DNA of 64,000 nucleotides from Lytechinus pictus. Its lineage: Eukaryota. Below the pieces are notes generated by a model that was not told where the DNA came from, made no database searches, and saw only the letters and a list, made by a program, of their open reading frames with translations. This document shows, piece by piece, positions 1-64,000 of the stretch. A program made the translations under genes and the position numbers. The DNA is taken from assembly GCF_037042905.1 (NCBI RefSeq), contig NC_087250.1, positions 6,698,001 through 6,762,000 on the forward strand, given 5' to 3'. Numbering within the stretch: position 1 is the stretch's first letter; every line of letters begins with the position of its first letter.

Positions 1-943
1 TTTATGAGAAAGTTTACGCGCGTCCTGCTCCCCCCCCCCCCCCCTGGAAAAAATTATGCGTAAGGCCATGATGATAATGAGATAAAAATAATGAAAATGA
101 AGTACACATAAATCAATGTGCCAGGCTCTTTAGAGCATGGCCGTATACTGAATTTCTTTCGGAGGAGGGGGGGGGGGGGAAGCAGACGCGTACACTTTCT
201 CAAGTTGAAAGCGACACAGCGAAACGACCAAACTTGTCATTTGGGCACTTTTTAGAGTTTTAAAAGTGAAATACGAAGGCTTTCTTGCACACTTTTGGTG
301 AATTTTGTGATAATTTTCAATAGAAAAATAAGTTTTTAAAAATTTAGGGGTCATCATGCCCCCGTATTGTCGTTGCGAGCATTTTGGGGCCAGGGTGAAA
401 TCGCCCCAAACGCCTCAAACAGACACTCCAAAATGTATTTGAAGTGCATTATTAGAACTGAAACTTATCTCTACACCAGGAAAAATTAACTTAACAAAAA
501 AAGCAACAAGAAATATTTATAAAAAGTAGAAGGGCCTGTACACTGATATTTCACTCTCTCAGCTCATATGCACTTGATCTACTTCCATCGAGGATTCGGG
601 CTAAATTCCGCCCGCCACTTCCGGGGACCAACCAACGTAGTATTTCGATGAAGAGCACTCCGTCGATTCACCGGTTGTCCCTACGATACACGCGCGCCTA
701 TGGGGATTGTGAACTGTAGGAAAAATCGTATAAAATTACACTTTTTGATATTTCTACGAAGACGAAGTTATATAGAAAATGAAGAATATTACAATCAGAC
801 CATATCCCTAGAAAATTGCTTCAAGAAATGTCATTATGAAGAGAAAATGGACAAAAATTTGTGAAGAAAAATCACGAAAAAGGAAATCGCATCATGAATA
901 TTCATATCATGGGCGGTCCCACATTTGCATGTTATAGCGAGTT

Positions 944-2210
944 TTCCATTATTTAATAAATAATGGCATTATTTAATAAATAATGGTTTTTTGTATATAA
1001 ATAATGATTATTTGTATATAATGGCAAACTGTAAAAATTGTTTATAAATAATGATTATTTATAAATAATGGGATATTGAAACTAAATTATTATTTATAAA
1101 TAATGAAGTAGATATTTCATTATTTAACAAATAATCTTTATTTATAAATAATGGAAAACTCGAACATTAAATAGTGATTATTTATAAATAATGAGAATAA
1201 TGGTGCACTCGAAAAAATTATTTACAAATAATGAAGTAGACGTTTTCATTATTTAACAAATAATCCTTATTTATAAATAAAGGAAAACTCAACAAATTAT
1301 TTATAAATAATGAAATGTGCACTGGCATTGATAATAAAAAATTATTATTTATAAATAATAGAAAACTTATTTATAAATAACGGAAAAACGAATTGCAATT
1401 ATTTATAAATAATGAAGTATGTAGTGTCATTATTTATAAATAATATAAAAACAAATAATCATTATTTATAAATAATGAAAAACAAATAATCATTATTTAT
1501 AAATAATGAAAAACAAATAATCATTATTTATAAATAATGAAAAACAAATAATCATTATTTATAAATAATGAAAAACAAATAATCATTATTTGTAAATAAT
1601 GAAAAACAAATAATCATTATTTATAAATAATGAAAAACAAATAATCATTATTTATAAATAATGAAAAACAAATAATCATTATTTGTAAATAATGAAAAAC
1701 AAATAATCATTATTTATAAATAATGAAAAACAAATAATCATTATTTATAAATAATGGAATGTCGAACTATTATTATTATCCTCGATGGAAGTAGATCAAG
1801 TGCATATGAGCTGAGAGAGTGAAATATCAGTGTACAGGCCCTTCTACTTTTTATAAATATTTCTTGTTGAAAAACAAATAATCATTATTTATAAATAATG
1901 AAAAACAAATAATCATTATTTATAAATAATGAAAAACAAATAATCATTATTTGTAAATAATGAAAAACAAATAATCATTATTTATAAATAATTAAAAACA
2001 AATAATCATTATTTATAAATAATGGAATGTCGAACTATTATTATTTACAAATAATGAAGTATTACTTGGAATTATATATAAATAATTAGAAATGATATTT
2101 TATATAATAGTAGTTATTTACAAATAAAATGTAAATTATATATAAATAATAGTTACTATTTAATAAATAATGATTATATAACAAATAATTGTTCTATATA
2201 ATATTGGTAC
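944..2210. repeat. AT-rich tandem array, 31-bp unit AAAAACAAATAATCATTATTTATAAATAATG
   Basis: Near-perfect units at 1440-2020, degenerate in the flanks. Palindromic core CATTATTTATAAATAATG. Confidence 0.95.
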
Positions 2211-2658
2211 ATTCGGCGCCTCATAGTCTAGTGTGTTTGTGTGACTATTTATAGAAATCCCAACACCACTTGAATTTACTGTATAGCGTAGCATGCCTGC
2301 ATGTTCGAACCAGGGATACGCATATCCCTGCTCCGCGTAGGCCTATCGTAATTGCTCTCTACTCTCTGTGTTTGGCAATACTCAAACTGATGAAGGGGGG
2401 GGGGGGAGGGGGTGGGTGCGGTGCGGTGTGTGAGTTCCTTGGTTTGCTTCCGAGTATTATTCTTCAAAATTACACATGGTAACGGTCATTTCTAGTATCG
2501 CAACTGTAAATTTATTTAAAACAAACAACACTTTTTTATAATGATGAATTTGTTTTCATGATTATGTTTGCATGTTTTATGGGTTTGTAGCTTATAATAA
2601 GACCGAAATGATTGTTTAAAGTTTAATCCCCCAAGTATTTTTGCAACAATCAAAGTAC

Positions 2659-2836
2659 CAGGGGCCGCGGAACGTTTTTCAAAGTGGGGGGGGGGGTGGC
2701 TAGCTGAGACAACTTGTGGGGGGCTGACCATCATCGGCTAAAAATCACAATCATATGGTTATTTTTACGTATCAGTGTACACGGTTTTGGAAAAAGGGGG
2801 GCTGATGATGACGCCACCTCGGTTCCGCGGCCCCTG
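2659..2836. mobile_element. hAT-like MITE with poly-G tract
   Basis: TIR CAGGGGCCGCGGAAC / GTTCCGCGGCCCCTG. A related copy lies at 57961-58061. Confidence 0.7.
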
Positions 2837-3164
2837 CATGTTAGAACGTAGTGTAACATTTGCAATTGAATTTGTTTCAACAACATCACGATACTCAACG
2901 GGACTGTTATAGTTTGTTGTATGCCTAGGCTTTTTATTGTCCAAACAGTTGTAATGTTTGTAATTATGACTTTGTTTTATGCTTATAATTTTTTTTTCGC
3001 TTACACTAAGACAAGACGCGGTAGTTTTAATTGATCCATTTCAAGTTGATAAATATTCATGGGCTTACAGGACAAATACTTATAAGTCTACAATAGTATT
3101 CATTATAGCCTTGAATTTTGTACCCCTATTCCGGTTTGTGTGTGATTTATTATATTGTGGTGGG

Positions 3165-3227
3165 CAGTGGCGTACCTAGGATTTTCCACAGGGGGGGGGG
3201 CAAAACCGTCCGCCAAAAAATTTGACA

Positions 3228-3261
<34 letters not shown>

Positions 3262-3388
3262 TCTTCAATCACAAATAAATCTTTCAAGCTCGTCAGGGGG
3301 GGGGGCAGGGATACGTCCTTTGCATGGGTTGTGGCTCGTCAGGGGGGGCAGACTGCCCCATCCCCCCCCCCCCGTAGGTACGCTAGTG
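3165..3388. mobile_element. hAT-like MITE
   Basis: CAGTGGCGTACCTA / TAGGTACGCTAGTG termini. 8-bp TSD GTGGTGGG/GTGGTAGG (7/8). Confidence 0.7.
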
Positions 3389-3625
3389 GTGGTAGGAGCT
3401 TACGAATCACTGGCGGATCCAGGGGTCACATCCTGCCCGTGCCCATGCACCCCTATAAGAACAACACCATCAAAATTGTAAATGTAATTATATCCCAAGT
3501 GTGCAAATTACCTATGCAGGGGGCCCGGTATGGAGCGGCATTGCGCCCCCGTCATGGATCATGTAGCCACTGATTTTTTTTTTCTGAATTCATTGCACAA
3601 CTTCCCCTAAGCCATGCACCGTTCA

Positions 3626-4240
3626 AGAACAAGTCCACCCAAACAAAAAGCTGATTGAAAAGAAAGAGAAAAATCAAACAAGCATATAACACTTAAAATT
3701 TCATCAAAATCTGAGCTAAAATAAGAATATTATGACATTTTAAAGTTTCGCTATATTTCACAAAACAGTTATATGCACATCTTAGTTGGCATGCAAATGG
3801 GATGACTTATGACATAACCCAATCACTATTTATTTGTACTTTATTATCATGAAATATGAAATATTCTCATTTCCCCCCCCCCCCCCCCCCATTGTCATGT
3901 GAAATAAAGTTGCATTCCTACCCGAAGATGTATAATTAAATTGTTTTAACATTATCTGGTTCAGACAATATAGGGTCCTAATTTTCAAATCTGTAAAAGC
4001 TGAAATGATATATAATTCAAGCAATAAAAACAAAACAAAAATAATTAGTGAGTGACATCATTGACTCTTATTTTGCATATCATAGTATTGAGCATATGAC
4101 TGTTTTTTTTTAAATCAGCGAAACTTTAAAATGTCATAACTTTCTTATTTTACATCCGATTTTGAGGAAGTTTTCAGCGTTATTTTTGTTTGTTTGATTT
4201 TCTCTATCAAACAACTTTTTTTCTGGGGTGGACTTGACCT
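3626..4240. mobile_element. Kolobok-type MITE
   Basis: AG...CT termini (AGAACAAGTCCACCC / GGGTGGACTTGACCT), flanked on both sides by TTCA (TTAA variant). Long imperfect internal inverted symmetry. Confidence 0.7.
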
Positions 4241-4339
4241 TTCAGGTAGGCATAATCTTGCCCAGCGCACTTGACATGATTTACAGGCCTAGCCTATATT
4301 ATATCGATTTCACAACCGAAGAGTTGTCGAACATATCTA

Positions 4340-7300
4340 CAGTGCCGGCCGCGGGAAACGTCACAGTGCCCCCTAGGGCGAACGCGGTAGCCCGTAGCGG
4401 ACATTTGAGGGGAGCGGACGAGGGAAGACGCCCGCGTCCGCTCCCCTAGGACATGAGTGCCCTAGGGGACTACCCCGCGTCTATCCTAGGGTGTTTCTGT
4501 AGGATGTTCGGCCGTGCATTCTTGGTCGAAAGAAGAGGACTGATTTGACACATTCAAGACTGCATGTGATTTTTATCTCATATCAAGCATAAGTTTTCGA
4601 ATATTTATCGTGGATAAAATCTGTTATGAAAATTACAAAGTTTTGGGTTGATAACTGGGATTTTAGGCTTTTTCACCGAATTACTTATTGTGTTCGATTA
4701 CACACTGGGACCAGCATAGAGGGTCCTTTCCTATATATTGATATTCTTTCCGTGGTGTCCGTTATTTCATTCACTCACATGGTTAGTCGTGATTGTAAAT
4801 GAGTTTCTGACAAAGGAGCAGGTATTTGTCGATGTTGACCCTACATTCCGGAGGTCGTCCTATAACTATTTACTCTATTGTTTCCCTGCATGGTCATCCT
4901 TTTTATATACCCTGACATGCCTTTCAGGCGCGGATCTACGAGATTCAGATAAAAGGGAGAAGAAGAAAAAACCAAAAATGAAAGAAAAGGCGAATATGAA
5001 GGGATGGATTGAAGACGATAAGGAAAGAGATAAGAGAAATAGAAAAAAGTGAGAGAAGGGGAAAGGGGAGAAAGAGAAAATAGGGGGGGGCGAAGAAGAG
5101 AAAGAGGGAGAGGGGGTAAAGAAAAGAAATAAGGAAAAGGTGAAAATCGAGAAGAAAACAGAGGGGATATCAAAATGCAAGGTTAGACAGAAAGAAAATA
5201 GCGAAAAGGAAAATAGATTGAAAATCAAAGGGGAGAAGAGTCAAAGGAAGAAAAGGAAGGACAGAATGAGAAAGAGAGAATGATAAGGAGGGGGATATTA
5301 AATGAGAGGAAGAAGGGAGACATAATAAAATCGTCCAGTTTTTCATATCAGAAAATACGTTAGTAACTCGCATCTGCCCATTTTTACGCTGATGACAAGT
5401 ATTAAACATTCTTGCGCTCAATCTTGTAATTATTTTCTCTCACCTTGCTCACAATTTCCTGCTCTCGTTGCATCAATTAAAAACTTGTCCCGAATTAACA
5501 TCCGCTCATTCAAGAAAGAAAAATTAAAGAAAAAGGCAAATAGGAAGGGATGGAGGGAAAATGAGAAGGAAAATAGAAAAAGTGAGAGAAGCAGAAGGGA
5601 GCGAAGAAAAGAAGGGGAAAGGGGAGAAAGAGAAAATAGAGGGGGCTTATTGGTTCATGGTAATATGGATACCATATAGTTCTGCGGTACTTAGTTATGA
5701 AACTTGTTTTACTCAGTAATGCTCACACGTGATGATTAAAAGGATTTTCGACTATATAGAGGTGAACCGGGACGGGGCTTTCATTCTTTAACTTGGCTTG
5801 ACTAATTCCGTTGTTCCCCCGAAAAGAATTGTTAGATTTGATAGTTAGCGTTTGCGTGAGCACCCACCAAAACTCTTAACAAAAGAATGGTTTGTATAGC
5901 TCCATTCTTGCTTTGTCGGCAAGTGATAATTAACTCGTTAAGTACCCATTCCACACACTACGTCATAGTAGCTTTCGAAAACATACATGTACTTTTACTT
6001 GGGTATGTGTTTAAACATTGAAGCTAAATGTGCTATAATTTTTTTAAATAGTTACATTATGTAAATAGCTTTTGCTGCTTTGCTCTGGAGCGCATTGAGC
6101 ATCCAATCAAGATGGAAAGTGCGCTTTGCAAATGTCATGTATTATTATTTTTAGCTACCATATAACACTGAATTCTGTATTATACCAAGTTGATACTTGG
6201 TTTTATCATTTCCAATTCATATAACAAAATATATTTCGAAGGAAAATCTTGCTTTACTTAAATAAAATTAATAAACAATGTTTATAACTTTAATTGATGT
6301 CCGACAAATCTAACAATATAAGACCGCAGTTCGTAAATATGATAGTTTAATCTTTACTTCGACGTCAATTATTCGTGTTATTACAATCATGTAGGTGTAT
6401 CAGGGATATTAATATTCGTTTTAATCCCATCTATACTTTTATATAAAATTGCGCGAAATATATGTGGTTGTTCTCACTATGAAGCTGCAACCCCTCTTCA
6501 TTTTTCTCATCCTCCACTTCTTTCTTCTCCTTTATTATTTCCACCACTTTCATCTCTTCCCAATTCGAATATCTACCAATGTAACTTAAAAACCACAATA
6601 GAGAGCAGGTAATGTAATCAGATGTTTTAGCAAAAAGATAAATCTGTTACATCTATTGCATTTAGGTAAATTTATATTTTTTATTGGGTGAGGGTTTTAG
6701 AGACCCGATTTGAACCGAAATGAAAAGAACATCCTCATTTATTGTTGTTAGCGTATCAACAAATTAATCCCCCTCCTCATTTCTATGAACATCCTGTCAT
6801 AAATTGGGAAGCGGATGTGATCAAAGGAGATCAAATGTGTGGGCGGGGAGCAAGACTCTACCAGACTGTTGACAATAACAAAAGAACCAAATAAAAAATC
6901 GATGAGCACAACCAGTTTTGCTGGTGTTTGCTTTTTGCACGTCTACTTTGTATGATCTTGGTCATACTAGTATTCGTTTTCACCTTTCATTCCCTTTATT
7001 AGGGTTGTATCAACCATGTCAACGAATTGACGATCCCAATATTGACCGCACGTTTGTTTTAACATAATGAGAATTCGCAAATGCCCTTGATATTCATAAT
7101 TCTGTTTTATTTCAAGTTTGTCATTAATGTTTGTTAACATTCACTCTGTTAATAACTTGTCAATTTTGATTTACAAAAAAATCAAGTCTGCTTATTAATG
7201 CCTTTTATCTATTTTAATTATTTTTTTTGTTGATATCCCTTTATTTCTTCTTTCCGGATTCCACCCTGTGCACCCCGTTAAACTCAGGGAAGAATGTTTC

Positions 7301-8385
7301 AAATGTTTTCTAGTTCTTACACTGTTCACAATAAGGAGATGTGATTAGGTGTATTGTTTACGCTGAAGGGAGAGGAATGGGTGCGTATGGAAAAAATATC
7401 CCAAAAGATAGAGAATTGATCTCCATGACATTAACTCACAATTGTGTCCTATTTTTTAAAAACAAGTTTGTATGATACACGTATGCCTCCCACGTAAGGC
7501 GTAAGGAAAAAAGTTTACCTAATGCATCAAATTAGATTGATTGATAAGATTCATTGCGGTAAATGAAATACAATAAATTCGATGTTCCAGCCAGATGACC
7601 AGATTTCACAAAATTAAATACGGGACAATCGACAAAGCACTATGTACCATCGGATCGACCGAGCCAGGCCAAAAAATCAACAAAAAGGCTACACAATGTT
7701 AGACTTGTTAACAAAATATAATTAAGAAAGGGGAAGGGAGGGTGAGCGGAAGAAAGAAAAGAGAAAATAATGAGGAAACAAGAAATGAATTGAGACGAAA
7801 GAAAAAAATAAGGAAAAATTAAAAGGAAAAAAGTTTGAATAAAAGAGAGAACGGTTTCCGTCATTACTTGTAATGAATAAAGAAAGAAAGAATTAAAATA
7901 AAGGAAGGGAAGATGAATAAATGTGTGAAAGAAAAAACATAAGGAGAGAAAAGAGAAAAGTAAGAAAAATGGAGGAAAAGAGAAAGAAATAAAAAGAATT
8001 CCTTCATTATTTGAAAGAAACAAAGACAGAATAAAACATGAAGGAAGAAAGGGAAAGAGGGAATAAGGGAAAACAGAATAAAAAAAAAGAAAAAAATAAC
8101 ATCTACAAAAAAATAATCTACAATAGATTCCGATCACGCTAGTTTAAAAACATAATGGTCTATCACAAGATCACCAAAGTACATGCACATGTAAACATAA
8201 TGCAATGTACGTACCCTAGGGCACCCGAGGATAAGTGCGGGCACGGCCAATATTATATAGCACGCAGGAAACTGCGGGCCCGGGAAAACGCCCTCGTCTG
8301 CTCCCCTTGAATACCCTCGGTTAGACGCAAAAGCCCCCTAGGGTGTTTGCGTGCTCGGGCGTGACGTTTCCTGCGGCCGGCACTG
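4340..8385. mobile_element. Non-autonomous Tc1/mariner-like (TA-flanked) element, 4.0 kb
   Basis: TA at both flanks. TIR CAGTGCCGGCCGC(G/A)GGAAACGTCAC 24/25 match. Subterminal AGGGGAGCRGACGAGGG also inverted. Interior non-coding with purine-rich tracts. Confidence 0.8.
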
Positions 8386-10962
8386 TATTTTAAAGGAGAA
8401 AATTCTTACATCACCTAATGACCAAACCCCGTCACTGAACGAATTTATGACACCATATATTCCAAAAAAGGCTTTATATGCTTTGTGCCAAAAAGTGCTT
8501 GTCAAAAGGATGAAAACGCGGCTACGACCACTCTAAGCACCAAGGCTATTAATTCCTGTGTTAAAAAAGTGAGTGCACGCGAATTAAATGTTGGACTTAA
8601 ATTACTAGATCTTACCATGGAGCTCCATGACGAAATCTATTCTTAAATTAGACTCTAGATATTACTAAGTTGAAAAAAAATGTATAAATAGTACTCGCCT
8701 GGTCTTTTCTTGGGGTATTGAAGCCTTTTTGTCCAGAACTTGCTCAACTTTTACGGCAAATTTTGTCGCCATAGGGTTGTGCACATTCTCGTTTAATACT
8801 GGTTGTCACGTGACACGGCAATGTCGTTAGGCTGTTTGGCCTGTATTCAAGGCGTTCTATCCGTTATGATTTTATATTGAATGAAGCAAATTCCATCAGG
8901 TATAGGCCCCTATCAAGTCAAAATCGATACAGGGATCGAGAGGGGGGGGGGGGTGGAGCCAAAAATTTCCCAGTCACATGGTATGAAAATGAGATTTTTT
9001 TATGATTGTCCACGATCATTAGGGCAAACCTGTGTGTGGCAGTACGGTAGCGTGATGAGTAAAAAAATAAAAATAAAAGAAAGAAAGAGGGCCAATGTAG
9101 GCATACATGGCGCGTGGGAATAAAGTTGCTTTATATGTTCCAAGCAAGTGAAGCAAGCGAGAAAAAAAAATTTCGTGCAAAACTAAATTTGAGATATAGA
9201 TATCTTAACTTACACTTTTCCTTTTCTTTTCATTAATTCCCTTCATTTCTTTTTTATCTTGGTTGTATAACTTTCGGGGGCCCCTAGGCCTAACCCTTCC
9301 ATCGTGTACCCCCAGTGCAATATCAGCAGGTGGGTCTCGATAACTCTGGATATTTAGCAATTAGATCTATTTAGAGAAAAACATAACGTTAATGTTTTGA
9401 CCCCTTCCCCCCCAAAAAAAAGGAAAAACAATTATAAACTAAGTTATACACATCCCCCTTTTCTCATTTCGCTTTTTATTTTCTCTATTCCCTCCTTATT
9501 GTTTTGGGGGGAGGGACTTTTTCGGGGGCACCGCCCCTAGCTACGCGCCTACCAGATGAAGAGGCGAGCGAGCAAAACCTTTGTCACTTTTATTACAAAT
9601 ATCAATTTTGCAATAGATTTCGACATAACATTCGGAATTATTCTCGCATGCATTTTTCTTTCCTTTTGCTTTTTTATGGCCTTTTATTTCTCTTCCCTTT
9701 CTCTTTCTGTCTTTCTTTCTTTCTTTTCCTTCCTTTATTCCTTTTCTCTTATCCCGTTTTTTTTTTGGTGAAATCCACTGGACCGGGGATCAAGGACCAG
9801 CCTGCATGCCCCCGGCGGTTTACGCCTGTGCCGTGGATGTAAGCTATATATACGCATGATCTAAATCTTCATTATGATTCCAACTATATAGAGGCGCATC
9901 CAAGATTTTCCAAATTAAGTAGGGGGGGGCGGGGTGAATTTTCTCAAGTAAAATTTGACAACTCCCAAAAAAGGTTCTTACAAAAAAAAAAAAAACGGTC
10001 ATTATATTGTCTCGCGTAAAGTTTGACAAGTTAAAAAAAAATGGTCACTCAAAATGAAAGTCATTTTGTCCGCGTAATATTCGGCAAGCCCCCCCCCCCC
10101 CCCACAAAAATAAGAAAAGGGAAAGTCATTTTGTCCACGTGATATTTGGCAACCCCCCCCCCCCCCAAAAAAAAAAAAAAAAAAAAAAAAAAAGTTGTCA
10201 CTAAAAAGAAGGTCATTTTTTCCACCATTGATTATATTTGGCAAGCCCCTAACCCCCACCCTCATAAAAAAGTTTGTCCCTAAAAGTGATGTATAGAAAG
10301 TCATATTGTTAATTTGTTCCCAGTAAAATTTTGAATTTGGCAATTAAAAAAAAGGCCAAAAAGAGAAAAGAATATGAACGAAATATCCCCATTACAAATA
10401 ATGCTGTACGTGATTCTCATGAGGGGGGGGGGGGGGGGCACATAACTAGTATTAACAACATATTTAATTCCAAAATGTTTACTATAAATCTCAAAAGGGG
10501 GAACGGGCAGAAATGTTCACCCCAACCCCCCCCCCCCCCCTGCCACTGATTCCAATCAATAATGACTTTTCTCTGCAATACTAATGCTTTGAAATCAAGA
10601 TACTGAAGATTGATACGCTTAACATAAATTATGAACGTCTGACAAAAAGATAACCAACCGATCACCTGACCGATCAGCTGGCCAGTACGCGTATCACTTC
10701 GGAGTTGATCACTCGTCGCAGGTGTGTGGAACCTCACCGAAAATCAACAAAAAGGGCCTGAAATGTAAGTTTAACAATAATCCATTTTAATTTCAACTAT
10801 ATATAGAACTTACTCAATTTAATGCGACCAAATAAAAGTTATATCTTAACACTGCAACTTGTATTAATGCGTACATTTACCAAAGTCTTGGGTTGGAAAT
10901 CAGAACAGCATTGTCCAACCCATAATTTGGGTAATGTCGCCTATGAGGTCCATACATGTTAA

Positions 10963-13900
10963 CCCTTTGCGTGCGACGGGCTTCCACAGAAGCCCAGCGA
11001 GTCGTTCACTTAGCTACGACGGGCTTCTACAGAAGCCGAGAAATGTTTGGTTTAATTCAATTAAGTTTTTCAGCTTTTTCGTAATTTTTATGTACTAAAA
11101 CCTCTGCCACTATTTCCTTCATAAACCTATTTCGATAACAGATTGAAAAAAATATACAGCTACGTGGGGAAAAATCCCGAAAATAGGAAATCATTTCAAC
11201 TTTACCCGATTTTTTTCGTTGGAGTCGGAAGGGGAAGATAAATTTTGTGACGAGCACGTACGCGCGCGCATAAGGCCTGATCACGTGATTTGATCCATAT
11301 CGTTGTTCTGATAGATATACGCTAACATCTTTTCTGCAAGATCGTCACGTAATAAGCTACGCGTTTATTCACCATTTTCGTCTTATTTGTTTAATCAAGA
11401 AGATATCACTCTAGATAGAATGATATCTCCTTGGTTTCATCGATCGATTGCATTTTCCGAAAAGCAAAAAGCTTATAATTTCTTAGTACTTTGAGCTGAT
11501 CTCGGTGCACTTTTGAACTTTTTCCCTCCCCATCATCCCTCTTCTTCTCATTATTTTTGTCTACTATTCTGAAAAAATGACAAAAGAAAACAGTTTAGCA
11601 CACCATTCATCTTCTGCTCTTTTCAAAAGGGGAACGTCCATGTAGTTCATGATATCGGCACTACCCGAACAAAAGAATGTCTGGGCGGCCACTCAAACAA
11701 ATTCCTTCCGAAAAGAGCAGGATACAGATGGTCAACGCCCCGAACAAAAGGAAGATTAGTGTTTATCGGCGGGATGACCCATTGAACGCTTTTCGTACTT
11801 AGCAATACAAAAAGCTTTTATGAATCCTTTTTTTTCGACCAACATACCGTATCTACAAAAAATGTCTCATTACCGACAGCACAGGTGCTTATGACATCCG
11901 TCAGTGATTCTGCAAAAAGGCGCTTCCCTGGGTGATGATGCATATAAGGATGAACGAATAATTATCTAGGGAAATTATCGAAAAAATAGGTTCAAATGTC
12001 AGGGAGGACGAGAGAGACAGAGATAAAATGGGGAACAGACAAGTGCGCTTTTGCTAAAATTCCATGAATATATACTTAAACGAATTACAACATTTTATTT
12101 TTTGGTTAGATTACTTAAAAAAATCCCACAATGTTTGTTTGTTGCAACTCGGTCCTCAGACCCTTGCCAAACTGATGACTTTTTATCATTGTTCTTGTTT
12201 GACCCCCCCCCCCCCCCACCCCTCCCGATGGAAATGTTCTGACCTACACTCTAATATTGCTTGTTTGTCTCCTCTCTCCGATTTTCTGTTTTTAGTTGCG
12301 AGTAACGCGGTAGAAAAGATAAGAATAAAAACCGTCCTGGCCCCTTTTTTCCCCGTTACGACCAACAACAAAAAAATCGCATTTGGGGCGCTTACCATGG
12401 TTAGCATCTAAACCAAAATGTTTGGAAAAAGATGTTATACAGGGACAGCAATGTTTTTATGGTGCAGGTGTTGAGCTGTGGGACGGGGATGAAGCGGCTA
12501 AAAAATACAATTTGTTAATTCATGTCATTTTACAGAATGAATTTATAATAGGTTAGGTTCTAGAAGCTCTTCATCTTATTTCCTTTTCTCACCCAGATGA
12601 AAACTTTTGCATTGAAAAGTTGACGGAAACATAATTACTTCAAATGATAAAACCAATAATGAACTAAAAGTTTCCTCGCGCGAAATGGAGGAAATAGAAT
12701 GATACAGGATGATAAATTACGCTAAGGCACCCCCTACAAAGAAAACACGTTTGTATGGCGTATCACCCGATAGAATCCTCTCAATCCTACAAACTTTTAT
12801 TCATGTGTAACCTACACCCCCCAAAAAAAAAATGTTGATACCGACCCAAATTTTATTGATTTTCCTACTTTTTTGCCAATTTCTTTCTCATTTTTTTAAC
12901 TGGCGAATAGCGTGGTAGAAAAGATTCATAGAGGAAAAAAATTGTTTCCGTGACTGAATGTGGGAGGGAGTGGACCGGCCGAAAAAAAATCAGAAATTTA
13001 TATAGACTTCGGATATTTTGTACATGTTTGCTGAAAGGGGTGAGGACGGTGAGGACTGAAACTTCTTACCAACTCCGCCGCCTCTGTACTATTAGATTGA
13101 ACGATTAAAATGATAGAGACAAAAACGAATTCTAACTATTTTGAAAGTTTTTTTAATGATTTATTATCGCTTGTGAAATCAAGGAGACAATAGAACAAAA
13201 CGAAAGAACAAATAAAAAAAAACACTTATGATTGCGGATGATATAATTTATTCAAGAAAAATACTTTCTTCTACTTTCAGTAATTGCTTTGCTCTTTTTG
13301 AGGGAATAGTAAGATAAAGAAAGAAACGTAGAAAGTGACAAAAAGAGAGTTGGGAGGTATGATTTCAGACTTACAATTTTAGTCACTGTTATTCGTTTAA
13401 CTCTTTGAAATAATTTCAGGATATTACAAATCGAATACCGATGCGCAAACTTCAGGAACAAAATTATATTATTACTATAATATCTGCGTGGGAAATCGGA
13501 TTAAATGAAACATATAATTTATGAAAAAATCTAAAAAAGAAAATTACTTTTAGTGAAAGATTGAGGCCTCTATCTTGCCATAACCCTAAGCCTCAGGTTC
13601 ACAAAAAATAGTTTAGTCGTGCATTTTTATACGATGATGATGATGATCATCATCATATTGTCTTTTGCGAAAGATATCTACCCACGTTATCAATATAGAA
13701 AATGGAAAATGAATATAATTTATTGTGAAATGACAGTTACAATAGTAATTTTAGAAGGTTTTTCGCGACATTATTTGAGAAACAGGGGGAAAAAACCCAA
13801 AATTTTTGACATGATGACCACGATGCAATAGGACGAGAGGCCCACAAATGCAACCATCTCCGATCAATACAAGTTAGCAAAAACGAGGCATTCTCTCGGA

Positions 13901-16201
13901 ACCGTTACCGATAAAGAGAGAGAGAGGGGGGGGGAGATGTTAGATGTAATGTAAAATGACAGGTACTGAGAAGAAAAAATCAGAAAGAAAGTACTGAGGG
14001 GGGGGGGTGGGGGCGGGTATATACCTCGTAATCCAAATCGGGAAGAAAGAAGACGATGTACAGATATAATTCAAATGAGAAGAACTCAGAGAAAAATGTG
14101 TAGAAGGGAGGGGATATAGAAAGACGATAGATATAAGGGAATGAAAGCGGTAGATAATACATTCAGTTACAGGTTAGAAACCAGAGAAAGGGAAAATGAG
14201 GAAATCCCTAATTGGTACCGTTTTATAAATACATTATATATGCACATGTTATATTGAAAAATGCGCAACAATTTAAACAAATTTACCATCCGCCAGTCAA
14301 ATAGAATGATATAGCTTTCAAGTGTTATTGAAAATGTGTAAACGAATTTTATATAAAACGGGCCCCTGGAAAACCTTTGAACCCCCCCCCCCCCCCCGCT
14401 TTCTCTCGTTCTCTCATCCGATATTGCTCTTATTTTTGTCTTCTATTTCAAAGGAAACAAACAGAAAATAAAGGAATTAAGAACACCGTTTATCCTCTGC
14501 TCTTTTAAAAATGATCAAAAGAAAGTCATGGCGGACGCTCAAACAAATTCCTTATAAAAAAAGAGCAGGGGACTAATAGCCAACGCCCTGAATAAAAGGA
14601 AGATTAGTGTATTTCGTCAAGATGACCTAGTAAATGCTTCTCGTATTTAGCGATACAAAAAGCTCTTAGGAATACTGCTTTTCATATTACGACAGTAACA
14701 ATAAAAAGTAAATGTTTACTTATTTAAAACATGCAGGCGCTTAACCCTAAATCTCCCGGGGTATTTTGATTCTTGTCATTCCCGGGGGGGGGCATTATGG
14801 CCCCCGCCCCTTAAGATCTTGGCCGCCGATCGCGCGAGCGACGCAAAAATTTGCACGCTTGTAGTGTGCGATGTAATCTACACTAATTTGGTCTCAAAAT
14901 TTGCGCGAGACTTGAAAGTAAAAAGTCAGTGAGCGGCGAGGTCAAAAAATTTCGCGCAGCAGATATATCGCAAAAATTGTCGATAATCGAGGGGTTGAGC
15001 TGAATGTGGGAGGGAGTGATCCGGCCCCTAAAAATCACAAATTTATGGAATTCGCGTTTTTGTATACGTTTGCTGAATGGAGGGGGGTGGAATGACGCCT
15101 CATACCGACTCCAACGCATCTGTATTTAATTGAACGAGTACAAAGATAGAGAAAAAAACGAGATACAAATCTTTCATGGCTTATTTATTACTTTTGTTTT
15201 CGGTTGTGAACAAAATCCAGAACGGTTAAAAAATGAATAAAATGAAAAAACAAAATAAAACACTTAGATGCTAAAATTTCAATAGATAAAAATAATTTAC
15301 TTTCTCTCATTGTGACGAACAGTAATCGGTAGCATGGTTATTTTGGAGGAAAAAGGGAGATAGAAAAATGAAACGTAGAACGAGACGAGGAGAGCGTTGG
15401 GAGGTATGATTTCAGATTTGAGTCACATTTACCCCCTTCGCTCTTTGAAATTGCAACAGGAAAACAAATCGAACACTGGTATGCAATCTTCAGAAACAAA
15501 ATTATTTTTTATTACAAACTGTAATTTATGAAAAGAAGAAACCAAAGGCGATTTTTAGTGAAACATTGAGGCCACCGTCTTGAAGCCCAGAAGCCAAAAA
15601 TCACAAAATAGTTTCGGACTTTCGTTGCGCAGCATCATCATCGTACTTGCAAGGGAATATATTCTTTATATTCTTTATATTTGTTATTCATTCTGGAAAA
15701 TAAAGGTATTTGGTATGCTGTGATTTCACCCAAAACGGATTATCGTCGTAATTATACACTTTGCAAATGATTTGAATACAAGGGGGTAAAGAGACCATTC
15801 ATGAGTAGCGTTACAATAGGCAATGAAAAAAGCACTAGAGCAGACAACAAAGCGGTATCGATCGAACCCGACATGTCCGCGCGTGCTGATTGCCCTTACG
15901 CATTTTTGTACACAGTGCCTATGGACTTGGGAAAAAGCGAAGATTTGACAAAATAACACGACTTTTTCCTCGTAAATTTCTTAACTATTCTGTTGATTTG
16001 AGAGGCGAGACCTTTAATTCTAGAAAGAAAAATGTCTGATCTTTCATCTTTACATTTACTAAAAATCCTGAAAATACTTCAGTTTGGCGCAATTAGCAAT
16101 AGATTAGGAAAACACCGCCACAGATCAAAATACCAGCAATGTAAAAAAACGGCTCCGCCGCAGGGAGAGGTATCCGGTTTCGCGGGCCCGCACGCAAAGG
16201 G
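10963..16201. mobile_element. Non-autonomous piggyBac-type element (5.2 kb)
   Basis: TTAA TSDs (10959-10962, 16202-16205). Perfect 13-bp TIR CCCTTTGCGTGCG. Subterminal repeat CGACGGGCTTCYACAGAAGCC twice. Internal diverged direct duplication. No transposase ORF. Confidence 0.85.
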
Positions 16202-17912
16202 TTAATGTTTGGACCTCATTGGTACTAGGAGTGGCTACGACCAGATATAGATCTTACACTGTATCAAACTTGCATTAACCTTCTCAATTTCTCCATGTCA
16301 CGCACTTAATTTACTCATAATAGTACATCAACCTAACAGTGGCAAACGTTTGTTTACATTCTTTCATTTATGTGCATTTCGTTCGCGTGCCGTAATCTAC
16401 ATTACATAATAACAATTGGAATTTGCGAATCAAAATTGCGTCGGCCGCCGAAATGTAATGTACATCGGCCTAATGTAATGTACACACATTGAGTTATCTA
16501 TCATGGTTCTGTGCTTATTGAATGCACTTATACATAGATAATCTTATCATTGAACTTTAATTATCCTTAATTATCACTACATTAGATCGTTACATACCTC
16601 CTTTCTGCCTTCTTATGTGTATATATTCATAATACACATCGATGTCTCCAAAATAGACAGATTTCATCAACTAAGTCAACTGGAATTCGAAAATGGTGCC
16701 ATTTCCTGCTAGCAAAATTAGTAGCCTGAAGATGGCGCTATATAACTAAATTTCAACCAATCAAAATAATCGTTAAAAAAAATCAATCACTGAAACAGAC
16801 ACAGTGTGGTATCACAACCTGATATGGAATTATCTGTGCAAAGCTAGCTTTTTTTCTACAAACTTCAATGCCATACCTTTAATGTCAATTACTTTTCCAT
16901 CAGTATGCAAAAGACTTGTAAACCCAAAAAGGAACACTGGTAAAACAGAAATGTCAGTGTCATCAGAGAAAAATTATATAAGCTTCTACTGCCATTACAT
17001 CTTCAGAAGACAGCTGATAGTACATGGAAGAGGTCACTGGGCCTACCCGTACTTGTTCATGACACAGTGGTTGTTCCCAAGAAATTAAACGAACTTCCTT
17101 GTCAATACAAGTCAGTGTCACCCTGTTCTATAGCTTTTAAGAAGTAATGCAGTTGCTGGTCACCCGTCGAATCATATATTTCATAGTTCATACTGCAAGT
17201 GTGAATCGAAGCAACACAGCTCTGGCAAAGGCATGTAGTTGGGATTGTTGGTGAAGGGGAATCATATGAGCATCTGGTCGAGTATGGTACAGAGGGTACT
17301 TGTGAGAGGAATATAACAAGATATGGTGTAAAATTGGTGTAGATTATTTGGAATCACACGAAATGATTTGATACAAAATGATAAGTTTTGTTTAAAGTCC
17401 TGTTTAACTCGCGCGATCATCAACCTTTCGTGCATGCGTGTAAATGACCTAAAGGTCACCGTTACATGTTCCTCATTTTTTCGAACATTTAAATGTAAAT
17501 TTTATTTTACATAAGCTTTAATTTGATACCAAACACGATGTGTTTATTTGTACACTAGCTGAGTCATAATTAAGAAGTTGATCTCCGTGAAAAGGATGGT
17601 GAGGTTTATAGAGTCAGAAAATGATGTTGCCCAATGTTGCCAAAGTAGCCTTCTTCAGATTCTTAATCTGCACATCCTAAACATATCTTTCAGCAAAAAT
17701 AGAACTACATAAATAATGCCCAACTTATTTGTATTCCAAACATGATTTATATTCAACATTGTTGCATTACTTACATTTGTGACCCAATTTGACGTTTTAT
17801 GACCTTAGATGACCTTTAATAACCCTGGACACATTTTAAATACATAGCGATTCATATAAGGATCCTATGTGGATTTTATTTTGCATTTTGTTTGATGTGA
17901 TTTCAAACATAA

Positions 17913-20818
17913 TGGCCCGTATTTTGATAGCGTGGTTTAACTTAACCCTAGTCTAAGTGTGGTAATAAACTGCCATATTTAAACCTAGGTTTAAGTTTCG
18001 TATTCCGATAGCAAGGTTTAAGTTAACCCTGGTCTAAGTGTGGTAATAAATCCTCAAAAAGTTAAACTCGCGCAGGGGGTAGTTTAAGCCTGGTTTAAAT
18101 CCAACAAATCATGGCCAACAATTTTTTAGAATTTATGCCTATATTGCATTTCGAGCTACTTCCTCAGTTTTTAACCGATTTTCATGAAATTTGGAACACA
18201 CATTGGTCTCAAGGTAAGGAGGTGTAAGATTTTTTTCCCTTTTTCGGAAATTGTGTTGCCATGGTAACAGTATATTATGGTTCAAAATTTTGCCGTTTAA
18301 AATACTTCATCAGTTTTCTACCAATTCTCAAGAAAGTTGGCTAACACATTGGGTTTGAGGTAAAGATGTGCAAGACACATTTTTGCATGTGTCGGAAATT
18401 GTGTTGCCATGGTAACAGTATATTATGGCAAAAACTATGTATAAATCTTGCTGTTCCAACTACTTCCTCAGTTTTTAACCAATTCTCATGAAATGTGGTA
18501 CAAACATTAGTCTTGATGTGAAGATGTGCAAAAAATATTTTGTCTTTATAAAAAAAATCATGTTGCCATGGTAACAAATCAAATATCACAAATTAGATGA
18601 AAATCTTGTGATTTGAACTACTTTATCAGTTTCCAACTGGTCAATTCTCTAAAAAATTTGGCACATACATTAATGTTGAGGTGAAGATGTCCAAGACATA
18701 TTTTTGCCTGTATCAGAAATCGTGTTACCAAGTTAACAACATATTACATAATGAAATTAGGTGAAAATCTTGCGGTTTGAACTCCTTCATTAGTTTTCAA
18801 CTAATTCTTATTGGTTTTGAGGTATAGATCTGCAAGACATATATTTGTGTGTGTTGGAAACTTTGTTGCCATGGTAACATCATATTAAATCAATAAATGT
18901 GTAAACACATCTCGTGGATTGAACTTCTTCATTTTATGACATAGGCCTATGCTCATGAAACTTAGAACACATAGGTTTTGAGGTAAAATAATCTGCAAGA
19001 CACACATTCTCATTCATCAAAATATGTTTGTATGGTAACTACACACACCAAAATAAGATTAAGACAATGGTCAATGCTAACTGTTGTTTGGCTACATAGA
19101 GAACTACATGTAGCTGTAGGCTTAGTTTTAGTTTTAAGGGGGTGCTAGACCTCTAAATATCGAACTACAGTCCCTAGCTTTAGATCTAGGCCTAGATCTA
19201 GATTCTTTAGATATAGTAGTAATCCAACGTTAGATCTCCAGCCTACTTCCTTTTTCAGGCCTTACGTTAGATGAGTAGATCTACTGTAGACTAGCTTACA
19301 TTTACTATTTTTCGATTTAGAATCTAAATTGAGAGTCTACAAATCTCTAGATCTAGACCTATTACATGTATTGTATACCTAGATTGATACAGATCTAGTT
19401 CTAGACCTAGATAGGGTCTTACTTTTAGTCTAAATTATTTAGTCTAGAACTAGGCCAGCGTTAGAGATTCTAGATCATACAGTAAGTCAGTAGACTAGAT
19501 AGCACAGACTAACGTTAGGCCTAGATCTAAATTCTAACATAAATCTAGGCCTGGCCTAGTCTAGTCAAGACTAAGCTGTTGTTGGTCTAGGTTTAGGCCT
19601 GTTTTTTAGTCCTGGACCTGGAAACCTAAACAAGTCCCCAAAAATATTTAAATAAAATAAAAACTTCAAAGAAACAGATATGGACCTATAACAGGAGTAT
19701 AGAGAGATGTCTAGGAGTACTAATTCTAAATTTAGCCAGGCCTAGTTACTTGGCAAGCAATGCATAGCGATAGTCAGATCTAACACTGTAGACAAGAATA
19801 ACCCTCGTTTCTGGGGATTTATCAAAAAAATTATGATATTTTACTGTCATACCTTGGTGAGAGAGGCCCACGTAGACTGTCATACTCATCATAGTTCAGC
19901 GGAACGATACAGAGACTGAAGCTTTTTGTCTAAGGCAAATCAGATCTAGGGCCTATTCTACTAGATTCTAACTAAGACTAAGGATAGCATATATATTTAT
20001 ATCTATCCCTGTCCCAAGGCTAAGCCAGTCTAAAGTCCTGAATGATGTTCTAGACCAATACTATAAATATGTAGCCTCAGTCTCGCTTGCTCCACTAGAC
20101 TACGGTTTGCTTCAGGAAAGTAAAAAAAAGTCAAAACAATGTTCAATTATCCTCCAAACGATTGGGCCTAAGCTAGATCTAACTATAGCCTAGGCCTAAT
20201 GTTAGACCCAAGACTACTCTCAAAAGTTAAAAAAAATTTTCCCTTACTTAAAGTTAGAATAAAGATGTCGACCTCTTTACTTATTGTTTTAGATCTAGGA
20301 CTAGAGTCTAGACTCTAGTCTAGAGTGTGTGAGGTGAATCTATTCAATTTAGATTTTGACAAACATGAAAAGCAATCGATGGGACTGATACACAAAAAAA
20401 CTATGCAGGTCACTCGGTTTGGGATTTAAATGTTTCAGTAATTAACAAATCTAAAGATCATCTGAATGAAAATTTCTTACCATATATGGGTGATGAATGC
20501 TTTTCTTTCACTACAATAGTTGTAATTAGTTTCCATAAAATCCAAATTTTTAAGAAAAAACAACTTTAGTGACATTTTTTCAACTTTGTTGCAGTCATCC
20601 CTGCAGCAGTAATTTACCTAAAAAGTGCTAGTCTTGGTTAAAGAGGATTATTATTTCCAAAAAGAATTTTAAACCCGGGTTTAACCCAGGTTTAGTTAAA
20701 CCTGGCTATCAGAATACCAAAATAATTAAACTACACTTAGACCAGAGGTGAGGTTTAGTTAAACCAGGGTTAACTTTAGACTAGGGTTAAGTTAAACCTG
20801 CTATCAGAATACGGGCCA
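17913..20818. mobile_element. Harbinger-like non-autonomous element (~2.9 kb)
   Basis: TIR TGGCCCGTATT(T/C)TGATAGC...GGTTTAACTTAACCCTAGTCTAA inverted at both ends, with repeated subterminal units. TSD ambiguous (TAA/TTA). Confidence 0.7.
18150..19050. repeat. Degenerate ~150-bp tandem array containing GTTGCCATGGTAAC
   Basis: Motif at 18255, 18403, 18562 and 18865 (variants near 18723 and 19030), with the recurring unit ...aagatgtgcaagacacattttt... Confidence 0.8.
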
Positions 20819-21919
20819 TTATGTTTATTCCGTTAAAAAAGTCACATTTAAGAGGAATGTAACTGAAAGTTGGTGTGGTTTACGACGTCAAAACAATAAC
20901 ATTCCTCAAGATGCCACGGTAGCAAACATCGGATTCTTAATATGCACACTCTTAAAGTTAACCTTTGCAAAAATACATATAACACTTAACTTATTTGTAT
21001 TTAAAGCATAGCATGCTCTGCATTATATGTCTTACTCACATATGTAAGACAATTTGACCTAATACGAACCTAAATGAGCTTTAACTAACATTTGCTTGAT
21101 TTAAATGCCCCATAATCTAAATATTTGCATTTGATTTATCATTAGCTTTAATTTGATACCAAACATGACGTGTTAATTCCGTAAAATATGAAAATCATAT
21201 CTAAGATGTATGTGAAAAAGTGGGCGTGGCTCATGACGTCAATAAAAAAAAACCAAAGGATGCCCAAGTGGCACCCGTCGGATTCTTAGAGTACACACCC
21301 TTTACTACAACTTCCAGCCAAAAAATTGCAGTTATATCCAACTTGACGGTTATGTTGGGGTTCTACTTGACTATTTTGTTTACCGTGTCCACAAATAGGG
21401 TATTTTGACGCTATAACAGACCAGACTACATATTCTACCTTCATTTGGTCTAATGCCATTCCGTCCATCAACATTTCGTCTAACAACCGTTTGGTCGAAA
21501 AAGAAAAAAACATTTTATCCAATCATCATTTCGTCTAATCACCAGATTGTCTATTACCTTTTGCAAAAGTAACCAGTTGGTCTAATGCCCATTTTCCTTA
21601 CATTCATTTTGCACAATTAACACTTTTAGTTTAATTACACTAAATGGTATATGGATTAAATAGCTTTTGGACTAACTGGTTAAGAGATGGAATGGCATGA
21701 TACTAAATGAACGTAGACCATGTGGTGTATGAAAGAACTGACGGTAGACCAAATGATAGTAGACGAGATGGCAGTTGGACGAATTGGCATTAGACGAATT
21801 GAAAATAAACCAAATCAAATATGATTTATGAATAATTAAAGGAAAAAATATATTGATTATGAACATATGGCCTTATTATATATCAATGGAAATTGGGTAA
21901 TGACTTTTGGAGTATCATT

Positions 21920-22342
21920 GGTTACACTTCGTAATTCCGAAGGTTCGTAATTGCGAAGTTTCTTTATTCCGAAGGTTCGTATTCAGAAACACGTAAATTG
22001 CCTATACCTCGATGTTTGTTAATCCGAAAACGTAAAAGGGTTCGTTAATCCGAACATTTGTGGCGTTATTCCGAAGGTTCGATGATCCAAAAACTAAATA
22101 AGGTTCGATGTTCCGAAGGTTCGTTAGTCCGAAAACGAAATAAGGTTCGTTAATCATTTTGTTTTCGGACTAACGTACCTTCGGAATTACGAACCTCATT
22201 TCGTTTTCGGATTAACGAACCTTCAGAATTACGAACCTCACTTCGTTTTCGGACAAACGAACCTTCGGAATTACGAACCTCATTTCGTTTTCGGACTAAC
22301 GAACCTTCGGAATAACGAAGCTTCGGAATGACGAATGTATGT
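21920..22342. mobile_element. Mutator/foldback-like MITE made of TTCGTAATTCCGAAGG subrepeats
   Basis: The left half has tandem TTCGxxATTCCGAAGG units and the right half their reverse complements (39-bp period at 22160-22320). Flanked by (a/g)GTATCATT direct repeats. Confidence 0.75.
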
Positions 22343-23842
22343 GGTATCATTAGACCATTTGGCAATGTCGAAAATAAAACATAACGCATTGTTCACACAG
22401 AGCCGAGTTGGGTGTACAAGTTTGTGCGAGTTGTGGCGAGTTGATTTTTTAGGCTCCTTGTGGTAACTCTTCATTCAACTCTTGATAACTCTCCGTTACT
22501 CGCAGCAACTCGGCACAGCTCTTTACAACTCTTGGCAGCTCGACGCAACTGGAGTGATGTCGCAGTAAGCTCGTGCAATTTTTTAAAATTTCAAAATTTT
22601 GTCAAGCTCTCGAGAACTCTTGAAAGACTCGATCAAACTCGGAACAACTCGTGAGAAACTCTTCACAAACTCTTGGCAACTCGTGAAAAATCTAAGAAAT
22701 TGGCATAAATTACCATACCATACACGAGTTCCCGCGATTCTAATACGACCAGCTGCGAGTTCTACAAGAGCTTGCCGAGTCACTTGGGAGCAAACCACGA
22801 GGTTTGCAAGAATTTAGCGAGTTATGAAGAGTGTGTATAATTTTGGTTTCTATCAAGTGGTCCCTGAACATCTTGTGTGAGGTCAAAGGTCATTTAGGAT
22901 CAACGAACTTTGATAATGTTGGGTGTATTTGTAGAATTTTCATCATAACTGTAAAAGTTTATGAATCTACTTCATGAAACTTGGATATAAGATCAACAGT
23001 GTATCCCTTAATATCATCTGCCCGTTTCGGGTCACATGACCAAGATCAAAACTGTGTCCGTGTTGGGGTGATTTCTCTAATTGGCACCGTAACTTAGAAC
23101 GTTTATGGATCTAGTTCATTTGACATAAGGGTATTCAAGTATGAATGATGATATGTACACGTCTTAAGTCACATGATCATGGTCATTTTGGGTCAATGAA
23201 TATATTTTTTTATCATGATGATTTTTGTGAATATTTATTCAATAATTAAAGTGCTTTCAAAGTCAACACTGTTGCTATATCGAATCGCGTAATGCAGACA
23301 AGACTGCCAGAGGCGTATATGTTGTTGTTTTTTTAGCTGAAGAAAGTTTGAAATTATTTCCAACCTTATTCAAATGGCTGCACTTAGTCATTGTTTGAAT
23401 ATTGCACTTATCAAAATCTGTCCCATAGTGCTTTACAACAAAAAAAAAGGTTTTAATTTCAAGTATATCATTCATCATTCTATCACAAACGGCAGTCTAT
23501 CTTTTTGTGTTACTTTTGACTTTATTGTTCTTTATAGAATTCTGGATGCAATTTTTTACTTCAATAATGGCCGTGGTTTCAATTATTAATTACTGCAAAC
23601 GTAAAAACAGACTATCAAGCTTTAAGATATAAAAGCACATGTTTCTATTAAAAAAAAATTACCAAAATAAAAGAGTAACATTTACTCTTTTTTCTATGGT
23701 ACAAAAAAAAAAAAAATTTTACTTGAGGACAAACATGATAAAGTGGTTTTAAAAAGTCTTTGAGAAATAAAGTCTCACAATTCACCAGATTCTGCAGGGA
23801 GATGAATTCAGCTACGAGAGCATTTGGATAAATCTTGCTCGT

Positions 23843-25661
23843 TAGTCCAGGATAGGCCCATAGCAAGTGGATTCATTTTTTTTTCATATATACAATATTT
23901 TATGATGGTTTCTTGTCAATTTGAGGGTGCTGATTACGAATCTGAATGATGCCACTCATGTAACCTTTGTCATTTTCCGCACATAGGCTTATGGCCGCCA
24001 AAATATGCAAATTACCCATGACAATCATACAATTGCCAGCACACTGGCTATATATAAAATCAATGTAATGTGTTGCACGAGTAAAATACTTGTTGATAAG
24101 TGACTTTTGTCGAAAATTATATTTTCTTGATATTCAAAATCGACGCCAATACTCTACATTGTACAATTATAATAATAATAATAATAATATATGTGATTTG
24201 TAATGCGCCAAATCCACTCGGCAGAGTGCCCAAGGCGCAGTGAAAGAAGAAAGAAAGAACGAAAGAGAACAGGTACAAATTATAATAGTAATAGATTCAG
24301 GAACAATTAAGAGTAAGAGGCATTGAATAGACGAGTCTTAAGGTAACGTTTAAATGTATCAATGGACGTGCATTCACGGATTGTCAGGGGAAGATCATTC
24401 CATAGAACAGGGCCAGCGTGAGCAAAAGCCCGAACCCCCCATGTCTTAACTGATTTAGGAATAACTAGGGAACCAGAGTTTGATTAACGTAGGGACCTGA
24501 CTGGAGTGTATTTGTATTTGCAAAATTCCCGCAAAACGACTGAGTAGTATTATGTACAGTGTTAATGGGACAAAAAAATTACAAGAGTTATCACTAAAAT
24601 GCATACTATTAGGTTAAATGAGTGGAATACTGACTAAAACATAATTTTTAACAAAATATACTGTTTAATATGTACATGTATGTACGTGATAAATGCTGTA
24701 TTTTGAAATTAAAAATGGCCGCCACAGGTCCTATGTGTATTATGTACAATGCGGATGGAGAAACTATTCTTTACAAGATTAAACCATAAAATATGTGTAA
24801 TTGTGATCTATGAGTAAAATGTTGTCTGAAAACACGTTTATAGCGAACATGTCATATCTTTTGTCATGCATGATATAAATGCTGAATTGTGAAATTCAAA
24901 ATGGCCCCTATAGGCGCTAAAAGAATTATCTACGATGTAAATAGGGACAGATAGTTTTGTAAAAAAAATTGATTTGCTTGTCTATGAAATCCATATAATT
25001 TTGTTAGATGAATAAAGTGTTGTTTGAAAACATGATTTGTATGAAACATAGCGTTTCCTTTGCCATATGTGATGGATACTGTATTTTGACATTCAAACTA
25101 GCCACTACAACCCCTAACTGAATTATGTAACATGCTGTAGGGAAACTAATTTTCACAAGAATGGGCGGAGCCATAAAATACATATAACTGTGATGTATAA
25201 GCAAAATATTACACGATCTATAACTAAATACATCGCATATGGGCAAAGGGCGACCATTCTAAAATTAGACAAATAACTTTTATCACCTAAATGATATATT
25301 TCATTAGAAATCATGTTTTCAGACAATATTTTACTCATACACCACCATTTACTCAAAAAAAGGATAATTCTATTGGAATTATTTGTCCCCATTCAATACC
25401 GTTACGGCCTTTTGCGGCCATTTTGACTTTCAAAATACAGTACTTATCACCAACCTAGCAGAAGAAGGGCAATCTTGTGATTTTCATGGGTAATTTGCAT
25501 ATTTTGGCGGCCATATTGGATTTTGACAATTTGCGGAAAATGCTCTAGGTTACATGAGTGACATCATTCAGATTCCTAATCAGCATCCTCAAATTGATAA
25601 GAAACCATAACAAAATATTATATATATGAAAAAAAGGGTTATGCCTCTTTTACATGGACTA
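23843..25661. mobile_element. Academ-like non-autonomous element
   Basis: TAGTCCA...TGGACTA termini. Long imperfect subterminal inverted repeats (gagggtgctgatt..gaatctgaatgatgccactc). Same family as 43606-48047. TSD not preserved. Confidence 0.65.
24168..24515 (-). mobile_element. L2-clade LINE 3' end nested in the Academ-like element
   Basis: Minus strand KYTPVRSLR*SNSGSLVIPKSVKTWGVRAFAHAGPVLWNDLPLTIRECTSIDTFKRYLKTRLF, followed by a 3' UTR with GCGCCTTG...GCGCATTACAAAT and an (ATT)n tail. Confidence 0.85.
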
Positions 25662-25857
25662 GGAGGTCCATCTGGTCATCCATCTTGAAAAAAGCAGAAT
25701 GCACAAAAATGCCAACCTATCAAAGGCTGAATTACTCGTATGAGGATCTTGAAACAAATCTCAGTAAACTCTGCCAAACTCGAGAAAAGATCGCAATCAT
25801 TGACTCGAATTTGATGACGTGTGTGATGGTACCAGAGACGTGATAGGCTCTCCCATA

Positions 25858-25925
25858 CTCGGGGGGGGGGGAGGGGGGATACTTACATTGACGAGTGGAT
25901 ACCATGGGCGACCCCCCCCCCCCCC

Positions 25926-25958
<33 letters not shown>

Positions 25959-26573
25959 AAGGATGTCTTTCCAAGATAGGGCACGTTATGTACGTAACGT
26001 GATAAGGGTGTCAAAAACACAAAAATATTTAAAAAAAAGGGTATCTATCTCGCTCGGAAAAATATACGTGTTTAGGTATACGCGTTTAGGGTCAAATATG
26101 CGGGGATGAGAAAAGAAAATCAAAATGTTTTATAAAGGATGTCCTTTTTGCACCAACACTACGTGTTTAGTGTCTGATTTGCGCGAGGTGTGGAAGTTGG
26201 GGCCGTACTAAACCAAAATAATGTTGTCTAAAGGTAAAACCGACGACCGACGGACGCATGACATAACAATAAAATATATCTGTATATGTTTAGGGGTCCA
26301 TTTCAGGGAATACTTGCAAAGAATATCGTTTTGTTTCCAATACTTATTAAGGGGTGCATTTTCAGTTTCGGAATATGGAAAATGCATCGCTGTACTTGCC
26401 AACAGTATTTGTTTCCAGTACTCGCTAAGGGTAGGGTTTTACATGGCAACACTTGTTAAGGGCTGAATTTTCAGATCATGGAAAATACGTCCCTAGGGTG
26501 CTTTTCAAGACACCGTGGTCGCGCATGGTATCCACTCGTCAATGGAAGTGACCCCCCCCCCCCCCCCCCCGGG
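25858..26573. mobile_element. MITE with C/G-tract termini and 8-bp TSD
   Basis: TIR G-tract+CATTGACGAGTGGATACCATG / CATGGTATCCACTCGTCAATG+C-tract. TSD CTCCCATA. Empty-site paralog at ~48350. Confidence 0.85.
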
Positions 26574-27992
26574 CTCCCATATCAAGCCCCACTTGCGTGC
26601 AAAACCTATTGCGAAAGCCAGTGAACGTGCGATTTCTCAACACTTTCACTGAGTAGTTCGATCATAAAATGGAAGGGAACCCGGAAGTTACATCTAGATT
26701 TGGATTTCGAAACAAATGTTGTTCAAGAAGAAGATATTGAGGATTAAGATTCTAGCTCTAGTGAACGCCAAGCGACATGGAAGGAGGATAGTTAGGTGAA
26801 TTGTGTCGGTAATGGAGTGTGGAATGAAGTCCTGTCGTATCAAGTCAACTTGCATTCATTTGTACCTACATGGTGCACCACTTATGTCCAAGGACAAACA
26901 ATGAAAAATGTCCACGACAGAGTCACATTTTGTGTTTTCAAACACTGCCAACAGGACAAGTGCCAATGATTTTTTTTCTTTCCTTTTTAATGTAGCCCAC
27001 TTGCTTCAACGCAGCTTGTCGGTTGTGTAAGTATGCTTTGTTTGCTCAGACTATCTACATCAGAAGGTTACTGTAAATAACCCTATGAAAACAACATCTA
27101 AAAACACCTGTCCAGAAAATTATCTTTGGTCTAACTTAAAATGCCAGTGTGAACAAGAGGTGTGAGTTCTGACACGGGACTGCGGTGGCCTTGTCGCTAT
27201 CGAGGTGAAAAGTACTCAGGAGCGGTTATAGACCCCAAAAATTGGTAGGGCTTCTGGGGGCTTGAGCAATTTTCGACGTTGATACAATATACAATGGAGA
27301 TGGTCAATCGTTAACCCCATACCTGTACGTGGGAGACCATATTGATGTGACTAAGAAGGTAATCCCCGGCCTCCTGGCCCAAAAATATTTATAAATATCA
27401 AGCGGGGAAAGGGGGGCGTAGCGACCAAGAAAAGAAACACATATTTAAATGTACCACCCATTATTTACAATATCAGAAGGATTTCCCTCAATAAGTTGTA
27501 AATAATAATTATGTGTTTAGTATCGAAGAAGTATGGTTTCACTAACAAATGAAGGTCATTTGACAAGTAAATAAACACAATTCCTATAGAATGAATAGGA
27601 TCCTAAATGTGGGTTATCATTTTTTTTACTGGGCAGTCCAAGGAGGGAGGTGTTAATCATCTCACCCCCCCCCCCCCGCCATACTGTAGATGCTAAAGTA
27701 ACCTATCGTATGATTCTACTAAATGTTCTTCGCGACCTGTGCTTTAGACCCCAAATTATCTTTTTAACCAGCTTTTCCAAGATTCATATTTTAACAAAAC
27801 ATTTTCTAAGAACGTAGTTATATTTAGTTAGACTCGTAAATGCGGTTGGATTACCCCAATGGTAATAATAAAATTCATGAATTGTATATTATATACATAA
27901 CATATGGGGCAGCTGCTCGTTTATGACCTCAAAAATCTAAATTTAAAACTTTAATAACTTTATAATTTCTGAAGGTTTCCATGGCGAAGAAG

Positions 27993-28219
27993 AATAGTGT
28001 AGTAGGTTTCACGGTACACCATGTATTCTTTCTTGGGCATATGTTGGTCCTGAAAAGGACCACCCAATCTCGACGTTTCGACAAGTGTGTTCTTGTCGTC
28101 ATTCTCCTGAGGACGACAAGAACACACTTGTCGAAACGTCGAGATTGGGTGGTCCTTTTCAGGACCAACATATGCCCAAGAAAGAATACATGGTGTACCG
28201 TGAAACCTACTACACTATT
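27993..28219. repeat. Perfect palindrome (108-bp arms, 11-nt loop), probably inverted Penelope pseudo-LTR
   Basis: 27993-28100 is the exact reverse complement of 28112-28219. Contains a hammerhead core. Confidence 0.9.
28103..28144 (+). ncRNA. Minimal type I hammerhead ribozyme (Penelope type)
   Basis: TCTC-CTGAGGA-c-GACAAG-aacaca-CTTGTC-GAAA-CGTC-GAGA. Conserved CUGANGA/GAAA core, 6-bp stem II, palindromic ACGU stem III, GUC cleavage triplet ending 28140, stem I TCTC/GAGA. Confidence 0.75.
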
Positions 28220-28919
28220 TAATAACTTTCTTAATATTTAACGGATTTCCTCCAAACCTTCACCGATATTTTATTTTATTATTTTGAGGGATATTTTTTA
28301 GAGAAGTAGAGGTAGAGAATGACATAGTCTACACCCTCGCTATGTGGTTTTCACTAAATTTATCATTGTATAAAATGTGTTATATTTTATTTCATGTGAA
28401 TAAGTTATGCTAACATTATATTCATGAAGGGCACACTTTTGCTCTAATTCATTAAATAAAGATCCGAGAAGGCAATTTCTTATGAAAATATTCTGTATCG
28501 TATAGCATTCGTAACATATGTAAACTGAAAACAAATCGGTTACCAAATGGAATTGTATATTTTTTTTCTTATTAGGATATTATTTAATTCTTAGTTTTTG
28601 TTCTTTTCATATAAATTGTTGTCCAACAAATATCGTCCGTTACTTTATTTTGGCCATAATTCAATAGCATCGAATTTAAAAGAATGCTCTCAATTATTTG
28701 TTTGTTTACAGTTTTGTCCAGAGATTCAATCTTCGGTATGATTGTTGTTTGCTAATCTTAGCTATATCAGTATATGTATTACTCAATTTGTTAATACCTT
28801 TAGGATTTTCTCCTTTAAGTTGTGAATAATAATTCCGTTTAAAAAACATTTCGTTATTCAGTTGATTTTATATAATTTTATTATCATATACACACGTTTG
28901 TTTTTACTTTCTTATTCAG

Positions 28920-29440
28920 ATTAGTAATTATGAGCCTGGTAATGACATGAATGATGATATGACTACCAGGTTGTGGAACTGTCTGAGATCCTTCAACCTA
29001 CTGACCCATCTAAACATCTCAGACTCATCTCTCAGTTTCCCTCAATCACCCCCTCAACTACTATCCGTCACAGCGCTATCAGCTGAGAGATTGACGTCAC
29101 AATGCTATGAAGGACTGATCTCATCGCTCCCTGGTTTGGTAAAGATCGATATCACCACTGATAATGCAGATAGAGACATATCCCAGATCACTGCTGGTCT
29201 CAGGCGAACAGGAGGACATAAACTCACACGCATTAACTTTCACGCACCGCCATCATTCCAACCAGAGAAGAGTCGTGTATCGAGAGACACCATGAGAGCA
29301 CTGGGTCTGCTGATCAGACAATATACCAAGAACCTGCAGTGGATTGGTTTGTCTGGAGTTATTGGTTTGAAGGAAGAAGATCTTGCTGAATTCCTTGAGT
29401 CGTCGACATCTTTGGCATCATTGGCTCACCTGCATCTAGA
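28920..29440 (+). CDS. Internal exon (LRR module 1) of an LRR protein, probably NLR-type immune receptor
   Basis: Pyrimidine tract + ttcag acceptor before 28920 and GA|gtgagt donor after 29440. 521 nt, phase 0-2. Translates ISNYEPGNDMNDDMTTRLWNCLRSFNLLTHLNISDSSLSF...SLPGLVKIDI...TKNLQWIGLSGV...SLAHLHL with LxxLxL periodicity. Clearly paralogous to the exons at 43041 and 54340. The NLR assignment is recognition of protein style, not a search result. Confidence 0.85.
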
Positions 29441-30292
29441 GTGAGTTTTTTTTTAACCATATGGGCTTATATCTTGCCGATTTCAACTGTCACTGTACGG
29501 AGTGTCAGAAAACAAAGTAGATGTATAAATGGATATTTGCTTCCGTAATAGTATGGATCCTACTAGGATCCATGATGACAGGTAGGCGACTCTGACTTAT
29601 ATATTTTTTTTAATACACACTAAATTGAATTTAGCAGCCAGTCGTATGTCCTCAAAATATATCGATACCTTTATATTTACCGACATCCCTCGACCCTATC
29701 TATATCGAGAGTGACTGTCACGTGGGAGTGACTTTTACCTACTGCTGCTTGACACCAGATAAGGAATACGTAAAACTGATAATTACAGTTATCAAAATAT
29801 TTAATCAAATCTCTTCAATCTCTGTTGTTTTCTTTTGATTGATTAACGATAATACATGAAAATATACATGGATATTGATAGCAGAATATACCTTAACAAT
29901 AATGGTTAAATCGATCCCCTATCATATCTTCTTGCCTGACATGCCCCACTCGGCCCTGGTGGTCGGTCCAGTTCCTGGCCTCCGCAGCTTGCGATGTCGC
30001 TCGATGCATCCACTGCTTTACTTCCACTCGGCCTCCACAGACAGTGTTGCCCCTTGATGAGTAGCCACCAGATAAGAGAGATGTGGCTTTGACAAATTAG
30101 TGGACGAGATTGAGCCCCCAAACTGAATTACTGAAATTACCCTGCTAATATACCCTACCGTTACTAGGACTAACTATAACATTTTATAAAGTAATTCAAA
30201 GTACCTACATCCCTCGACCCTATTCATATCGGGAGTGACAAAAGCAATTTGAAGTAAAGCAATTATAATAATAGTACTACCATTAGTAGCAT

Positions 30293-30352
<60 letters not shown>
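30293..30352. repeat. (TAG)n microsatellite
   Basis: Direct inspection. Confidence 0.95.
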
Positions 30353-31271
30353 AAGTAATAATAATAATAAGTATACTATTAAAAATAACAATAACAATTT
30401 GCTCAGGTGCTCTTTGCATCATTACAAAATGATTTGTGTGGTTTGGGAATACAAATATATTTATCTATTCAAATTATGAAATCGGGGTTACTGATATTTT
30501 TGTGGCTCATCGGTATTGTGTCTTCCCACTTGACAGAGCTCCGTAAACTGAGGGCCTATGAGACTGCTGTTATGTAATTGCTTTGTGTTACTATTATCGA
30601 ATGGTAATCAATCGCATAAGAACACTTTACCACGTCACCCATATAAATGAAATAAATTTAAAGTATACAATCATTAACACTTTTGATACCGACACAGAGT
30701 AAACTACAAGGCACTCGTTGAAGTTTTGTTTACAACCCTTAAAAGAACATCCACGATCAGCTACTAACATAATTTTATCCAGAAAGAATTCCCCAGCGGG
30801 ATAATCTCCGGAATGTAATGATTTTTATTTTATTTATTTTTTTTATTTGGGGGGGGGGGGGGACAGACATGGCGTATGGAACAAAAACAAAAGTATCCAG
30901 ACAATCTGGGAGTTAGCAAAACTATTTTCGATACAAAAATATGATTTTTTTTTTCTGATATGAATTTTGGCATATTACTCAGAAAATGATATAATTTTCA
31001 CGCCTTTCCCTTTTCCATTTTTCTAAAAGTTTTGGGGCCAATACCAGCATGTCCTTCCCATCTGTACTTAAACGATTTAAGTAGTTGAAGAAAAGTTCAA
31101 CGTTATATAAGCTTACGCTTTCGACGGCATAAACACATCAATCGTATGTGCATCAGTGATATCAGGATCAAAATCAATATCAAGATTCCGATGACACAGG
31201 TTCTTACCTGAATAATGTGCCACTATTTTCCCTAACCAATTTCAATTTTCTATATTATTACGATAATACAG

Positions 31272-31320
31272 ATGTCTTGATAGTTGGTGTTTCAACTTTG
31301 ATGAACTGTCAGGCGTTCAG
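31272..31320 (+). CDS. 49-nt micro-exon (linker of module 1)
   Basis: tacag|A TGT CTT GAT AGT TGG TGT TTC AAC TTT GAT GAA CTG TCA GGC GTT CAG|gtaagc. Phase 2-0 restores the frame between exons 28920 and 43041 (CLDSWCFNFDELSGVQ). Homologous to 50724-50772. Confidence 0.8.
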
Positions 31321-32202
31321 GTAAGCATGTTGTGACGGTCCTGTACTGAATGAATATCGCCTTGCATTCCAACGATGTTCTTAACCAACTTTTATGAGGC
31401 TGGGTAATATATGGATATAAGAATATATTCCTATATCAAAAATCGACAAAAGAGACGTCGTTAAAAATATAAGAAAATATGTTTGATGGGGACACATTAT
31501 TGCCAAATTGCAATTGAAATGTAACATTTTCAGATTTGCGAAACAAAATCCTTTTAAACGTAATCTTCATTGATTTGTTTTATATTGCACAGGGTTTTTG
31601 TGGTATTTTTTATATTTCTATCAGTGAAAAATATCTGATTAATTTGAAACATGTGTAAAGTTTTGGTGATGGGTCAGTAATGTAAACTTTATTCGAATAT
31701 CTTGGAAACATATTACATTAGTAATTCAATGCACTGTTACCCAGTAGAATATAAATTTGACATTTTTTGGCACATATAATTGACATTTAGATCTGGTGTC
31801 CTGTTTCAGAAAATGTTCTCATGTTTATTTGAAATAGCCGTTAGAATACCTTCGTTACATTAATTGGATATTAAAAAGAAACTTAAGACGATTATATGAG
31901 ATTTTCAGCCCATCACATGATCGAGATTTTGACTGAAACAAGTCAAGCATAAGCAAGGGGATAGGTTGCATCGGTTTTGATTAAAGTTTTTATTTAAATC
32001 GGGTAAATTCACTTAATCATTGACCCTCCTAATTTTAATTATATTAGACAACAAGACTGGTAAAATTGGTAACAAGTTGGTAAAGGAAATAATGTGTTGT
32101 CTCACGATGTGGCAAACTGAAATTTAGACGTTTTGACTACACCTGCTAGTCTTCGTCAGGCAATGAAGTGGACAATAGCTGCGTGCGCCTTTTATACCGT
32201 AA

Positions 32203-32365
32203 TACCTCGGTCACATTTGCTCTACGGCGGCAATACGGCAAGTCAAAAACAGCCGTTTTAATCTTATTTTGTACCAGCTACGTATAGGTGGATTGAATAG
32301 AAAAGAATAAAACGGCTGTTTTCGATTCGCCGTACGGCCACCGTAGAGCAAATGTGACCGAGGTA
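32203..32365. mobile_element. PIF/Harbinger-type MITE
   Basis: TIR TACCTCGGTCACATTTGCTCTACGG / CCGTAGAGCAAATGTGACCGAGGTA with 3-bp TSD TAA. Confidence 0.85.
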
Positions 32366-32494
32366 TAAGCTGCGTGCAGTCAATTCCGGAAAAGCCGCTA
32401 TGATTGGTCGGATCAACCGACCAATCAGAAGCCGCGGACGGTGCGATCGCTGGGCGGCATGCGGAGGTCGTGGAAATCCCGTCGGCTGCCGGCG

Positions 32495-33723
32495 CACAGT
32501 GGGCCAGAATGAGTTGAAAGTGCGCCAAAATTATATTCCGTGTTAGATTTTTATTTTAACATGTTGATTATGGGTAAGTTTGGGCGTAGAATCGACTGAA
32601 CATAATCTAAAGCCGATATGACGTCACCTTGATGCAAAATTTTGATTGGCTACTTAAAACCTATCTGTGAAGACAAATTACCCTAAACAATGTGTAGTAT
32701 ATAAATTTTGTGTTATGTGCTACTTTAAGATTGACCAGAGTGAATGTTGTTTTAGGCTTCTCACATGCCTAAAAAGTGTGTATGAGATCCTGAAAATAAT
32801 TTTATGGCATCAAAATGATCATTAATTAGATTTATAAAAAGAAAAAAAGAAAATCTGAAAAATATTAACCGTGCTTTATGAAGCTGTGTTGACTTGTGTA
32901 AAATACAGTGTATATAGCACCAAGAATGTATCACTATGAGGAGGGTTTTGGGCTGAAATTATTCTACAAGTAAGTTTTAACTCTGGAAGAGTTGTGGGTA
33001 TAGCCCTTATTTGCGTTAGCAACCTTTATTTTGTTTACATTTTGCCCGGAATTCATGTCATTTTCATGGAATGGAAGGGGAATCGTCCTCGCCGTGCAAA
33101 AGCGAACGGCAATGTACACCCATACGGTGCGCTACGATGACTGCGCGGTATAAAAATGACCGTGTTTGAACAGGTTTTGGGGGTGTTGTGTCAAGTAAAA
33201 TCGGCTCTCACATGACAACGGGCAAAAACGGGCAGCTAAATTTGGTATCGACTTAAAGCTTAGACATCAGAAAAAATGATGATAATAGAATTTAGACGGA
33301 AATTCACGGAAATCTTAACGTTTCTAATGTAAATGCAAAAAACATGGATTTTCAGCCTATTTCGAGGAATAATCATACTATAAACCTCCTGAAAGGTGTA
33401 TTTTATCTACTTTGGACCCTTTCACACACAGAAAAGAATATATCAGGATTATGTTGGAGCCATTTCAGATTCCTTTATGAAAAACCTCCTGGAAAATGGC
33501 CTGTTTTTCAACTAGGTTGTCATATACGCGACATTTCGCAAAATGTCACATTTTACGATTTGAGGTTGGAAATTAACAACCTTTATGCAAATTCCAGAAT
33601 GAAATATTTTTGCTGAAGCATTCTTCAAAGTGTTGTCTTTCAGCTGAGCATAACAAAAAATAAAAATATGATATTGCCCATAATGACTTTTGGCGCACTT
33701 TTGTATCGCACCGGACCACTGTG
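32495..33723. mobile_element. Non-autonomous Transib element with RSS-like ends
   Basis: CACAGTGG...CCACTGTG termini. 5-bp GC-rich TSD CGGCG (32490-32494, 33724-33728). Bipartite TIR with internal AAAGTGCGCCAAAA on both ends. No transposase ORF. Confidence 0.85.
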
Positions 33724-34734
33724 CGGCGGTCTCGATGAGTATCGGGCGGTCGTAGGGGGTGCATGCCAGCGAATGGCATGCGCCGAATGGTCGGAAGCCA
33801 TTTATCCCTGTTAACATTGGGATGTAGGCGGATTTGGATAGCCCCTTTAACACGCCGTGTATACCACTGCTTATCCCGCGCTATGCAGCTTACCTCGTTC
33901 CCATTGGGAGGGTGATCTGCATTCCAAGCATGCTCTGCTACTGTCGCCCTATCTATGTGCGCGCCGGTGCTTGACATCACGGCGATGTTCTAGCAATATT
34001 TCGCTAACGGGTTTACCCGTTTCCCCGATATATACCTTGTCACAAGTCACGCAAACTGTAGAGAATATATAAACATATATATGTGCATGTACTGATACAC
34101 TTGAATACCTATATATGAGGCTGGTTACTTACTATTTTGTTGTTGTGTGTATTTATATTAGGCTGATATTTAGTAGCATGTCGCATTATAGACCTATGCA
34201 TATATGTAAATAGGGAGGGGGGAAAATAAAAATAAAAACACATATATATATATATCTGGAGATTCTATTGGAAATTACATGAATATACCATTTTCTTTCT
34301 TCTTCTGTTCTATATTTTTACTCGGTTTTTCAATATACCAAAGATATGGAGTAAAGAGCGCTTATAAATGCTTTCGAAAGACACACTATTAAACCAATTA
34401 ACTAACACCCACATCCGTGAAAGGAAAACACAAGCACGAGTAAACTGTTAAATCTAACAAACGTTGTTTAAACAAAATACTCATAAGATTTTAATACTCC
34501 ACAACGCCTTTCCTCGGTGAATCTATATCTCACACACAACAGTGGCGGATCCAGGGGGGTGGCGCTCAAAATAAAAATAAAAGAAAAGTAAAAGAAAGAA
34601 AAGGCGCTGCTTGAAAAAACAATACACTGATATAATATTAGCAACAGTATAAGGAAAGACTATCCCCCAGCAAAGCACAATCATATCATCTTCCTTATCT
34701 TTTCTTTTAACTACCCTTTTCCCAACAACTTCGC

Positions 34735-35705
34735 CGGTTAAAAATAATCAGCAGTGCGCTGCCTGCATATAACTGGCGCCAATCAAGAATAATCAGCGCC
34801 ACCTTAATCTAAATCGGCGCCGGACAAGAATAATCAGCGCCATTTGGTTATAAATCGGCGCCAGTCGAGAAAAATCGGCACTGCCAGAGTCTAAACCGGC
34901 GCCGATCAAGGATAATCTGCGCCACCTAAATCTAAATCGGCACCAGATAAAAATAATCGGCGCCATCTGGTTATAAATCGGCGCCGGTACAGAAAAATCG
35001 ACGCTGCCTGAGTTCTTAACCGGCGCCGATCAAGGATAATCAGCGCCACCTAAATCTAAATCGGCACCAGATAAAAATAATCGGCGCCATCTGGTTATAA
35101 ATCGCCGCTGCCAGAGTCTAAACCGGCGCCGATCAAGGATAATCTGCGCCACCTAAATCTAAATCGGCACCAGATAAAAATAATCGGCGCCATCTGGTTA
35201 TAAATCGGCGCCAGTCGAGAAAAATCGGCACTGCCAGAGTCTAAACCGGCGCCGATCAAGGATAATCTGCGCCACCTAAATCTAAATCGGCGCCGGGTAA
35301 GAATAAACGGCGTCATCTGGTTATAAATCGGCGCCGGTAAAGAAAAATCGGCGCTGCCTGAGCTCGTAACCGGCGCCGATCAAGGATAATCGGCGCTGCC
35401 TGAGTCTTAACCGGCGCCGATCAAGAATAATCAGCTCCACCTAAATCTAAATCGGCGCCGGACAAGAATAATCAGCACCACCTGGTTAAAAATCGGCGCC
35501 AGTCAATTATGAATTGCCGCTGCCTGAATCTTACGTGACGTCGGTAAAAATAATCAGCACTACTTGTTCTAAATCGGCGCCGGTCAAGAATAATCAGCGT
35601 CCCCTTGTTCCAATAAATAGGCGCCGGTAGAATAATGAAGAAGGGCCTATTGCCAACCAAATCTAGATCGGCGCCGGTCAAGAATGGTCAGCGGCACCTG
35701 GTTAT
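34735..35705. repeat. GC-rich minisatellite, ~21-bp unit around AATCGGCGCC, with higher-order repeats
   Basis: Dozens of aatc(g/a)gcgcc units. Longer blocks repeat nearly exactly (e.g. 34850-34930 vs 35200-35280). Confidence 0.9.
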
Positions 35706-36128
35706 ACATTTTATTGTTGATTGGTCATAACAAAGCTTATCGCATGCCCTTACAGAGTGGACTCGGGCAGGGCAGTTGCCCACAGAATGACAGATGTCAT
35801 GAAATCTTTAATTATTAAAAAAATCCCAGAACCATACAAAAGCGTAGAGCAAATCCTTTAATTTTGATCTTATTTTCTAATGCTTTCAGTATTGCCAACC
35901 AAATCTAGATCGGCGCCGGTCAAGAATGGTCAGCGGCACCTGGTTATACATTTTATTGTTGATTGGTCATAACAAAGCTTATCGCATGCCCTTACAGAGT
36001 GGACTCGGGCAGGGCAGTTGCCCACAGAATGACAGATGTCATGAAATCTTTAATTATTAAAAAAATCCCAGAACCATACAAAAGCGTAGAGCAAATCCTT
36101 TAATTTTGATCTTATTTTCTAATGCTTT
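35648..36128. repeat. Near-perfect tandem duplication, period 242 bp
   Basis: 35648-35886 matches 35890-36128. Confidence 0.95.
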
Positions 36129-37250
36129 AATAAAAAGAAGGTCAGTCACTTTTCTTCTTTACACATTCCACATTGTGCCACCTCTATGGCCTTTAGTTTA
36201 AGACAGCTACTGTAGTGTTTTATGAAGATGATTCGATATTTTAGCCCAAATCTTTGCTAAAACCCGTTGCTTGTACCGGGAGTGTATAATTACGCAACCA
36301 GTCGTATATTGAGATTGAGCTACACAACTCGTTCTTTATTTAAAATCGTGCTTAAATTATCCGCTTCTCAGATTGGAATATACAAATTTTCAGCTCGCGC
36401 TTCGCGTTCGCATCATTTCTGTAGCAAAACCCCATACTTTTCATGATTAAATAGGTTAATAGATGTCCCTATTTCAGGACTAAACGTCAAAAGAACTCCC
36501 GCTTCGATTTGCAATAATCTTTTGCTGGATATAATCTTGTTCTTTATTACAAACGTCCATTAAACTGTCATTTTTTCAGATCGAAATATCAACATTTTAA
36601 GCTCGCGCTTCGCTCTCGCATCTATTGTTTTTTTTAGATACCCATCTTAATCATTGGTACCAAAAATGCATAGAATATCAAGCTTTCTGGTCAGAATATA
36701 AAGAAATTTCAGCTCGCCCTCGGCATTCGCATTATCTGTGTAGTGAGATATGTATCCTCCTCATGAGTTACTACAAACAGTCCTAAACAGGCACCTGTTT
36801 TCAGGTCAGTGTACTAAAAATTTCAGCTCGCGCTTCGCGCTCGCATTAATTTGTTGGTGAGATATGTGTTTCTATCTCATGAGTCATATAAATATATATA
36901 TATATGCATATGTGTGTGTGTGTTTGTGTGAGTTTGTTTGTTTTGTGTGATATCGAGCGCCTTTGGAAAGTTGATTCATGATTTTGCCCCCCAAATCTTA
37001 AAAAAAGGATCGACGCCCCTGTGTGTATATATATATAGTAAAAAAAACTTGTATCTCTATTAATTATACAAAAGTATTGGCCTCATCGCAATAAAAGGGT
37101 TAATACACGAGATTTTGTAATCGCACATAACATGCATAATTTGTGTTACTTTTTGCTTGTTTCTTTCTTTAATAAGTTTTTCAATCTCTCTCTATATATG
37201 TTTATAATGGTCTATATTATGGTTGTTCCACTTTATATGTTTGTCATTTT

Positions 37251-37289
37251 GCCTCCGACGAAGATTCTGCTAGGATCGAAAGCTTAGGC
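37251..37289 (+). ncRNA. Variant minimal hammerhead ribozyme (U4C), likely Penelope pLTR remnant
   Basis: GCCT-CCGACGA-a-GATTC-tgcta-GGATC-GAAA-GCTT-AGGC. Stem I GCCT/AGGC, palindromic AGCU stem III, core has CCGA in place of CTGA. Confidence 0.5.
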
Positions 37290-38288
37290 CCCTTTTTTAC
37301 TTTCTATATATGTTTTAGAAAGATTATATGTTTAAATTGATGTATATTTCTGCTATAATGAGATATGTTTAAGTGGACTTCAGGGAATGGTCGTACGCAG
37401 CAAGGGGGAAGGGGGGGCACATTCGCGATCTGCTGTTGTGAAAAAAATTGTTTTTTTCCTTAACATTTCATGAAAACTATGAAAAATGTGCAAATGTGAG
37501 ATGTGCACCAAATTTTCGAGTCTTGCCCCCCCCCCCCCCGGATATATTATCTGCGTGTGGTCATGCAAAATGGCATGACTGGAAATCCTACATTTTGAAA
37601 AGAGCGTTTGACAGGGTCAGACTTTACCCCTTTTTCAACATTTTCTTTTATGGCGCCGGTGAAGTGCAAAAATATGTGCGCCGCCCGGCAGTGCGCCCCC
37701 CCCCCTTTCGCCAAAAGCTGGATCCGCCTATGCACAATGCAATTAATAGCAAAATCGAATGACGAGAGCTGTACAGGGGAGGGTGGAATCCCTCTCGCTT
37801 AGCCTGGCGGAAATCATCGGACATCGATGGATAGCGCCACCTCCACACTAAACTCAACCAACCAACAACGCATGGAATCTTGTAAACATCGCTATCGAGT
37901 CTGCCGGGCATAATTCGAGCGTGAATCACGAGTAAATTTAAAGAAAAATATAAATATGTCATGAGTATTGAGTATCTAATCATGTTTTGTAAAAGCAAAC
38001 TGGATATCATATCCATGTATAAGTAATAAAAATGGAATATAACATTAATTTGAATGATTATTGTTGTATTGATCTAGTATCGGAACAGTATACTTGCGAA
38101 ACATAATGGTTATTCAATACATTTTTGCACAGTAGAATTTAGAATTGTCATTTTTGCTGCACTTAGGATTCAATTTAGATCTGGTTTCCAGTGTCGGTAA
38201 TTTTTTTATGTTATTAGAAATAGCCGTTAGAATACTTTCTTTACATATTTAGAAATTGGACTTTGAAACATAACTTATATAGATCATA

Positions 38289-41200
38289 AGTAGTATAAGA
38301 ACGTCTCCAGCGTCATGACGTAATGTTACGTAGCCCTCATGAATATTAATGAGGGTCATGAATATTAATAAGGGTCGTGAATACATAATGAGGGTGTCTT
38401 GGGCGTCATGACGTCATCCGAGCCCTAGCCTTAACCCTAGCCATAACCCTAACCGTAAGAGTACCAGCAACTGTAACCCTACACGAAACCCTAACCCTAC
38501 CCCAAACCCTGAACACGATGGAAGATGATGCTACTGACGTCAGTCAGTGTCATCATGGACGACATCGATAAGGACATCGTTGGATTGCAACAGGGAAGTG
38601 CAATGGAAGGGGAAGGAACACGACGTGACATGAAATGGGTGGGGGTATAATAATATAATAAAATACAAGGGGAGTTCTATGACATCATACTCGATATAGT
38701 CATCCATGACATCGTTGGATTGCGACAGGGGAGTGTAGAACGTGATGGGACATGAAATGGAGGGGTAAAACAACAGGTTAAAAAACAAGGAAACCTCTAT
38801 AAAGGGTTGAGGAAAACCGTCATTCGTCATTATTGCGACGAAAAAGGAGTAACACTCAAAAACTGGGACCGTCTACATACAACATGTGTAATACAACCGC
38901 AAAACGCCGACGATACCGAATGGTGGCAATAATTTCAGGAACAAGTGGAAAAGGCGGATTTGCTCATGGTCATCGAATATCTGGCCATTATCGAGATTTT
39001 CAAAGACATGAACAAATATCCAAAGACATGGGTGGAAGAATTGATCAAAGAAAATCCTCGGATGAAAGTACGGCAATCGTTGGAGTGCTTGGACCCTTAG
39101 AAGTTGGTCAAATTTTAACCCCACGTAGCGAGAGTGATGTGGATGAGACGAGAGCTGATGGACCCGTACCTCATCACAGAGTATGGGTTGTCTATAGCAT
39201 CATAACTTTATTATTTGTTTTATGAATATGAATTATGAAATATGTAAATTCATAACGTGTATGAAACATGGACATGACATCATAATTATACATAAATTAT
39301 GAATAAATTATGATTAAAGCTATCGTGACATCATACCGATGATGTAGTGGTCCCAAACTTTGCTTGGTTTAGAGCCCTTGGTTGTTTGCTCTCGGTATTA
39401 AGCAGCTATAGGCTTGGATTTGATTCTCAATGTTTACCTCGTTGAGTTTCATGCGAATGCATATATGGGCAGTATCGTCGTAGCCATCAATGATCGATTT
39501 TCTGTATGATAGGACTAGTATGGCGAAAAACAATGGGGGAAGTTGTAAAGAGCGGAGGAAAATGACAATTTATTCGTCAGTTTCGTCATTTGGTTATTTT
39601 CATAATTTTGATAATTTTGTCATTTCGTCATTATTTGTTGTTCTGTCATTTGTCAATCGGTCAATTATTCATTTTGTCGTGCTGCCATTTCGTCATTCCA
39701 TCCTTTAGTGGGAATAGGGTGGGAAAGGGGAGGATCGATCGGCAAGGGAGGAGCCCTGAGGGACAAGTATCCGTCTTTTCATCATTGTACAATTCGTCAT
39801 TTTCATGCCATCGTTTTTTAATTTTTTCTCTCGTTTTGTCATTTTGATAATTTGGCCATTCGGTAATTATTCTACCATTTGTCGATCGGTCAATAATTTA
39901 TTTCTCGTTCAGCCATTCGGTTATTTCGCCGATTTATCATTTTCTTCCTTACGTTATACGCTGTTGTTCTGCTTTTTAACAGTTTCCTAAAGAAATTGTT
40001 CATTGAAAATCAAGAAACATATGCATCATTTTTTTTTTCTACTTTGTTTAATCTGTCTATCATCATTGTACGATTCGTCATTTTAATGTCATCCTGTTTG
40101 TGTTATATCCATGCCATCGTTTTAATGTTTTCTCTCGTTTTGTCATTTTGATAATTGTCGATCAGTCAAATGTTCATTTTCTCCTTCTGTCATTCGGTCA
40201 TTTCGTCGTTTTGTCATTTTCTTCCTTACGTTACGTCGTTGTTTTGTTACTAACAGTTTCCAAAAGAAATGGTTTCATTGAAAATCAATAATAATAATTA
40301 ATAAAGATTTCGGGGGTATAAGAACTTAGGCAGCAATATTGTTTTGGTTGAATCGTTGACATGGGTGTCGATCGTGGGGTGGGGGATATATTTCTCCCAA
40401 TAATATCACATTATAATAATTGTTATGAATCATCTGACAAGTATAGGAGGGAGTAGAAGATGAACAATCATTGTGTATACTTACGATGGCCATCTAGTTT
40501 GTTCTCTTATATCTTTCTTGATTTTCAATGAAACTATTTCTTTTGGAAACTGTTAGTAACAAAACAACGACGTAACGTAAGGAAGAAAATGACAAAACGA
40601 CGAAATGACCGAATGACAGAAGGAGAAAATGAACAATTGACTGATCGACAATTATCAAAATTACGAAACGAGAGAAAAAATAAAAACGATGGCATGGAAA
40701 TAACACAAACATGCAGGATGACATTAAAATGACGAAATGTACAGTGATGATAGACAGATTAAACAAAGTAGAAATTTAAAAAAAATTATGCATATGTTTC
40801 TTGATTTTCAACGAACAATTTCTTTAGGAAACTGTTAAAAAGCGGAACAACAGCGTATAACGTAAGGAAGAAAATGATGAATCGGCGAAATAACCGAATG
40901 GCTGAACGAGAAATAAATTATTGACCGATCGACAAATGGTAGAATAATTACCGAATGGCCGAATTATCAAAATGACAAAACGAGAGAAAAAATTAAAAAA
41001 CGATGGCATGAAAATGACGAATTGTACAATGATGAAAAGACGGATACTTGTCCCTCAGGGCTCCTCCCTTGCCGATCGATCCTCCCCTTTCCCACCCTAT
41101 TCCCACTAAAGGATGGAATGACGAAATGGCACCACGAGAAAATGAATAATTGACCGATTGACAAATGACAGAACAACAAGTAATGACGAAATGACAAAAT

Positions 41201-42549
41201 TATCAAAATTATGAAAATAACCAAATGACGAAACTGACGAATAAATTGTCATTTTCCTCCGCTCTTTACAGCTTCCCCCATTGTTTTTCGACATACTAGT
41301 CCTATCATACAGAAAATCGATCATTGATGGCTACGACGATACTGCCCATATATGCATTCGCATGAAACTCAACGAGGTAAACATTGAGAATAAAATCCAA
41401 GCCTATAGCTGCTTAATACCGAGAGCAAACAACCAAGGGCTCTAAACCAAGCAAAGTTTGGGACCACTACATCATCGGTATGACGTCACGATAGCTTTAA
41501 TCATAATTTATTCATAATTTATGTATAATTATGATGTCATGTCCATGTTTCATACACGTTATGAATTTACATATTTCATAATTCATATTCATAAAACAAA
41601 TAATAAAGTTATGATGCTATAGACAACCCATACTCTGTGATGAGGTACGGGTCCATCAGCTCTCGTCTCATCCACATCACTCTCGCTACGTGGGGTTAAA
41701 ATTTGACCAACTTCTAAGGGTCCAAGCACTCCAACGATTGCCGTACTTTCATCCGAGGATTTTCTTTGATCAATTCTTCCACCCATGTCTTTGGATATTT
41801 GTTCATGTCTTTGAAAATCTCGATAATGGCCAGATATTCGATGACCATGAGCAAGTCCGCCTTTTCCACTTGTTCCTGAAATTCTTGCCACCATTCGGTA
41901 TCGTCGGCGTTTTGCAGTTGTATTACACATGTTGTATGTAGACGGTCCCAGTTTTTGAGTGTTACTCCTTTTTCGTCGCAATAATGACGAATGACGGTTT
42001 TCCTCCACCCTTTATAGAGGTTTCCTTGTTTTTCAACATGTTGTTTTACCCCTCCATTTCATGTCCCATCACGTTCTACACTCCCCTTTCGCAATCCAAC
42101 GACCTCATGGATGACTATATCGAGTATGATGTCATAGAACTCCCCTTGTATTTTATTATATTATTATACCCCCACCCATTTCATGTCACGTCGTGTTCCT
42201 TCCCCTTCCATTGCACTTCCCTGTTGCAATCCAACGATGTCCTTATCGATGTCGTCCATGATGACACTGACTGACGTCAGTAGCATCATCTTCCATCGTG
42301 TTCAGGGTTTGGGGTAGGGTTAGGGTTGCTGGTACATTCAGGGTTAGGGTTTCGTGTAGGGTTACAGTTGCTGGTACTCTTACGGTTAGGGTTATGGCTA
42401 GGGTTAAGGCTAGGGCTCGGATGACGTCATGACGCCCAAGACACCCTCATTATGTATTCACGACCCTCATTAATATTCATGACCCTCATTAATATTCATG
42501 AGGGCTACGTAACATTACGTCATGACGCTGGAGACGTTCTTATACTACT
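38289..42549. mobile_element. Non-autonomous Polinton/Maverick-type foldback element
   Basis: Termini AGTAGTATAAGAACG...CGTTCTTATACTACT. 6-bp TSD ATCATA (38283-38288, 42550-42555). Near-identical inverted arms 38289-40288 and 40518-42549 around a 229-bp spacer. The paralogous intron copy near 53736 has a single ATCATA (empty site). Confidence 0.85.
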
Positions 42550-43040
42550 ATCATATCCTGAGATTTTCAGCCTATTCTATGATTGAGAAGCTCGTTTAAA
42601 TAGACACGATAAGATAACGCAGTAATGTTATGTTTCCGTTTAGATTTTTAAAACTTCAAACCACAACCGTTTTGGGTGCACATTCATTAATAAAATATGT
42701 CAATCAAACGGAATAATGAAATGTCATTTGGGGGATTTACCCAAACTAAATATAACCCTTCCATTTTAAAATCTTATTTATAAAAAACTACGTATATATC
42801 ACTTGGTATTTCTCTAAGATTTTATCATTAAAATGTTTTTTCAAGTGTCTGAATAATAAATAAAATAAATCATCGTGGAATTCTGGGATATTCTCGTTTT
42901 TCTGAAATACCTTTATAATTTATTTCACGAAATGCATGAAAGGTGTGAAGAAAAATCAGAACCCAATATTAGTTCATGCATCAATTATGTTTTTGACACG
43001 GTATTTTTATCCAGCTTTTCGAATTTGTATTTTCCTTCAG

Positions 43041-43342
43041 ATAAACAAATGTCATCTGTCTTCTGAGTTAACTGCTAGAACGTGGTCCTGTCTGAGATCC
43101 TTCACATCACTGAACCATCTCACCATCTCAGACTCATTGCTTAGTTTCTCACTATCACCTCCCGAGCTACCGTCCGTCACAGAGCTAATAGCCTGTAAAC
43201 GGACGTCACAATGCTATAAAGGGTTAATCTCATCACTACCTGGGTTGCGATATATTGAATTCCAAGATGCAGCTAGAGATGACTTTGTTGAATTTGTCGA
43301 GTCTTCAATACGTTTGACATCACTGCAACGACTTGTGATAAA
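43041..43342 (+). CDS. Internal exon (LRR module 2, internally shortened)
   Basis: tttccttcag|ATA AAC AAA TGT... and AA|gtgaga. 302 nt, phase 0-2. INKCHLSSELTARTWSCLRSFTSLNHLTISDSLLSF...SLPGLRYIEFQDAARDDFVEFVESSIRLTSLQRLVI. Paralog of the other two large exons. Confidence 0.82.
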
Positions 43343-43605
43343 GTGAGAGTTCATGCTTTTAGCTCCTTATTTGCCAAGGATGTCCATTCTTACAATAGCC
43401 GTATGCAAAATGCTTTTCCTGGTTAGGTGCTTAAAGCGCTACTATATCACCACGCTGGATATAAATTGTAGGCTTATTGTAATATTCTGAACTAATAAAA
43501 ACGTTTTAGGTAATCAGTAATGAGATAATAATACGTGGTAACTTACACTTAGTGCAGTTTCCAAAACAATACTTAATTCCGTTTTCCTGCCTAGCTAAGC
43601 TTACT

Positions 43606-45400
43606 TAGTCCAGGATAGAAGGTGTCTGATCTTTTTTTTTAGATATACAATGTTTTTTGATGGTTTCTTATCAATTCGAGGGTGCTGATTCCGAACCTGA
43701 ATGATGCCACTCGTGTAACCTTGAGCATTTTCGGCAAATTGGCAAAGTCAAATATGGCCTCCAAAATAATCAAATTACCCATGAAAATCATAAAATTGTC
43801 CGCACATTGGCTATAAAGTACATGTTATTGTGCTGCCGGAGTGAAATACTCTCTGAAAAAAGAAAGAATTTTGACAAAATATTCAGTTCCTTGGAAAGGA
43901 AGACCTTCGGGTTATAGTTATTTAGTTAATCTTTTTCCTTTCCCGGCATCCATGTGACTCTCCTATTCCTATTGTTTGTATATGTTGTTTATGTATTGAT
44001 TATGCCGAATAAAATAATAAAAAAATAATAATAATTTAGGCCCCTGTACAATATTAATAGGGAAAATTAATTTTTACGAAAGTGGGCACTGCAATGCAAG
44101 TAATAATGATCTATGAGTAAGGTAATGTTTGAAAACATGATTGCTAAAGATATGTATCATTTCTTATCTCATGTATGTGATAAATCATTGTACTTAAAAT
44201 ATAATTTTCAACGAAATATATTATTCGGGTTTCATATTTGTGTTAAATATTGTATTTTGACTTTCAAATTGGCCGCCAAAGACATTGAATGCATTATGTA
44301 CAATCGATCTGGGAAACCGATTTTCACAGTAGTCAGCACCTTAAAATGCATAATAATTGTGATCTTAGAGTAAAATATTGTATGAAAACATACTTCCTAA
44401 CACGATATATCATTCATTTTGCCAGGGAGGTGATAAATAATGTATTTTTTAAAGTCAAAATGGCCGCTACAGGCCCTGACGGTAGGCCTATGATGTACTA
44501 TGCGAATGGGCACAAATAATTTTAACAGAATTTGTCTTTGTTTGACTAAATGGTGTTGCATGTATGAGAAAAATATTGTCTGAAAATATGATTTCTAACG
44601 AAATAGATCATTTATATTTGAAATATGCTTTTTGTGGAAATTATCTTTCCCCATTCAAATTTTACATATTACGGTAAGGGACTATGGCGGCAATTTTCAA
44701 TTTCAAAATGCAGTATTCGTCACCTTTCGGACACAAGCTTTGATATGTTTCGTTAGAAATCACCATGTTTAGACAATACTTTACACTTACATGCAAATTC
44801 AGCATTTTTAAAGTAAAAATTCTGTCAAAATTATCTGTCCCCTGTAAGAATGTACATAATGCTTTGGGATCCTATGGTAGCCATTTTAAATTTCAAACTA
44901 AGGCATTTATTACCTTCTCGACAAATATAATTATGATGTATTTAGTTAAAAACCATGATCAAGACAATATTTTTCTTATACATTACATAGTTACGTGCAT
45001 ATTTGGTTCTCATTCTTGTGAAAATTTGTTTCCCTATACCCATATTACATAATTTAGTTAGGGCTTGTAGCGGCCATTTTGAAAGTAAAAATACAGTCAT
45101 TATCACCTATATGGGAGAGGAAATGTTATAAACAATGTATGATTAACTAAACAACTCTGTTCAATTTATTAAACTTTAATCGCCTTTTCTATTCATCTGA
45201 TCTATCTATATCGACCCAACATATCAACGATTTTTCTTAACTCTACGAGGTCCAATACATGTATTATTTTGAATTTGTATTTTCTTTACATATATATATA
45301 TATATATATGAAAACCATTTGTAAACCATTTTTCAGCCATTGGCTGCCAAATGTCCAAATATGTATTGCTTTTTGAATAAATAAACGATCAATATATATG

Positions 45401-45431
<31 letters not shown>

Positions 45432-48047
45432 TTCATAAAAAAAAATCATTTGTTTACAGTATTTTCCTCATACAACAGAATTATATGGATTTCTTAGTCA
45501 GGCAAATTCTAATTCTCACAAAAATATTTGTCCCCATTTACATTGTAGCTCTAAGGGCCCATAGAGGCCATTTTGAATTTCACAATACAGCAGTTATCTC
45601 ATGCATGACAAAAAAAATGGTGTCTCGCTAGAAAAAGCATGTTTTCAGACAAAATGTCACTCGTAGATTACAATTACATTCATTTTATTGTTCTTACTCT
45701 TGTGAAAATTAGTTTCTTCATTCCCTTTGTTCACAATACAGGTAGGGCATATAGCAGCCATTTTGAATGTCAAGATACAGCAATATTACCGAAATATATT
45801 GTATATATTGTCAATATTATATATTGTACACTGTGTAAGGCTTTATTATGGCAGCCACTTTGAATATCATAATACAGCATTTATCACATCATATAGTATA
45901 AAAATGACATAGTTTTATAACAATCAGGTTTTCAGACAGTAGTCCACTCGTAGGTCACAATCACATGCAATAATAGTGCTCTTGTTTTAAAATTATTTTC
46001 CCCATTCTTATTCTACATAATAGCGTATACAGGGGCCTATGTCGGCCATTTTGCATATCAGTAGGAGTGGGCTATACATGGGTCAAAAATACTTTTTTTG
46101 TAATTTCAATATGACAACAGTTTTTTTTTATTCCTTGTAATGTATCTCTACATGAAATGACAATATTTTTTGTCTCGGGTCCGAGAAAAAAGAGTGCCGG
46201 GCCAAAATCCAAAATGGCCGCCAAAACCCCCCAAAATCACAGTTTTGGCCACAACTTTTTTATTTGGTGGTCAATTTCTCTGGTTTTGGTGTCTATTAAT
46301 ATGTCTTGGGGGGGAGGCAATTTGTTTTTCCTATAATTAGTACTTTTAAACTATTATTTGTAGAGTTAAAAGGTAATTATACCTAAATTTTCCAATTTTC
46401 AAAGCCTTTTTTCAGCCAAAAAGTAGGTTTTATCATCCTGGGGTTCTGGGATATTAGATGGTACGAGGTCAACAATAGCAAGCAGCTTTATATAGCTATA
46501 TTGCTTTTATTCCTCCACTTTGGGTTTACGGATATTTGTGAAATATATCTTATTAGATAAAAAATGTCAATTATCCATTGGGGCTATACAGTATACATAT
46601 GTAAAATGTACTGTACATACATACTGCACTGCATAAATGCATTGGCCACAATGACAGATAACAAGGCTTGTATAAACTAGTGTCATAGAAATGAGCTCTC
46701 AGGTTTAGAATTAGATGCCTCAGAAATTGAAAATATATGTTTTGTCTCAGAAATTTAGGACATGTTTTGTCAAATATGCTAATTCAGGGGGCGGAGAGGG
46801 GTAATTTACACTGTAGCTATTCTGGGCCCCGTTGCATAAAAATGTACCATTATGTTAACTTAACTTAATGGTAACTTGCATGCAATCCTTTATTCTGATT
46901 GGCTGTTGATCAGCGTTACCATGATACTAGTAGTTACCCGACCTTATAAACATAGGCCAGTTAGACACCAGAACCAGGTTAAAAAAAACCTCCAAATTAA
47001 GAAGATATGGCTCACATGTATGTGATATTTACATGTAAGTGTAATTTACGTTGCTGGTTTCACCATGTACATCAGCTGACAGGGAATCAAATTCACAATC
47101 TAATTCTAAACCTTTGAAGCTTATTTCTATGACACTACAGTTTATATACAGGCCTTGTCATATGCCATGGTGGTCAATGCATGGATATATGCAGTGTAGT
47201 ATGTACAGTGCATTGCAAACCGTATAGCCCTTATGGATAAATGACTTTTTCTTATATTTGATAAGATATATTTCACAAATATCTGTAAAACCTTAAGTGG
47301 AGGAATAAAAGCAATATAGCTACATGAAGCTACTTGCTATTGTTGACCTCGTACCATCTAATATCCCAGAACCCCAGGATGATAAAACCCACTTTTGGGC
47401 TGAAAAAAGGCTACAAAAATGGGAAAATTTAGGTATAATTACCTTTTAACTCTACAAATAATGGTTTAAAAGTACTAATTAAAGGAAAAACAAATTGCCT
47501 GCCCCCAAAAACATATGAATAGACACCAAAACCAGAGAAAATGACAACCAAATAAAAAAGTTTTGGCCAAAACTGTGATTTTGGGGGGTTTTGGCGGCCA
47601 TTTTGGATTTTGGCCCGGCACACTTTTTTCTCGGACCCGAGACAAAAAATATTGTCATTTCATGTTGAGATAAGGTAAAAGGAACACAAAAAAACTGTTC
47701 CCACAGTAAAACCAAAAATCACCCATTTATAGCCCACTCCTAATATCAGTTAAATAATTTTTTTTTTTCAAATATCGTTTTTCCAACGAGTATTTCACTT
47801 CCGCACAACAACTACATGCATTTTATAGTTAATTTGTGGGCAATTTTACGATTTTCATGGGTAATTTGCATATTTTGGCGGCAATATTTGATTTAGCCAA
47901 TTTTCGGAAAATGCTCAAGGTTACCAAAGTGGCATCATTAAGATTCGGAATCAGCACCCTCGAATTGAAAAGAAACCATAAAAAAACATTGTATATCTAA
48001 CAAAAAACAAAGTTCGACCCCTTCTCTATGTGGCCTATCCTGGACTA
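43606..48047. mobile_element. Academ-like non-autonomous element
   Basis: TAGTCCAGGATAG / CTATCCTGGACTA termini. 3-bp TSD ACT. Subterminal inverted repeats. Contains nested element 46062-47742. Confidence 0.8.
46062..47742. mobile_element. Nested long-TIR DNA element (~650-bp imperfect arms)
   Basis: TAGGAGTGGGCTATA / TATAGCCCACTCCTA termini. 7-bp TSD ATATCAG. Arms ~46062-46720 and ~47095-47742. Confidence 0.8.
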
Positions 48048-48069
48048 ACTCCCATTTATAACGATACAG

Positions 48070-48183
48070 GATGTTCAGGAGGAGACGAATGATTCGGCAA
48101 ATTTGTTTAGCAAAGTGGTCAAGGTCCTTTTAAAGGAGAAATACATTGATTATGAATATGTTGTTATACATATCAATGGAAAG
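48070..48183 (+). pseudogene. Possible extra or decayed exon (114 nt)
   Basis: tacag|GAT GTT CAG...AAT GGA AAG|gtaatt. Open only in phase 0 (DVQEETNDSANLFSKVVKVLLKEKYIDYEYVVIHINGK), which does not fit the phase-2 donor at 43342. Confidence 0.25.
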
Positions 48184-49076
48184 GTAATTATGTGGGGATT
48201 ATCATTAAGTCATTTGAAAGTAACGAACATAATACATAAGGTGGAAATCGCCAATTAAAAAGCGCTAAAATGCCTCTCCGAAATATGCCTCGCATCGGTC
48301 TCTGAATTCTCTCGAATTTGATGACGTACATCATGAAACCAGAAACATGATTGGCTCTCCCACATCAAGCTCCTCTCGCGTGCAAAACCTATTGCAAATG
48401 CTAGTGAACGTGCAATTTCTCCACTCTGTCACGGAGTAGTTCTATCATGAAATAGAAGAAAACCCAGAAGTCATTATCTAGATTTGGATTTCGAAACAAA
48501 TATTGTTGAAGAAGAGTTTGGAGAGTTACAAAGTCAAGTGTCAAAAGAGTCATATTCCGTATTTGCAGGAAGCTTGGCCAAATTATGATCGTTTGTCATA
48601 ATGATCTTTCTAAAGGCATGGTTACTTCATAATGTGGATATTGTTGGCCTTCTCGCTTTACTCCGTTGTAACCAAAGAATACCAATGTTCATATTAGCAA
48701 TTCGGATAAATTAGTCTATAAAGTAGTAGTTATCCTTTTAGAATTTTAATGAAGAAAACAGGAGGGAATTCCGTTATCTCCTTACACCAAACTGAATACA
48801 AAACGCGATTCATGGGCTCAGCATGGACCTAGTAGGTCCATGGGCTCAATATGTGACTAGCCTGTTTTCGGTTATCTATAAGTTCAGCAGTAGTTAATTG
48901 GATGCTGCTTTCAGAATGGTTTTCTATCATCATTACTCCCAGCCATGTACCTTCTCTTTAACTCGGTTAAAGTCATATTGCAATAAACACTTTAAGATGG
49001 TGATTGATATTAAACTAAAAACGAGCCATGTTTTTCGGGGGGGGGGGGGTTGTGTCAATTTGAATGAAGTGTAAAT

Positions 49077-49754
49077 TTCGTCGGCGGTCATCCAAACCGT
49101 CGTACCCACATACGACGGTTGAAAACCCAATTTCAGAAAAAAATCGACTTCAAAGTTTACTATAATTTTCACACTTAGTTCCCCGGCCTTACAATTTATT
49201 CATTGCTAGAAAAATACATGGTTGAAAAGACCAAGACAATTGCTTGACAATGGTATTCTTATTTTTAAACGAAACCAAGGATTATAGAAATTATCGCAAA
49301 AGGGCTCCGTGCTTGTAATTTCGGCTTGAGCGATTTAGATTTCCCCTATACAAAAAACGCCATAGGGAATACAACGACCCTGACCGCGATTTCAATGTGC
49401 GCGGTCAGTCAAAACGTCGTATCGCTTTTCACGTGCAAAGTCATTGCAGTGCAGATGGCCGATACGACAGTTTGGTTGACCGCGCGCACTGAAATCGCGG
49501 TCAGTCAAAACGTCGTATCGCTCTGCTACAGTACATGTTTCCAATGGCATTTGCATATTTTATTAAAAAAGAATATGGTATCGCCGTGAAAATCCCCTCA
49601 TATCTCAGAAACTGAATTAAATTGCTGCCTAGAAATCTATTTATAAATAGAATAGGATTTGTACATTCATTTTCTGCAAAAATCTAAAAATCGTTTTTTT
49701 TTTTTTTTTTAACCAAAATTGACTGATACTACGGTTCGGATGAACGCCGACGAT
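49077..49754. mobile_element. Non-autonomous DNA element (MITE)
   Basis: Imperfect TIR TCGTCGGCGGTCATCCAAACCGTCGTACC / GATACTACGGTTCGGATGAACGCCGACGA. Absent from the adjacent tandem duplicate at ~50220. Confidence 0.7.
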
Positions 49755-50723
49755 TTGTTTGTATTATTACCTCCATGGCCATGGTGATTTCTTTTTCCTC
49801 CAAGAAATATGTGTTCTCATTTTGATAACGATTATGATAATAATGATACGAGGGAGATATTGTTTATATTGTGATGAGACATATATTTCTGAGCATTGCG
49901 ATCACGACGATAACTGTAATTAGTAATGTAATATTATATTATGCTCGCCAAATACCTCTTTTTTCAAGCATCAGATTTGTATGTTGCTAATTGGATGCTG
50001 CTTTCAGAATGGTTTTCTGTCATCATTAGTCCAAGGCATGTACCTTTCTTTAAATCGGTTATTCTAACTTCATATTGCAATGACGTGATGACGCTTGAAA
50101 TGACTATTGCAGATGACCATTCACAAAACTATTTAATAATGGTAATTGATATTAAACTAAACATGAACCATATTTTTCGGGGTTTTGTGGGGGGGGGGGG
50201 TCAATTCGAATGAAGTGCAAAGTTACTTTTTCTTATTACCTGTTATGTTAACGGCGATTTCTTTTTCTTTGAATAAATATGTATTCTCATTTTTATAACG
50301 ATTCTGATAATAATGATACGAGGTACACATTGTTTATAATGTGATGAGACATATACTACTTTCTAAGCATTATGATCACGATGATAACTGATCAGTAATG
50401 TCATATATTATGATCGCCAAATAACTATTTTCTCAAGAATCAGATTTGTATGTAGCAGATACTTATCTGTTTACTACACTGGAGTTGAAAATGATCATCA
50501 AAGAATTGCCGATATACACCCGCCAAACACACCCACACACACAAGGTCCCCCACTTTTGTTTACTTTCTCATATTATCAATGTTAGAACATCACACGAGC
50601 AACTCATTGCTGCTGTGTTTGTCACAATAATGTTGTTATCCATGGTTATTATTCAAATAACTTGAGGCACCTAGTTCACATCTGAATGATGTTTCATTTG
50701 TTTATTATCAATTCCGCACACAG

Positions 50724-50772
50724 AACTCTTGATAAATGGCGATTCCACTTTGATACCACCTCAGGTGTTAAG
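50724..50772 (+). CDS. 49-nt micro-exon (linker of module 2)
   Basis: cacacag|A ACT CTT GAT AAA TGG CGA TTC CAC TTT GAT ACC ACC TCA GGT GTT AAG|gtaagc (TLDKWRFHFDTTSGVK). Same length, phase and LDxWxFxFDxxSGV motif as 31272-31320. Confidence 0.8.
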
Positions 50773-51469
50773 GTAAGCATATGTGTATTATGCTGTTGTA
50801 TATTACTTTTGTAAATTTCCGGTTGCTATATAACTACAACATTATCAGGGCCGGATCCAGCTTTCACTAATGGAAGGAGGGGATTTTTTCCACATGTTCC
50901 CACATGATATTTGCTTCTTTTATGGGTATTCACAACTAAAGACTGAACTTTTACGTACACATTAACTTTATTAATGCGAGCGTGAAGACCCAGCTGAATT
51001 TTGTTCGTGTATTTAGACCTTGCAATTTAATATTTTGAACAATTTATAATCATGATCAAGATGTATCAAGCTAAACAATATATGATTGTACTGAGCTCTG
51101 GCAGAGAATTTCCATAAACTTACTTTAAAGTGGACCTGTTTAGAACTGTTTGCAGTGACTCATTTTAAAGAAAAATCAAACAAGTAGATTAAGTGAAAAA
51201 TTAGATAATATCATACAAACAAGAAAGTTTTGATTTTTCAAAACTTCCAACAGTTTTATTTAATTTAGCGTTGGAGACTTTAGATTGGCCCCATATGATA
51301 TGTTATAGTGGTGTAAGGCAACTTTTCAAAAGGGTCAAAATGCCATTATTTAAAAAAGTCTCACTCAAATTATTCTTTCTTCAAGAATAATATCAAACAA
51401 CGTATGCTACTCTCTTTATATATTCATTACTGTGCCAGGGGGAATCGGTACTTGGAAAAAACTTTCAAC

Positions 51470-52467
51470 TTTCAAAGTTATGATGCCAATTCAAATATAC
51501 CCCCAACACGGCCCAAGTTTATTGACTCTAAATTACCTTTGATCTTAGTCATGTGACCTGACACTCACACATGATATTTATATATTCATGGTTACTCTTA
51601 TGTTCAATGTTTTATGAACTAGATCCATAAACTTTTAAAGTTATGACACTTCCACAAATACCCCCAACATTATCAAAATTCGTTGACCCTAAGTGACCTT
51701 TGACCTTTATTAGTCATGTGACCCGAAACTCGCACAGGAAGTCCAGGGATACTCAATTGATCTTTTTTATATCAAATTTCATGAACTAGATCCCCTAAAA
51801 GTTCAAATTTATGATGAAAATTCCACAAATAACCACAGCATGGTCAAAATTCGTTGACCTTGGTCATGTGACTTGAAAATCACGCAGGATCTTTGGTGAT
51901 ACACTATTACCCTTATGTTTAGGTTTCATGAACGAGGTCCTTATACATTCTAAGTTATGAGGACATTTCCAAAACTTAACCTACGTGATTCAATATAGCA
52001 ACAGTGCAAAAACAGTTGTTGAATAATTGTTCACAAAAGAAAACATTCATCTGATAATAAAATGCTTTGTCCATTGACCCAACATGACCTTTGGCTATAA
52101 TCACGTGACCTAAGTCGTGTCCAAAACATACTTAATATCCCTAATGTCTATCTTTTATTAAATTCATGTGTAGATCCATTAACTTTCAAAGTTATGCCAA
52201 TTGAATAGATATCCCCAACACGGCCAAAGTTCACTGACCCTAAAAGACCTTTGACCTTGATTATGTGACTTGAAACTCAAAGAGGATATTAAGTAATTGC
52301 TTATTACCCTTATATTCATGTTTCAAATATACTTTTAATTTATGATGACATTTAAAAAAAACTTAACCTTGGTTTAGATTTCAATGTTGACAACGCCGCT
52401 TTTACGACGGCGGAGGCGGCGCGCCGCCGCCGTCGGAAAAGCGGCTGCTGTGCAGGCGATACAAAAA
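51470..52467. repeat. Interspersed repeat with internal TGACCTTTGACC-type tandem units
   Basis: Repeated atacccccaaca..gttcactgaccc..gacctttgacct..gtcatgtgacc units, ending GCAGGCGATACAAAAA. A similar family occurs in opposite orientation at ~22850-23320. Confidence 0.7.
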
Positions 52468-52873
52468 CGGGAATTTATATTTATTTTGAACGCTTACTGG
52501 TTGCATTGATCTAGTGTCGCAACACTACACTGACGAAACACAAAAGGTATTCAATGTATTTTTACCCAGTAGAATTTAAATTTGTAATTTTCTTATTTTT
52601 TGATTACCACATTTAGATATGGCGCCCAGTTTCGGTAATGTTCTAATGTTTATTTGAAATTAGCCGTAAGAGTACCTTGTTACGATACTGCAACAAATAA
52701 CAATGTAATGTTTTTTAATTTGATTTCCTTTTCTTTTATTACAGGAGTTGATTATACATAAGAAATAAACATAATAATGGTCTTACGTCTCTTGAAATTG
52801 TGATAATAATCCAAAGTAAAATCCAAGTTGGCTGGCGAAGATTCCTTAAATTAAAGTTTACGATGATGGCGAT

Positions 52874-52999
52874 CAGTAGCGTACCGTGAGCCGGAGGAGA
52901 CAAAGCATTGGGGGGGGGGCACTGCATTGTTCACAGACAATGCAGTGCCCCCCCCCCCCCCCCAATGCTTTGTCTCCTCCGGCTCACGGTACGCTACTG
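52874..52999. mobile_element. hAT-type hairpin MITE (126 bp)
   Basis: Near-perfect palindrome CAGTAGCGTACCGTGAGCC...GGCTCACGGTACGCTACTG with 8-bp TSD ATGGCGAT. Confidence 0.9.
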
Positions 53000-54339
53000 A
53001 TGGCGATGATGAAACTGATGTTGAAGCACAATGAATAACAATAGTCATTGTAATGAGTTGAAATGTCCGTGAAGACGATGTTGATGATGATTAACAGTCA
53101 ATTTCAGCAATCCATGGGTTGAAGAGTGTTCATTAAAACTGGTTGATGATCTCTATGAGAACTGAGAATTCCTCTCTCAAAATTACTGCAAACAGTTCAT
53201 TGATGGCGGGCAAATAATTCCACAGAAGATAAATAATCCAGGTGGAAATAAAGTCTGCTCTGACATAAAGTCTGGCATGATCGAAACTTTAAGTTCTGAT
53301 CTGATATGATATTATCCGATCTGATATGATAATGTCCTTTAAGAAACTGCCAGCTTATATATACAAACTTCAACTATTCTGGAAGTTTATAGTATTCACT
53401 ATATATTAAGAACATTCTTCTTCTTTCTGGAGCAATCAAATTCTAAAACATTCTTGAATGACCTCAGTGAAATTAACAATTGTAAACAAAATAGCTAATT
53501 CTATCGTCCATTTTCCACTGTGGACAGACTCTATTGTTTACATTCTCTATTGTTTGCAAATTCCAGAAATAACCAAGATTATTCAAAGATTACTCATGTC
53601 TAACAAAGCTGTACTATAGAGCCTTCTGGAACATTTTTAATCATTCCATGCTATGAATATCCTTAAAGGGGAAAATAACTAAATAAACTTTACATATTTA
53701 GTAATTGGATATTGGAAAGCAACTTATAATATCATTATACATCATATCCTATAATTTTCAGCCCATCCCATTCTTGAGAATGTATTTTATATAGACAAGA
53801 CAATAATAAACAGGGGTGCATCCGTTTGCATTACAGTTTGATGTAAAATGGGTAAATCTTTTTCAATAAAACAAATTTTCTTCTTGAAACTTCACACCAC
53901 GAGCATTTTGGGGCACATATATTGATAAGATATCGTAATCAATTGGAACAGTGACATTCGATTTTCTTTTTTGGGGGTAGCAAAACAAGAGATAGCCTTG
54001 GGGTTTTTTCAGTAATATATATATATATGGGTGTGTTCGTGTGTGAATATATTTCATATAATTCGGATTTTGTTCAGAATTTCTCCTCTGAAATAATGTT
54101 TCTTTAAGAGTATGAATATTCAATATGAAACATCACCTTTGATTTATTTATTATCGCGGTTTTTTTTTTTTGCGGGGGGGGGGGGTCGGCGGGGGTTGGC
54201 TGAAATACATTTATTTTTTTTTTTACGAAATGCATTAAAAGTGTGAAGAATAAATCTGATCCCAAAATTATTACATGAACCAAATAGGTTTTACACAACA
54301 TAATTGTTATCCATCTTTGCTATTAATATTTTCCTTCAG

Positions 54340-54839
54340 ATAACCGCATGTCGTCTGTCTTCCAAGATGACTTCTAGAATGTGGCCATGTCTTACATCTT
54401 TCAACTCACTGAAGCATCTTACCATCTCAGACTCATCTCTCAGTTTCTCTTCACCTCCTGAGCTACCATCGGTCACAAAACTATCAGCAAAGAGTGTGAC
54501 GTCACATTGCTATGAAGGTCTGATTTCATCGCTCCCTGGTTTGGAAGATATCGATATCATTATGGATGATGCAGAGGGAGACATGACCCATATCACCGCT
54601 GGTCTTCGTCAGACGGGAGGGCAGAATCTCAAACATATATATGTTTATGGTCCGTCGTCACTTTCACCAGAGAGGAGCCGTGTATCGATAGAGACAATGA
54701 GAGGACTGGGTCTGTCCATCAAAGAACATACACAGAACCTGCAGGAGCTCCATCTGCGATGTGTAGATTGTACAAACGAGGATGCCTTAGTTTACCTAAT
54801 GGAGTGCTGCAGACGTGTGAAGACGATGCAATACGTTAG
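54340..54839 (+). CDS. Internal exon (LRR module 3)
   Basis: ttccttcag|ATA ACC GCA TGT... and AG|gtaagt. 500 nt, phase 0-2. ITACRLSSKMTSRMWPCLTSFNSLKHLTISDSSLSF...TQNLQELHLRCVDCTNEDALVYLMECCRRVKTMQYV. Confidence 0.85.
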
Positions 54840-57586
54840 GTAAGTTCTTGCTTATGAAAACATATTTTGTTGATACAATTTAAATATCAATCCCATGCAG
54901 TGTTTCAATTTCTACAGTGTTCATATTACATGTAAACTATTTCCTGTAAATATTCGGATACATTTAGAGAACAAACGGTACCATTCTATTTTAAACAAGG
55001 ATAGTGTCATCGGGTAGGCTACTCTTAGAATTGCCATTTGAAATGTCAAGTCATCAAATATATTTCAGTGCATACAATTTGGTGTTAAATAGCTTTACCC
55101 TCTCATTAAATGTTCCTTTTATGTAATAGCACCAGCATGCAAATTTGAATTTTACTAGTTTAATCATAACTTTTTTATAAGCTCCAGTAGCCTGCTATCA
55201 ATAGTTGTTCATACCTAACTCGCAGTCAGTGTGAAATATTCGATTTGTACAATTACCACCGGAAGCAATTACCCCCCCCCCCCCCCCGAGGACAATAACC
55301 CCCTAGACAAAGGGAGTGCACAGAATCATACGTCGGCCGTACGTTTGAAGTAAGAAGTACTCAAGGCATTCTCGATTATATTGGAATCAAACGAACGCTC
55401 TAAGAAAGCTGTAAAAGTGAGCTCCATCCATTGGCAGCTTGCGCTATGCGCTCGCATTATTTGATTTGCCAAATTATACAACAAACTATTTAATACCCCC
55501 CCCCCCCCTTTATGACATTTTACCAAAAATTTCGTCTCACCATTTGTGCTCGCATTTTTGTTATAGATATATCAACTCACAAATCCTATTAAGGATTACA
55601 AAGTGCTTGAAATATCCAGTTTTCAGGCTTCAGTGTCAACACATTTCACTCACTCATTAGGCCTAATACATTAACTCTAACCCTGCCAGCCCGAATACCC
55701 CTCTACTGCCAGGGATATTCGAGGGAGTCCTAATTTGGCAGAAAATCGAGCAGCGACTGATTTAAAAACGGTCATAATTCTTTACCCGTACGTTGTATAA
55801 TGAAACCTTCTACACATGAAATGATGCATGGTTCATGGGCTTTATGATCGTGTTATTATCTTTCGTATTCGCGTTTGGAAAAATGGAGAAAAGATGTAAT
55901 ATTTTACATCGTTTTTTCAATAAGTAAAACCTAGAAAATTATGATTTCATGAACATTTCAAAGAGTAAATAACCTGAGGAATTGTAAAGATACCAAGAAA
56001 TTAAGAAGATAAAATGAACGTTCAATGTTTACCGTTTAAAATGACGTATCTATGAAATTGAACAAACAGAAATAACGAAAAATAATGCTCTTTTGAATGA
56101 AATACTATTTTGCTATTCAAGTTTTTTCCTCAGAAGTACGAGATAGTATAAATAGATGAGTGGCAAGAAGCCAAAAAGTGGTTTATTTCTTGACTTTAAT
56201 CCCCCCGGCTGGATCAAAGCAAAATCATACATCAAATTAAAGGAAATTTTCTGAATTTTTCGGAATTGGGCATTAAAAATGACGTAATATGTAGCATCAC
56301 CATGGAAGCCAGCCTTGATTAAGCCACGCCCATTTTAAATACTTATTGAATATTTATCGTGAATATTGATTTTTTACTCATAAATTTAAATTATCAGGAA
56401 TGTTTTCTTATTTTTAAAGGATAGTTCCACTATATATTGTAAGAAGAATTACTGAATAACAACTGAATTTATGAATATTTTCTCTGAAATTGTTGCCTAG
56501 CAACATAACTTTCCTTAGCAACCATTTAGCTCCTTAAGTAAACCACTTATTTTTCCATTTCAAACCTAACTTTTAACTTTTTAACTAGGTTAGATTAAAC
56601 CTAATAAGTTACACCAATGAAATTCTATAAAGTATTATTGAAAAATAATAAAAAGAACCGAAAACCCCCACTTTAATTATTGCAAACCTAAAATAAATTT
56701 GATAAGCTCTACTAAACATACCCCTTTCACATCGTACAAATCGCCATATTATTGTTCATTTTGACTACATTGACAGTCACATACTCTATACTATTTTGTG
56801 GTGAAAAAAGTGGATTGAGTTAATAATACCTGATCAATTAACATGCAGTATCTTGTCTTCAATAGAACAACAACAAAATTACCATTTCACCTTACCCATG
56901 GATACCAATTCATTGCCTAGCAACGACTATTTTCCATAGCAACGACTATGATAACACTCTCCTCCCTGGACAAATCTGTGTAAAAATAGTTCATTATGAG
57001 CAATAATACTCACAAAATTATCATATAGATGCCTACAACCTCATTTTCAATAATCATTCAACAAACTGACTATTTTTTAGCTTCCATGGAGACAAATGTG
57101 TTGCCTAGTAACAATATTCCCTAGCAACAGCTATGTTACCACTCGTCATCTCGGTCAAATGTGCTGAGGAAGTTGTGCCTTAGAGTAAACATATTGAGAA
57201 AATTAACATATGATAGTTTGTTAAACAGTATTCAGGAATTTACCATCATCTACTGACACAATTCCATTGCCTAGCAACACTATTTACCTTAGCAACGATG
57301 TATTTTTCCCTTAAACAATCTTGATGAAAATAATCCACTTTTAAGTGTACAGTACCATTTGTAAAGGGATGGTCTAGGCTGTAAATATTTCTATCTAAAT
57401 AGATAGAGTAAAATTCACAAAGCTAAATGCTGAAAATATCATCAAAATCGGATAACAAATAACAAAGTTATTGAATTTTAAAGTTTATCAATATAGTGTG
57501 AAAACCTTTATATCCACATTGTCATGAATATTCATTAGGTGGGCTGATGATGTCACATCCCCACTTTCCTTTTTCTTAGTTTATTA

Positions 57587-58418
57587 CAGGGGTTCTCAAA
57601 CTACGGCCCGCAGGCCGGATCCGGCCCGTGGAAATTCTCAATCCGGCCCGCGAGACTCTGCGGGGGGGGGGGGGAGGGGGGGGGGGTTAAAATCATTTTT
57701 AAGTCACAATATGAAACAAAGCTCAATATGATTACATTGTGAATCCATGTAGACCTAACCGTAATACAAGTAATGGCAGTCAAATTAATTTGACTTTTAA
57801 ACAAAGTTTAGTGAGTGGAGTCTTTTCTGTCTGTTTGATCTGCTTTCTTATTAGATATCCAGCGCTGTTCTCACCATGTTTGGATCTACATATACAGGTG
57901 CGAAAGTGCATTTTGCACAATGAACAGTTTAGAGAACTAACACATACCGAAGTACCTTGACAGGGGCCTCAGAACGGTTTTCAAAGTGGGGGGGGGGGGG
58001 TTGGCCATGCCAAAAATCACAATCATATGGTCATTTTTATGTTTTTACATGGTTGGCCCCTGCTTGACCAGTGAACATTTGGCAATTACACCTTTTGTGC
58101 CAAGGTTCAAGCAACTTGTTGCTGACAGACTGTCACGTTTCCCATATTGAAAGGGACTTAGACTAGGAGACTCTCGCTGTATTTTGAAATATTTTCTAGT
58201 TTTGCCTGCGTTCCACATGAAACTGTTATAAATTTGTAGGATTAAATGCTCCAAAAATAAGAGCCAGATTGCATAAGAGAGCATCTAGGACCCCGACCTC
58301 AAGGGTCTTTGCGCTTCGCGCACATATTTTTTCTTCTAAGTATCCACTTCACCCTGGCCCTTTCAGGTTTACTTGGAGTCCTATCTGGCCCTTCAAGGAA
58401 AAAGTTTGAGAACCCCTG
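57587..58418. mobile_element. hAT (Charlie-like) non-autonomous element
   Basis: TIR CAGGGGTTCTCAAACT / AGTTTGAGAACCCCTG with subterminal CGGCCCG repeats. Truncates a Kolobok-like fragment starting ~57362. Confidence 0.75.
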
Positions 58419-58420
58419 TA

Positions 58421-59182
58421 GAATCTAGACCGTTCTTTTTCATAAAAAGAACATGCTTCCAAAACAAATTCAAAATTTGGAGCAAGGAATATCATTCTGA
58501 AGAAGCTGGGAAACAGATGGGGAATTGAGAGATGCCAGATCTATCTGTACCACAGCTCTTGCTCTATGCTTCTCCACTGCTGAGTACGCAGCACTTGGTG
58601 ACAAGTCTTGAATGGAGCTTGCAGAGCCATCACTGGCTGTTTGCGACTAACAGAAGTGAGCAATCTTTACCTTCTCTGTATTATTGCCCCACCGCACGTC
58701 AGAAGAGAAGTCATCAGCACAGAAGAAAGAAAAAACAATCAAAAGGGTACTATTCCACTCGTCAACCATGAACCTGCCAAGAGGCTCAAATCTAGACACA
58801 GTTTTCTCCGCTCAACAGAATCCCTTGACATGCTTGATGACTCTGTACGCATGAAATCGTCACCCTCTGGTCTAACAATCTCCAGTCTGCGATGCACAAT
58901 CTCACCTATGGACTTAGTACATCACTCTCCAGGTCTAAGTGAAAAATGGCCTACCTGATCTTGTTTAAATCGCCTATAGGGCTACAATAGGGATGGAGAA
59001 ACTACCTGCAACTGTAAGGATGATCATAGGATACAACACTTTTGTGTCTGCTCCCTCCTACCAGAGCTATGAACTGCCACTGCCTTTGCCTTTGCCATTG
59101 CACTATAATCTTTTCACAGGAAAGCTCCATGTAGATCTTGTACCATTAACAGGACATGACATCTTTAATGAACTACGAAGAA
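58421..59182 (+). mobile_element. RTEX/RTE-like non-LTR retrotransposon 3' relic
   Basis: Broken frames read LDRSF..KEHASKT...ARNIILKKLGNRWG, TTALALCFSTAEYA, LNGACRAITGCLRLTEVSNLYLLCIIAPPHVRR, RLKSRHSFL and SCLNRL. Ends in ...TACGAAGAAG. Confidence 0.8.
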
Positions 59183-59856
59183 GTGTGTCATTAATTATCT
59201 GACTGGTAGAAGACACCTATTTATGGTAATCTGACATTTGGAAGGGGGAGGGGGCAGGGACTTAATTGGTTCCTGATGGGGTTGTCGGTTAGGCTAAAAC
59301 TTTTAAGGTGAAATTGCAATTTGACAGTGAAAGAGCAAAGATATTCGATGCTAACAATCTTACCTTATATCTACACACCCCCATAAAAAGCCACGTTTTG
59401 TAGAGATAAATTCGTGCACACCTAGGATCCCATTTGGTCATAGTACATGTCACAATCTTGATTCCCTATCCTTTGCCAACAGAGTCTGATTTGGTAGTCT
59501 AGTCGGGCAGCCTTTATAATGATAATTAGATTCCTTTCTGAGGTGCTATGTAGACCTCCTGTATATTGCAATGCTAGGCATGCACTTAGGTGTTTTCTTT
59601 TGTATTCTTGGCTTGACTGTAATTGTAATTCAGTGTGATTTAATCAGTCTGCAGCCAGCTCTCCTCCTGAGAGGACCTGTTTTACGAGCTGGTGTAGCTC
59701 CGGGTAGCCACACCCGTTATACCCCTTTAGGTGTTAACAAGATTTGCTGACAGTAAGTTACTTTTATTTTGACAAGTATATAGAATAAATATAGTGAACC
59801 AGTTGACTTTATTGCCACAATATAAGAGGCATTTCTCTTATTTAATATAAAATATC

Positions 59857-60325
59857 AAAAATATTTAACATGTTATTTAGCTTGTGAGCTTTTGCTTTTG
59901 AAAGGACATTTACTCCTTAAGAGTAGGAAGTGTAATTTTGTTAAATGTTTTAAGAGCATTGGCATGTCTTACATTTATAATAGAACAAGTGCTTGCAGAT
60001 ATATGATATTTTTGTGCCTCTAACTCATGCATTATTGAATTGATTGATTAAGAGTCATATTGGAGTTTTATATAGATTAGGGCGTGGCCTAAAAAATATT
60101 TAACATGTTATTTAGCTTGTGAGCTTTTGCTTTTGAAAAGACATTTACTCCTTAAGAGTAGGAAGTGTAATTTTGTTAAATGTTTTAAGAGCATTGGCAT
60201 GTCTTACATTTATAATAGAACAAGTGCTTGCAGATATATGATATTTTTGTGCCTCTAACTCATGCATTATTGAATTGATTGATTAAGAGTCATATTGGAG
60301 TTTTATATAGATTAGGGCGTGGCCT
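59857..60325. repeat. Near-perfect tandem duplication, period 235 bp
   Basis: 59857-60090 vs 60092-60325. I see one substitution (gaaagg/gaaaag). Confidence 0.95.
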
Positions 60326-61149
60326 TTAAACTTGTGCGACTGCTAAGTTGATACTTTAATATAGACCCTATGTATTCTTCTAAATATTGGGTGTCTCCTT
60401 TTTTCAGGCGGCCGTTACGTTACATTAAATTACGCCACGTTACAGTGTTTTTCTACCAGATTATTGGTCTTACTACATTACAATATTTCTACAAACAGAT
60501 GTGTACGGCACTTCATATATTCTAAACAATGTACATCTAGCGTTCCATAGACGTCTTCAGTTCGTCGCCCCATATCTACGGAGAACTGTATCAACGTTAA
60601 CATTGACTATTGTGCTGCGGTAGCTCTCGGGGAGCTAGTCCTTCAGGTTCCACTTCAAGATTCTCCAAACCTCCGAAGTTTTAGTGACTGTTTTGAAGAG
60701 ACATTTAGAACACTTTACAGCTTCAACGGTACCCTTATAATATAAAGAACACTCGCGACGTAATATTAATTTTGGGTTAAGAGAGGGAGCTTGTGTTTTT
60801 TTGTAATTTGGCATTTGCCATTATGTGATTTTCTATTGATTTACACTTTGTACAAGGCTCTGTTTTGTAAAGACTTCGCTAATTTTGTTATGAAAGGATT
60901 CAGGATTTTTTAAAAATAAAGTTTATTTAAACTTTATTTGATGGCTGCTCTCTAATTCTTGAGTCATTTGTGAATTGTGGGTGGTCAAGCAACCCGGTAT
61001 TTAGATTTTTAATGAGTCGACACAATTGCCTTTGAACTTAAGTTTTTTTACCTGAATTGTAAAAATCCATTCTTCAAAGTTAATTCGTGACAGTATACTG
61101 CATGATTCTAAACGGTAATATTTGCTCAGTGCCTATCTTCTCGGGTCAC

Positions 61150-62000
61150 TACACAAGTCATGTGTAGTAGAGGGTTCAAGCAAGATCTGGCTTTTGGGTT
61201 GAACGACTCCAGATCTTTGGCAGCGCACGGCTCTGGTAGGAGGGATGGGGGGGGGGGGGGCAGACCAAAAGGTGATGCACTTTCTGATCCTCTCCTAAGT
61301 CGTAGATAGTGTCTGCATCCCTGCTCAGTGTAGCCCCGAACTGCATATTAAGGACTTTGCACCTTCCTGTTCCAGACCATAGGCGATTGAGACATAGCCA
61401 GGATGGCCATTCGTCACTTGTACCTGAGGGCCAGATTCGCTAGGTTACATGGAAAGCTTTTGCATCACAGACTAGAGGTGGTTTGACCATAGGGGGATCC
61501 TTTGGCTGTGTGCATAGTCATCAAGGGATTCAGTCAAGTGAAGGAAACTGTCTTGATTCGAGTTTCTTTTTGACAGGTTCAGAGTTAAAGAGTGGAAGAA
61601 GAAGGACAATTTTTTGCTTGTTTTTCCACCTGTGCTGATACCTCTATGTGTGGGGGACTGTGTCACACAATAGGTAAAGATCATTTACTCTCTTTTGGTA
61701 GCAGACAGTCGGAAATTACTCTGCAAACAGCATTCAGGACTGGGTTAAATTTGTAGAATACAGCAGAGCTGTTGAACGGATGGTTTGGCATCAGCTCCCC
61801 ATATCGTGCTAGCAAGCCTCTTTTTGATGTTGTTCCTTTCTCCAGCTTTTGCCATTTTCAACACCATCTGACCATCATTTCACGGTATCAGTTACAAACA
61901 AAAAAATCAATACAAATTTTCAAAAAGAAAAAAGGCCTATTTGTTATGTATTACTGGTCTGACCAAAGTATCCACCTGTTAACATTTTACGCGACTACAT
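61150..62000 (-). mobile_element. Second, more decayed RTEX-like relic
   Basis: Minus strand fragments KRLASTIWGADAK, LNAVCRVISDCL, DLYLLC and WLCLNRLWSGTGRCK. Confidence 0.65.
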
Positions 62001-63099
62001 TATTTTGTTCGTGCCACAAGTCATGAACAATAGATGCACAGACTTTCTTTCATGAGGAATCTCTAATCTGAGCTCCCTCCTGACCTATTATCTAGGAGAG
62101 TAATTTAGCACAGGATGTTTATAAGAATCGGGGCTCACGCGCGTCTTTTGATTTGACTTTTGAATACTTTCAAAGGTTCCAGTATTTATTTCTTTTTACA
62201 TTTTGCTTTTTAATGGGTGACCCAGGTAAAGAGAAAACAATTTGCCCCCCTACAGAAAAATCCTGCATCCGCCCAGGGCCTCCCCAGCTCGTATAGCACT
62301 ATCCGTGGTAAAAAATAATTTGATCAGATAACATAATTTACAATAATAAGCGTGGTATAAAGAAATGTAATATTCAACCCTTTATCGTCGTTATCATTTT
62401 CATTTCTACTCTCTAAAGCCGTTTTAAAATCCCCTTGATAGTGACGTCAATGATGCAGCAACTAACAGGTCGGTCTGATGGGTTTTGTTAATGTATCCCT
62501 TTATTTCTTTTCCTCAAAACATCAGATATTACTGTATATACTCCATTTAAATTTTCTCTAACCAGTGGTTTGATTTAGCAAAGTAAAAACATCCACCTTG
62601 AAAAAAAGTATGTTTTGAGACAATTAAAGCGGTATTATCGGCCGTTTTAATTATCACATTTTTTTTTTAAGGAGAATATTGAACGATTCATATTTTTGTG
62701 AGAAGTTTGAATATGATATTGATAAGCGTAACAATGTCAATCATTCTTTTTTTTTATAATGGTTTGGGCTATAAAAACACAAATGGATATGAACCGTTAT
62801 TTACCTGATCTTAAATTTATGAAGAGAGAGTTTTGCTGCAGAAGGAATGCAATTGATATGATTAGAACAATTATTTTTTGATAATAATCATAATGATGAT
62901 GATGAGTCTGATGGCAATAATATTAATTATAATAAGAAGGTGAAGAAGAAAAACATTGATAATAATGATACTAATAATAAAAAAATGACAATAACTAGAT
63001 TTTAATTCTTCATGCGGACGAATTAGGTGGTCTGTCGTGGACACAAAAATAGATAAACAGACATAATTATTTAAACAAATGAGTAGAAATTAGATTGAA

Positions 63100-63223
63100 A
63101 GATAAATAGACAGAAAGAAATACATATTTGAACAGATACACATAAGGGAGATATATAAATAAATAGATGGATGGAAAGATAAATGATAAGTGGATAGATT
63201 AATATAAGATGGATTATATCTTG

Positions 63224-63286
<63 letters not shown>

Positions 63287-63470
63287 TAGATAAATAGATA
63301 GATGTAGATATATATATAAACAGATAAATACTTATTTGATAGATATACATTAGATAGATAGAGAGAGAGACAGAGAGACAGACATACATACATACAGACA
63401 GAAAGATAGAGACAGGCAGATGGATGGATGGATGGATGGATGGATAGATAGATAGATAGATAGATAAAAG
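63100..63470. repeat. Compound microsatellite (TA)n/(GATA)n/(GATG)n/(CATA)n
   Basis: Direct inspection. Confidence 0.95.
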
Positions 63471-64000
63471 ACAAAAGAGGTGATAAAGTGAAGTGATTAA
63501 ATAAAGCAATGTAAGAAAAAATAGCAATACCATTGATCATGATCTTTATCATGATCATTACGATGAAGACTTACCATAGATAATGGATGTAATAAATAGG
63601 AAACACCAAGATGGAGACTTGCATCATGACTACAGTGCGTCAAAAAAAAAACTATACACTTTTGAAAGGGCTACCAAACAAAAAAATATGTCACTTTGGG
63701 GGAGGGGATATCTATATATATATGAAAAGCCAATAAAGTCAACTTTCAGATGACACAAAAAAGTTGGAAAACTATTAATGCTTGAGTAAGCACTACCCAC
63801 TTAAACAAAGGGTATGAAAATTAGGTTGGGCAGGAATTAGCCTTCCGATTTCTTTCAGTTTTTGAGAGTCGAGTCCCTTGGAACTAGCAAACTCGAGGGT
63901 GTGGTGATAAATTAATGGTAATTCATTATCAATTTACATTGTAAGAGCAAATTTCATGAATTATCAAATTGAAATTTCATGCGTGCATGAGTAAGCGTGG

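Follow-up and report, generated by a model that had tools for sequence, protein, structure and literature searches.

The NLR repertoire of sea urchins is among the largest known, and an expansion of their NACHT-LRR (NLR) genes was reportedly described by Hibino et al. in 2006. To our knowledge, almost nothing is known of how the sensing domains encoded by these genes are built or varied. The expansion also appears in print in PMC4852459 and PMC8662601; searches of the full-text literature available without subscription found no account of a micro-exon cassette or of LRR splicing in echinoid NLRs. In vertebrates, according to a study of NLRP3 exon 5 (PMC6642158), a ribonuclease inhibitor (RI)-type LRR lies behind NACHT and is encoded by frame-preserving repeat exons, features common with the echinoid family. 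In Strongylocentrotus purpuratus, LOC105440679 (P0002) and LOC105438970 (P0004) comprise a NACHT exon and a first module, then several long modules, and finally a terminal module with its tail. Still closer are two multi-module genes of Lytechinus pictus, LOC129263472 (P0001 and P0062) and LOC129263010 (P0007, P0064, and P0065), which agree with the array described here in module classes and their order, exon sizes, phases, and strand, and belong to the same tandem cluster. The annotated paralogue P0001, located 235 kb upstream on the same contig, maps letter for letter with exons of 521/49/302/49/302/49/503/100/51 nt, a mapping that covers the 3' 20 kb of its gene.

We analyzed a 64-kb stretch of L. 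pictus DNA (the window), in which three large exons alternating with two micro-exons had been predicted to encode an LRR receptor. These exons, together with a potential start codon and the only catalogued product, are as follows.

28920-29440, + strand: E1, long internal LRR module exon (L type), 521 nt, phase 0 to 2, donor GA/GTGAGT
28947-28949, + strand: ATG in frame with E1 (its codon 10), at the place where annotated paralogue models have their homologous start codon
31272-31320, + strand: m1, linker micro-exon, 49 nt, phase 2 to 0
43041-43342, + strand: E3, short internal LRR module exon (S type), 302 nt, phase 0 to 2, donor AA/GTGAGA
50724-50772, + strand: m2, linker micro-exon, 49 nt, phase 2 to 0
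54340-54839, + strand: E5, terminal LRR module exon (T type), 500 nt, phase 0 to 2, donor AG/GTAAGT
54367-54843, + strand: P0079, 158-aa ORF within E5, reading through the donor into a stop (AG/G TAA)

The predicted sizes and positions were borne out. The borders of E1, m1, E3, m2, and E5 consist of a pyrimidine-rich stretch ending in AG on the 5' side and of GTGAGT, GTAAGC, GTGAGA, GTAAGC, and GTAAGT, respectively, on the 3' side, and the five exons joined by script give 1421 nt, i.e. 473 codons plus 2 nt with zero stops. The phases proposed for the large exons (0 to 2) and the micro-exons (2 to 0) are arithmetically correct as well. In tblastn searches, P0001 and P0007 matched the window at precisely these five exons. 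Among the open 49-nt candidates flanked by AG and GT (19 and 15 in the two introns), m1 and m2 form the best pair with 34/49 identical positions, compared to 26/49 for the next-best pair, and a motif search through 204 kb in and around the window yielded no micro-exons other than these two. Moreover, m1 is identical to the annotated P0001 micro-exon at 16/18 residues, and m2 is similar to linkers of both P0001 and P0007. P0001 starts at the Met homologous to the E1 ATG, and the start of P0064 corresponds to residue 115 of P0065, the same L-exon Met.

NACHT (PF05729) was found in 34 of the 61 longer relatives of E5, and the architectures of annotated relatives have NACHT followed by one to eight modules (five to eight in P0002 and P0004) with the T module last. 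Since the exon sizes recur in P0001, many of these relatives contain NACHT, and the modules have a predicted LRR fold (see below), we conclude that the window exons represent the LRR part of a gene in the sea-urchin NLR family. Very probably, they are coding exons of one paralogue in an echinoid-specific NACHT-LRR (NLR-like) family and encode its C-terminal LRR region. We infer a receptor role from this family membership.

The paralogy of the three large exons was confirmed far above chance, with 77.3% identity between E1 and E5 (383 nt, E 5e-57), 77.3% between E3 and E5 (348 nt, E 2e-51), and 78.6% between E1 and E3 (168 nt, E 1e-23). The original prediction also described their C-terminal halves as strongly diverged. 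This divergence is true, but its cause is the existence of three module classes (long internal, short internal, and terminal). Each large exon resembles its class members in paralogous genes (75-86% amino acid identity) more than its own neighbours: E1 shares 84% of its residues with the P0007 L module and 78% with the P0001 L module, E3 82% with one S module of P0001, and E5 75-78% with paralogous T exons. For the modules of LOC129263472 and LOC129263010, amino acid identity to those of the window ranges from 71 to 86%. Hypervariability among copies of a single module was thus rejected as the origin of the C-terminal divergence in favour of three conserved classes. Along the module, hardly any variation occurs in the first ~60 residues; it is gathered in the last repeats, the mean entropy increasing from 0.75 to 1.78 bits and alternating in strands 90-94 and 127-131. 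Pairwise dN/dS values relative to a paralogue are 0.95 for E1, 0.37-0.59 for E3, and 0.66-0.79 for E5, with a dS to the nearest paralogue of ~0.12-0.22; such high values would be compatible with relaxed constraint and equally with diversifying selection.

Sequence profiles did not identify the repeats at their thresholds. None of the Pfam LRR families tested (LRR_1, LRR_4, LRR_2) reached its gathering threshold, the best being LRR_4 with 15.7 bits for a cut-off of 27; E1 had no Pfam LRR match and P0007 no family at E <= 0.01. A PDB search with a sequence profile of 77 T modules gave best E-values of ~1 (FBXL2, FBXL17, and RI), and every Foldseek E-value for the T-module model was above 0.001. 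This AlphaFold (AF2) model of the window T module (pLDDT 90.2, pTM 0.84) displays alternating strands and helices and aligns with the NAIP LRR over 151/158 residues (VIA Z 14.7, rmsd 2.5 Å), followed by RI (Z 13.0), NLRP3 (13.0), NLRC4 (12.9), and NLRP1 (12.5), with 146-151/158 residues aligned and rmsd values of 2.5-3.2 Å. From these Z-scores and from the fact that all top matches were LRRs, the T module of the window is predicted to be an alpha/beta LRR of the ribonuclease-inhibitor type. The LRR claim is therefore supported by fold (Z 12.5-14.7) and not by Pfam profiles, which stayed below their cut-offs. In the model of P0007 (pLDDT 80.6, pTM 0.69), each of the four micro-exon linkers forms a strand without a helix, and ~300 residues (S module, linker, T module, and tail) align to single LRR domains. 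The ESM Atlas returned unnamed clusters and F-box-type LRRs at 0.90-0.93, which are leads only.

Module number differs widely within the family. Four colinear tandem units at C6:6.23-6.93 Mb contain 4, 9, 4, and 6 modules, each unit having one NACHT exon, one T exon, and one tail. Annotated relatives have one to eight modules each; P0001 has seven and P0007 five, compared to three in the window array. In P0001, adjacent cassettes reach 99% identity in one pair and 98% in another. Because of these nearly identical neighbours and the differing module numbers of the units, growth by intragenic cassette duplication, as originally proposed, is supported at the family level. Within the window, the introns themselves provide evidence of duplication.

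42902-43040, + strand: intron segment 5' of E3, duplicated 5' of E5 at 54200-54339 (78.7%)
38289-42549, unstranded: 4.3-kb mobile element in the m1-E3 intron with 2-kb inverted arms (38289-40291 and 42549-40515) that are 97% identical

Additional colinear intron pieces (38239-38287, 42546-42606, and 42645-42729) match 53688-53964. As intron segments were duplicated before both E3 and E5, the duplicated unit comprises intron plus exon. The introns had also been described as filled with transposons, which holds in part: the paired arms of the 4.3-kb element recur elsewhere on contigs C2, C4, C5, C8, C15, and C17 (85-96%), and other intron pieces are repeated inside the window, but none of the 8 window ORFs scanned with Pfam (7 in the E1-E5 introns and 1 downstream of E5) reached a family cut-off.

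The flanks were analyzed for the remaining parts of the gene, an upstream search for DEATH and NACHT exons having been suggested. A NACHT exon (PF05729, 62.7 bits, cut-off 26.7) is located 54 kb upstream of E1 in the same orientation (C6:6671.3-6673.1 kb), with a first module (phase 0 to 2) beside it, also on the same strand; together they span C6:6671.3-6673.9 kb. In contrast, the N-terminal Death-fold domain of the echinoderm/cephalochordate Death-NACHT-LRR subfamily had no counterpart, as the 53 kb preceding the NACHT exon gave no match to a Death-domain exon. The only strong Death matches in the 6.2-6.9 Mb cluster (83-85% identity) are at C6:6232120 and 6842948; thus, a Death exon was found for units 1 and 4, unlike the unit of the window. 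The Death-like N-terminus of one relative, P0046, scored 18.9 bits with PF00531, below the cut-off. Between the first module and E1, neither the S. purpuratus linker motif nor a generic scan for 40-70-nt exons with strong sites revealed a phase 2 to 0 micro-exon, so the join of the first module to E1 is out of frame as it stands. On the 3' side, no C-terminal tail exon was found within the 64-kb window, and the following exons were located outside it.

86166-86265 (window positions): tail exon 1, 100 nt, phase 2 to 0, 31 kb downstream of E5
from 89445 (window position): candidate last exon (tail exon 2), ending in a stop and in phase

The 31-kb intron between E5 and the tail, which holds a tyrosine-recombinase ORF, compares with 0.9-6 kb in paralogues (~0.9 kb in LOC129263472 and LOC129263010), and the 54-kb intron on the NACHT side is also far longer than its counterparts. 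A full NLR beginning with the upstream NACHT exon (54 kb away) is a reasonable reading of this arrangement, if short of an even chance; a NACHT-less LRR-only transcript starting at the ATG in E1 may be considered more tentatively, and the window gene is unlikely to be a decaying copy.

A stronger form of the latter reading holds that the array is decaying or fragmented, E1, m1, E3, and m2 being relics and at most E5 being expressed as the 158-aa ORF. P0079 is indeed the sole catalogued protein from the window, a single-exon ORF found with 100% identity and a blank source field, as for a window-encoded protein, and no multi-exon model of the window copy exists in the protein collection, unlike for LOC129263472 and LOC129263010. 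The dN/dS of 0.95 for E1, the missing upstream linker and Death exons, and the very long flanking introns with mobile elements would also fit decay. Nevertheless, 1421 nt in five pieces remain free of stops and frameshifts despite a dS of ~0.12-0.22, ten of the ten splice sites are intact, and both tail exons are intact and in phase. Furthermore, an older record of LOC129263010 had 159 aa (P0086) whereas its current models have 641-755 aa, so a short catalogued model is no proof of a short gene. We therefore regard relic status of the array as quite improbable. Data from six sequencing runs, RNA by guess only, carry no weight for or against expression: contigs of X1 match 54459-54837 without differences, the E3-m2-E5 joint was absent among the joints listed (126 further joints lie outside that list), and run cover over E3, at 90% likeness, may derive from paralogues.

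A strong version of the combinatorial use suggested in the original prediction would have regulated skipping join any large exon to a later micro-exon or tail exon and provide one gene with receptors of varied length and specificity. Every such join would be in frame, as the cassettes are frame-neutral and tail exon 1 (100 nt) is also of phase 2 to 0, and a product without E3 and m2 would have the L-T order of many annotated relatives, e.g. P0023, P0026, and P0028. The predicted isoforms X1 and X2 of S. purpuratus LOC105439913 differ by one clean 186-aa deletion that can be placed exactly on large-exon and micro-exon borders, isoforms of L. variegatus LOC121416908 have an alternative L or T module at the end, and PMC6642158 describes modular LRR exons in vertebrate NLRs and skipping of NLRP3 exon 5. 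However, the isoforms of LOC129263472 and LOC129263010 differ only at the start or tail, the LOC105439913 pair is a computational prediction, and its neighbouring cassettes are nearly identical, such that read misplacement or an allelic difference in copy number would look alike. Three modules would also give the window gene a tiny repertoire. Skipping in the window gene is hypothetical, and we consider combinatorial use to be distinctly unlikely. The same doubt applies to the broader view that two-exon supermodules serve as a regulated splicing toolkit in echinoid NLR-family genes, each with its own Met, a donor that creates a stop upon retention, and in-frame joins; if it were true, one locus would yield sensors of varied length, NACHT-less LRR-only decoys, and single-module proteins, depending on tissue or infection. 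Finally, it is highly improbable that the three large exons are separate tandem genes of one module each, for although a Met lies in frame close to the start of each, although the phase-2 donor GT[AG]AG gives an immediate stop upon intron retention, and although many single-module models of relatives (158-208 aa) are catalogued in databases, phase-matched micro-exons lie between the large exons, the paralogues splice the same exon order into one mRNA model, and the classes L, S, and T keep a constant order, each unit having a single T and a single tail.

For an array belonging to one NLR-like gene, the LRR region would be built of supermodules of about five or six RI/NLR-type repeats, each encoded by a pair of exons, first a large one (phase 0 to 2) and then a 49-nt micro-exon (phase 2 to 0). 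Judging from the P0007 model, the micro-exon stretch may form a short beta linker, lacking a helix, that leads into the following module. The classes follow a fixed order, i.e. long internal, short internal, and terminal, with the two small tail exons last. The nearly invariant first ~60 residues probably provide a scaffold, and the variable alternating positions of the beta strands may be exposed and constitute the recognition surface. Comparison of paralogues shows that module number shifts as entire cassettes, with their introns, are duplicated in tandem or lost, presumably through unequal recombination. Skipping would be possible because every cassette is frame-neutral, but the anatomy is explained without it.

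In summary, the window exons are a real and fairly ordinary member of a large sea-urchin NLR-like immune-receptor gene family. Together with its three tandem neighbours, the locus provides a building rule, supermodules of a large exon and a 49-nt linker exon that occur in three classes and a fixed order. Module number differs between neighbouring paralogues, and some cassette duplications are very recent. This rule offers a concrete route to re-annotating the fragmented models of the family, with their many single-module entries, and supplies precise junctions for probing splicing-based diversity.

With respect to known systems, the NACHT-LRR modules of S. purpuratus are 59-65% identical to E5, and among the proteins compared none has a full S-type (100-aa) module labelled, only partial matches being found. 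F-box and cysteine-containing LRRs (FBXL2, FBXL17, and SKP2) gave the best profile matches, though non-significant (E ~1), with structural Z values of 11-13, and have in common with the last repeats a pattern of the type L..L.L..C......L..L...C; nevertheless, the window modules have no F-box and a NACHT family context, and the likeness concerns the repeat type only. Vertebrate LRRs have no detectable sequence similarity to the window modules. In both vertebrate NLR LRRs and echinoid modules, exon borders are at a fixed place near the beta strand; with a constant phase, skipping therefore keeps both frame and fold. Repeat exons of constant phase, as in NLRP3, are found here as well, but the frame-neutral unit is a two-exon cassette and not a single exon: in the window, 521 or 302 plus 49 nt encode about five or six irregular repeats and a helix-less linker, whereas the vertebrate unit is one 171-bp exon encoding two repeats. 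Exon-modular LRRs being an established principle in NLRs, the locus carries this principle over to a family whose expansion was already known, which is useful rather than surprising.

The window (C6:6698001-6762000, + strand) is AT-rich, eukaryotic DNA, in which stop-to-stop frames of 192 codons (28866-29444), 146 codons (42906-43346), and 179 codons (54304-54843) hold three large exons with readable splice borders:

28920-29440, + strand, large exon E1 (long internal module), borders ...ttattcag/ATTAGT ... TCTAGA/gtgagt
43041-43342, + strand, large exon E3 (short internal module), borders ...ttccttcag/ATAAAC ... GATAAA/gtgaga
54340-54839, + strand, large exon E5 (terminal module), borders ...ttccttcag/ATAACC ... 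CGTTAG/gtaagt

When the window was compared with itself by BLAST, E1 matched E5 (77.3% identity over 383 nt, E 5e-57), E3 matched E5 (77.3% over 348 nt, 139 nt of it upstream intron), and E1 matched E3 (78.6% over 168 nt); judged by sequence, the three exons are paralogous to one another. For the micro-exons, all open 49-nt AG...GT stretches in both long introns were taken as candidates (n = 19 and n = 15). Among these candidates, the pair 31272-31320 (m1) and 50724-50772 (m2) shared 34 of 49 bases, and the runner-up pair shared 26. Spliced in silico, the five exons give 1421 nt, i.e. 473 codons plus two bases, with zero stops. With the borders read, one micro-exon pair standing out, and the 473-codon join open, the original prediction had the exon coordinates, sizes, phases, and total right. 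Continued function is favoured by the absence of stops and frameshifts over the 1421 nt and by all ten splice sites being intact. Against the matching exons of a paralogue, dN/dS (Nei-Gojobori) was 0.95 for E1, 0.37-0.59 for E3, and 0.66-0.79 for E5, with dS of 0.12-0.22; these values are compatible with diversifying selection on some sites or with relaxed constraint.

Pfam LRR matches on the window exons were below threshold (best 15.7 bits for a cut-off of 27), and E1 had no match. Queried with E5, the protein collection yielded 61 longer relatives, 34 of them with a NACHT domain, from Lytechinus pictus, L. variegatus, and Strongylocentrotus purpuratus where the organism is named. Two L. pictus relatives, P0001 (LOC129263472, 1191 aa) and P0007 (LOC129263010, 744 aa), are built from the same kinds of piece, arranged alike: long modules, linkers of 16 residues, short modules of 100 residues, a terminal module, and a short C-terminal tail. 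In tblastn searches of the window, P0001, P0007, P0002, and P0005 matched at E1, m1, E3, m2, and E5, with nothing else below E = 0.35. The translated terminal exons of two other loci, L002 and L004, are letter-for-letter the terminal modules of P0001 and P0007, so both genes are paralogues that share a contig with the window. Mapped exactly on 20 kb of this contig, the 3' portion of P0001 resolves into exons of 521, 49, 302, 49, 302, 49, 503, 100, and 51 nt, with borders and phases as in the window. The two-exon cassette (a large exon followed by a micro-exon) is therefore characteristic of the family and already present in an annotated mRNA model; the window carries an unannotated copy of it. 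We dismissed the idea that E1, E3, and E5 are a single module in three copies whose ends have been scrambled, because the nearest match of each is its own module class in other genes.

The sole catalogued protein of the window, P0079 (158 aa), is an ORF inside E5 that runs through the donor into a stop. All large exons end in phase 2 before GT[AG]AG (29438-29446, 43340-43348, and 54837-54843 in the window, and 5927-5936 of L018, a further locus), so an unspliced transcript hits an immediate stop, either ..G TGA or ..G TAA. The many single-module models of 158-159 aa that finish just past the donor, P0079 included, would be accounted for in this way. An older record of LOC129263010, P0086, is a P0079-like protein of 159 aa, whereas its models now run to 641-755 aa. 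The annotated paralogue models begin inside the module array: P0001 and P0064 start at a Met homologous to the ATG at 28947, and P0065 starts in mid-exon, which suggests that such starts may stem from incomplete evidence.

We searched the flanks (80 kb upstream and 60 kb downstream of the window) with all 61 relatives as queries. Upstream, on the same strand, lies a NACHT exon (C6:6671322-6673064; PF05729, 62.7 bits), followed after 330 bp by a "first-type" module exon with a phase 0 start and a phase 2 end (...TCTCC/gtaagt). On the downstream side, window position 86166-86265 holds a 100-nt exon (ttacag/G...CAC/gtaaga) with the phase and sequence of the paralogues' tail exon 1, and a candidate last exon, terminated by a stop, lies 3.2 kb beyond it. 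Genome-wide searches placed four colinear units on the + strand of C6:6.23-6.93 Mb; unit 3 has the window as its core. Each unit has one NACHT exon, one terminal module, and one tail exon, and the units hold 4, 9, 4, and 6 modules, respectively. The NACHT exons found in these searches are:

C6 6239376, + strand, NACHT exon of unit 1
C6 6386873, + strand, NACHT exon of unit 2
C6 6671457, + strand, NACHT exon of unit 3
C6 6852433, + strand, NACHT exon of unit 4

Units 2, 3, and 4 have NACHT exons with 90-96% identity, and that of unit 1 reaches only 64%. The original prediction had pointed upstream for DEATH and NACHT exons; the NACHT exon is there on the same strand, but strong matches to a Death-like N-terminal exon (83-85% identity) occur in units 1 and 4 only. 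The window's unit runs from NACHT and first module through long, short, and terminal modules to the tail, an arrangement matched by S. purpuratus models such as P0002 (LOC105440679) and P0004 (LOC105438970). In the 53-kb stretch between the first-type module and E1, the 61 protein queries found no family exon. Our search detected no phase 2->0 linker exon there, which speaks against a single continuous gene.

Growth of the array by cassette duplication, as originally proposed, is supported by differences in module number, by near-identical cassettes in P0001, and by duplicated intron sequence. Annotated relatives have one to eight modules. In P0001 the first pair of cassettes shows 99% identity and the second pair 98%, which implies very recent tandem duplication or conversion, barring an assembly artefact. 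In the window, intron sequence 5' of E3 is duplicated 5' of E5, and the colinear pieces are split by a 4.3-kb element (38289-42549) that recurs elsewhere in the genome. Its 2-kb inverted arms are 97% identical and separated by ~220 bp; paired arms of this family occur on contigs C15, C17, C5, C2, C8, and C4 (85-96%), and no protein domain was detected in its 140-aa ORFs. Between E5 and the tail, the 31-kb intron contains a 464-aa ORF (L022 216-1607, window position about 74216-75607) that has a tyrosine-recombinase domain, with matches to Phage_integrase (29.7 bits), DUF3504, and QRICH1-like proteins; it probably belongs to a mobile element and looks Crypton-like.

The gene flanks and introns share repeat families. 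The intron stretches 51525-52858 and 36184-37517 reach summed contig depths in the thousands in 4 of 4 sequencing runs, the second organism's included, and are members of very abundant families. Pieces of 23841-26731, upstream of E1, recur in the E3-m2 intron (43632-48515), mostly inverted (77-86%), and a further inverted repeat pairs 46116-46716 with 47098-47699 (88%). The block 34756-35640 is repetitive within itself, and very young tandem duplications lie at 35648-36128 (239 nt, 100% identity) and 59857-60325 (234 nt, 99.6%). At 1045-2060 lies a long tandem array whose repeat period is ~31 bases; a perfect inverted repeat of 92 nt (504-595 / 1869-1778) flanks it. L013-L015 (C6:6625-6644 kb), which lie upstream of the NACHT exon, contain a LINE-type reverse transcriptase with an endonuclease ORF and a Tc1/mariner-type transposase ORF (DDE_3, HTH_Tnp_Tc3_2).

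P0079 and 76 relatives were aligned as input for AlphaFold. The resulting model of the terminal module (pLDDT 90.2, pTM 0.84) alternates strands with helices. Foldseek E-values were weak (best 5e-3), with LRR proteins as top matches, NLRC4 and NLRP1 first. By VIA-align, the model superimposes on the NAIP LRR with Z 14.7 and an rmsd of 2.5 A over 151 of 158 residues, followed by RanGAP1 (Z 14.0), ribonuclease inhibitor and NLRP3 (Z 13.0 each), NLRC4 (Z 12.9), and NLRP1 (Z 12.5). This predicted resemblance to the LRRs of NLRs and ribonuclease inhibitor supports the earlier LRR assignment. In a model of whole P0007 (46-row alignment, pLDDT 80.6, pTM 0.69), each of the four module junctions has three close helix-less strands, the middle one lying in the linker encoded by the micro-exon. 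About 300 residues of this model, from a short module through its linker and the terminal module to the tail, superimpose on single LRR domains (NLRP3, RI, FBXL2) with Z about 14, but with an rmsd of 8-9 A. Together with the junction strands, this alignment indicates that the modules would form a roughly continuous but irregular solenoid. Among 77 terminal modules, residues 1-60 hardly vary (mean entropy 0.75 bits), and the last two repeats are more variable, at 1.34 and then 1.78 bits. In strands 90-94 and 127-131, high and low entropy alternate, the pattern that alternating exposure and burial of strand residues would give.

A large exon joined to any later micro-exon or to tail exon 1 always stays in frame, and without E3 the product would have an architecture that is frequent in the family. 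For the two L. pictus genes that have multi-module models, isoforms differ at the start or tail only. In S. purpuratus LOC105439913, a single deletion of 186 aa, which can be slid onto exon borders, separates predicted isoforms X1 and X2, and L. variegatus LOC121416908 isoforms carry alternative modules at the end. This isoform support for skipping is thin, consisting of computational models in repetitive sequence, and we regard combinatorial splicing of the window's cassettes as unlikely.

Published work establishes large NLR expansions in sea urchins (PMC4852459, PMC8662601) and strict exonic modularity of NLR LRR domains, with human NLRP3 skipping a 171-bp LRR exon (PMC6642158). A full-text literature search turned up no account of the two-exon supermodule of echinoids, which is already implicit in existing gene models. 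The window locus is a so far poorly annotated addition to a known gene family.

Follow-up and report, generated by a model that had tools for sequence, protein, structure and literature searches.

A non-autonomous Transib element with RSS-like, symmetrically spaced ends, probably in an intron of a NACHT/NLR-like gene of the sea urchin Lytechinus pictus

The 64,000-nt stretch of Lytechinus pictus DNA analysed here (the window) carries an element both ends of which open with CACAGTG, the heptamer of the V(D)J RSS. The locus raises the question of whether these ends form an asymmetric 12/23 pair, as had been proposed in a preliminary description of this DNA, and whether the element belongs with a classical Transib transposase or with a RAG-like one. 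The features on which the answer depends are the following.

32490..32494 (no strand): left target-site duplication CGGCG, 5 bp, read from the window
32495..33723 (+ strand): non-autonomous Transib element of 1229 bp, of a family named family A, from genome matches and Pfam and frame scans
33724..33728 (no strand): right target-site duplication CGGCG, read from the window
32495..32530 (+ strand): left 36-bp TIR, with CACAGTGGGCC at 32495-32505, spacer AGAATGAGTTG at 32506-32516 and AAAGTGCGCCAAAA at 32517-32530
33688..33723 (- strand): right 36-bp TIR, with block 1 at 33713-33723, the spacer at 33702-33712 and AAAGTGCGCCAAAA at 33688-33701
33696..33704 (- strand): '12-spaced nonamer' ACAAAAGTG, composed of spacer ACA and the first six bases of the common inner block

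The analysis indicated that positions 32495-33723 very probably hold a non-autonomous Transib DNA transposon, an old and inert copy with 11/11-symmetric ends, probably intronic. The element is an ordinary one, as non-autonomous Transibs of this kind were already described from sea urchins in 2005. As previously noted for this DNA, both ends open with CACAGTG (32495-32501, and as the reverse complement CACTGTG on the + strand at 33717-33723) and a 5-bp duplication, CGGCG, lies at 32490-32494 and 33724-33728. Frame scans showed that the longest open frame in the interior of the element is at most 106 aa, and the three frames lying wholly within the element gave no Pfam family above cut-off. The earlier assignment to a non-autonomous Transib-type element therefore holds, given the 5-bp CGNCG duplication, the CACAGTG terminus, the inner A-rich block and the lack of coding capacity.

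The 1229-bp element was used to search its own genome (811.7 Mb, 368 contigs). The search returned 539 first-look candidates and 42 scored matches, 40 of which extended to query base 1228 or 1229 of 1229; identity was 91-100%. From 30 returned loci, 31 family A copies were cut out, a sample biased to relatives of the window copy. Identical 5-bp flanks were found in 29 of the 31 copies. Because 40/42 matches run to the query end and 29/31 copies have matching duplications, the borders of the window element are those of the family. CGNCG accounted for 24 of the 29 duplications and the remaining five were one base off (hand tally), in agreement with the preference of Transib for GC-rich targets. 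The heptamer CACAGTG was present at 30/31 left ends and 29/31 right ends. Divergence of the copies from the sample consensus was 2.0-4.6% in this sample skewed to the relatives of the window copy, and the window copy itself was 4.6% off that consensus. Family A is young to middle-aged, with several hundred copies in the genome.

Some of the copies have unusual surroundings. One locus (L020, G000:C6:2951286-2953730) has two family A copies in head-to-tail order, with exactly one 5-bp CGACG between them and CGACG also on both outer sides; either the two form a tandem dimer, or the second copy inserted into the duplicated target of the first. Other copies (L016/L017, G000:C29:301707-302942 and 317416-318651; L061/L062, G000:C11) recur with identical flanks or the same nested LINE at distances of 16 kb and hundreds of kb, suggesting segmental duplications that carried transposon copies along.

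The family A consensus reads CACAGTGGGCC AGAATGAGTTG AAAGTGCGCCAAAA at the left end and CACAGTGGGCC GGGGCGAAACA AAAGTGCGCCAAAA at the right end. The two ends agree at positions 1-11 and 23-36 and differ only in the 11-nt spacer. The heptamer and an A-rich block had been described as conserved between the ends; this is correct, but the conservation is wider, covering the outermost 11 bases and, at equal distance on both ends, an inner block of 14 bases. CCAAAA begins 23 nt past the heptamer on both ends, inside AAAGTGCGCCAAAA, which fits the ~38-bp terminal repeat of Transib. At its right end the window copy deviates from the consensus at end positions 9, 14 and 19. The position-9 change falls inside the terminal block, giving GTCC where family A has GGCC, and because of the three deviations the right-end 12-nt 'spacer' quoted in the preliminary description is copy-specific.

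A pattern of the bases common to both ends matched the window twice and did not match any of 100 shuffled versions, so the ends are not a product of chance. The exact block-11N-block pattern gave 353 + 356 matches in the genome compared to none in the reversed control, and 453 + 452 when up to two mismatches were allowed. Reading of 100 places listed among the exact matches showed two families, family A of ~1.2 kb and family B of ~2.0 kb, the latter with the spacers AGAATGAACCC and AGGAGAGAGCA. Similarity between A and B is restricted to bases 1-36 of each end, implying that the two blocks are under constraint while the spacer is free. Within the spacers, the left-type ones of A and B are alike at 7/11 bases and the right-type ones have the final CA in common; both families carry xCA before AAAGTG at one end (ACAAAAGTG, GCAAAAGTG) and lack it at the opposite end. 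As far as the sequences go, the distinct left and right spacers could have been inherited from a single master whose ends differed slightly, or they could mark a genuine difference between left and right. At one place (G000:C2:29472461-29475685) only 8 bp separate a family B copy from a family A copy, which fits reuse of CGNCG-rich spots.

The closest known counterpart is TransibN1_SP of Strongylocentrotus purpuratus. Transib elements were characterized by Kapitonov and Jurka in 2005 (PMC1131882) by 5-bp duplications, GC-rich targets and a 38-bp end consisting of a heptamer, a variable ~23-bp spacer and an A-rich nonamer-like block that resembles an RSS23; the same account describes Transib1_SP of the purple sea urchin (4132 bp, duplication CGGCG) and, likewise, TransibN1_SP. 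The consensus of the latter (PMC1131882 Fig. S4g) reads CACAGTGGGCC AGGGAGGAACC AAAGTGCGCCAAAA at the left and right ends alike; the two ends form a perfect inverted repeat, and the duplications are CGNCG. Comparison was confined to the ends, which are what the published supplement shows. Both conserved blocks are identical to those of family A and lie at the same 11-nt distance; the two also share 5-bp CGNCG duplications, a non-coding interior and a size of about 0.6-1.2 kb. Unlike family A, whose spacers differ between ends, TransibN1_SP has another 11-nt spacer that is the same at both ends. That spacer was found in none of the 12 matches in the present genome having A at end position 16. 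Family A is thus another family of the kind described in 2005, sea urchin Transibs with RSS-like ends and CGNCG duplications. Compared to a V(D)J RSS, family A has the perfect CACAGTG and an A-rich element at 23 nt, and its 5-bp GC-rich duplication is also a feature ascribed to RAG-mediated transposition in PMC1131882. Unlike a V(D)J RSS, it has no true nonamer, only CCAAAA being fixed as part of the longer AAAGTGCGCCAAAA; it has four extra fixed bases beside the heptamer and no 12/23 length difference, and it is a multi-copy mobile element that does not flank gene segments.

To look for an autonomous partner, the whole genome was searched with the RAG1 Pfam model, which is a poor probe for Transib transposases. 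The search gave 22 candidates, all RAG1L-like, and with this poor probe no Transib transposase gene was found. The open frames among them are of B type, and one matched an amphioxus RAG1L chain at E 1e-146 compared to only 4e-6 for HzTransib; the other candidates are fragments of the same RAG1L kind. L033 (G000:C4:15674907-15676589) and L031/L032 (G000:C182 and C233) carry RAG1L-B-like open frames, 624 and 612 aa long, each ending in a CCHC-type knuckle and with an exon-like frame upstream. The C182 and C233 copies have identical match scores and are probably one locus assembled twice. At G000:C9:18143020-18173215 at least seven weak or degenerate matches to the RAG1 model lie a few kb apart, a run suggestive of a RAG1L pseudogene fragment that was duplicated in tandem. 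The RAG2 model found no match in the genome and, equally, none in any control genome. When a RAG1L frame was compared by phmmer with 1.84 billion representatives, 560 matches were obtained; the search yielded no Transib query, as the three most divergent matches checked among the best 150 of 560 resembled amphioxus RAG1L and not HzTransib.

Searches that started from the ends pointed back to the same two families. Long end pairs were considered as autonomous elements, and those opened proved to be copies of A or B lengthened by nested insertions of LINE, Penelope-like or Tc1-like elements. End patterns designed to exclude A and B gave 12 and 8 matches, all of them A or B variants, and only families A and B were present among the 100 matches listed for the run allowing up to two mismatches. 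No autonomous element with family ends was found by these searches, with 100 of about 700-900 end matches listed per search and a RAG1-model probe weak for Transib. Autonomous Transibs have been reported at one or few copies (as described in PMC4411706), and Martin 2023 (PMC10629977) mentions intact Transibs in many echinoderms.

The 12/23 reading of the ends was built on observations that proved accurate in themselves. The left end is CACAGTG followed by 23 nt and CCAAAATTA, the latter at 32525-32533; read inward, the right end is CACAGTG, GTCCGGTGCGAT and ACAAAAGTG, and it also has CCAAAAGTC at 23-nt spacing (in the order ACAAAAGTG, CG, CCAAAAGTC). A check suggested at that time, whether the family consensus holds ACAAAA at 12 nt, showed that it is retained on one end, in 31/31 copies. 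A working 12/23 pair, in which the right end acts through the 12-spaced ACAAAAGTG, the left end through the 23-spaced CCAAAA, and the transposase requires both kinds, just as RAG requires a 12RSS and a 23RSS, would account for the presence of ACAAAAGTG at exactly 12 nt in 31/31 family A right ends and its absence from left ends. Matches to the RSS nonamer ACAAAAACC at 12-nt spacing are 6/9 (right) and 3/9 (left) in family A, and family B shows a weaker form of the same difference, 5/9 (right) versus 4/9 (left). With fixed conserved blocks and random spacers, the chance of 6/9 at exactly 12 nt is 0.015-0.023 per end. Furthermore, all convergent pairs among the 100 places listed (18 of family A and 10 of family B, by hand count and hand reading) join a left-type to a right-type end, and insect Transib families with RSS12-like and RSS23-like ends have been published (PMC1131882, PMC8355894). 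In those families, namely Transib5, Transib2_AG and TransibN1-3_AG as presented in PMC1131882 Fig. 4C and PMC8355894, an ACAAAA-type run lies ~12 nt from the heptamer on one end, as in family A, and the A-rich block of the other end lies at ~23 nt (TransibN3_AG, PMC1131882 Fig. S4c). However, unlike these insect elements, the 12-like end of family A retains the full inner block in register, without a length difference. The right end too has the 23-spaced CCAAAA in the same register as the left, and CCAAAA occurs at this spacing on every end compared. ACAAAAGTG occupies right-end positions 20-28, of which 23-28 (AAAGTG) belong to the inner block of every end, so that six of its nine 'nonamer' bases are common to both ends and only ACA is right-specific; A at nonamer positions 4-6 is found at 12-nt spacing on every end. 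When the 12±1 tolerance of real RSS12s is applied, 23-33% of random-spacer elements attain 6/9 on one end or both, and a match on one end only (6/9 right, 3/9 left) does not go beyond this expectation. TransibN1_SP, with identical blocks, scores 5/9 on both ends; it is perfectly symmetric and yet has many copies with duplications. The left/right pairing within each family merely reflects copying from one master. Tao 2022 (PMC9435367) sorts Transib ends into symmetric and asymmetric ones according to how long a spacer separates their two conserved elements. By this measure, which follows that paper and PMC10629977, the blocks are 11/11 apart in family A, family B and TransibN1_SP. Because the block spacing is 11/11 on both ends, there is no length asymmetry. 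These results do not support the claim of 12/23 ends, and a working 12/23 pair is judged highly improbable. The RSS12 likeness of the right end is, on the evidence of the aligned ends, a by-product of three spacer bases abutting the common inner block; the 12-spaced match carries no weight as evidence of asymmetry, despite its presence in the consensus.

It was also considered whether the family is mobilized or excised by the RAG1L of this genome (with RAG2L) and not by a classical Transib transposase. The open frames described above (612 and 624 aa), one of them with strong similarity to an amphioxus RAG1L chain, and the failure of the RAG1-model search to detect a Transib transposase are in line with this idea, as are reports that sea urchin RAG1L together with vertebrate RAG2 can act on RSS substrates (PMC4840297) and a proposal that RAG excises Transib-like elements (PMC8355894). 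Family A also shares a CAC-type heptamer and a 5-bp duplication with RAGL-B elements of the ProtoRAG type. Nevertheless, no family end was found within 1.5 kb of the match at any of 17 RAG1-model loci, and sea urchin RAGL genes are stated in PMC9885083 to be without terminal repeats. According to the definition given in PMC10629977, RAGL-B has an A-rich TR2 straight after the heptamer, whereas family A has GGCC and a free spacer in its place. Ends with the same two blocks were classed as Transib by their describers (PMC1131882), and the RAG2 model found nothing, here as in every control genome. Mobilization or excision by RAG1L is accordingly given very little credence, and a RAG-like partner for family A is unlikely. 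Since the end blocks match those of TransibN1_SP, the RAGL TR2 is absent and urchin RAGL genes are reported without terminal repeats, we infer that the partner would be a classical Transib transposase.

The surroundings of the Transib copy were examined by protein matches and tblastn, which revealed three exon-like modules.

28866..29441 (+ strand): upstream exon-like module of a NACHT/NLR-like repeat protein, a 192-aa open frame, from protein matches and tblastn
42906..43343 (+ strand): next downstream exon-like module of the same kind, from tblastn
54304..54840 (+ strand): third exon-like module of the same kind, from tblastn

The three modules are copies of a ~180-aa unit, 11-14 kb apart, that is repeated in sea urchin proteins. 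The module at 28866-29441 matched 56 proteins at E ≤ 0.001, the best with 76-84% identity; many of these carry NACHT (PF05729), some are named NLRC5-like, and the closest named proteins are from Lytechinus. A Pfam scan of the host modules gave nothing above cut-off, and no NACHT-coding part was found in the window. The first two modules are separated by 13.5 kb, and because the Transib copy falls between them it is probably in an intron of a NACHT/NLR-like gene. The location inside an immune-receptor-like gene that had been suggested earlier is thus supported by similarity, which places the element among putative exons of NACHT/NLR-like proteins.

The search for an empty site covered both the genome and public sequencing runs. 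The 345 bp to the left of the insertion contain a high-copy palindromic repeat, and the 125 bp adjoining the insertion had no other scored copy in the genome, so no paralogous empty site was found there. Each public run contained at most 0.15 of the sampled words, and no RNA run was among those listed. Four DNA runs gave only short repeat-derived contigs that left the unique flanks uncovered, and no joint from 32494 to 33724 was present among the joints listed.

Two further repeats were noticed near the element. Just to its left, a ~170-bp palindromic repeat of MITE kind (32199-32369) matched both strands of the genome at 80-92% identity, with 2234 first-look candidates, and the ends of the public-run contigs cluster at 32199/32200 and 32366/32368. 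A near-perfect large palindrome occupies 38289-42549 and stops just upstream of the module at 42906. Its arms (38423-40036 and 40778-42391, 1614 nt) are 97% complementary and its outer arms (38289-38498 and 42340-42549) 100%, and it contains mirrored 140-aa open frames; a foldback element, an inverted duplication and an assembly artefact are the explanations considered for it.

A course of events may be proposed for the Transib copy. A Transib transposase supplied in trans would bind the two blocks that are alike on both ends, as papers on Transib transposases suggest. It would cut at the CAC border by way of a nick and a hairpin, a step modelled on what those papers describe. Insertion with a 5-bp stagger into a CGNCG target would then give the 5-bp duplication. 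The window copy would have landed in non-coding DNA between exon-like modules of the NACHT/NLR-like gene, and its right end would later have mutated within the terminal block.

As it stands, the window element matters little, RSS-like ends being a known hallmark of the Transib group; some insect families were already stated in PMC1131882 to have RSS12-like and RSS23-like ends, and the 'Transib seed' idea of Yakovenko 2021 (PMC8355894) was built on the insect 12/23 examples. More far-reaching readings are that a deuterostome Transib lineage has functionally distinct RSS12-like and RSS23-like ends, a thought that arises because A and B each always have one end with xCAAAAGTG 12 nt from the heptamer, or that the several hundred ends with the heptamer are natural substrates cut or excised by intact RAG1L, in keeping with the 'guardian of the genome' idea. 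The odds are heavily against this pair of readings; if true, either would mean that an invertebrate deuterostome has a system of RSS-like substrates alongside its RAG-like genes. The present case also carries a caution, namely that a 12-spaced 'nonamer' in a Transib end can result when a few bases of the spacer adjoin a conserved inner block, so that a claim of 12/23 asymmetry should be based on how far apart the conserved blocks lie in a set of related families. For the Transibs of sea urchins, the comparison of family A, family B and TransibN1_SP maps what the transposase lineage most likely reads, which is end positions 1-11 and 23-36.

Follow-up and report, generated by a model that had tools for sequence, protein, structure and literature searches.

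A 4261-bp insertion occupies positions 38289-42549 of the window, by which we mean the whole 64,000-nucleotide stretch of Lytechinus pictus DNA that was analysed (contig NC_087250.1, forward strand, 6,698,001 to 6,762,000). Judged by the sequence of its ends and of its target site, the insertion is probably a non-autonomous, foldback-type derivative of a Polinton/Maverick, inserted as a unit by an integrase acting in trans. One copy is known.

Boundaries, target site and host gene

In the window sequence the insertion starts with AGTAGT (38289) and finishes with ACTACT (42549). An initial annotation of the window had described these termini together with an exact 6-bp target site duplication, ATCATA, and both are indeed present at the ends it gave. 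The bases immediately beyond the termini are A and A. These adjoining outward bases are not complementary and cannot pair, and the limits of the inverted repeat are therefore the exact ends of the element. The empty paralogous site reported earlier also exists and carries a single ATCATA, but it lies at 53741-53746 rather than at 53736. Integration as a unit had been proposed as well; ATCATA flanks the element on both sides and occurs once at the paralogous site, and we conclude that the 4261-bp element was inserted as one unit with duplication of 6 bp of target. When the element was compared with the window by BLASTN, all 30 HSPs fell inside the element itself, thus the window holds no second copy. 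The metagenome and viral contig collections lack its terminal 22-mer, and nothing in the phage collection matches the left arm taken together with the spacer. No autonomous relative was seen in the window or in these collections. An Rfam search of 37500-43500 gave nothing.

Three exons on the forward strand are collinear with a Lytechinus pictus protein, 28899-29441 with its residues 539-723, 43017-43343 with 849-957 and 54334-54837 with 972-1140. The same three exons match many urchin NACHT/‘NLRC5-like’ proteins. Their alignment with sea-urchin NACHT/LRR-like proteins places the element in an intron. The earlier description of the site as the intron of an LRR gene therefore holds for the intron and for a NACHT/LRR-like host; the LRR label itself is less secure, as Pfam LRR matches in the host gene are sub-threshold only. 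The features of the locus are collected in Table 1.

Table 1 Features of the element and its surroundings (positions in the window)
Feature	Position	Strand	Remarks
Target site duplication, left copy, ATCATA	38283..38288		same 6 bp once at paralogous empty site
Left arm, 2003 bp, AGTAGT first	38289..40291	+	pairs with 40515-42549
Subterminal 19-bp tandem repeat, 3.1 copies	38337..38395		TRF; mirror 42443-42501
Degenerate telomere-like (CCCTAA)n patch	38423..38510	+	C-rich strand reads inward from end
Left-arm gene fragment, decayed and truncated	38891..39184	+	reads inward; N-terminal ~60% of a small unnamed echinoderm protein family
About 3 degenerate tandem units, ~230-300 bp each, inner third of arm	39563..40291		mirror ~40515-41251
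Unique spacer (middle domain), 223 bp	40292..40514		no other window match, no Pfam match
Right arm, 2035 bp, ACTACT last	40515..42549	-	alignment to left arm
Right-arm gene fragment copy	41630..41953	-	two stops common with left arm, third absent
Target site duplication, right copy, ATCATA	42550..42555		direct reading of sequence
Next downstream host exon, NACHT/LRR-like gene	42969..43343	+	element ends ~420-470 bp upstream
Empty paralogous target site, uninterrupted	53741..53746		next intron, same gene; both flanks around one ATCATA

Architecture of the arms

The two arms make up 95% of the element. BLASTN aligns element positions 1-2003 with 2227-4261 at 96.8% identity over 2035 columns. A global alignment with 2003 aligned columns shows 33 substitutions between the arms (1.65%) and three indels of 24, 4 and 4 bp, in agreement with the ~2.0-kb arms with scattered differences noted at the outset. 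The spacer measures 223 bp when bounded by BLAST; the 229 bp given there result from ending the arms at 40288/40518, their last unambiguous match. Uninterrupted runs of identity between the arms reach 370 bp, and the terminal 210 bp contain a single mismatch (38370/42468). The divergence of ~1.65% would have accumulated since the arms were formed. The substitutions are unevenly distributed, with 6, 4, 7 and 16 in successive arm quartiles (chi-square p 0.016), which is at odds with one simple duplication followed by neutral decay. Homogenisation of the ends, considered in view of the terminal identity, was rejected: the first 421 bp contain a single substitution, yet 672-1041 contains none. The spread is thus patchy and does not single out the ends of the element.

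Read from the outside inwards, each arm consists of the end motif, short subterminal repeats, a telomere-like patch, a dead gene fragment and tandem units of ~280 bp; the 223-bp middle and the mirror image follow. The 19-bp repeat is bordered by palindromes of the CGTCATGACG / TGACGTCA type, as seen by direct reading of the sequence. The mirror telomere-like patch (42304-42415) is 24 bp longer than the left one, and of the 19 AACCCTA heptamers in the window 11 fall within the two patches together. Just beyond the arms the sequence of the tandem units goes on, matching at 8 of 9 bases on the right-arm side and at 5 of 9 on the left-arm side. The spacer contains GTATAAGAAC (40316-40325), which is identical to bases 4-13 of the element end, and a weaker inverted match is located near 40497-40507. 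An inner element end within the spacer was considered and rejected because the GTATAAGAAC match is too weak, being equalled in 3.8% of 500 shuffles.

The left-arm gene fragment has in-frame stops at 38930, 39098 and 39116, and TATAAAGG sits ~70-80 bp upstream of it. The stops at 39098 and 39116 are common to both arms, that at 38930 is found in the left arm only, and the right arm has an open frame of 114 aa (41714-42058). As two stops are shared, this fragment was probably dead by the time of arm formation. Members of its family comprise only unnamed small proteins and one Diadema antillarum gene model, and show no link to Polintons. The family has no match in Pfam, no usable match in the ESM Atlas and a best E of 0.16 against the PDB. 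The PHROG search gave nothing meaningful (two families, each hit by one of eight members at E ~0.04), and neither IMG/VR nor the JGI metagenomes contain a relative. The AlphaFold model for the family has a mean pLDDT of 44. The gene fragments, the telomere-like patches, the inner tandem units and the three NACHT/LRR-like exons are all additions to the initial annotation.

Probable affiliation with Polintons and with foldback elements

Polintons were reportedly found in sea urchin by Kapitonov and Jurka in 2006. The element shares with Polintons/Mavericks the (AGT)2//(ACT)2 motif, a perfect 6-bp duplication and terminal inverted repeats (TIRs). According to a passage of PMC8097293, vertebrate Mavericks most often end in (AGT)2//(ACT)2 and have a perfect 6-bp duplication, and the repeated end motif as defined there may also be (AG)3//(CT)3; the initial annotation's use of AGT-repeat termini with a 6-bp duplication as a Polinton signature agrees with this, the documentation there being for vertebrates and not for echinoderms. 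The Polinton target duplication is likewise given as 6 bp (PMC10045372), and the (AGT)2/(ACT)2 motif has a proposed role in the literature in slide-back during protein-primed replication. The Polinton definition, as worded in a passage of PMC5499653, requires pPolB and a retrovirus-like integrase. Of 70 frames in the element (stop-to-stop, at least 35 aa, E ≤ 0.01) none matches Pfam, nor does any of the 101 longer frames in the rest of the window. The absence of pPolB, integrase and capsid genes claimed earlier is thus upheld, although each arm does contain the decayed gene fragment, and the element can only be a non-autonomous derivative and not a Polinton proper. It differs from Polintons in size (4.3 kb against 13-25 kb), in lacking the pPolB, integrase, capsid, ATPase and protease genes, and in arms of 2.0 kb where TIRs are usually quoted as 100-1500 bp. 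The integrase, and the polymerase too if the element was replicated, would have been provided in trans by an autonomous Polinton of the same genome. A literature search for non-autonomous or foldback Polinton derivatives, with Repbase outside its scope, found nothing that fits.

The structure is also that of a foldback element: long arms form most of its length, tandem repeats lie within them, the middle domain is short and an ORF is absent. Very long arms, unique in their outer domain and made of ~220-300-bp tandem repeats further in, a small middle and no coding capacity are features of Drosophila FB, Galileo, Tetris and the TU elements of sea urchin. We take the TU elements to share the foldback architecture of the present element. 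An alternative to a Polinton derivative is therefore a foldback of some other or unknown cut-and-paste superfamily (like TU and FB), in which AGTAGT ends and a 6-bp duplication mimic the Polinton signature. This would account for the classical architecture, for the lack of any Polinton gene (0 of 70 frames in Pfam), for an arm gene with no relative in IMG/VR and for the subterminal short repeats. Arrays of this kind are typical binding sites of transposases. Sea-urchin foldback elements are known, Liebermann 1983 being cited for them in a passage of PMC4079207, and the Tetris foldback has TIRs of up to 1735 bp, tandem repeats of ~220 bp and a small middle domain (PMC4079207). However, the same source assigns most foldback elements to Mutator and gives duplications of 8-10 bp for Tetris, whereas the present element has exactly 6 bp, and its ends are of Polinton type rather than of Mutator or P type. 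A Mutator-superfamily foldback does not fit a 6-bp duplication. IS3EU and GingerRoot do make a 6-bp duplication, but end in TA..TA or TG..CA (PMC10045372); they do not fit either, since the element ends in AG..CT and its repeat cannot be extended outward. With an exact (AGT)2 at each terminus the match is specific, and we consider an origin in another superfamily unlikely.

Origin of the mirror structure and its significance

For the mirror structure, seen in a single copy, a snap-back origin is plausible. Both arms would be copies of one end of an element. We tentatively favour, ahead of a near-symmetric deletion and with somewhat less than even confidence, a broken one-ended fragment that underwent inverted duplication by hairpin or strand-switch synthesis, because the small gap of ~223 bp between two 2-kb arms then needs no additional assumption. 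The initial annotation was more specific. It proposed that a Polinton end was copied back during protein-primed strand-displacement replication, giving a defective-interfering-like panhandle genome which was then inserted by the integrase. Such a model is a sub-case of inverted duplication that names the polymerase and the moment, and we regard it as possible but rather doubtful. The element is a palindrome over nearly its whole length, with a short loop of unique sequence between its arms (2003 and 2035 bp, spacer of 223 bp), and has an intact replication-type end motif at both ends. The 8 of 9 against 5 of 9 boundary bases weakly hint that the left arm was copied from the right, the right arm and spacer being original. 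Hairpins derived from pGKL1, a linear plasmid of yeast, reportedly described by Kikuchi in 1985, are a further analogue. A short loop between long arms is also the look of copy-back or snap-back genomes, according to a passage of PMC13506859. Adenovirus, a protein-primed relative, yields comparable molecules: in a section of PMC4189039, direct as well as inverted dimers of small vector genomes are packaged, and packaged subgenomic DNA contains left-end sequences only. In each case a symmetric molecule derives from one genome end and has an origin at both tips. These are, however, free replicating molecules in culture, whereas the present element is an integrated genomic copy known from sequence alone. 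Moreover, a single copy would look alike whether made by a viral polymerase, by host repair synthesis or by deletion, and the gene fragment in the arms was already dead and truncated, thus the template was not a freshly active autonomous genome. Polintons are thought to replicate in an adenovirus-like manner; to our knowledge this has never been shown experimentally.

An ordinary internal deletion requires a parent Polinton whose TIRs were already at least 2 kb long, filled with repeats and carrying the dead gene, and from which the interior was lost. The initial annotation held that Polinton TIRs are normally well under 2 kb. This is true of the usual range of 100-1500 bp, but ~2-kb gene-containing TIRs at Polinton ends are described for butterfly polintons in a section of a preprint (10.1101/2025.02.07.637071). 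A special origin for 2-kb repeats is thus less needed and ordinary deletion stays a live rival, albeit one that we consider somewhat improbable. The butterfly polintons of that section are full-length with core genes between the repeats; the present element has almost nothing between them, its repeat gene is dead and the gene family unnamed. Both end points of the deletion would also have to fall within ~223 bp of the inner TIR edges in an element expected to span 13-25 kb, a coincidence unless such end points are favoured, and no parent with such TIRs has been seen. A fold-back artefact of assembly is very improbable, as the initial annotation had recognised. Assemblies are known to fail at long palindromes, but here the arms differ by 33 substitutions and 3 indels, the 223-bp spacer is unique and the exact duplication agrees with the empty paralogous site.

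Within the pre-mRNA the arms would form a hairpin of ~2 kb. The dsRNA stem proposed in the initial annotation follows from the sequence, and the predicted fold of the central 1499 nt is a near-continuous stem of -1104 kcal/mol. An intronic ~2-kb hairpin in a gene of innate-immunity type could give rise to dsRNA, small RNAs or A-to-I editing; it is also a fragile palindrome.

It is possible, though we rate it well below an even chance, that the element is the genomic fossil of a defective snap-back Polinton, in which, in the course of protein-primed replication, hairpin or copy-back synthesis converted a fragment with one end into a replicon with two, which was subsequently integrated. If so, the subterminal telomere-like patches could record the ends of an ancestral linear molecule healed by telomerase. 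Non-autonomous offspring of Polintons are barely described, and if the element is Polinton-ended, foldback architecture arises in the Polinton superfamily too. Given a parent with short TIRs, the element would document copy-back replication in nature. A snap-back fossil would provide indirect natural evidence of extrachromosomal, adenovirus-like replication of Polintons, and would mean that Polintons spawn their own defective-interfering-like parasites.

Structure of the insertion

The element is 4261 bp long and, by direct sequence reading, begins with AGTAGT and ends with ACTACT. ATCATA immediately flanks it on both sides, so that the ends and the exact 6-bp duplication described in the initial annotation are both present. 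The inverted repeat cannot be extended outward, the next bases being A and A. In a paralogous stretch of the window both flanks abut around one uninterrupted ATCATA; this empty site, previously placed at ~53736, lies at 53741-53746. The element is a true insertion which arrived as a single unit and duplicated six target bases, not a chance palindrome. The differences between the arms, the target duplication and the uniqueness of the spacer also speak against an assembly fold-back, which was already thought unlikely.

A BLASTN search of the window with the element as query paired element positions 1-2003 with 2227-4261 (96.8% over 2035 columns); no second copy was found within the 64 kb, 30 of 30 HSPs falling inside the element. 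Aligned globally, the arms differ by 33 substitutions (16 transitions and 17 transversions; 1.65% of 2003 aligned columns) and by three indels (24, 4 and 4 bp), in keeping with the ~2-kb arms with scattered differences first reported. The spacer measures 223 bp, or the 229 bp of the initial annotation when each arm is taken to end at its last unambiguous match. The inner arm boundary is the point where the third tandem unit ceases to resemble the second. The spacer also holds matches to the element end (see table), for which a shuffle test gave p about 0.04 and which may be due to chance.

Features of the element and its surroundings (window coordinates; arm features are ordered from the tip inward)
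Feature	Position	Strand	Remarks
Element	38289-42549		
ATCATA duplication	38283-38288; 42550-42555		
AGTAGT end			arm tip
CGTCATGACG / TGACGTCA-type palindromes and 19-bp repeat			subterminal; repeat in 3.1 copies
CRE/ATF-like palindromes	38309-38320; 38402-38419; 38535-38545		TGACGTCA / CGTCATGACG; also at mirror sites
Degenerate in-phase (CCCTAA)-like patch	38423-38510; 42304-42415		~135 bp inside each end
TATAAAGG box			followed by gene fragment
Gene fragment, left arm	38891-39184	+	tblastn
Gene fragment, right arm	41630-41953	-	tblastn
114-aa open frame, right arm	41714-42058	-	
Unique stretch			between gene fragment and tandem units
~3 degenerate tandem units			~230-300 bp each; reach inner arm edge
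Spacer	40292-40514		
Spacer match	40316-40325		GTATAAGAAC, same as element-end bases 4-13
Weaker inverted spacer match	~40497-40507	-	TATAAGAGAAC, near other spacer edge
Paralogous ~180-residue module exons	28866-29444; 42906-43346; 54304-54843	+	NACHT/LRR-like ('NLRC5-like') gene
~230-bp interspersed repeat	43632-43861; 47778-48007 (-); 23877-24090; 25467-25635 (-)		

The CRE/ATF-like palindromes crowd the first 260 bp of each arm, alternating with the 19-bp repeats, and are candidates for protein binding at the element end. The telomere-like patches contain 11 of the 19 AACCCTA heptamers in the window. Their C-rich strand reads inward, the orientation of a chromosome end, and the right patch is longer than the left by 24 bp (four hexamers). 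They could be a relic of end healing in a linear ancestor, or subtelomeric DNA that was captured.

A dead gene fragment in the arms

The initial annotation found no Polinton genes. Consistent with this, none of the 70 element frames of at least 35 aa matched Pfam, and Rfam gave no match in the element; the arms do, however, carry a gene fragment, which is new. The 114-aa frame, run by HMMER against all 1.84 billion representatives, returned three proteins at E<=0.001 (best 8e-17). A profile search yielded 11 unnamed proteins of comparable length, all from ENA or Logan assemblies and none with a Pfam domain. Among longer proteins there was one family member, an 'uncharacterized protein' of the urchin Diadema antillarum, whose last 159 residues belong to the family and follow pentraxin and EGF domains. 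In tblastn the first ~60% of the 136-199-aa family proteins mapped to both arms (44-56% identity, zero gaps, E down to 3e-33).

Two in-frame stops are common to both arms and a third occurs only in the left. The fragment also lacks an in-frame start and the C-terminal third. The arm copy is dead, and the common stops indicate that it was so already when the arms were duplicated. Identity of ~50% without an indel over ~95 codons points to a recent death, after selection had acted on the lineage through most of its history. The family members (P0001-P0013) have intact ORFs at 46-82% mutual identity, so that they represent a real conserved echinoderm gene. These proteins are apparently all-helical, without name, Pfam domain or solved relative, and come only from unnamed assemblies and the one Diadema gene model. 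No function match was found in Pfam, PHROG or PDB, and no relatives in IMG/VR or JGI metagenomes; a structure model reached pLDDT 44. The family is absent from the widely conserved Polinton gene set; the gene may have been cargo carried by the element lineage or a host paralogue that was captured.

Classification and origin of the arms

The commonest end motif of the vertebrate Mavericks described in PMC8097293 is 5'-(AGT)2//(ACT)2-3', and elements are recognised there by this motif and a perfect 6-bp duplication; our element has the same ends and a perfect 6-bp duplication. Six base pairs is given as the characteristic Polinton duplication in PMC10045372, which also ascribes it to IS3EU and GingerRoot. 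Both groups were rejected, as the TA..TA or TG..CA ends reported there do not fit. In structure the element is a foldback element, its long arms divided into an outer unique domain and inner tandem repeats, with a small middle domain between them; Tetris has this layout too (TIRs up to 1735 bp, ~220-bp repeats). According to PMC4079207, classical foldback elements are mostly assigned to Mutator, and the duplications of Tetris are 8-10 bp long. Because of the Maverick end motif, the 6-bp duplication and these misfits, the element is probably a non-autonomous derivative within the Polinton superfamily. Lacking pPolB and integrase, both of which the definition demands, it does not qualify as a Polinton proper.

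The initial annotation proposed that the arms were copied back during protein-primed replication. If the Polinton assignment holds, we place copy-back or hairpin duplication a little short of an even chance and regard deletion from a long-TIR parent as somewhat less likely, the remainder being left to other routes. A 223-bp loop joining two 2-kb arms is the expected product of copy-back; for a deletion, both ends of the lost segment must lie within ~223 bp of the inner TIR edges in a much larger element. The yeast linear plasmid pGKL1, with its hairpin derivatives, offers another analogue of copy-back. In adenovirus, the best-studied protein-primed relative, small vector genomes are packaged as dimers, direct and inverted, and subgenomic packaged DNA contains left-end sequences only (PMC4189039). 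Against taking copy-back as established, butterfly polintons with ~2-kb gene-containing TIRs are reported in a preprint (10.1101/2025.02.07.637071). Given these, and the ranges usually quoted for Polintons (100-1500 bp) and for vertebrate TIRs in PMC8097293 (46-1447 bp), an arm length of 2 kb is high but not without precedent.

Comparison of the arms does not decide between the origins. Substitutions per quartile, from tip inward, number 6, 4, 7 and 16 (chi-square p 0.016, KS p 0.01), the excess lying where tandem units 2 and 3 meet in low-complexity sequence, away from the loop; the arms' longest run without a mismatch spans 370 bp in mid-arm and is no less clean than the tip. Immediately past the arm boundary the tandem-unit sequence is continued slightly better on the right-arm side (8 of 9 bases) than on the left (5 of 9), which weakly hints that the right arm and spacer are the original.

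Host gene and consequences

Three long plus-strand open frames (28.9, 43.0 and 54.3 kb) have matches among sea-urchin proteins annotated as NACHT-domain or 'NLRC5-like' (56 matches, the best ones to Lytechinus pictus proteins at 76-84% identity). In order, they align with successive ~180-residue modules of a single Lytechinus protein (residues 539-723, 849-957 and 972-1140). The host is therefore a sea urchin, and the element lies in an intron, with the next exon about 420-470 bp downstream. The earlier placement in an intron of an LRR gene stands as regards the intron, with LRR itself a sub-threshold Pfam match. The module exons, separated by 11-13-kb introns and with decayed flanking homology in common, look like an exon-plus-intron tandem duplication within one gene. 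The ~230-bp repeat, with at least four occurrences in introns of this gene at 80-86% identity, is probably a MITE- or SINE-like element. Outside the element, the window shows nothing resembling a transposon gene, and none of its 101 frames of at least 75 aa there matched Pfam (E<=0.001).

In plus-strand pre-mRNA the two arms would pair; the predicted fold of the central 1499 nt is an almost continuous stem of -1104 kcal/mol. In the literature searched we found no non-autonomous, foldback or palindromic Polinton/Maverick derivative like this element, and the one literal match for 'non-autonomous polintons' concerns Tlr1 elements in Tetrahymena. Repbase may contain entries for non-autonomous Polintons. 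A parent with short TIRs, if found, would raise the significance of the element.

Follow-up and report, generated by a model that had tools for sequence, protein, structure and literature searches.

The Element and Its Insertion Site

The window analysed here is a stretch of 64,000 nucleotides from Lytechinus pictus (NC_087250.1, positions 6,698,001 to 6,762,000). It contains an element of 4,261 bp (38289-42549) with inverted arms, which starts with AGTAGTATAAGAACG at 38289, ends with CGTTCTTATACTACT at 42549 and has AGTAGT...ACTACT at its extremities. The termini are of the AG...CT kind and belong to terminal inverted repeats (AGTAGTATAAG.../...CTTATACTACT) whose outermost 210 nt are 100% complementary. 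An exact 6-bp target duplication, ATCATA, flanks the element on the left (38283-38288) and on the right (42550-42555). In addition, a paralogous empty site is found on the forward strand of the window (53688-53803), with 76-82% identity to both flanks: the left flank 38239-38287 aligns with 53688-53735 and the right flank 42550-42612 with 53741-53803, and in the three-way alignment a single ATCATA is present. The ends, the duplication and a paralogous intron copy with the site empty (near 53736) had been reported in an initial annotation of this DNA, and all of them were recovered. The same annotation held that the element had been integrated as a unit, and this is borne out: one 6-bp duplication surrounds the whole element and one paralogous site is empty. 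The entire element, with its AG...CT ends, therefore went in at a single event.

The host gene is represented by an exon-like frame, recognized by homology, 357 bp downstream of the element (42906-43346, forward strand), and by sister modules at 28866-29444 and 54304-54843. The element had been placed initially in the intron of an LRR gene. The LRR assignment has been abandoned, since no LRR family was found in the host exons above the Pfam cut-off (best E 0.023) and the homologues of the neighbouring exons are sea-urchin NACHT/NLR-type proteins. The intron position is kept as likely because two annotated paralogous proteins contain, in the same order, modules matching the window at 28.9k, 43.0k and 54.3k. 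The element would therefore lie in an intron of an NLR-type gene.

Arms and Spacer

The left arm comprises element positions 1-2003 (38289-40291, forward strand) and, with respect to the sister copies described below, ends early, at arm position ~1997-2031. The right arm, delimited by self-BLAST and sister comparison, comprises positions 2227-4261 (40515-42549, reverse strand). In the BLAST comparison of the element with itself, 1-2003 matches 4261-2227 at 96.8% over 2035 columns, and a pairwise alignment of the arms, with 2003 aligned bases, contains 33 substitutions (K2P 0.0167) and four indel events. Inverted repeats were located at 38289-38498/42340-42549 (210 nt, 100%), 38423-40036/40778-42391 (1614 nt, 97%) and 40095-40296/40510-40711 (202 nt, 95%, with 213 nt between them). 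The ~2-kb arms with scattered differences are thus as first described, and the 229-bp spacer is corrected to a middle of 213-223 bp. By comparison with the sister copies, this "spacer" (40292-40514, reverse strand) corresponds to ~220 bp at the inner end of the right arm, for which the left side has no counterpart.

Several parts can be recognized along the arms. Within the terminal repeat there is a degenerate telomere-like (CCCTAA)n stretch (38423-38514, forward strand; query positions 135-226), whose matches to repeat arrays have 77-80% identity and lie in many cases no more than a few kb from the start of a contig. The 5' part of a Polinton left-end gene, for which no Pfam family was found, is interrupted by a stop in the left arm (38756-39100, forward strand; homologous to L031:2127-2609), and in the right arm the frame list and homology identify its remnant with 114 open codons (41714-42058, reverse strand). 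A fragment of the integrase gene of the Polinton lies at 39387-39485 in inverted orientation with respect to the end (reverse strand; 76% nucleotide identity to L031:3887-3984), and its mirror copy in the right arm was detected by tblastx at 41314-41415 (forward strand). The inner arm (39560-40213, forward strand) is made of ~280-bp sub-repeats rich in GTCATTT, a motif with 19 sites on both strands of the window element against 0.9 expected. This motif was considered as a group-wide binding motif and rejected: it is enriched in the window family and missing from the related elements L054 and L055, and therefore is no group-wide signal.

None of the 39 stop-to-stop frames of at least 50 aa listed for the element corresponds to a polymerase, integrase or capsid gene, and tblastx against a complete Polinton of the same genome (the C3 Polinton) gave only a ~34-codon integrase fragment per arm, which agrees with the initial observation that Polinton genes are absent. 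The window element encodes neither pPolB nor a retrovirus-like integrase, which are definitional for an autonomous Polinton; both genes are included in the definition quoted from PMC5499653.

A Complete Polinton with the Same Termini

A search of the genome with the 25-base terminus returned exactly 20 ends in 10 pairs. One of these pairs bounds the C3 Polinton, which has the same termini as the window element, is 17,229 bp long and encodes pPolB, an rve+chromo integrase, Peptidase_C5 (adenoviral-type protease) and Pox_A32 (A32-type ATPase). Duplications of 6 bp accompany all 10 elements; all are different, and nine of them match exactly, the tenth having one mismatch. These results bear out the Polinton derivation proposed initially, and the autonomous Polinton with shared terminal sequence that was then looked for has been found. 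Identity between the C3 Polinton and the window subfamily (terminus ...AAGAACG) is no higher than 85%, and none of the four elements with this exact terminus is autonomous in this assembly. Another element, of 16 kb and located on C2, was considered as a second autonomous parent and discarded: it has no pPolB match and is a deletion derivative of the C3 helper, consisting of the left 4.24 kb and a 343-bp end (99% identity) together with an ~11.4-kb insertion.

The terminal inverted repeats of the C3 Polinton itself measure 639/642 bp. Arm positions ~640-960 (~320 bp) match, in both arms, only its integrase-side end (L031), the other end (L032) being unmatched. The homology to the integrase-side end extends over element positions 1-896 (38289-39184, forward strand) at 85.6% identity, the corresponding value for subfamily copies being 94-95%, and only positions 1-567 also match the other end. 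In every long-arm copy both arms run on into sequence unique to the integrase-side end, and the first ~900 bp of both arms match that end of the complete C3 element. On the other hand, for arm positions ~960-2250 (~1.3 kb per arm) neither blastn nor tblastx recovered any part of the C3 Polinton other than the short inverted integrase fragment. The expectation that homology beyond the terminal repeat would be confined to one end of the parent thus holds for positions ~640-960 and fails for ~960-2250. The copy on C4 carries 1,442 bp of the other end of the C3 Polinton, a stretch that points to exchange between family copies and the helper.

Sister Copies and Loss of the Centre

The long-arm family has eight members, the window copy and seven sisters of 5.7-8.6 kb. 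Each sister has its own 6-bp duplication, arms of 2.1-3.3 kb and a centre of 1.5-2.3 kb coding for a C2H2 zinc-finger protein of ~230 aa; these are the additional foldback copies with different target duplications that the initial annotation had proposed to look for. The window copy has no such centre. Its positions 2006-4261 run colinear with an entire arm of C15 and of C4 (right arm and spacer follow sister arm positions 1-2222 in C15 or 1214-2252 in C4), and its left arm ends ~220 bp sooner. The window copy is equivalent to C15 minus C15 positions 1998-4817 (~2.8 kb), with a single junction in which left arm position ~2000-2030 is joined to inverted right arm position ~2220-2250. This junction reads AATAA/TA/ATAATTAAT at 40291-40294, with 2-5 ambiguous bases, and occurs in no other copy among the 10 elements. 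Because the seven sisters possess a centre and the spacer is arm sequence, the "almost nothing between" of the first description is a secondary loss; and because the spacer is right-arm sequence and the centre is missing, this loss involved either one deletion or one replicative turn-around of a sister-like copy. In four segments compared, the arms group by copy, and not by side, in seven of the eight copies. The two arms were probably alike at each insertion; gene conversion after insertion could also give this pairing.

These data bear directly on the explanation offered initially, in which a single copy-back of one autonomous Polinton end gave the 4.26-kb molecule directly. In its favour are the termini and target duplication of Polinton type and the presence on both arms of left-end-only sequence at positions 640-960, just beyond the 639/642-bp repeats of the helper, which is the copy-back feature of two arms taken from the same helper end. 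The companion feature, an arm made entirely of helper sequence, is absent, given that ~960-2250 is unmatched in the C3 Polinton; furthermore, seven sisters have the same arms plus a centre, and the spacer is itself arm sequence. This direct route is accordingly considered very improbable. The initial annotation had also named a parent already possessing 2-kb terminal repeats as evidence against its reading, and a situation close to this was found: the sisters have arms of at least 2 kb, but such a parent is non-autonomous.

A different origin, as an assembly fold-back artefact, as two head-to-head insertions or as a member of an unrelated foldback family, has also to be weighed. Long-read assembly is known to generate palindromes as artefacts, and the long, sub-repeat-bearing arms are reminiscent of classical foldback elements. 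However, the arms differ at 33 sites and by four indels, one target duplication surrounds the whole element and one site is empty, the seven sisters lie elsewhere with their own duplications, and a Polinton has identical termini, so that any of these origins is highly unlikely. It is instead quite probable that the window element, non-autonomous and without genes, belongs to a long-arm palindromic family that uses Polinton ends.

The Zinc-Finger Gene and Related Elements

The zinc-finger frame is present in all seven sisters, being open in two, interrupted by one stop in four and truncated in one. The gene marks at least 150 loci, 102 of them in inverted pairs (51 pairs among the matches listed). 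AG...CT ends and duplications of 6 bp were also seen in three more elements that were read through, and there are two other terminus types at or adjoining Polinton genes. Between lineages, dN/dS values of 0.15-0.27 indicate that the gene is under purifying selection, and the values inside the window family (0.29-0.89) are uninformative because they are based on few changes. As for the protein, Pfam gave only a zf-C2H2 match below the cut-off (E 0.0005), and only C2H2 clusters were recovered from the Atlas. Its AlphaFold2 model (mean pLDDT 71.5) has a confidently predicted helical C-domain, and Foldseek gave no match at E<=0.001 in PDB or BFVD. An origin of the gene in Polintons was considered and rejected: tblastn gave no match to the C3 Polinton, to the C2 derivative or to the C17 Polinton over its first 6.2 kb.

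Two elements of a related lineage are informative with regard to arm length. L055 (5.67 kb, duplication GATATT) has a single zinc-finger gene; L054 (7.56 kb, duplication ACCTTC) has arms of 3.64 kb at 100% and a spacer of 283. L054 is colinear with L055 at 91% but holds the L055 centre twice, in inverted order. This inverted duplication indicates that turn-around does occur in the group, and, together with the 51 inverted gene pairs, argues for a palindrome-making process active in it, which would also yield the form seen in the window.

Origin of the Window Copy

Two processes compete for the junction. In the first, a Polinton integrase, and probably also its protein-primed polymerase, would have moved the element in trans; the reiterated AGTAGT end fits a putative protein-primed start with slide-back or jump-back. 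The junction would then have arisen while a full-length sister was being replicated, when the polymerase, or a nascent strand that had broken, turned around (copy-back); relatives whose arms swallowed the central gene would be products of this process in which the turn-around came later. In the second, a full-length zinc-finger copy would have lost ~2.8 kb by plain internal deletion, through end-joining or hairpin/cruciform processing and before or after insertion, with no turn-around. The structure of the window copy as C15 minus one segment is consistent with such a deletion, which, before or after insertion, would leave the same sequence as a turn-around, as are the few ambiguous junction bases, like those of end-joining, the lack of a second copy with this junction among the 10 elements and the existence of a clear helper deletion derivative on C2. 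The junction itself fits both processes alike. Deletion, however, gives no account of the inverted centre duplication in L054 with respect to L055, nor of the fact that the 150 zinc-finger matches listed include 51 inverted gene pairs. Turn-around is on balance favoured, with modest confidence, and deletion is a serious possibility to which we give somewhat less than an even chance. Today the window copy is a fossil, with 1.65% divergence between its arms.

More tentatively, these elements may constitute an undescribed group of Polinton "hitchhikers": palindromic, of 4-8 kb, at 150 loci or more, with one conserved C2H2 zinc-finger gene and ends from at least three Polinton lineages, whose arms would grow and shrink by replicative turn-arounds. 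The window copy would be the minimal form, reduced to cis-acting arms. If this is true, protein-primed hairpin replication in an animal would have left its natural footprints in this group. No palindromic Polinton derivatives were found among literature titles and abstracts; such elements may already be catalogued in Repbase or Dfam.

Comparison with Known Systems

With Polinton/Maverick elements (polintoviruses) the window element shares the AG...CT termini, the 6-bp duplication and a terminal sequence common to the 17.2-kb Polinton of the same genome. As quoted from PMC10748475, Polintons are 13-25 kb long, their terminal inverted repeats measure 100-1,500 bp and their duplications 5-8 bp; an example from a lizard (quoted from PMC3014272) is 17,487 bp long and has a 584-bp terminal repeat and a duplication of 6 bp. 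The arms described here (2.0-2.25 kb, and up to 3.6 kb in relatives) exceed the repeat range quoted there. Unlike Polintons, the window element has no pPolB, integrase or capsid genes, and most of each arm is non-Polinton sequence.

Hairpin and inverted-dimer deletion derivatives are known in protein-primed linear replicons, such as the kalilo plasmid, the yeast killer plasmids and the incomplete particles of adenovirus, the genomes of the latter being reportedly described by Daniell in 1976. The window element resembles these derivatives in having one genome end on both arms and a short unpaired middle, and in belonging to a replicon family with a protein-primed B-family polymerase. In contrast, they are free molecules in cells or particles, whereas the window element is integrated and has sisters at seven loci; in addition, its family carries non-helper sequence and the sisters carry a gene of their own. 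Foldback families (FB, Galileo, TU) have their own terminus type and target-duplication length, set by P- or MULE-type transposases, and differ from the window element, whose termini and 6-bp duplication are of Polinton type. The likeness with foldback transposons (Drosophila FB, Galileo and Tetris; sea-urchin TU) lies in the very long, sub-repeat-bearing inverted arms and the variable middle, features quoted for such transposons from PMC3573991 and PMC4079207.

The bearing of these elements on Polinton replication lies in arms taken from one end, in their joint renewal whenever an element inserts, and in relatives that have either gained or lost the centre via one inverted junction. Such products are expected from hairpin or copy-back intermediates and offer a sequence-level handle on the protein-primed model, which was built on gene content; to our knowledge, Polinton replication has never been observed directly. 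They also suggest that Polinton integration can serve small parasites with their own gene.

A Predicted RNA Hairpin

If the host intron is transcribed, an RNA hairpin of ~2 kb would form, as foreseen in the initial annotation; for the inner 1,491 nt of the element, the predicted fold has an energy of -1100.7 kcal/mol. Speculatively, double-stranded RNA pathways could be fed by such a near-perfect hairpin of 2 kb, located in what is likely an intron of an NLR-type gene; its identity to the Polinton end and to the first gene there is 85-95%.

A palindromic insertion in a probable intron of a NACHT/NLR-type gene

The 4,261-bp palindromic element lies at positions 38289-42549 of the window, where it starts with AGTAGTATAAGAACG, ends with CGTTCTTATACTACT and is immediately flanked on both sides by ATCATA. 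Its arms were resolved by an inverted-repeat scan into three colinear inverted segments of 210, 1614, and 202 nt, at 100%, 97%, and 95%, respectively; in a self-BLAST, element positions 1-2003 pair with 4261-2227, and pairwise alignment of the arms gives 33 substitutions over 2003 aligned bases, plus four indel events. The paralogous stretch at 53688-53803 aligns to the flanks of the element with a single ATCATA and no element. The element represents a single genuine insertion, not an assembly fold-back or two adjacent insertions. The inner 1,491 nt are predicted to fold into a single hairpin (-1100.7 kcal/mol). Exon-like frames stand at 28866-29444, 42906-43346, and 54304-54843; they represent paralogous modules whose order recurs in two annotated paralogous proteins, an arrangement that most likely places the element in an intron, with the next exon 357 bp downstream. 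The host had been described as an LRR gene in the initial annotation; no LRR family was found by Pfam above the cut-off in these frames, and their homologues are sea-urchin proteins of the NACHT/NLR type.

The terminal repeat (38289-38560 and its mirror 42280-42549) contains three repeats of ~20 bp resembling GAGGGTCATGAATATTAAT and two perfect palindromes of the sequence TGACGTCA. Degenerate CCCTAA repeats make up ~90 bp of it, and their G-rich strand points 5' to 3' to the end of the element, as in a real telomere. The right arm carries ~24-32 bp more of CCCTAA-type repeat than the left.

Sister copies and a putative helper Polinton

With the arm of the element as query, paired inverted copies were recovered at seven other loci, together with two longer candidates, and a genome-wide pattern search with the 25-base terminus returned exactly 20 ends, i.e., 10 pairs, with no mismatches; the genome searches, made in a single assembly, score best candidates only, so that counts are lower bounds. 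Six-bp duplications flank 10/10 elements (nine perfect, one with a single mismatch), and no two are alike. Both kinds of relative that the initial annotation had suggested looking for exist: further foldback copies with distinct duplications, at the seven sister loci, and an autonomous Polinton with the same termini, the 17,229-bp pair on contig C3. This helper encloses an rve+chromo integrase, an adenovirus-type protease, an A32-type ATPase, and a protein-primed PolB (pPolB) of 1,786 aa (minus strand, 1813-7173 of L032, its pPolB-side end), between TIRs of 639/642 bp (98%). Its last gene at that end is a PC4-domain frame (L032:7563-8174, minus strand, E 7.9e-15); this domain is that of the ssDNA-binding coactivator p15. 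The pPolB frame has a long repetitive N-terminal region ahead of the polymerase domain. An autonomous helper with the terminus subtype of the window copy (AAGAACG) is absent from the surveyed assembly. The pair on C2 (L033 and L034, C2:42075651-42091606) was rejected as an autonomous Polinton, being a deletion derivative without pPolB that consists of the left 4.24 kb of the C3 Polinton plus a 343-bp terminal repeat (99% identity), split by an insertion of ~11.4 kb at Polinton position ~2.6 kb.

The integrase-side end of the C3 Polinton is matched by both arms of every one of the eight long-arm copies up to ~900-970 (85-95% identity), its other end only up to ~570-650. Therefore, both arms carry ~320 bp present just once in the helper, in agreement with the homology past the TIR at one Polinton end only that the initial annotation had predicted. 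This part includes the start of the first gene of the C3 Polinton, a remnant of which is open for 114 codons at 41714-42058. Farther inward, a ~100-bp piece of the integrase gene lies reversed in each arm (76-81% nucleotide identity), beyond which ~1.1 kb, with ~280-bp sub-repeats rich in GTCATTT, have no match within the C3 Polinton; the description of the arms as a Polinton end holds as far as ~900-970 and fails for this inner part.

Polintons are described as 13-25 kb long, their TIRs spanning 100-1,500 bp and their target duplications 5-8 bp (PMC10748475), and a lizard Polinton is described with a 584-bp TIR and an "apparent absence of nonautonomous copies" (PMC3014272). Among the titles and abstracts listed in literature searches, none dealt with palindromic Polinton derivatives. 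Precedents exist in protein-primed linear plasmids, as hairpin deletion derivatives, and in adenovirus, as incomplete particles rich in the left end.

Derivation of the window copy

The seven sisters measure 5.7-8.6 kb; their arms span 2.1-3.3 kb and enclose a 1.5-2.3-kb centre, in which a frame of 229-246 codons encodes a C2H2 finger (frame open in the C5 and C2a copies, with one stop in four, and truncated in C15). Positions 2006-4261 of the window element are colinear with the complete C15 arm (up to arm position 2222), and 2006-3045 with positions 2252-1214 of the C4 arm; positions 1-2003 end at arm position 1997 (C15) or 2031 (C4), and the junction reads ...GAAAATCAATAA/TA/ATAATTAAT... 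Since the right side follows a whole sister arm and the left stops early, the unpaired middle, which measures 213-223 bp and had been taken for a 229-bp spacer, is the innermost part of the right arm. A single event took away ~220 bp from the inside of the left arm, together with the entire centre.

The C15 copy (L038, C15:23154770-23163381) is the closest full-length sister; its right arm carries a ~1.57-kb insertion (element 6631-8198), and its zinc-finger frame is reduced to residues 90-229. The C4 copy (L041, C4:32527278-32535130) combines sequence of different subfamilies in a mosaic: the pPolB-side end of the C3 Polinton makes up its right 1,442 bp (94%), and compared with the left arm of the window copy, its inner left arm reaches 98-99.7% identity, its outer left arm only 86%.

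Zinc-finger elements and their termini

The zinc-finger protein (~230 aa) comprises a C2H2 finger, an acidic linker, and a conserved helical domain. Between lineages, dN/dS ranges from 0.15 to 0.27, and dS is saturated. No structural match was found for its fold outside the finger, its only named homologues are an "uncharacterized protein" of L. pictus, and the stretches of Polinton DNA searched did not yield the gene. Genome-wide, the best 150 of 361 candidate matches were scored; among these, 51 inverted pairs account for 102 matches, lie <3 kb apart and are head-to-head in 49 cases.

Four terminus types were distinguished: AGTAGTATAAG... in the window family, AGAAGATATAGTAGTC in L054, AGAAGATATACTAGTC in L055 (same lineage as L054), and AGTAGTTATGGG in L056. 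All have 6-bp duplications (ACCTTC, GATATT, and CATGAG for L054, L055, and L056, which have AG...CT ends), and in all of them the first trinucleotide is repeated (AGTAGT or AGAAGA). Protein-primed replicons start by slide-back or jump-back, and by analogy the reiteration would fit such a start. L054 (C18:24397000-24406000, element at L054:749-8311) is a 7.56-kb palindrome with 3.64-kb arms, 100% identical, one zinc-finger gene per arm, and a 283-nt middle. It aligns colinearly (91%) with L055 (C17:17458200-17464200; 5.67 kb, one gene), whose centre it holds doubled in inverted order, and is a recent inverted duplication. L056 (C9:2385500-2394700) is likewise a palindrome, its arms at least 2.44 kb long and its middle 175 nt; candidate termini of its type number 171.

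A second Polinton lineage (C17:12796772-12809156, first 6.2 kb = L057) has L056-type ends, an rve+chromo integrase, an A32-type ATPase, a capsid-like frame 44% identical to its C3 counterpart, and pPolB hits; what it has in common with the L056-type palindromes, which are abundant, is confined to the terminal ~295 bp (93%). Another set of pPolB hits (C2:41.965-41.969 Mb) has L054-type terminal sequence ~3 kb away. Another region of C17 (8136548-8181436, ~45 kb) holds nine head-to-head zinc-finger pairs and one unpaired gene, spaced ~4-7 kb, with L056-type termini interspersed, and could consist of nested or tandem palindromic elements.

Deletion or turn-around

By itself, the sequence of the window copy fits deletion and turn-around equally, and the weighing rests on context, which slightly favours a replicative turn-around as the origin of its junction; a plain deletion is a serious contender at somewhat under an even chance. 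Deletion is unable to produce the L054 structure, which holds twice, inverted, what L055 holds once. The 51 inverted zinc-finger pairs and the L056 palindrome also count on the side of a turn-around. A polymerase or broken strand turning back past the centre would give L054-like forms, and one turning back ahead of the centre would give the window form. In 7/8 copies, and in four separate segments, arms group by copy and not by side, while copies diverge by up to 15%; therefore the arms were alike at each insertion, although gene conversion after insertion could also pair them by copy. The mosaic C4 copy, with the other end of the helper on its right, indicates exchange between co-existing genomes, including the helper.

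Other features of the window

An inverted-repeat structure adjoining the element (43616-48007; arms 43632-43861/47778-48007, 230 nt, 86%; inner pair 46079-46527/47288-47736, 449 nt, 90%) is probably another transposon, and a related piece lies at 25467-25652. Tandem arrays occupy 1383-2107 (period 31 bp), 34771-35502 (41 bp), 35648-36128 (242 bp), and 59857-60326 (235 bp), and GC content drops to 0.16 at 1001-2000.
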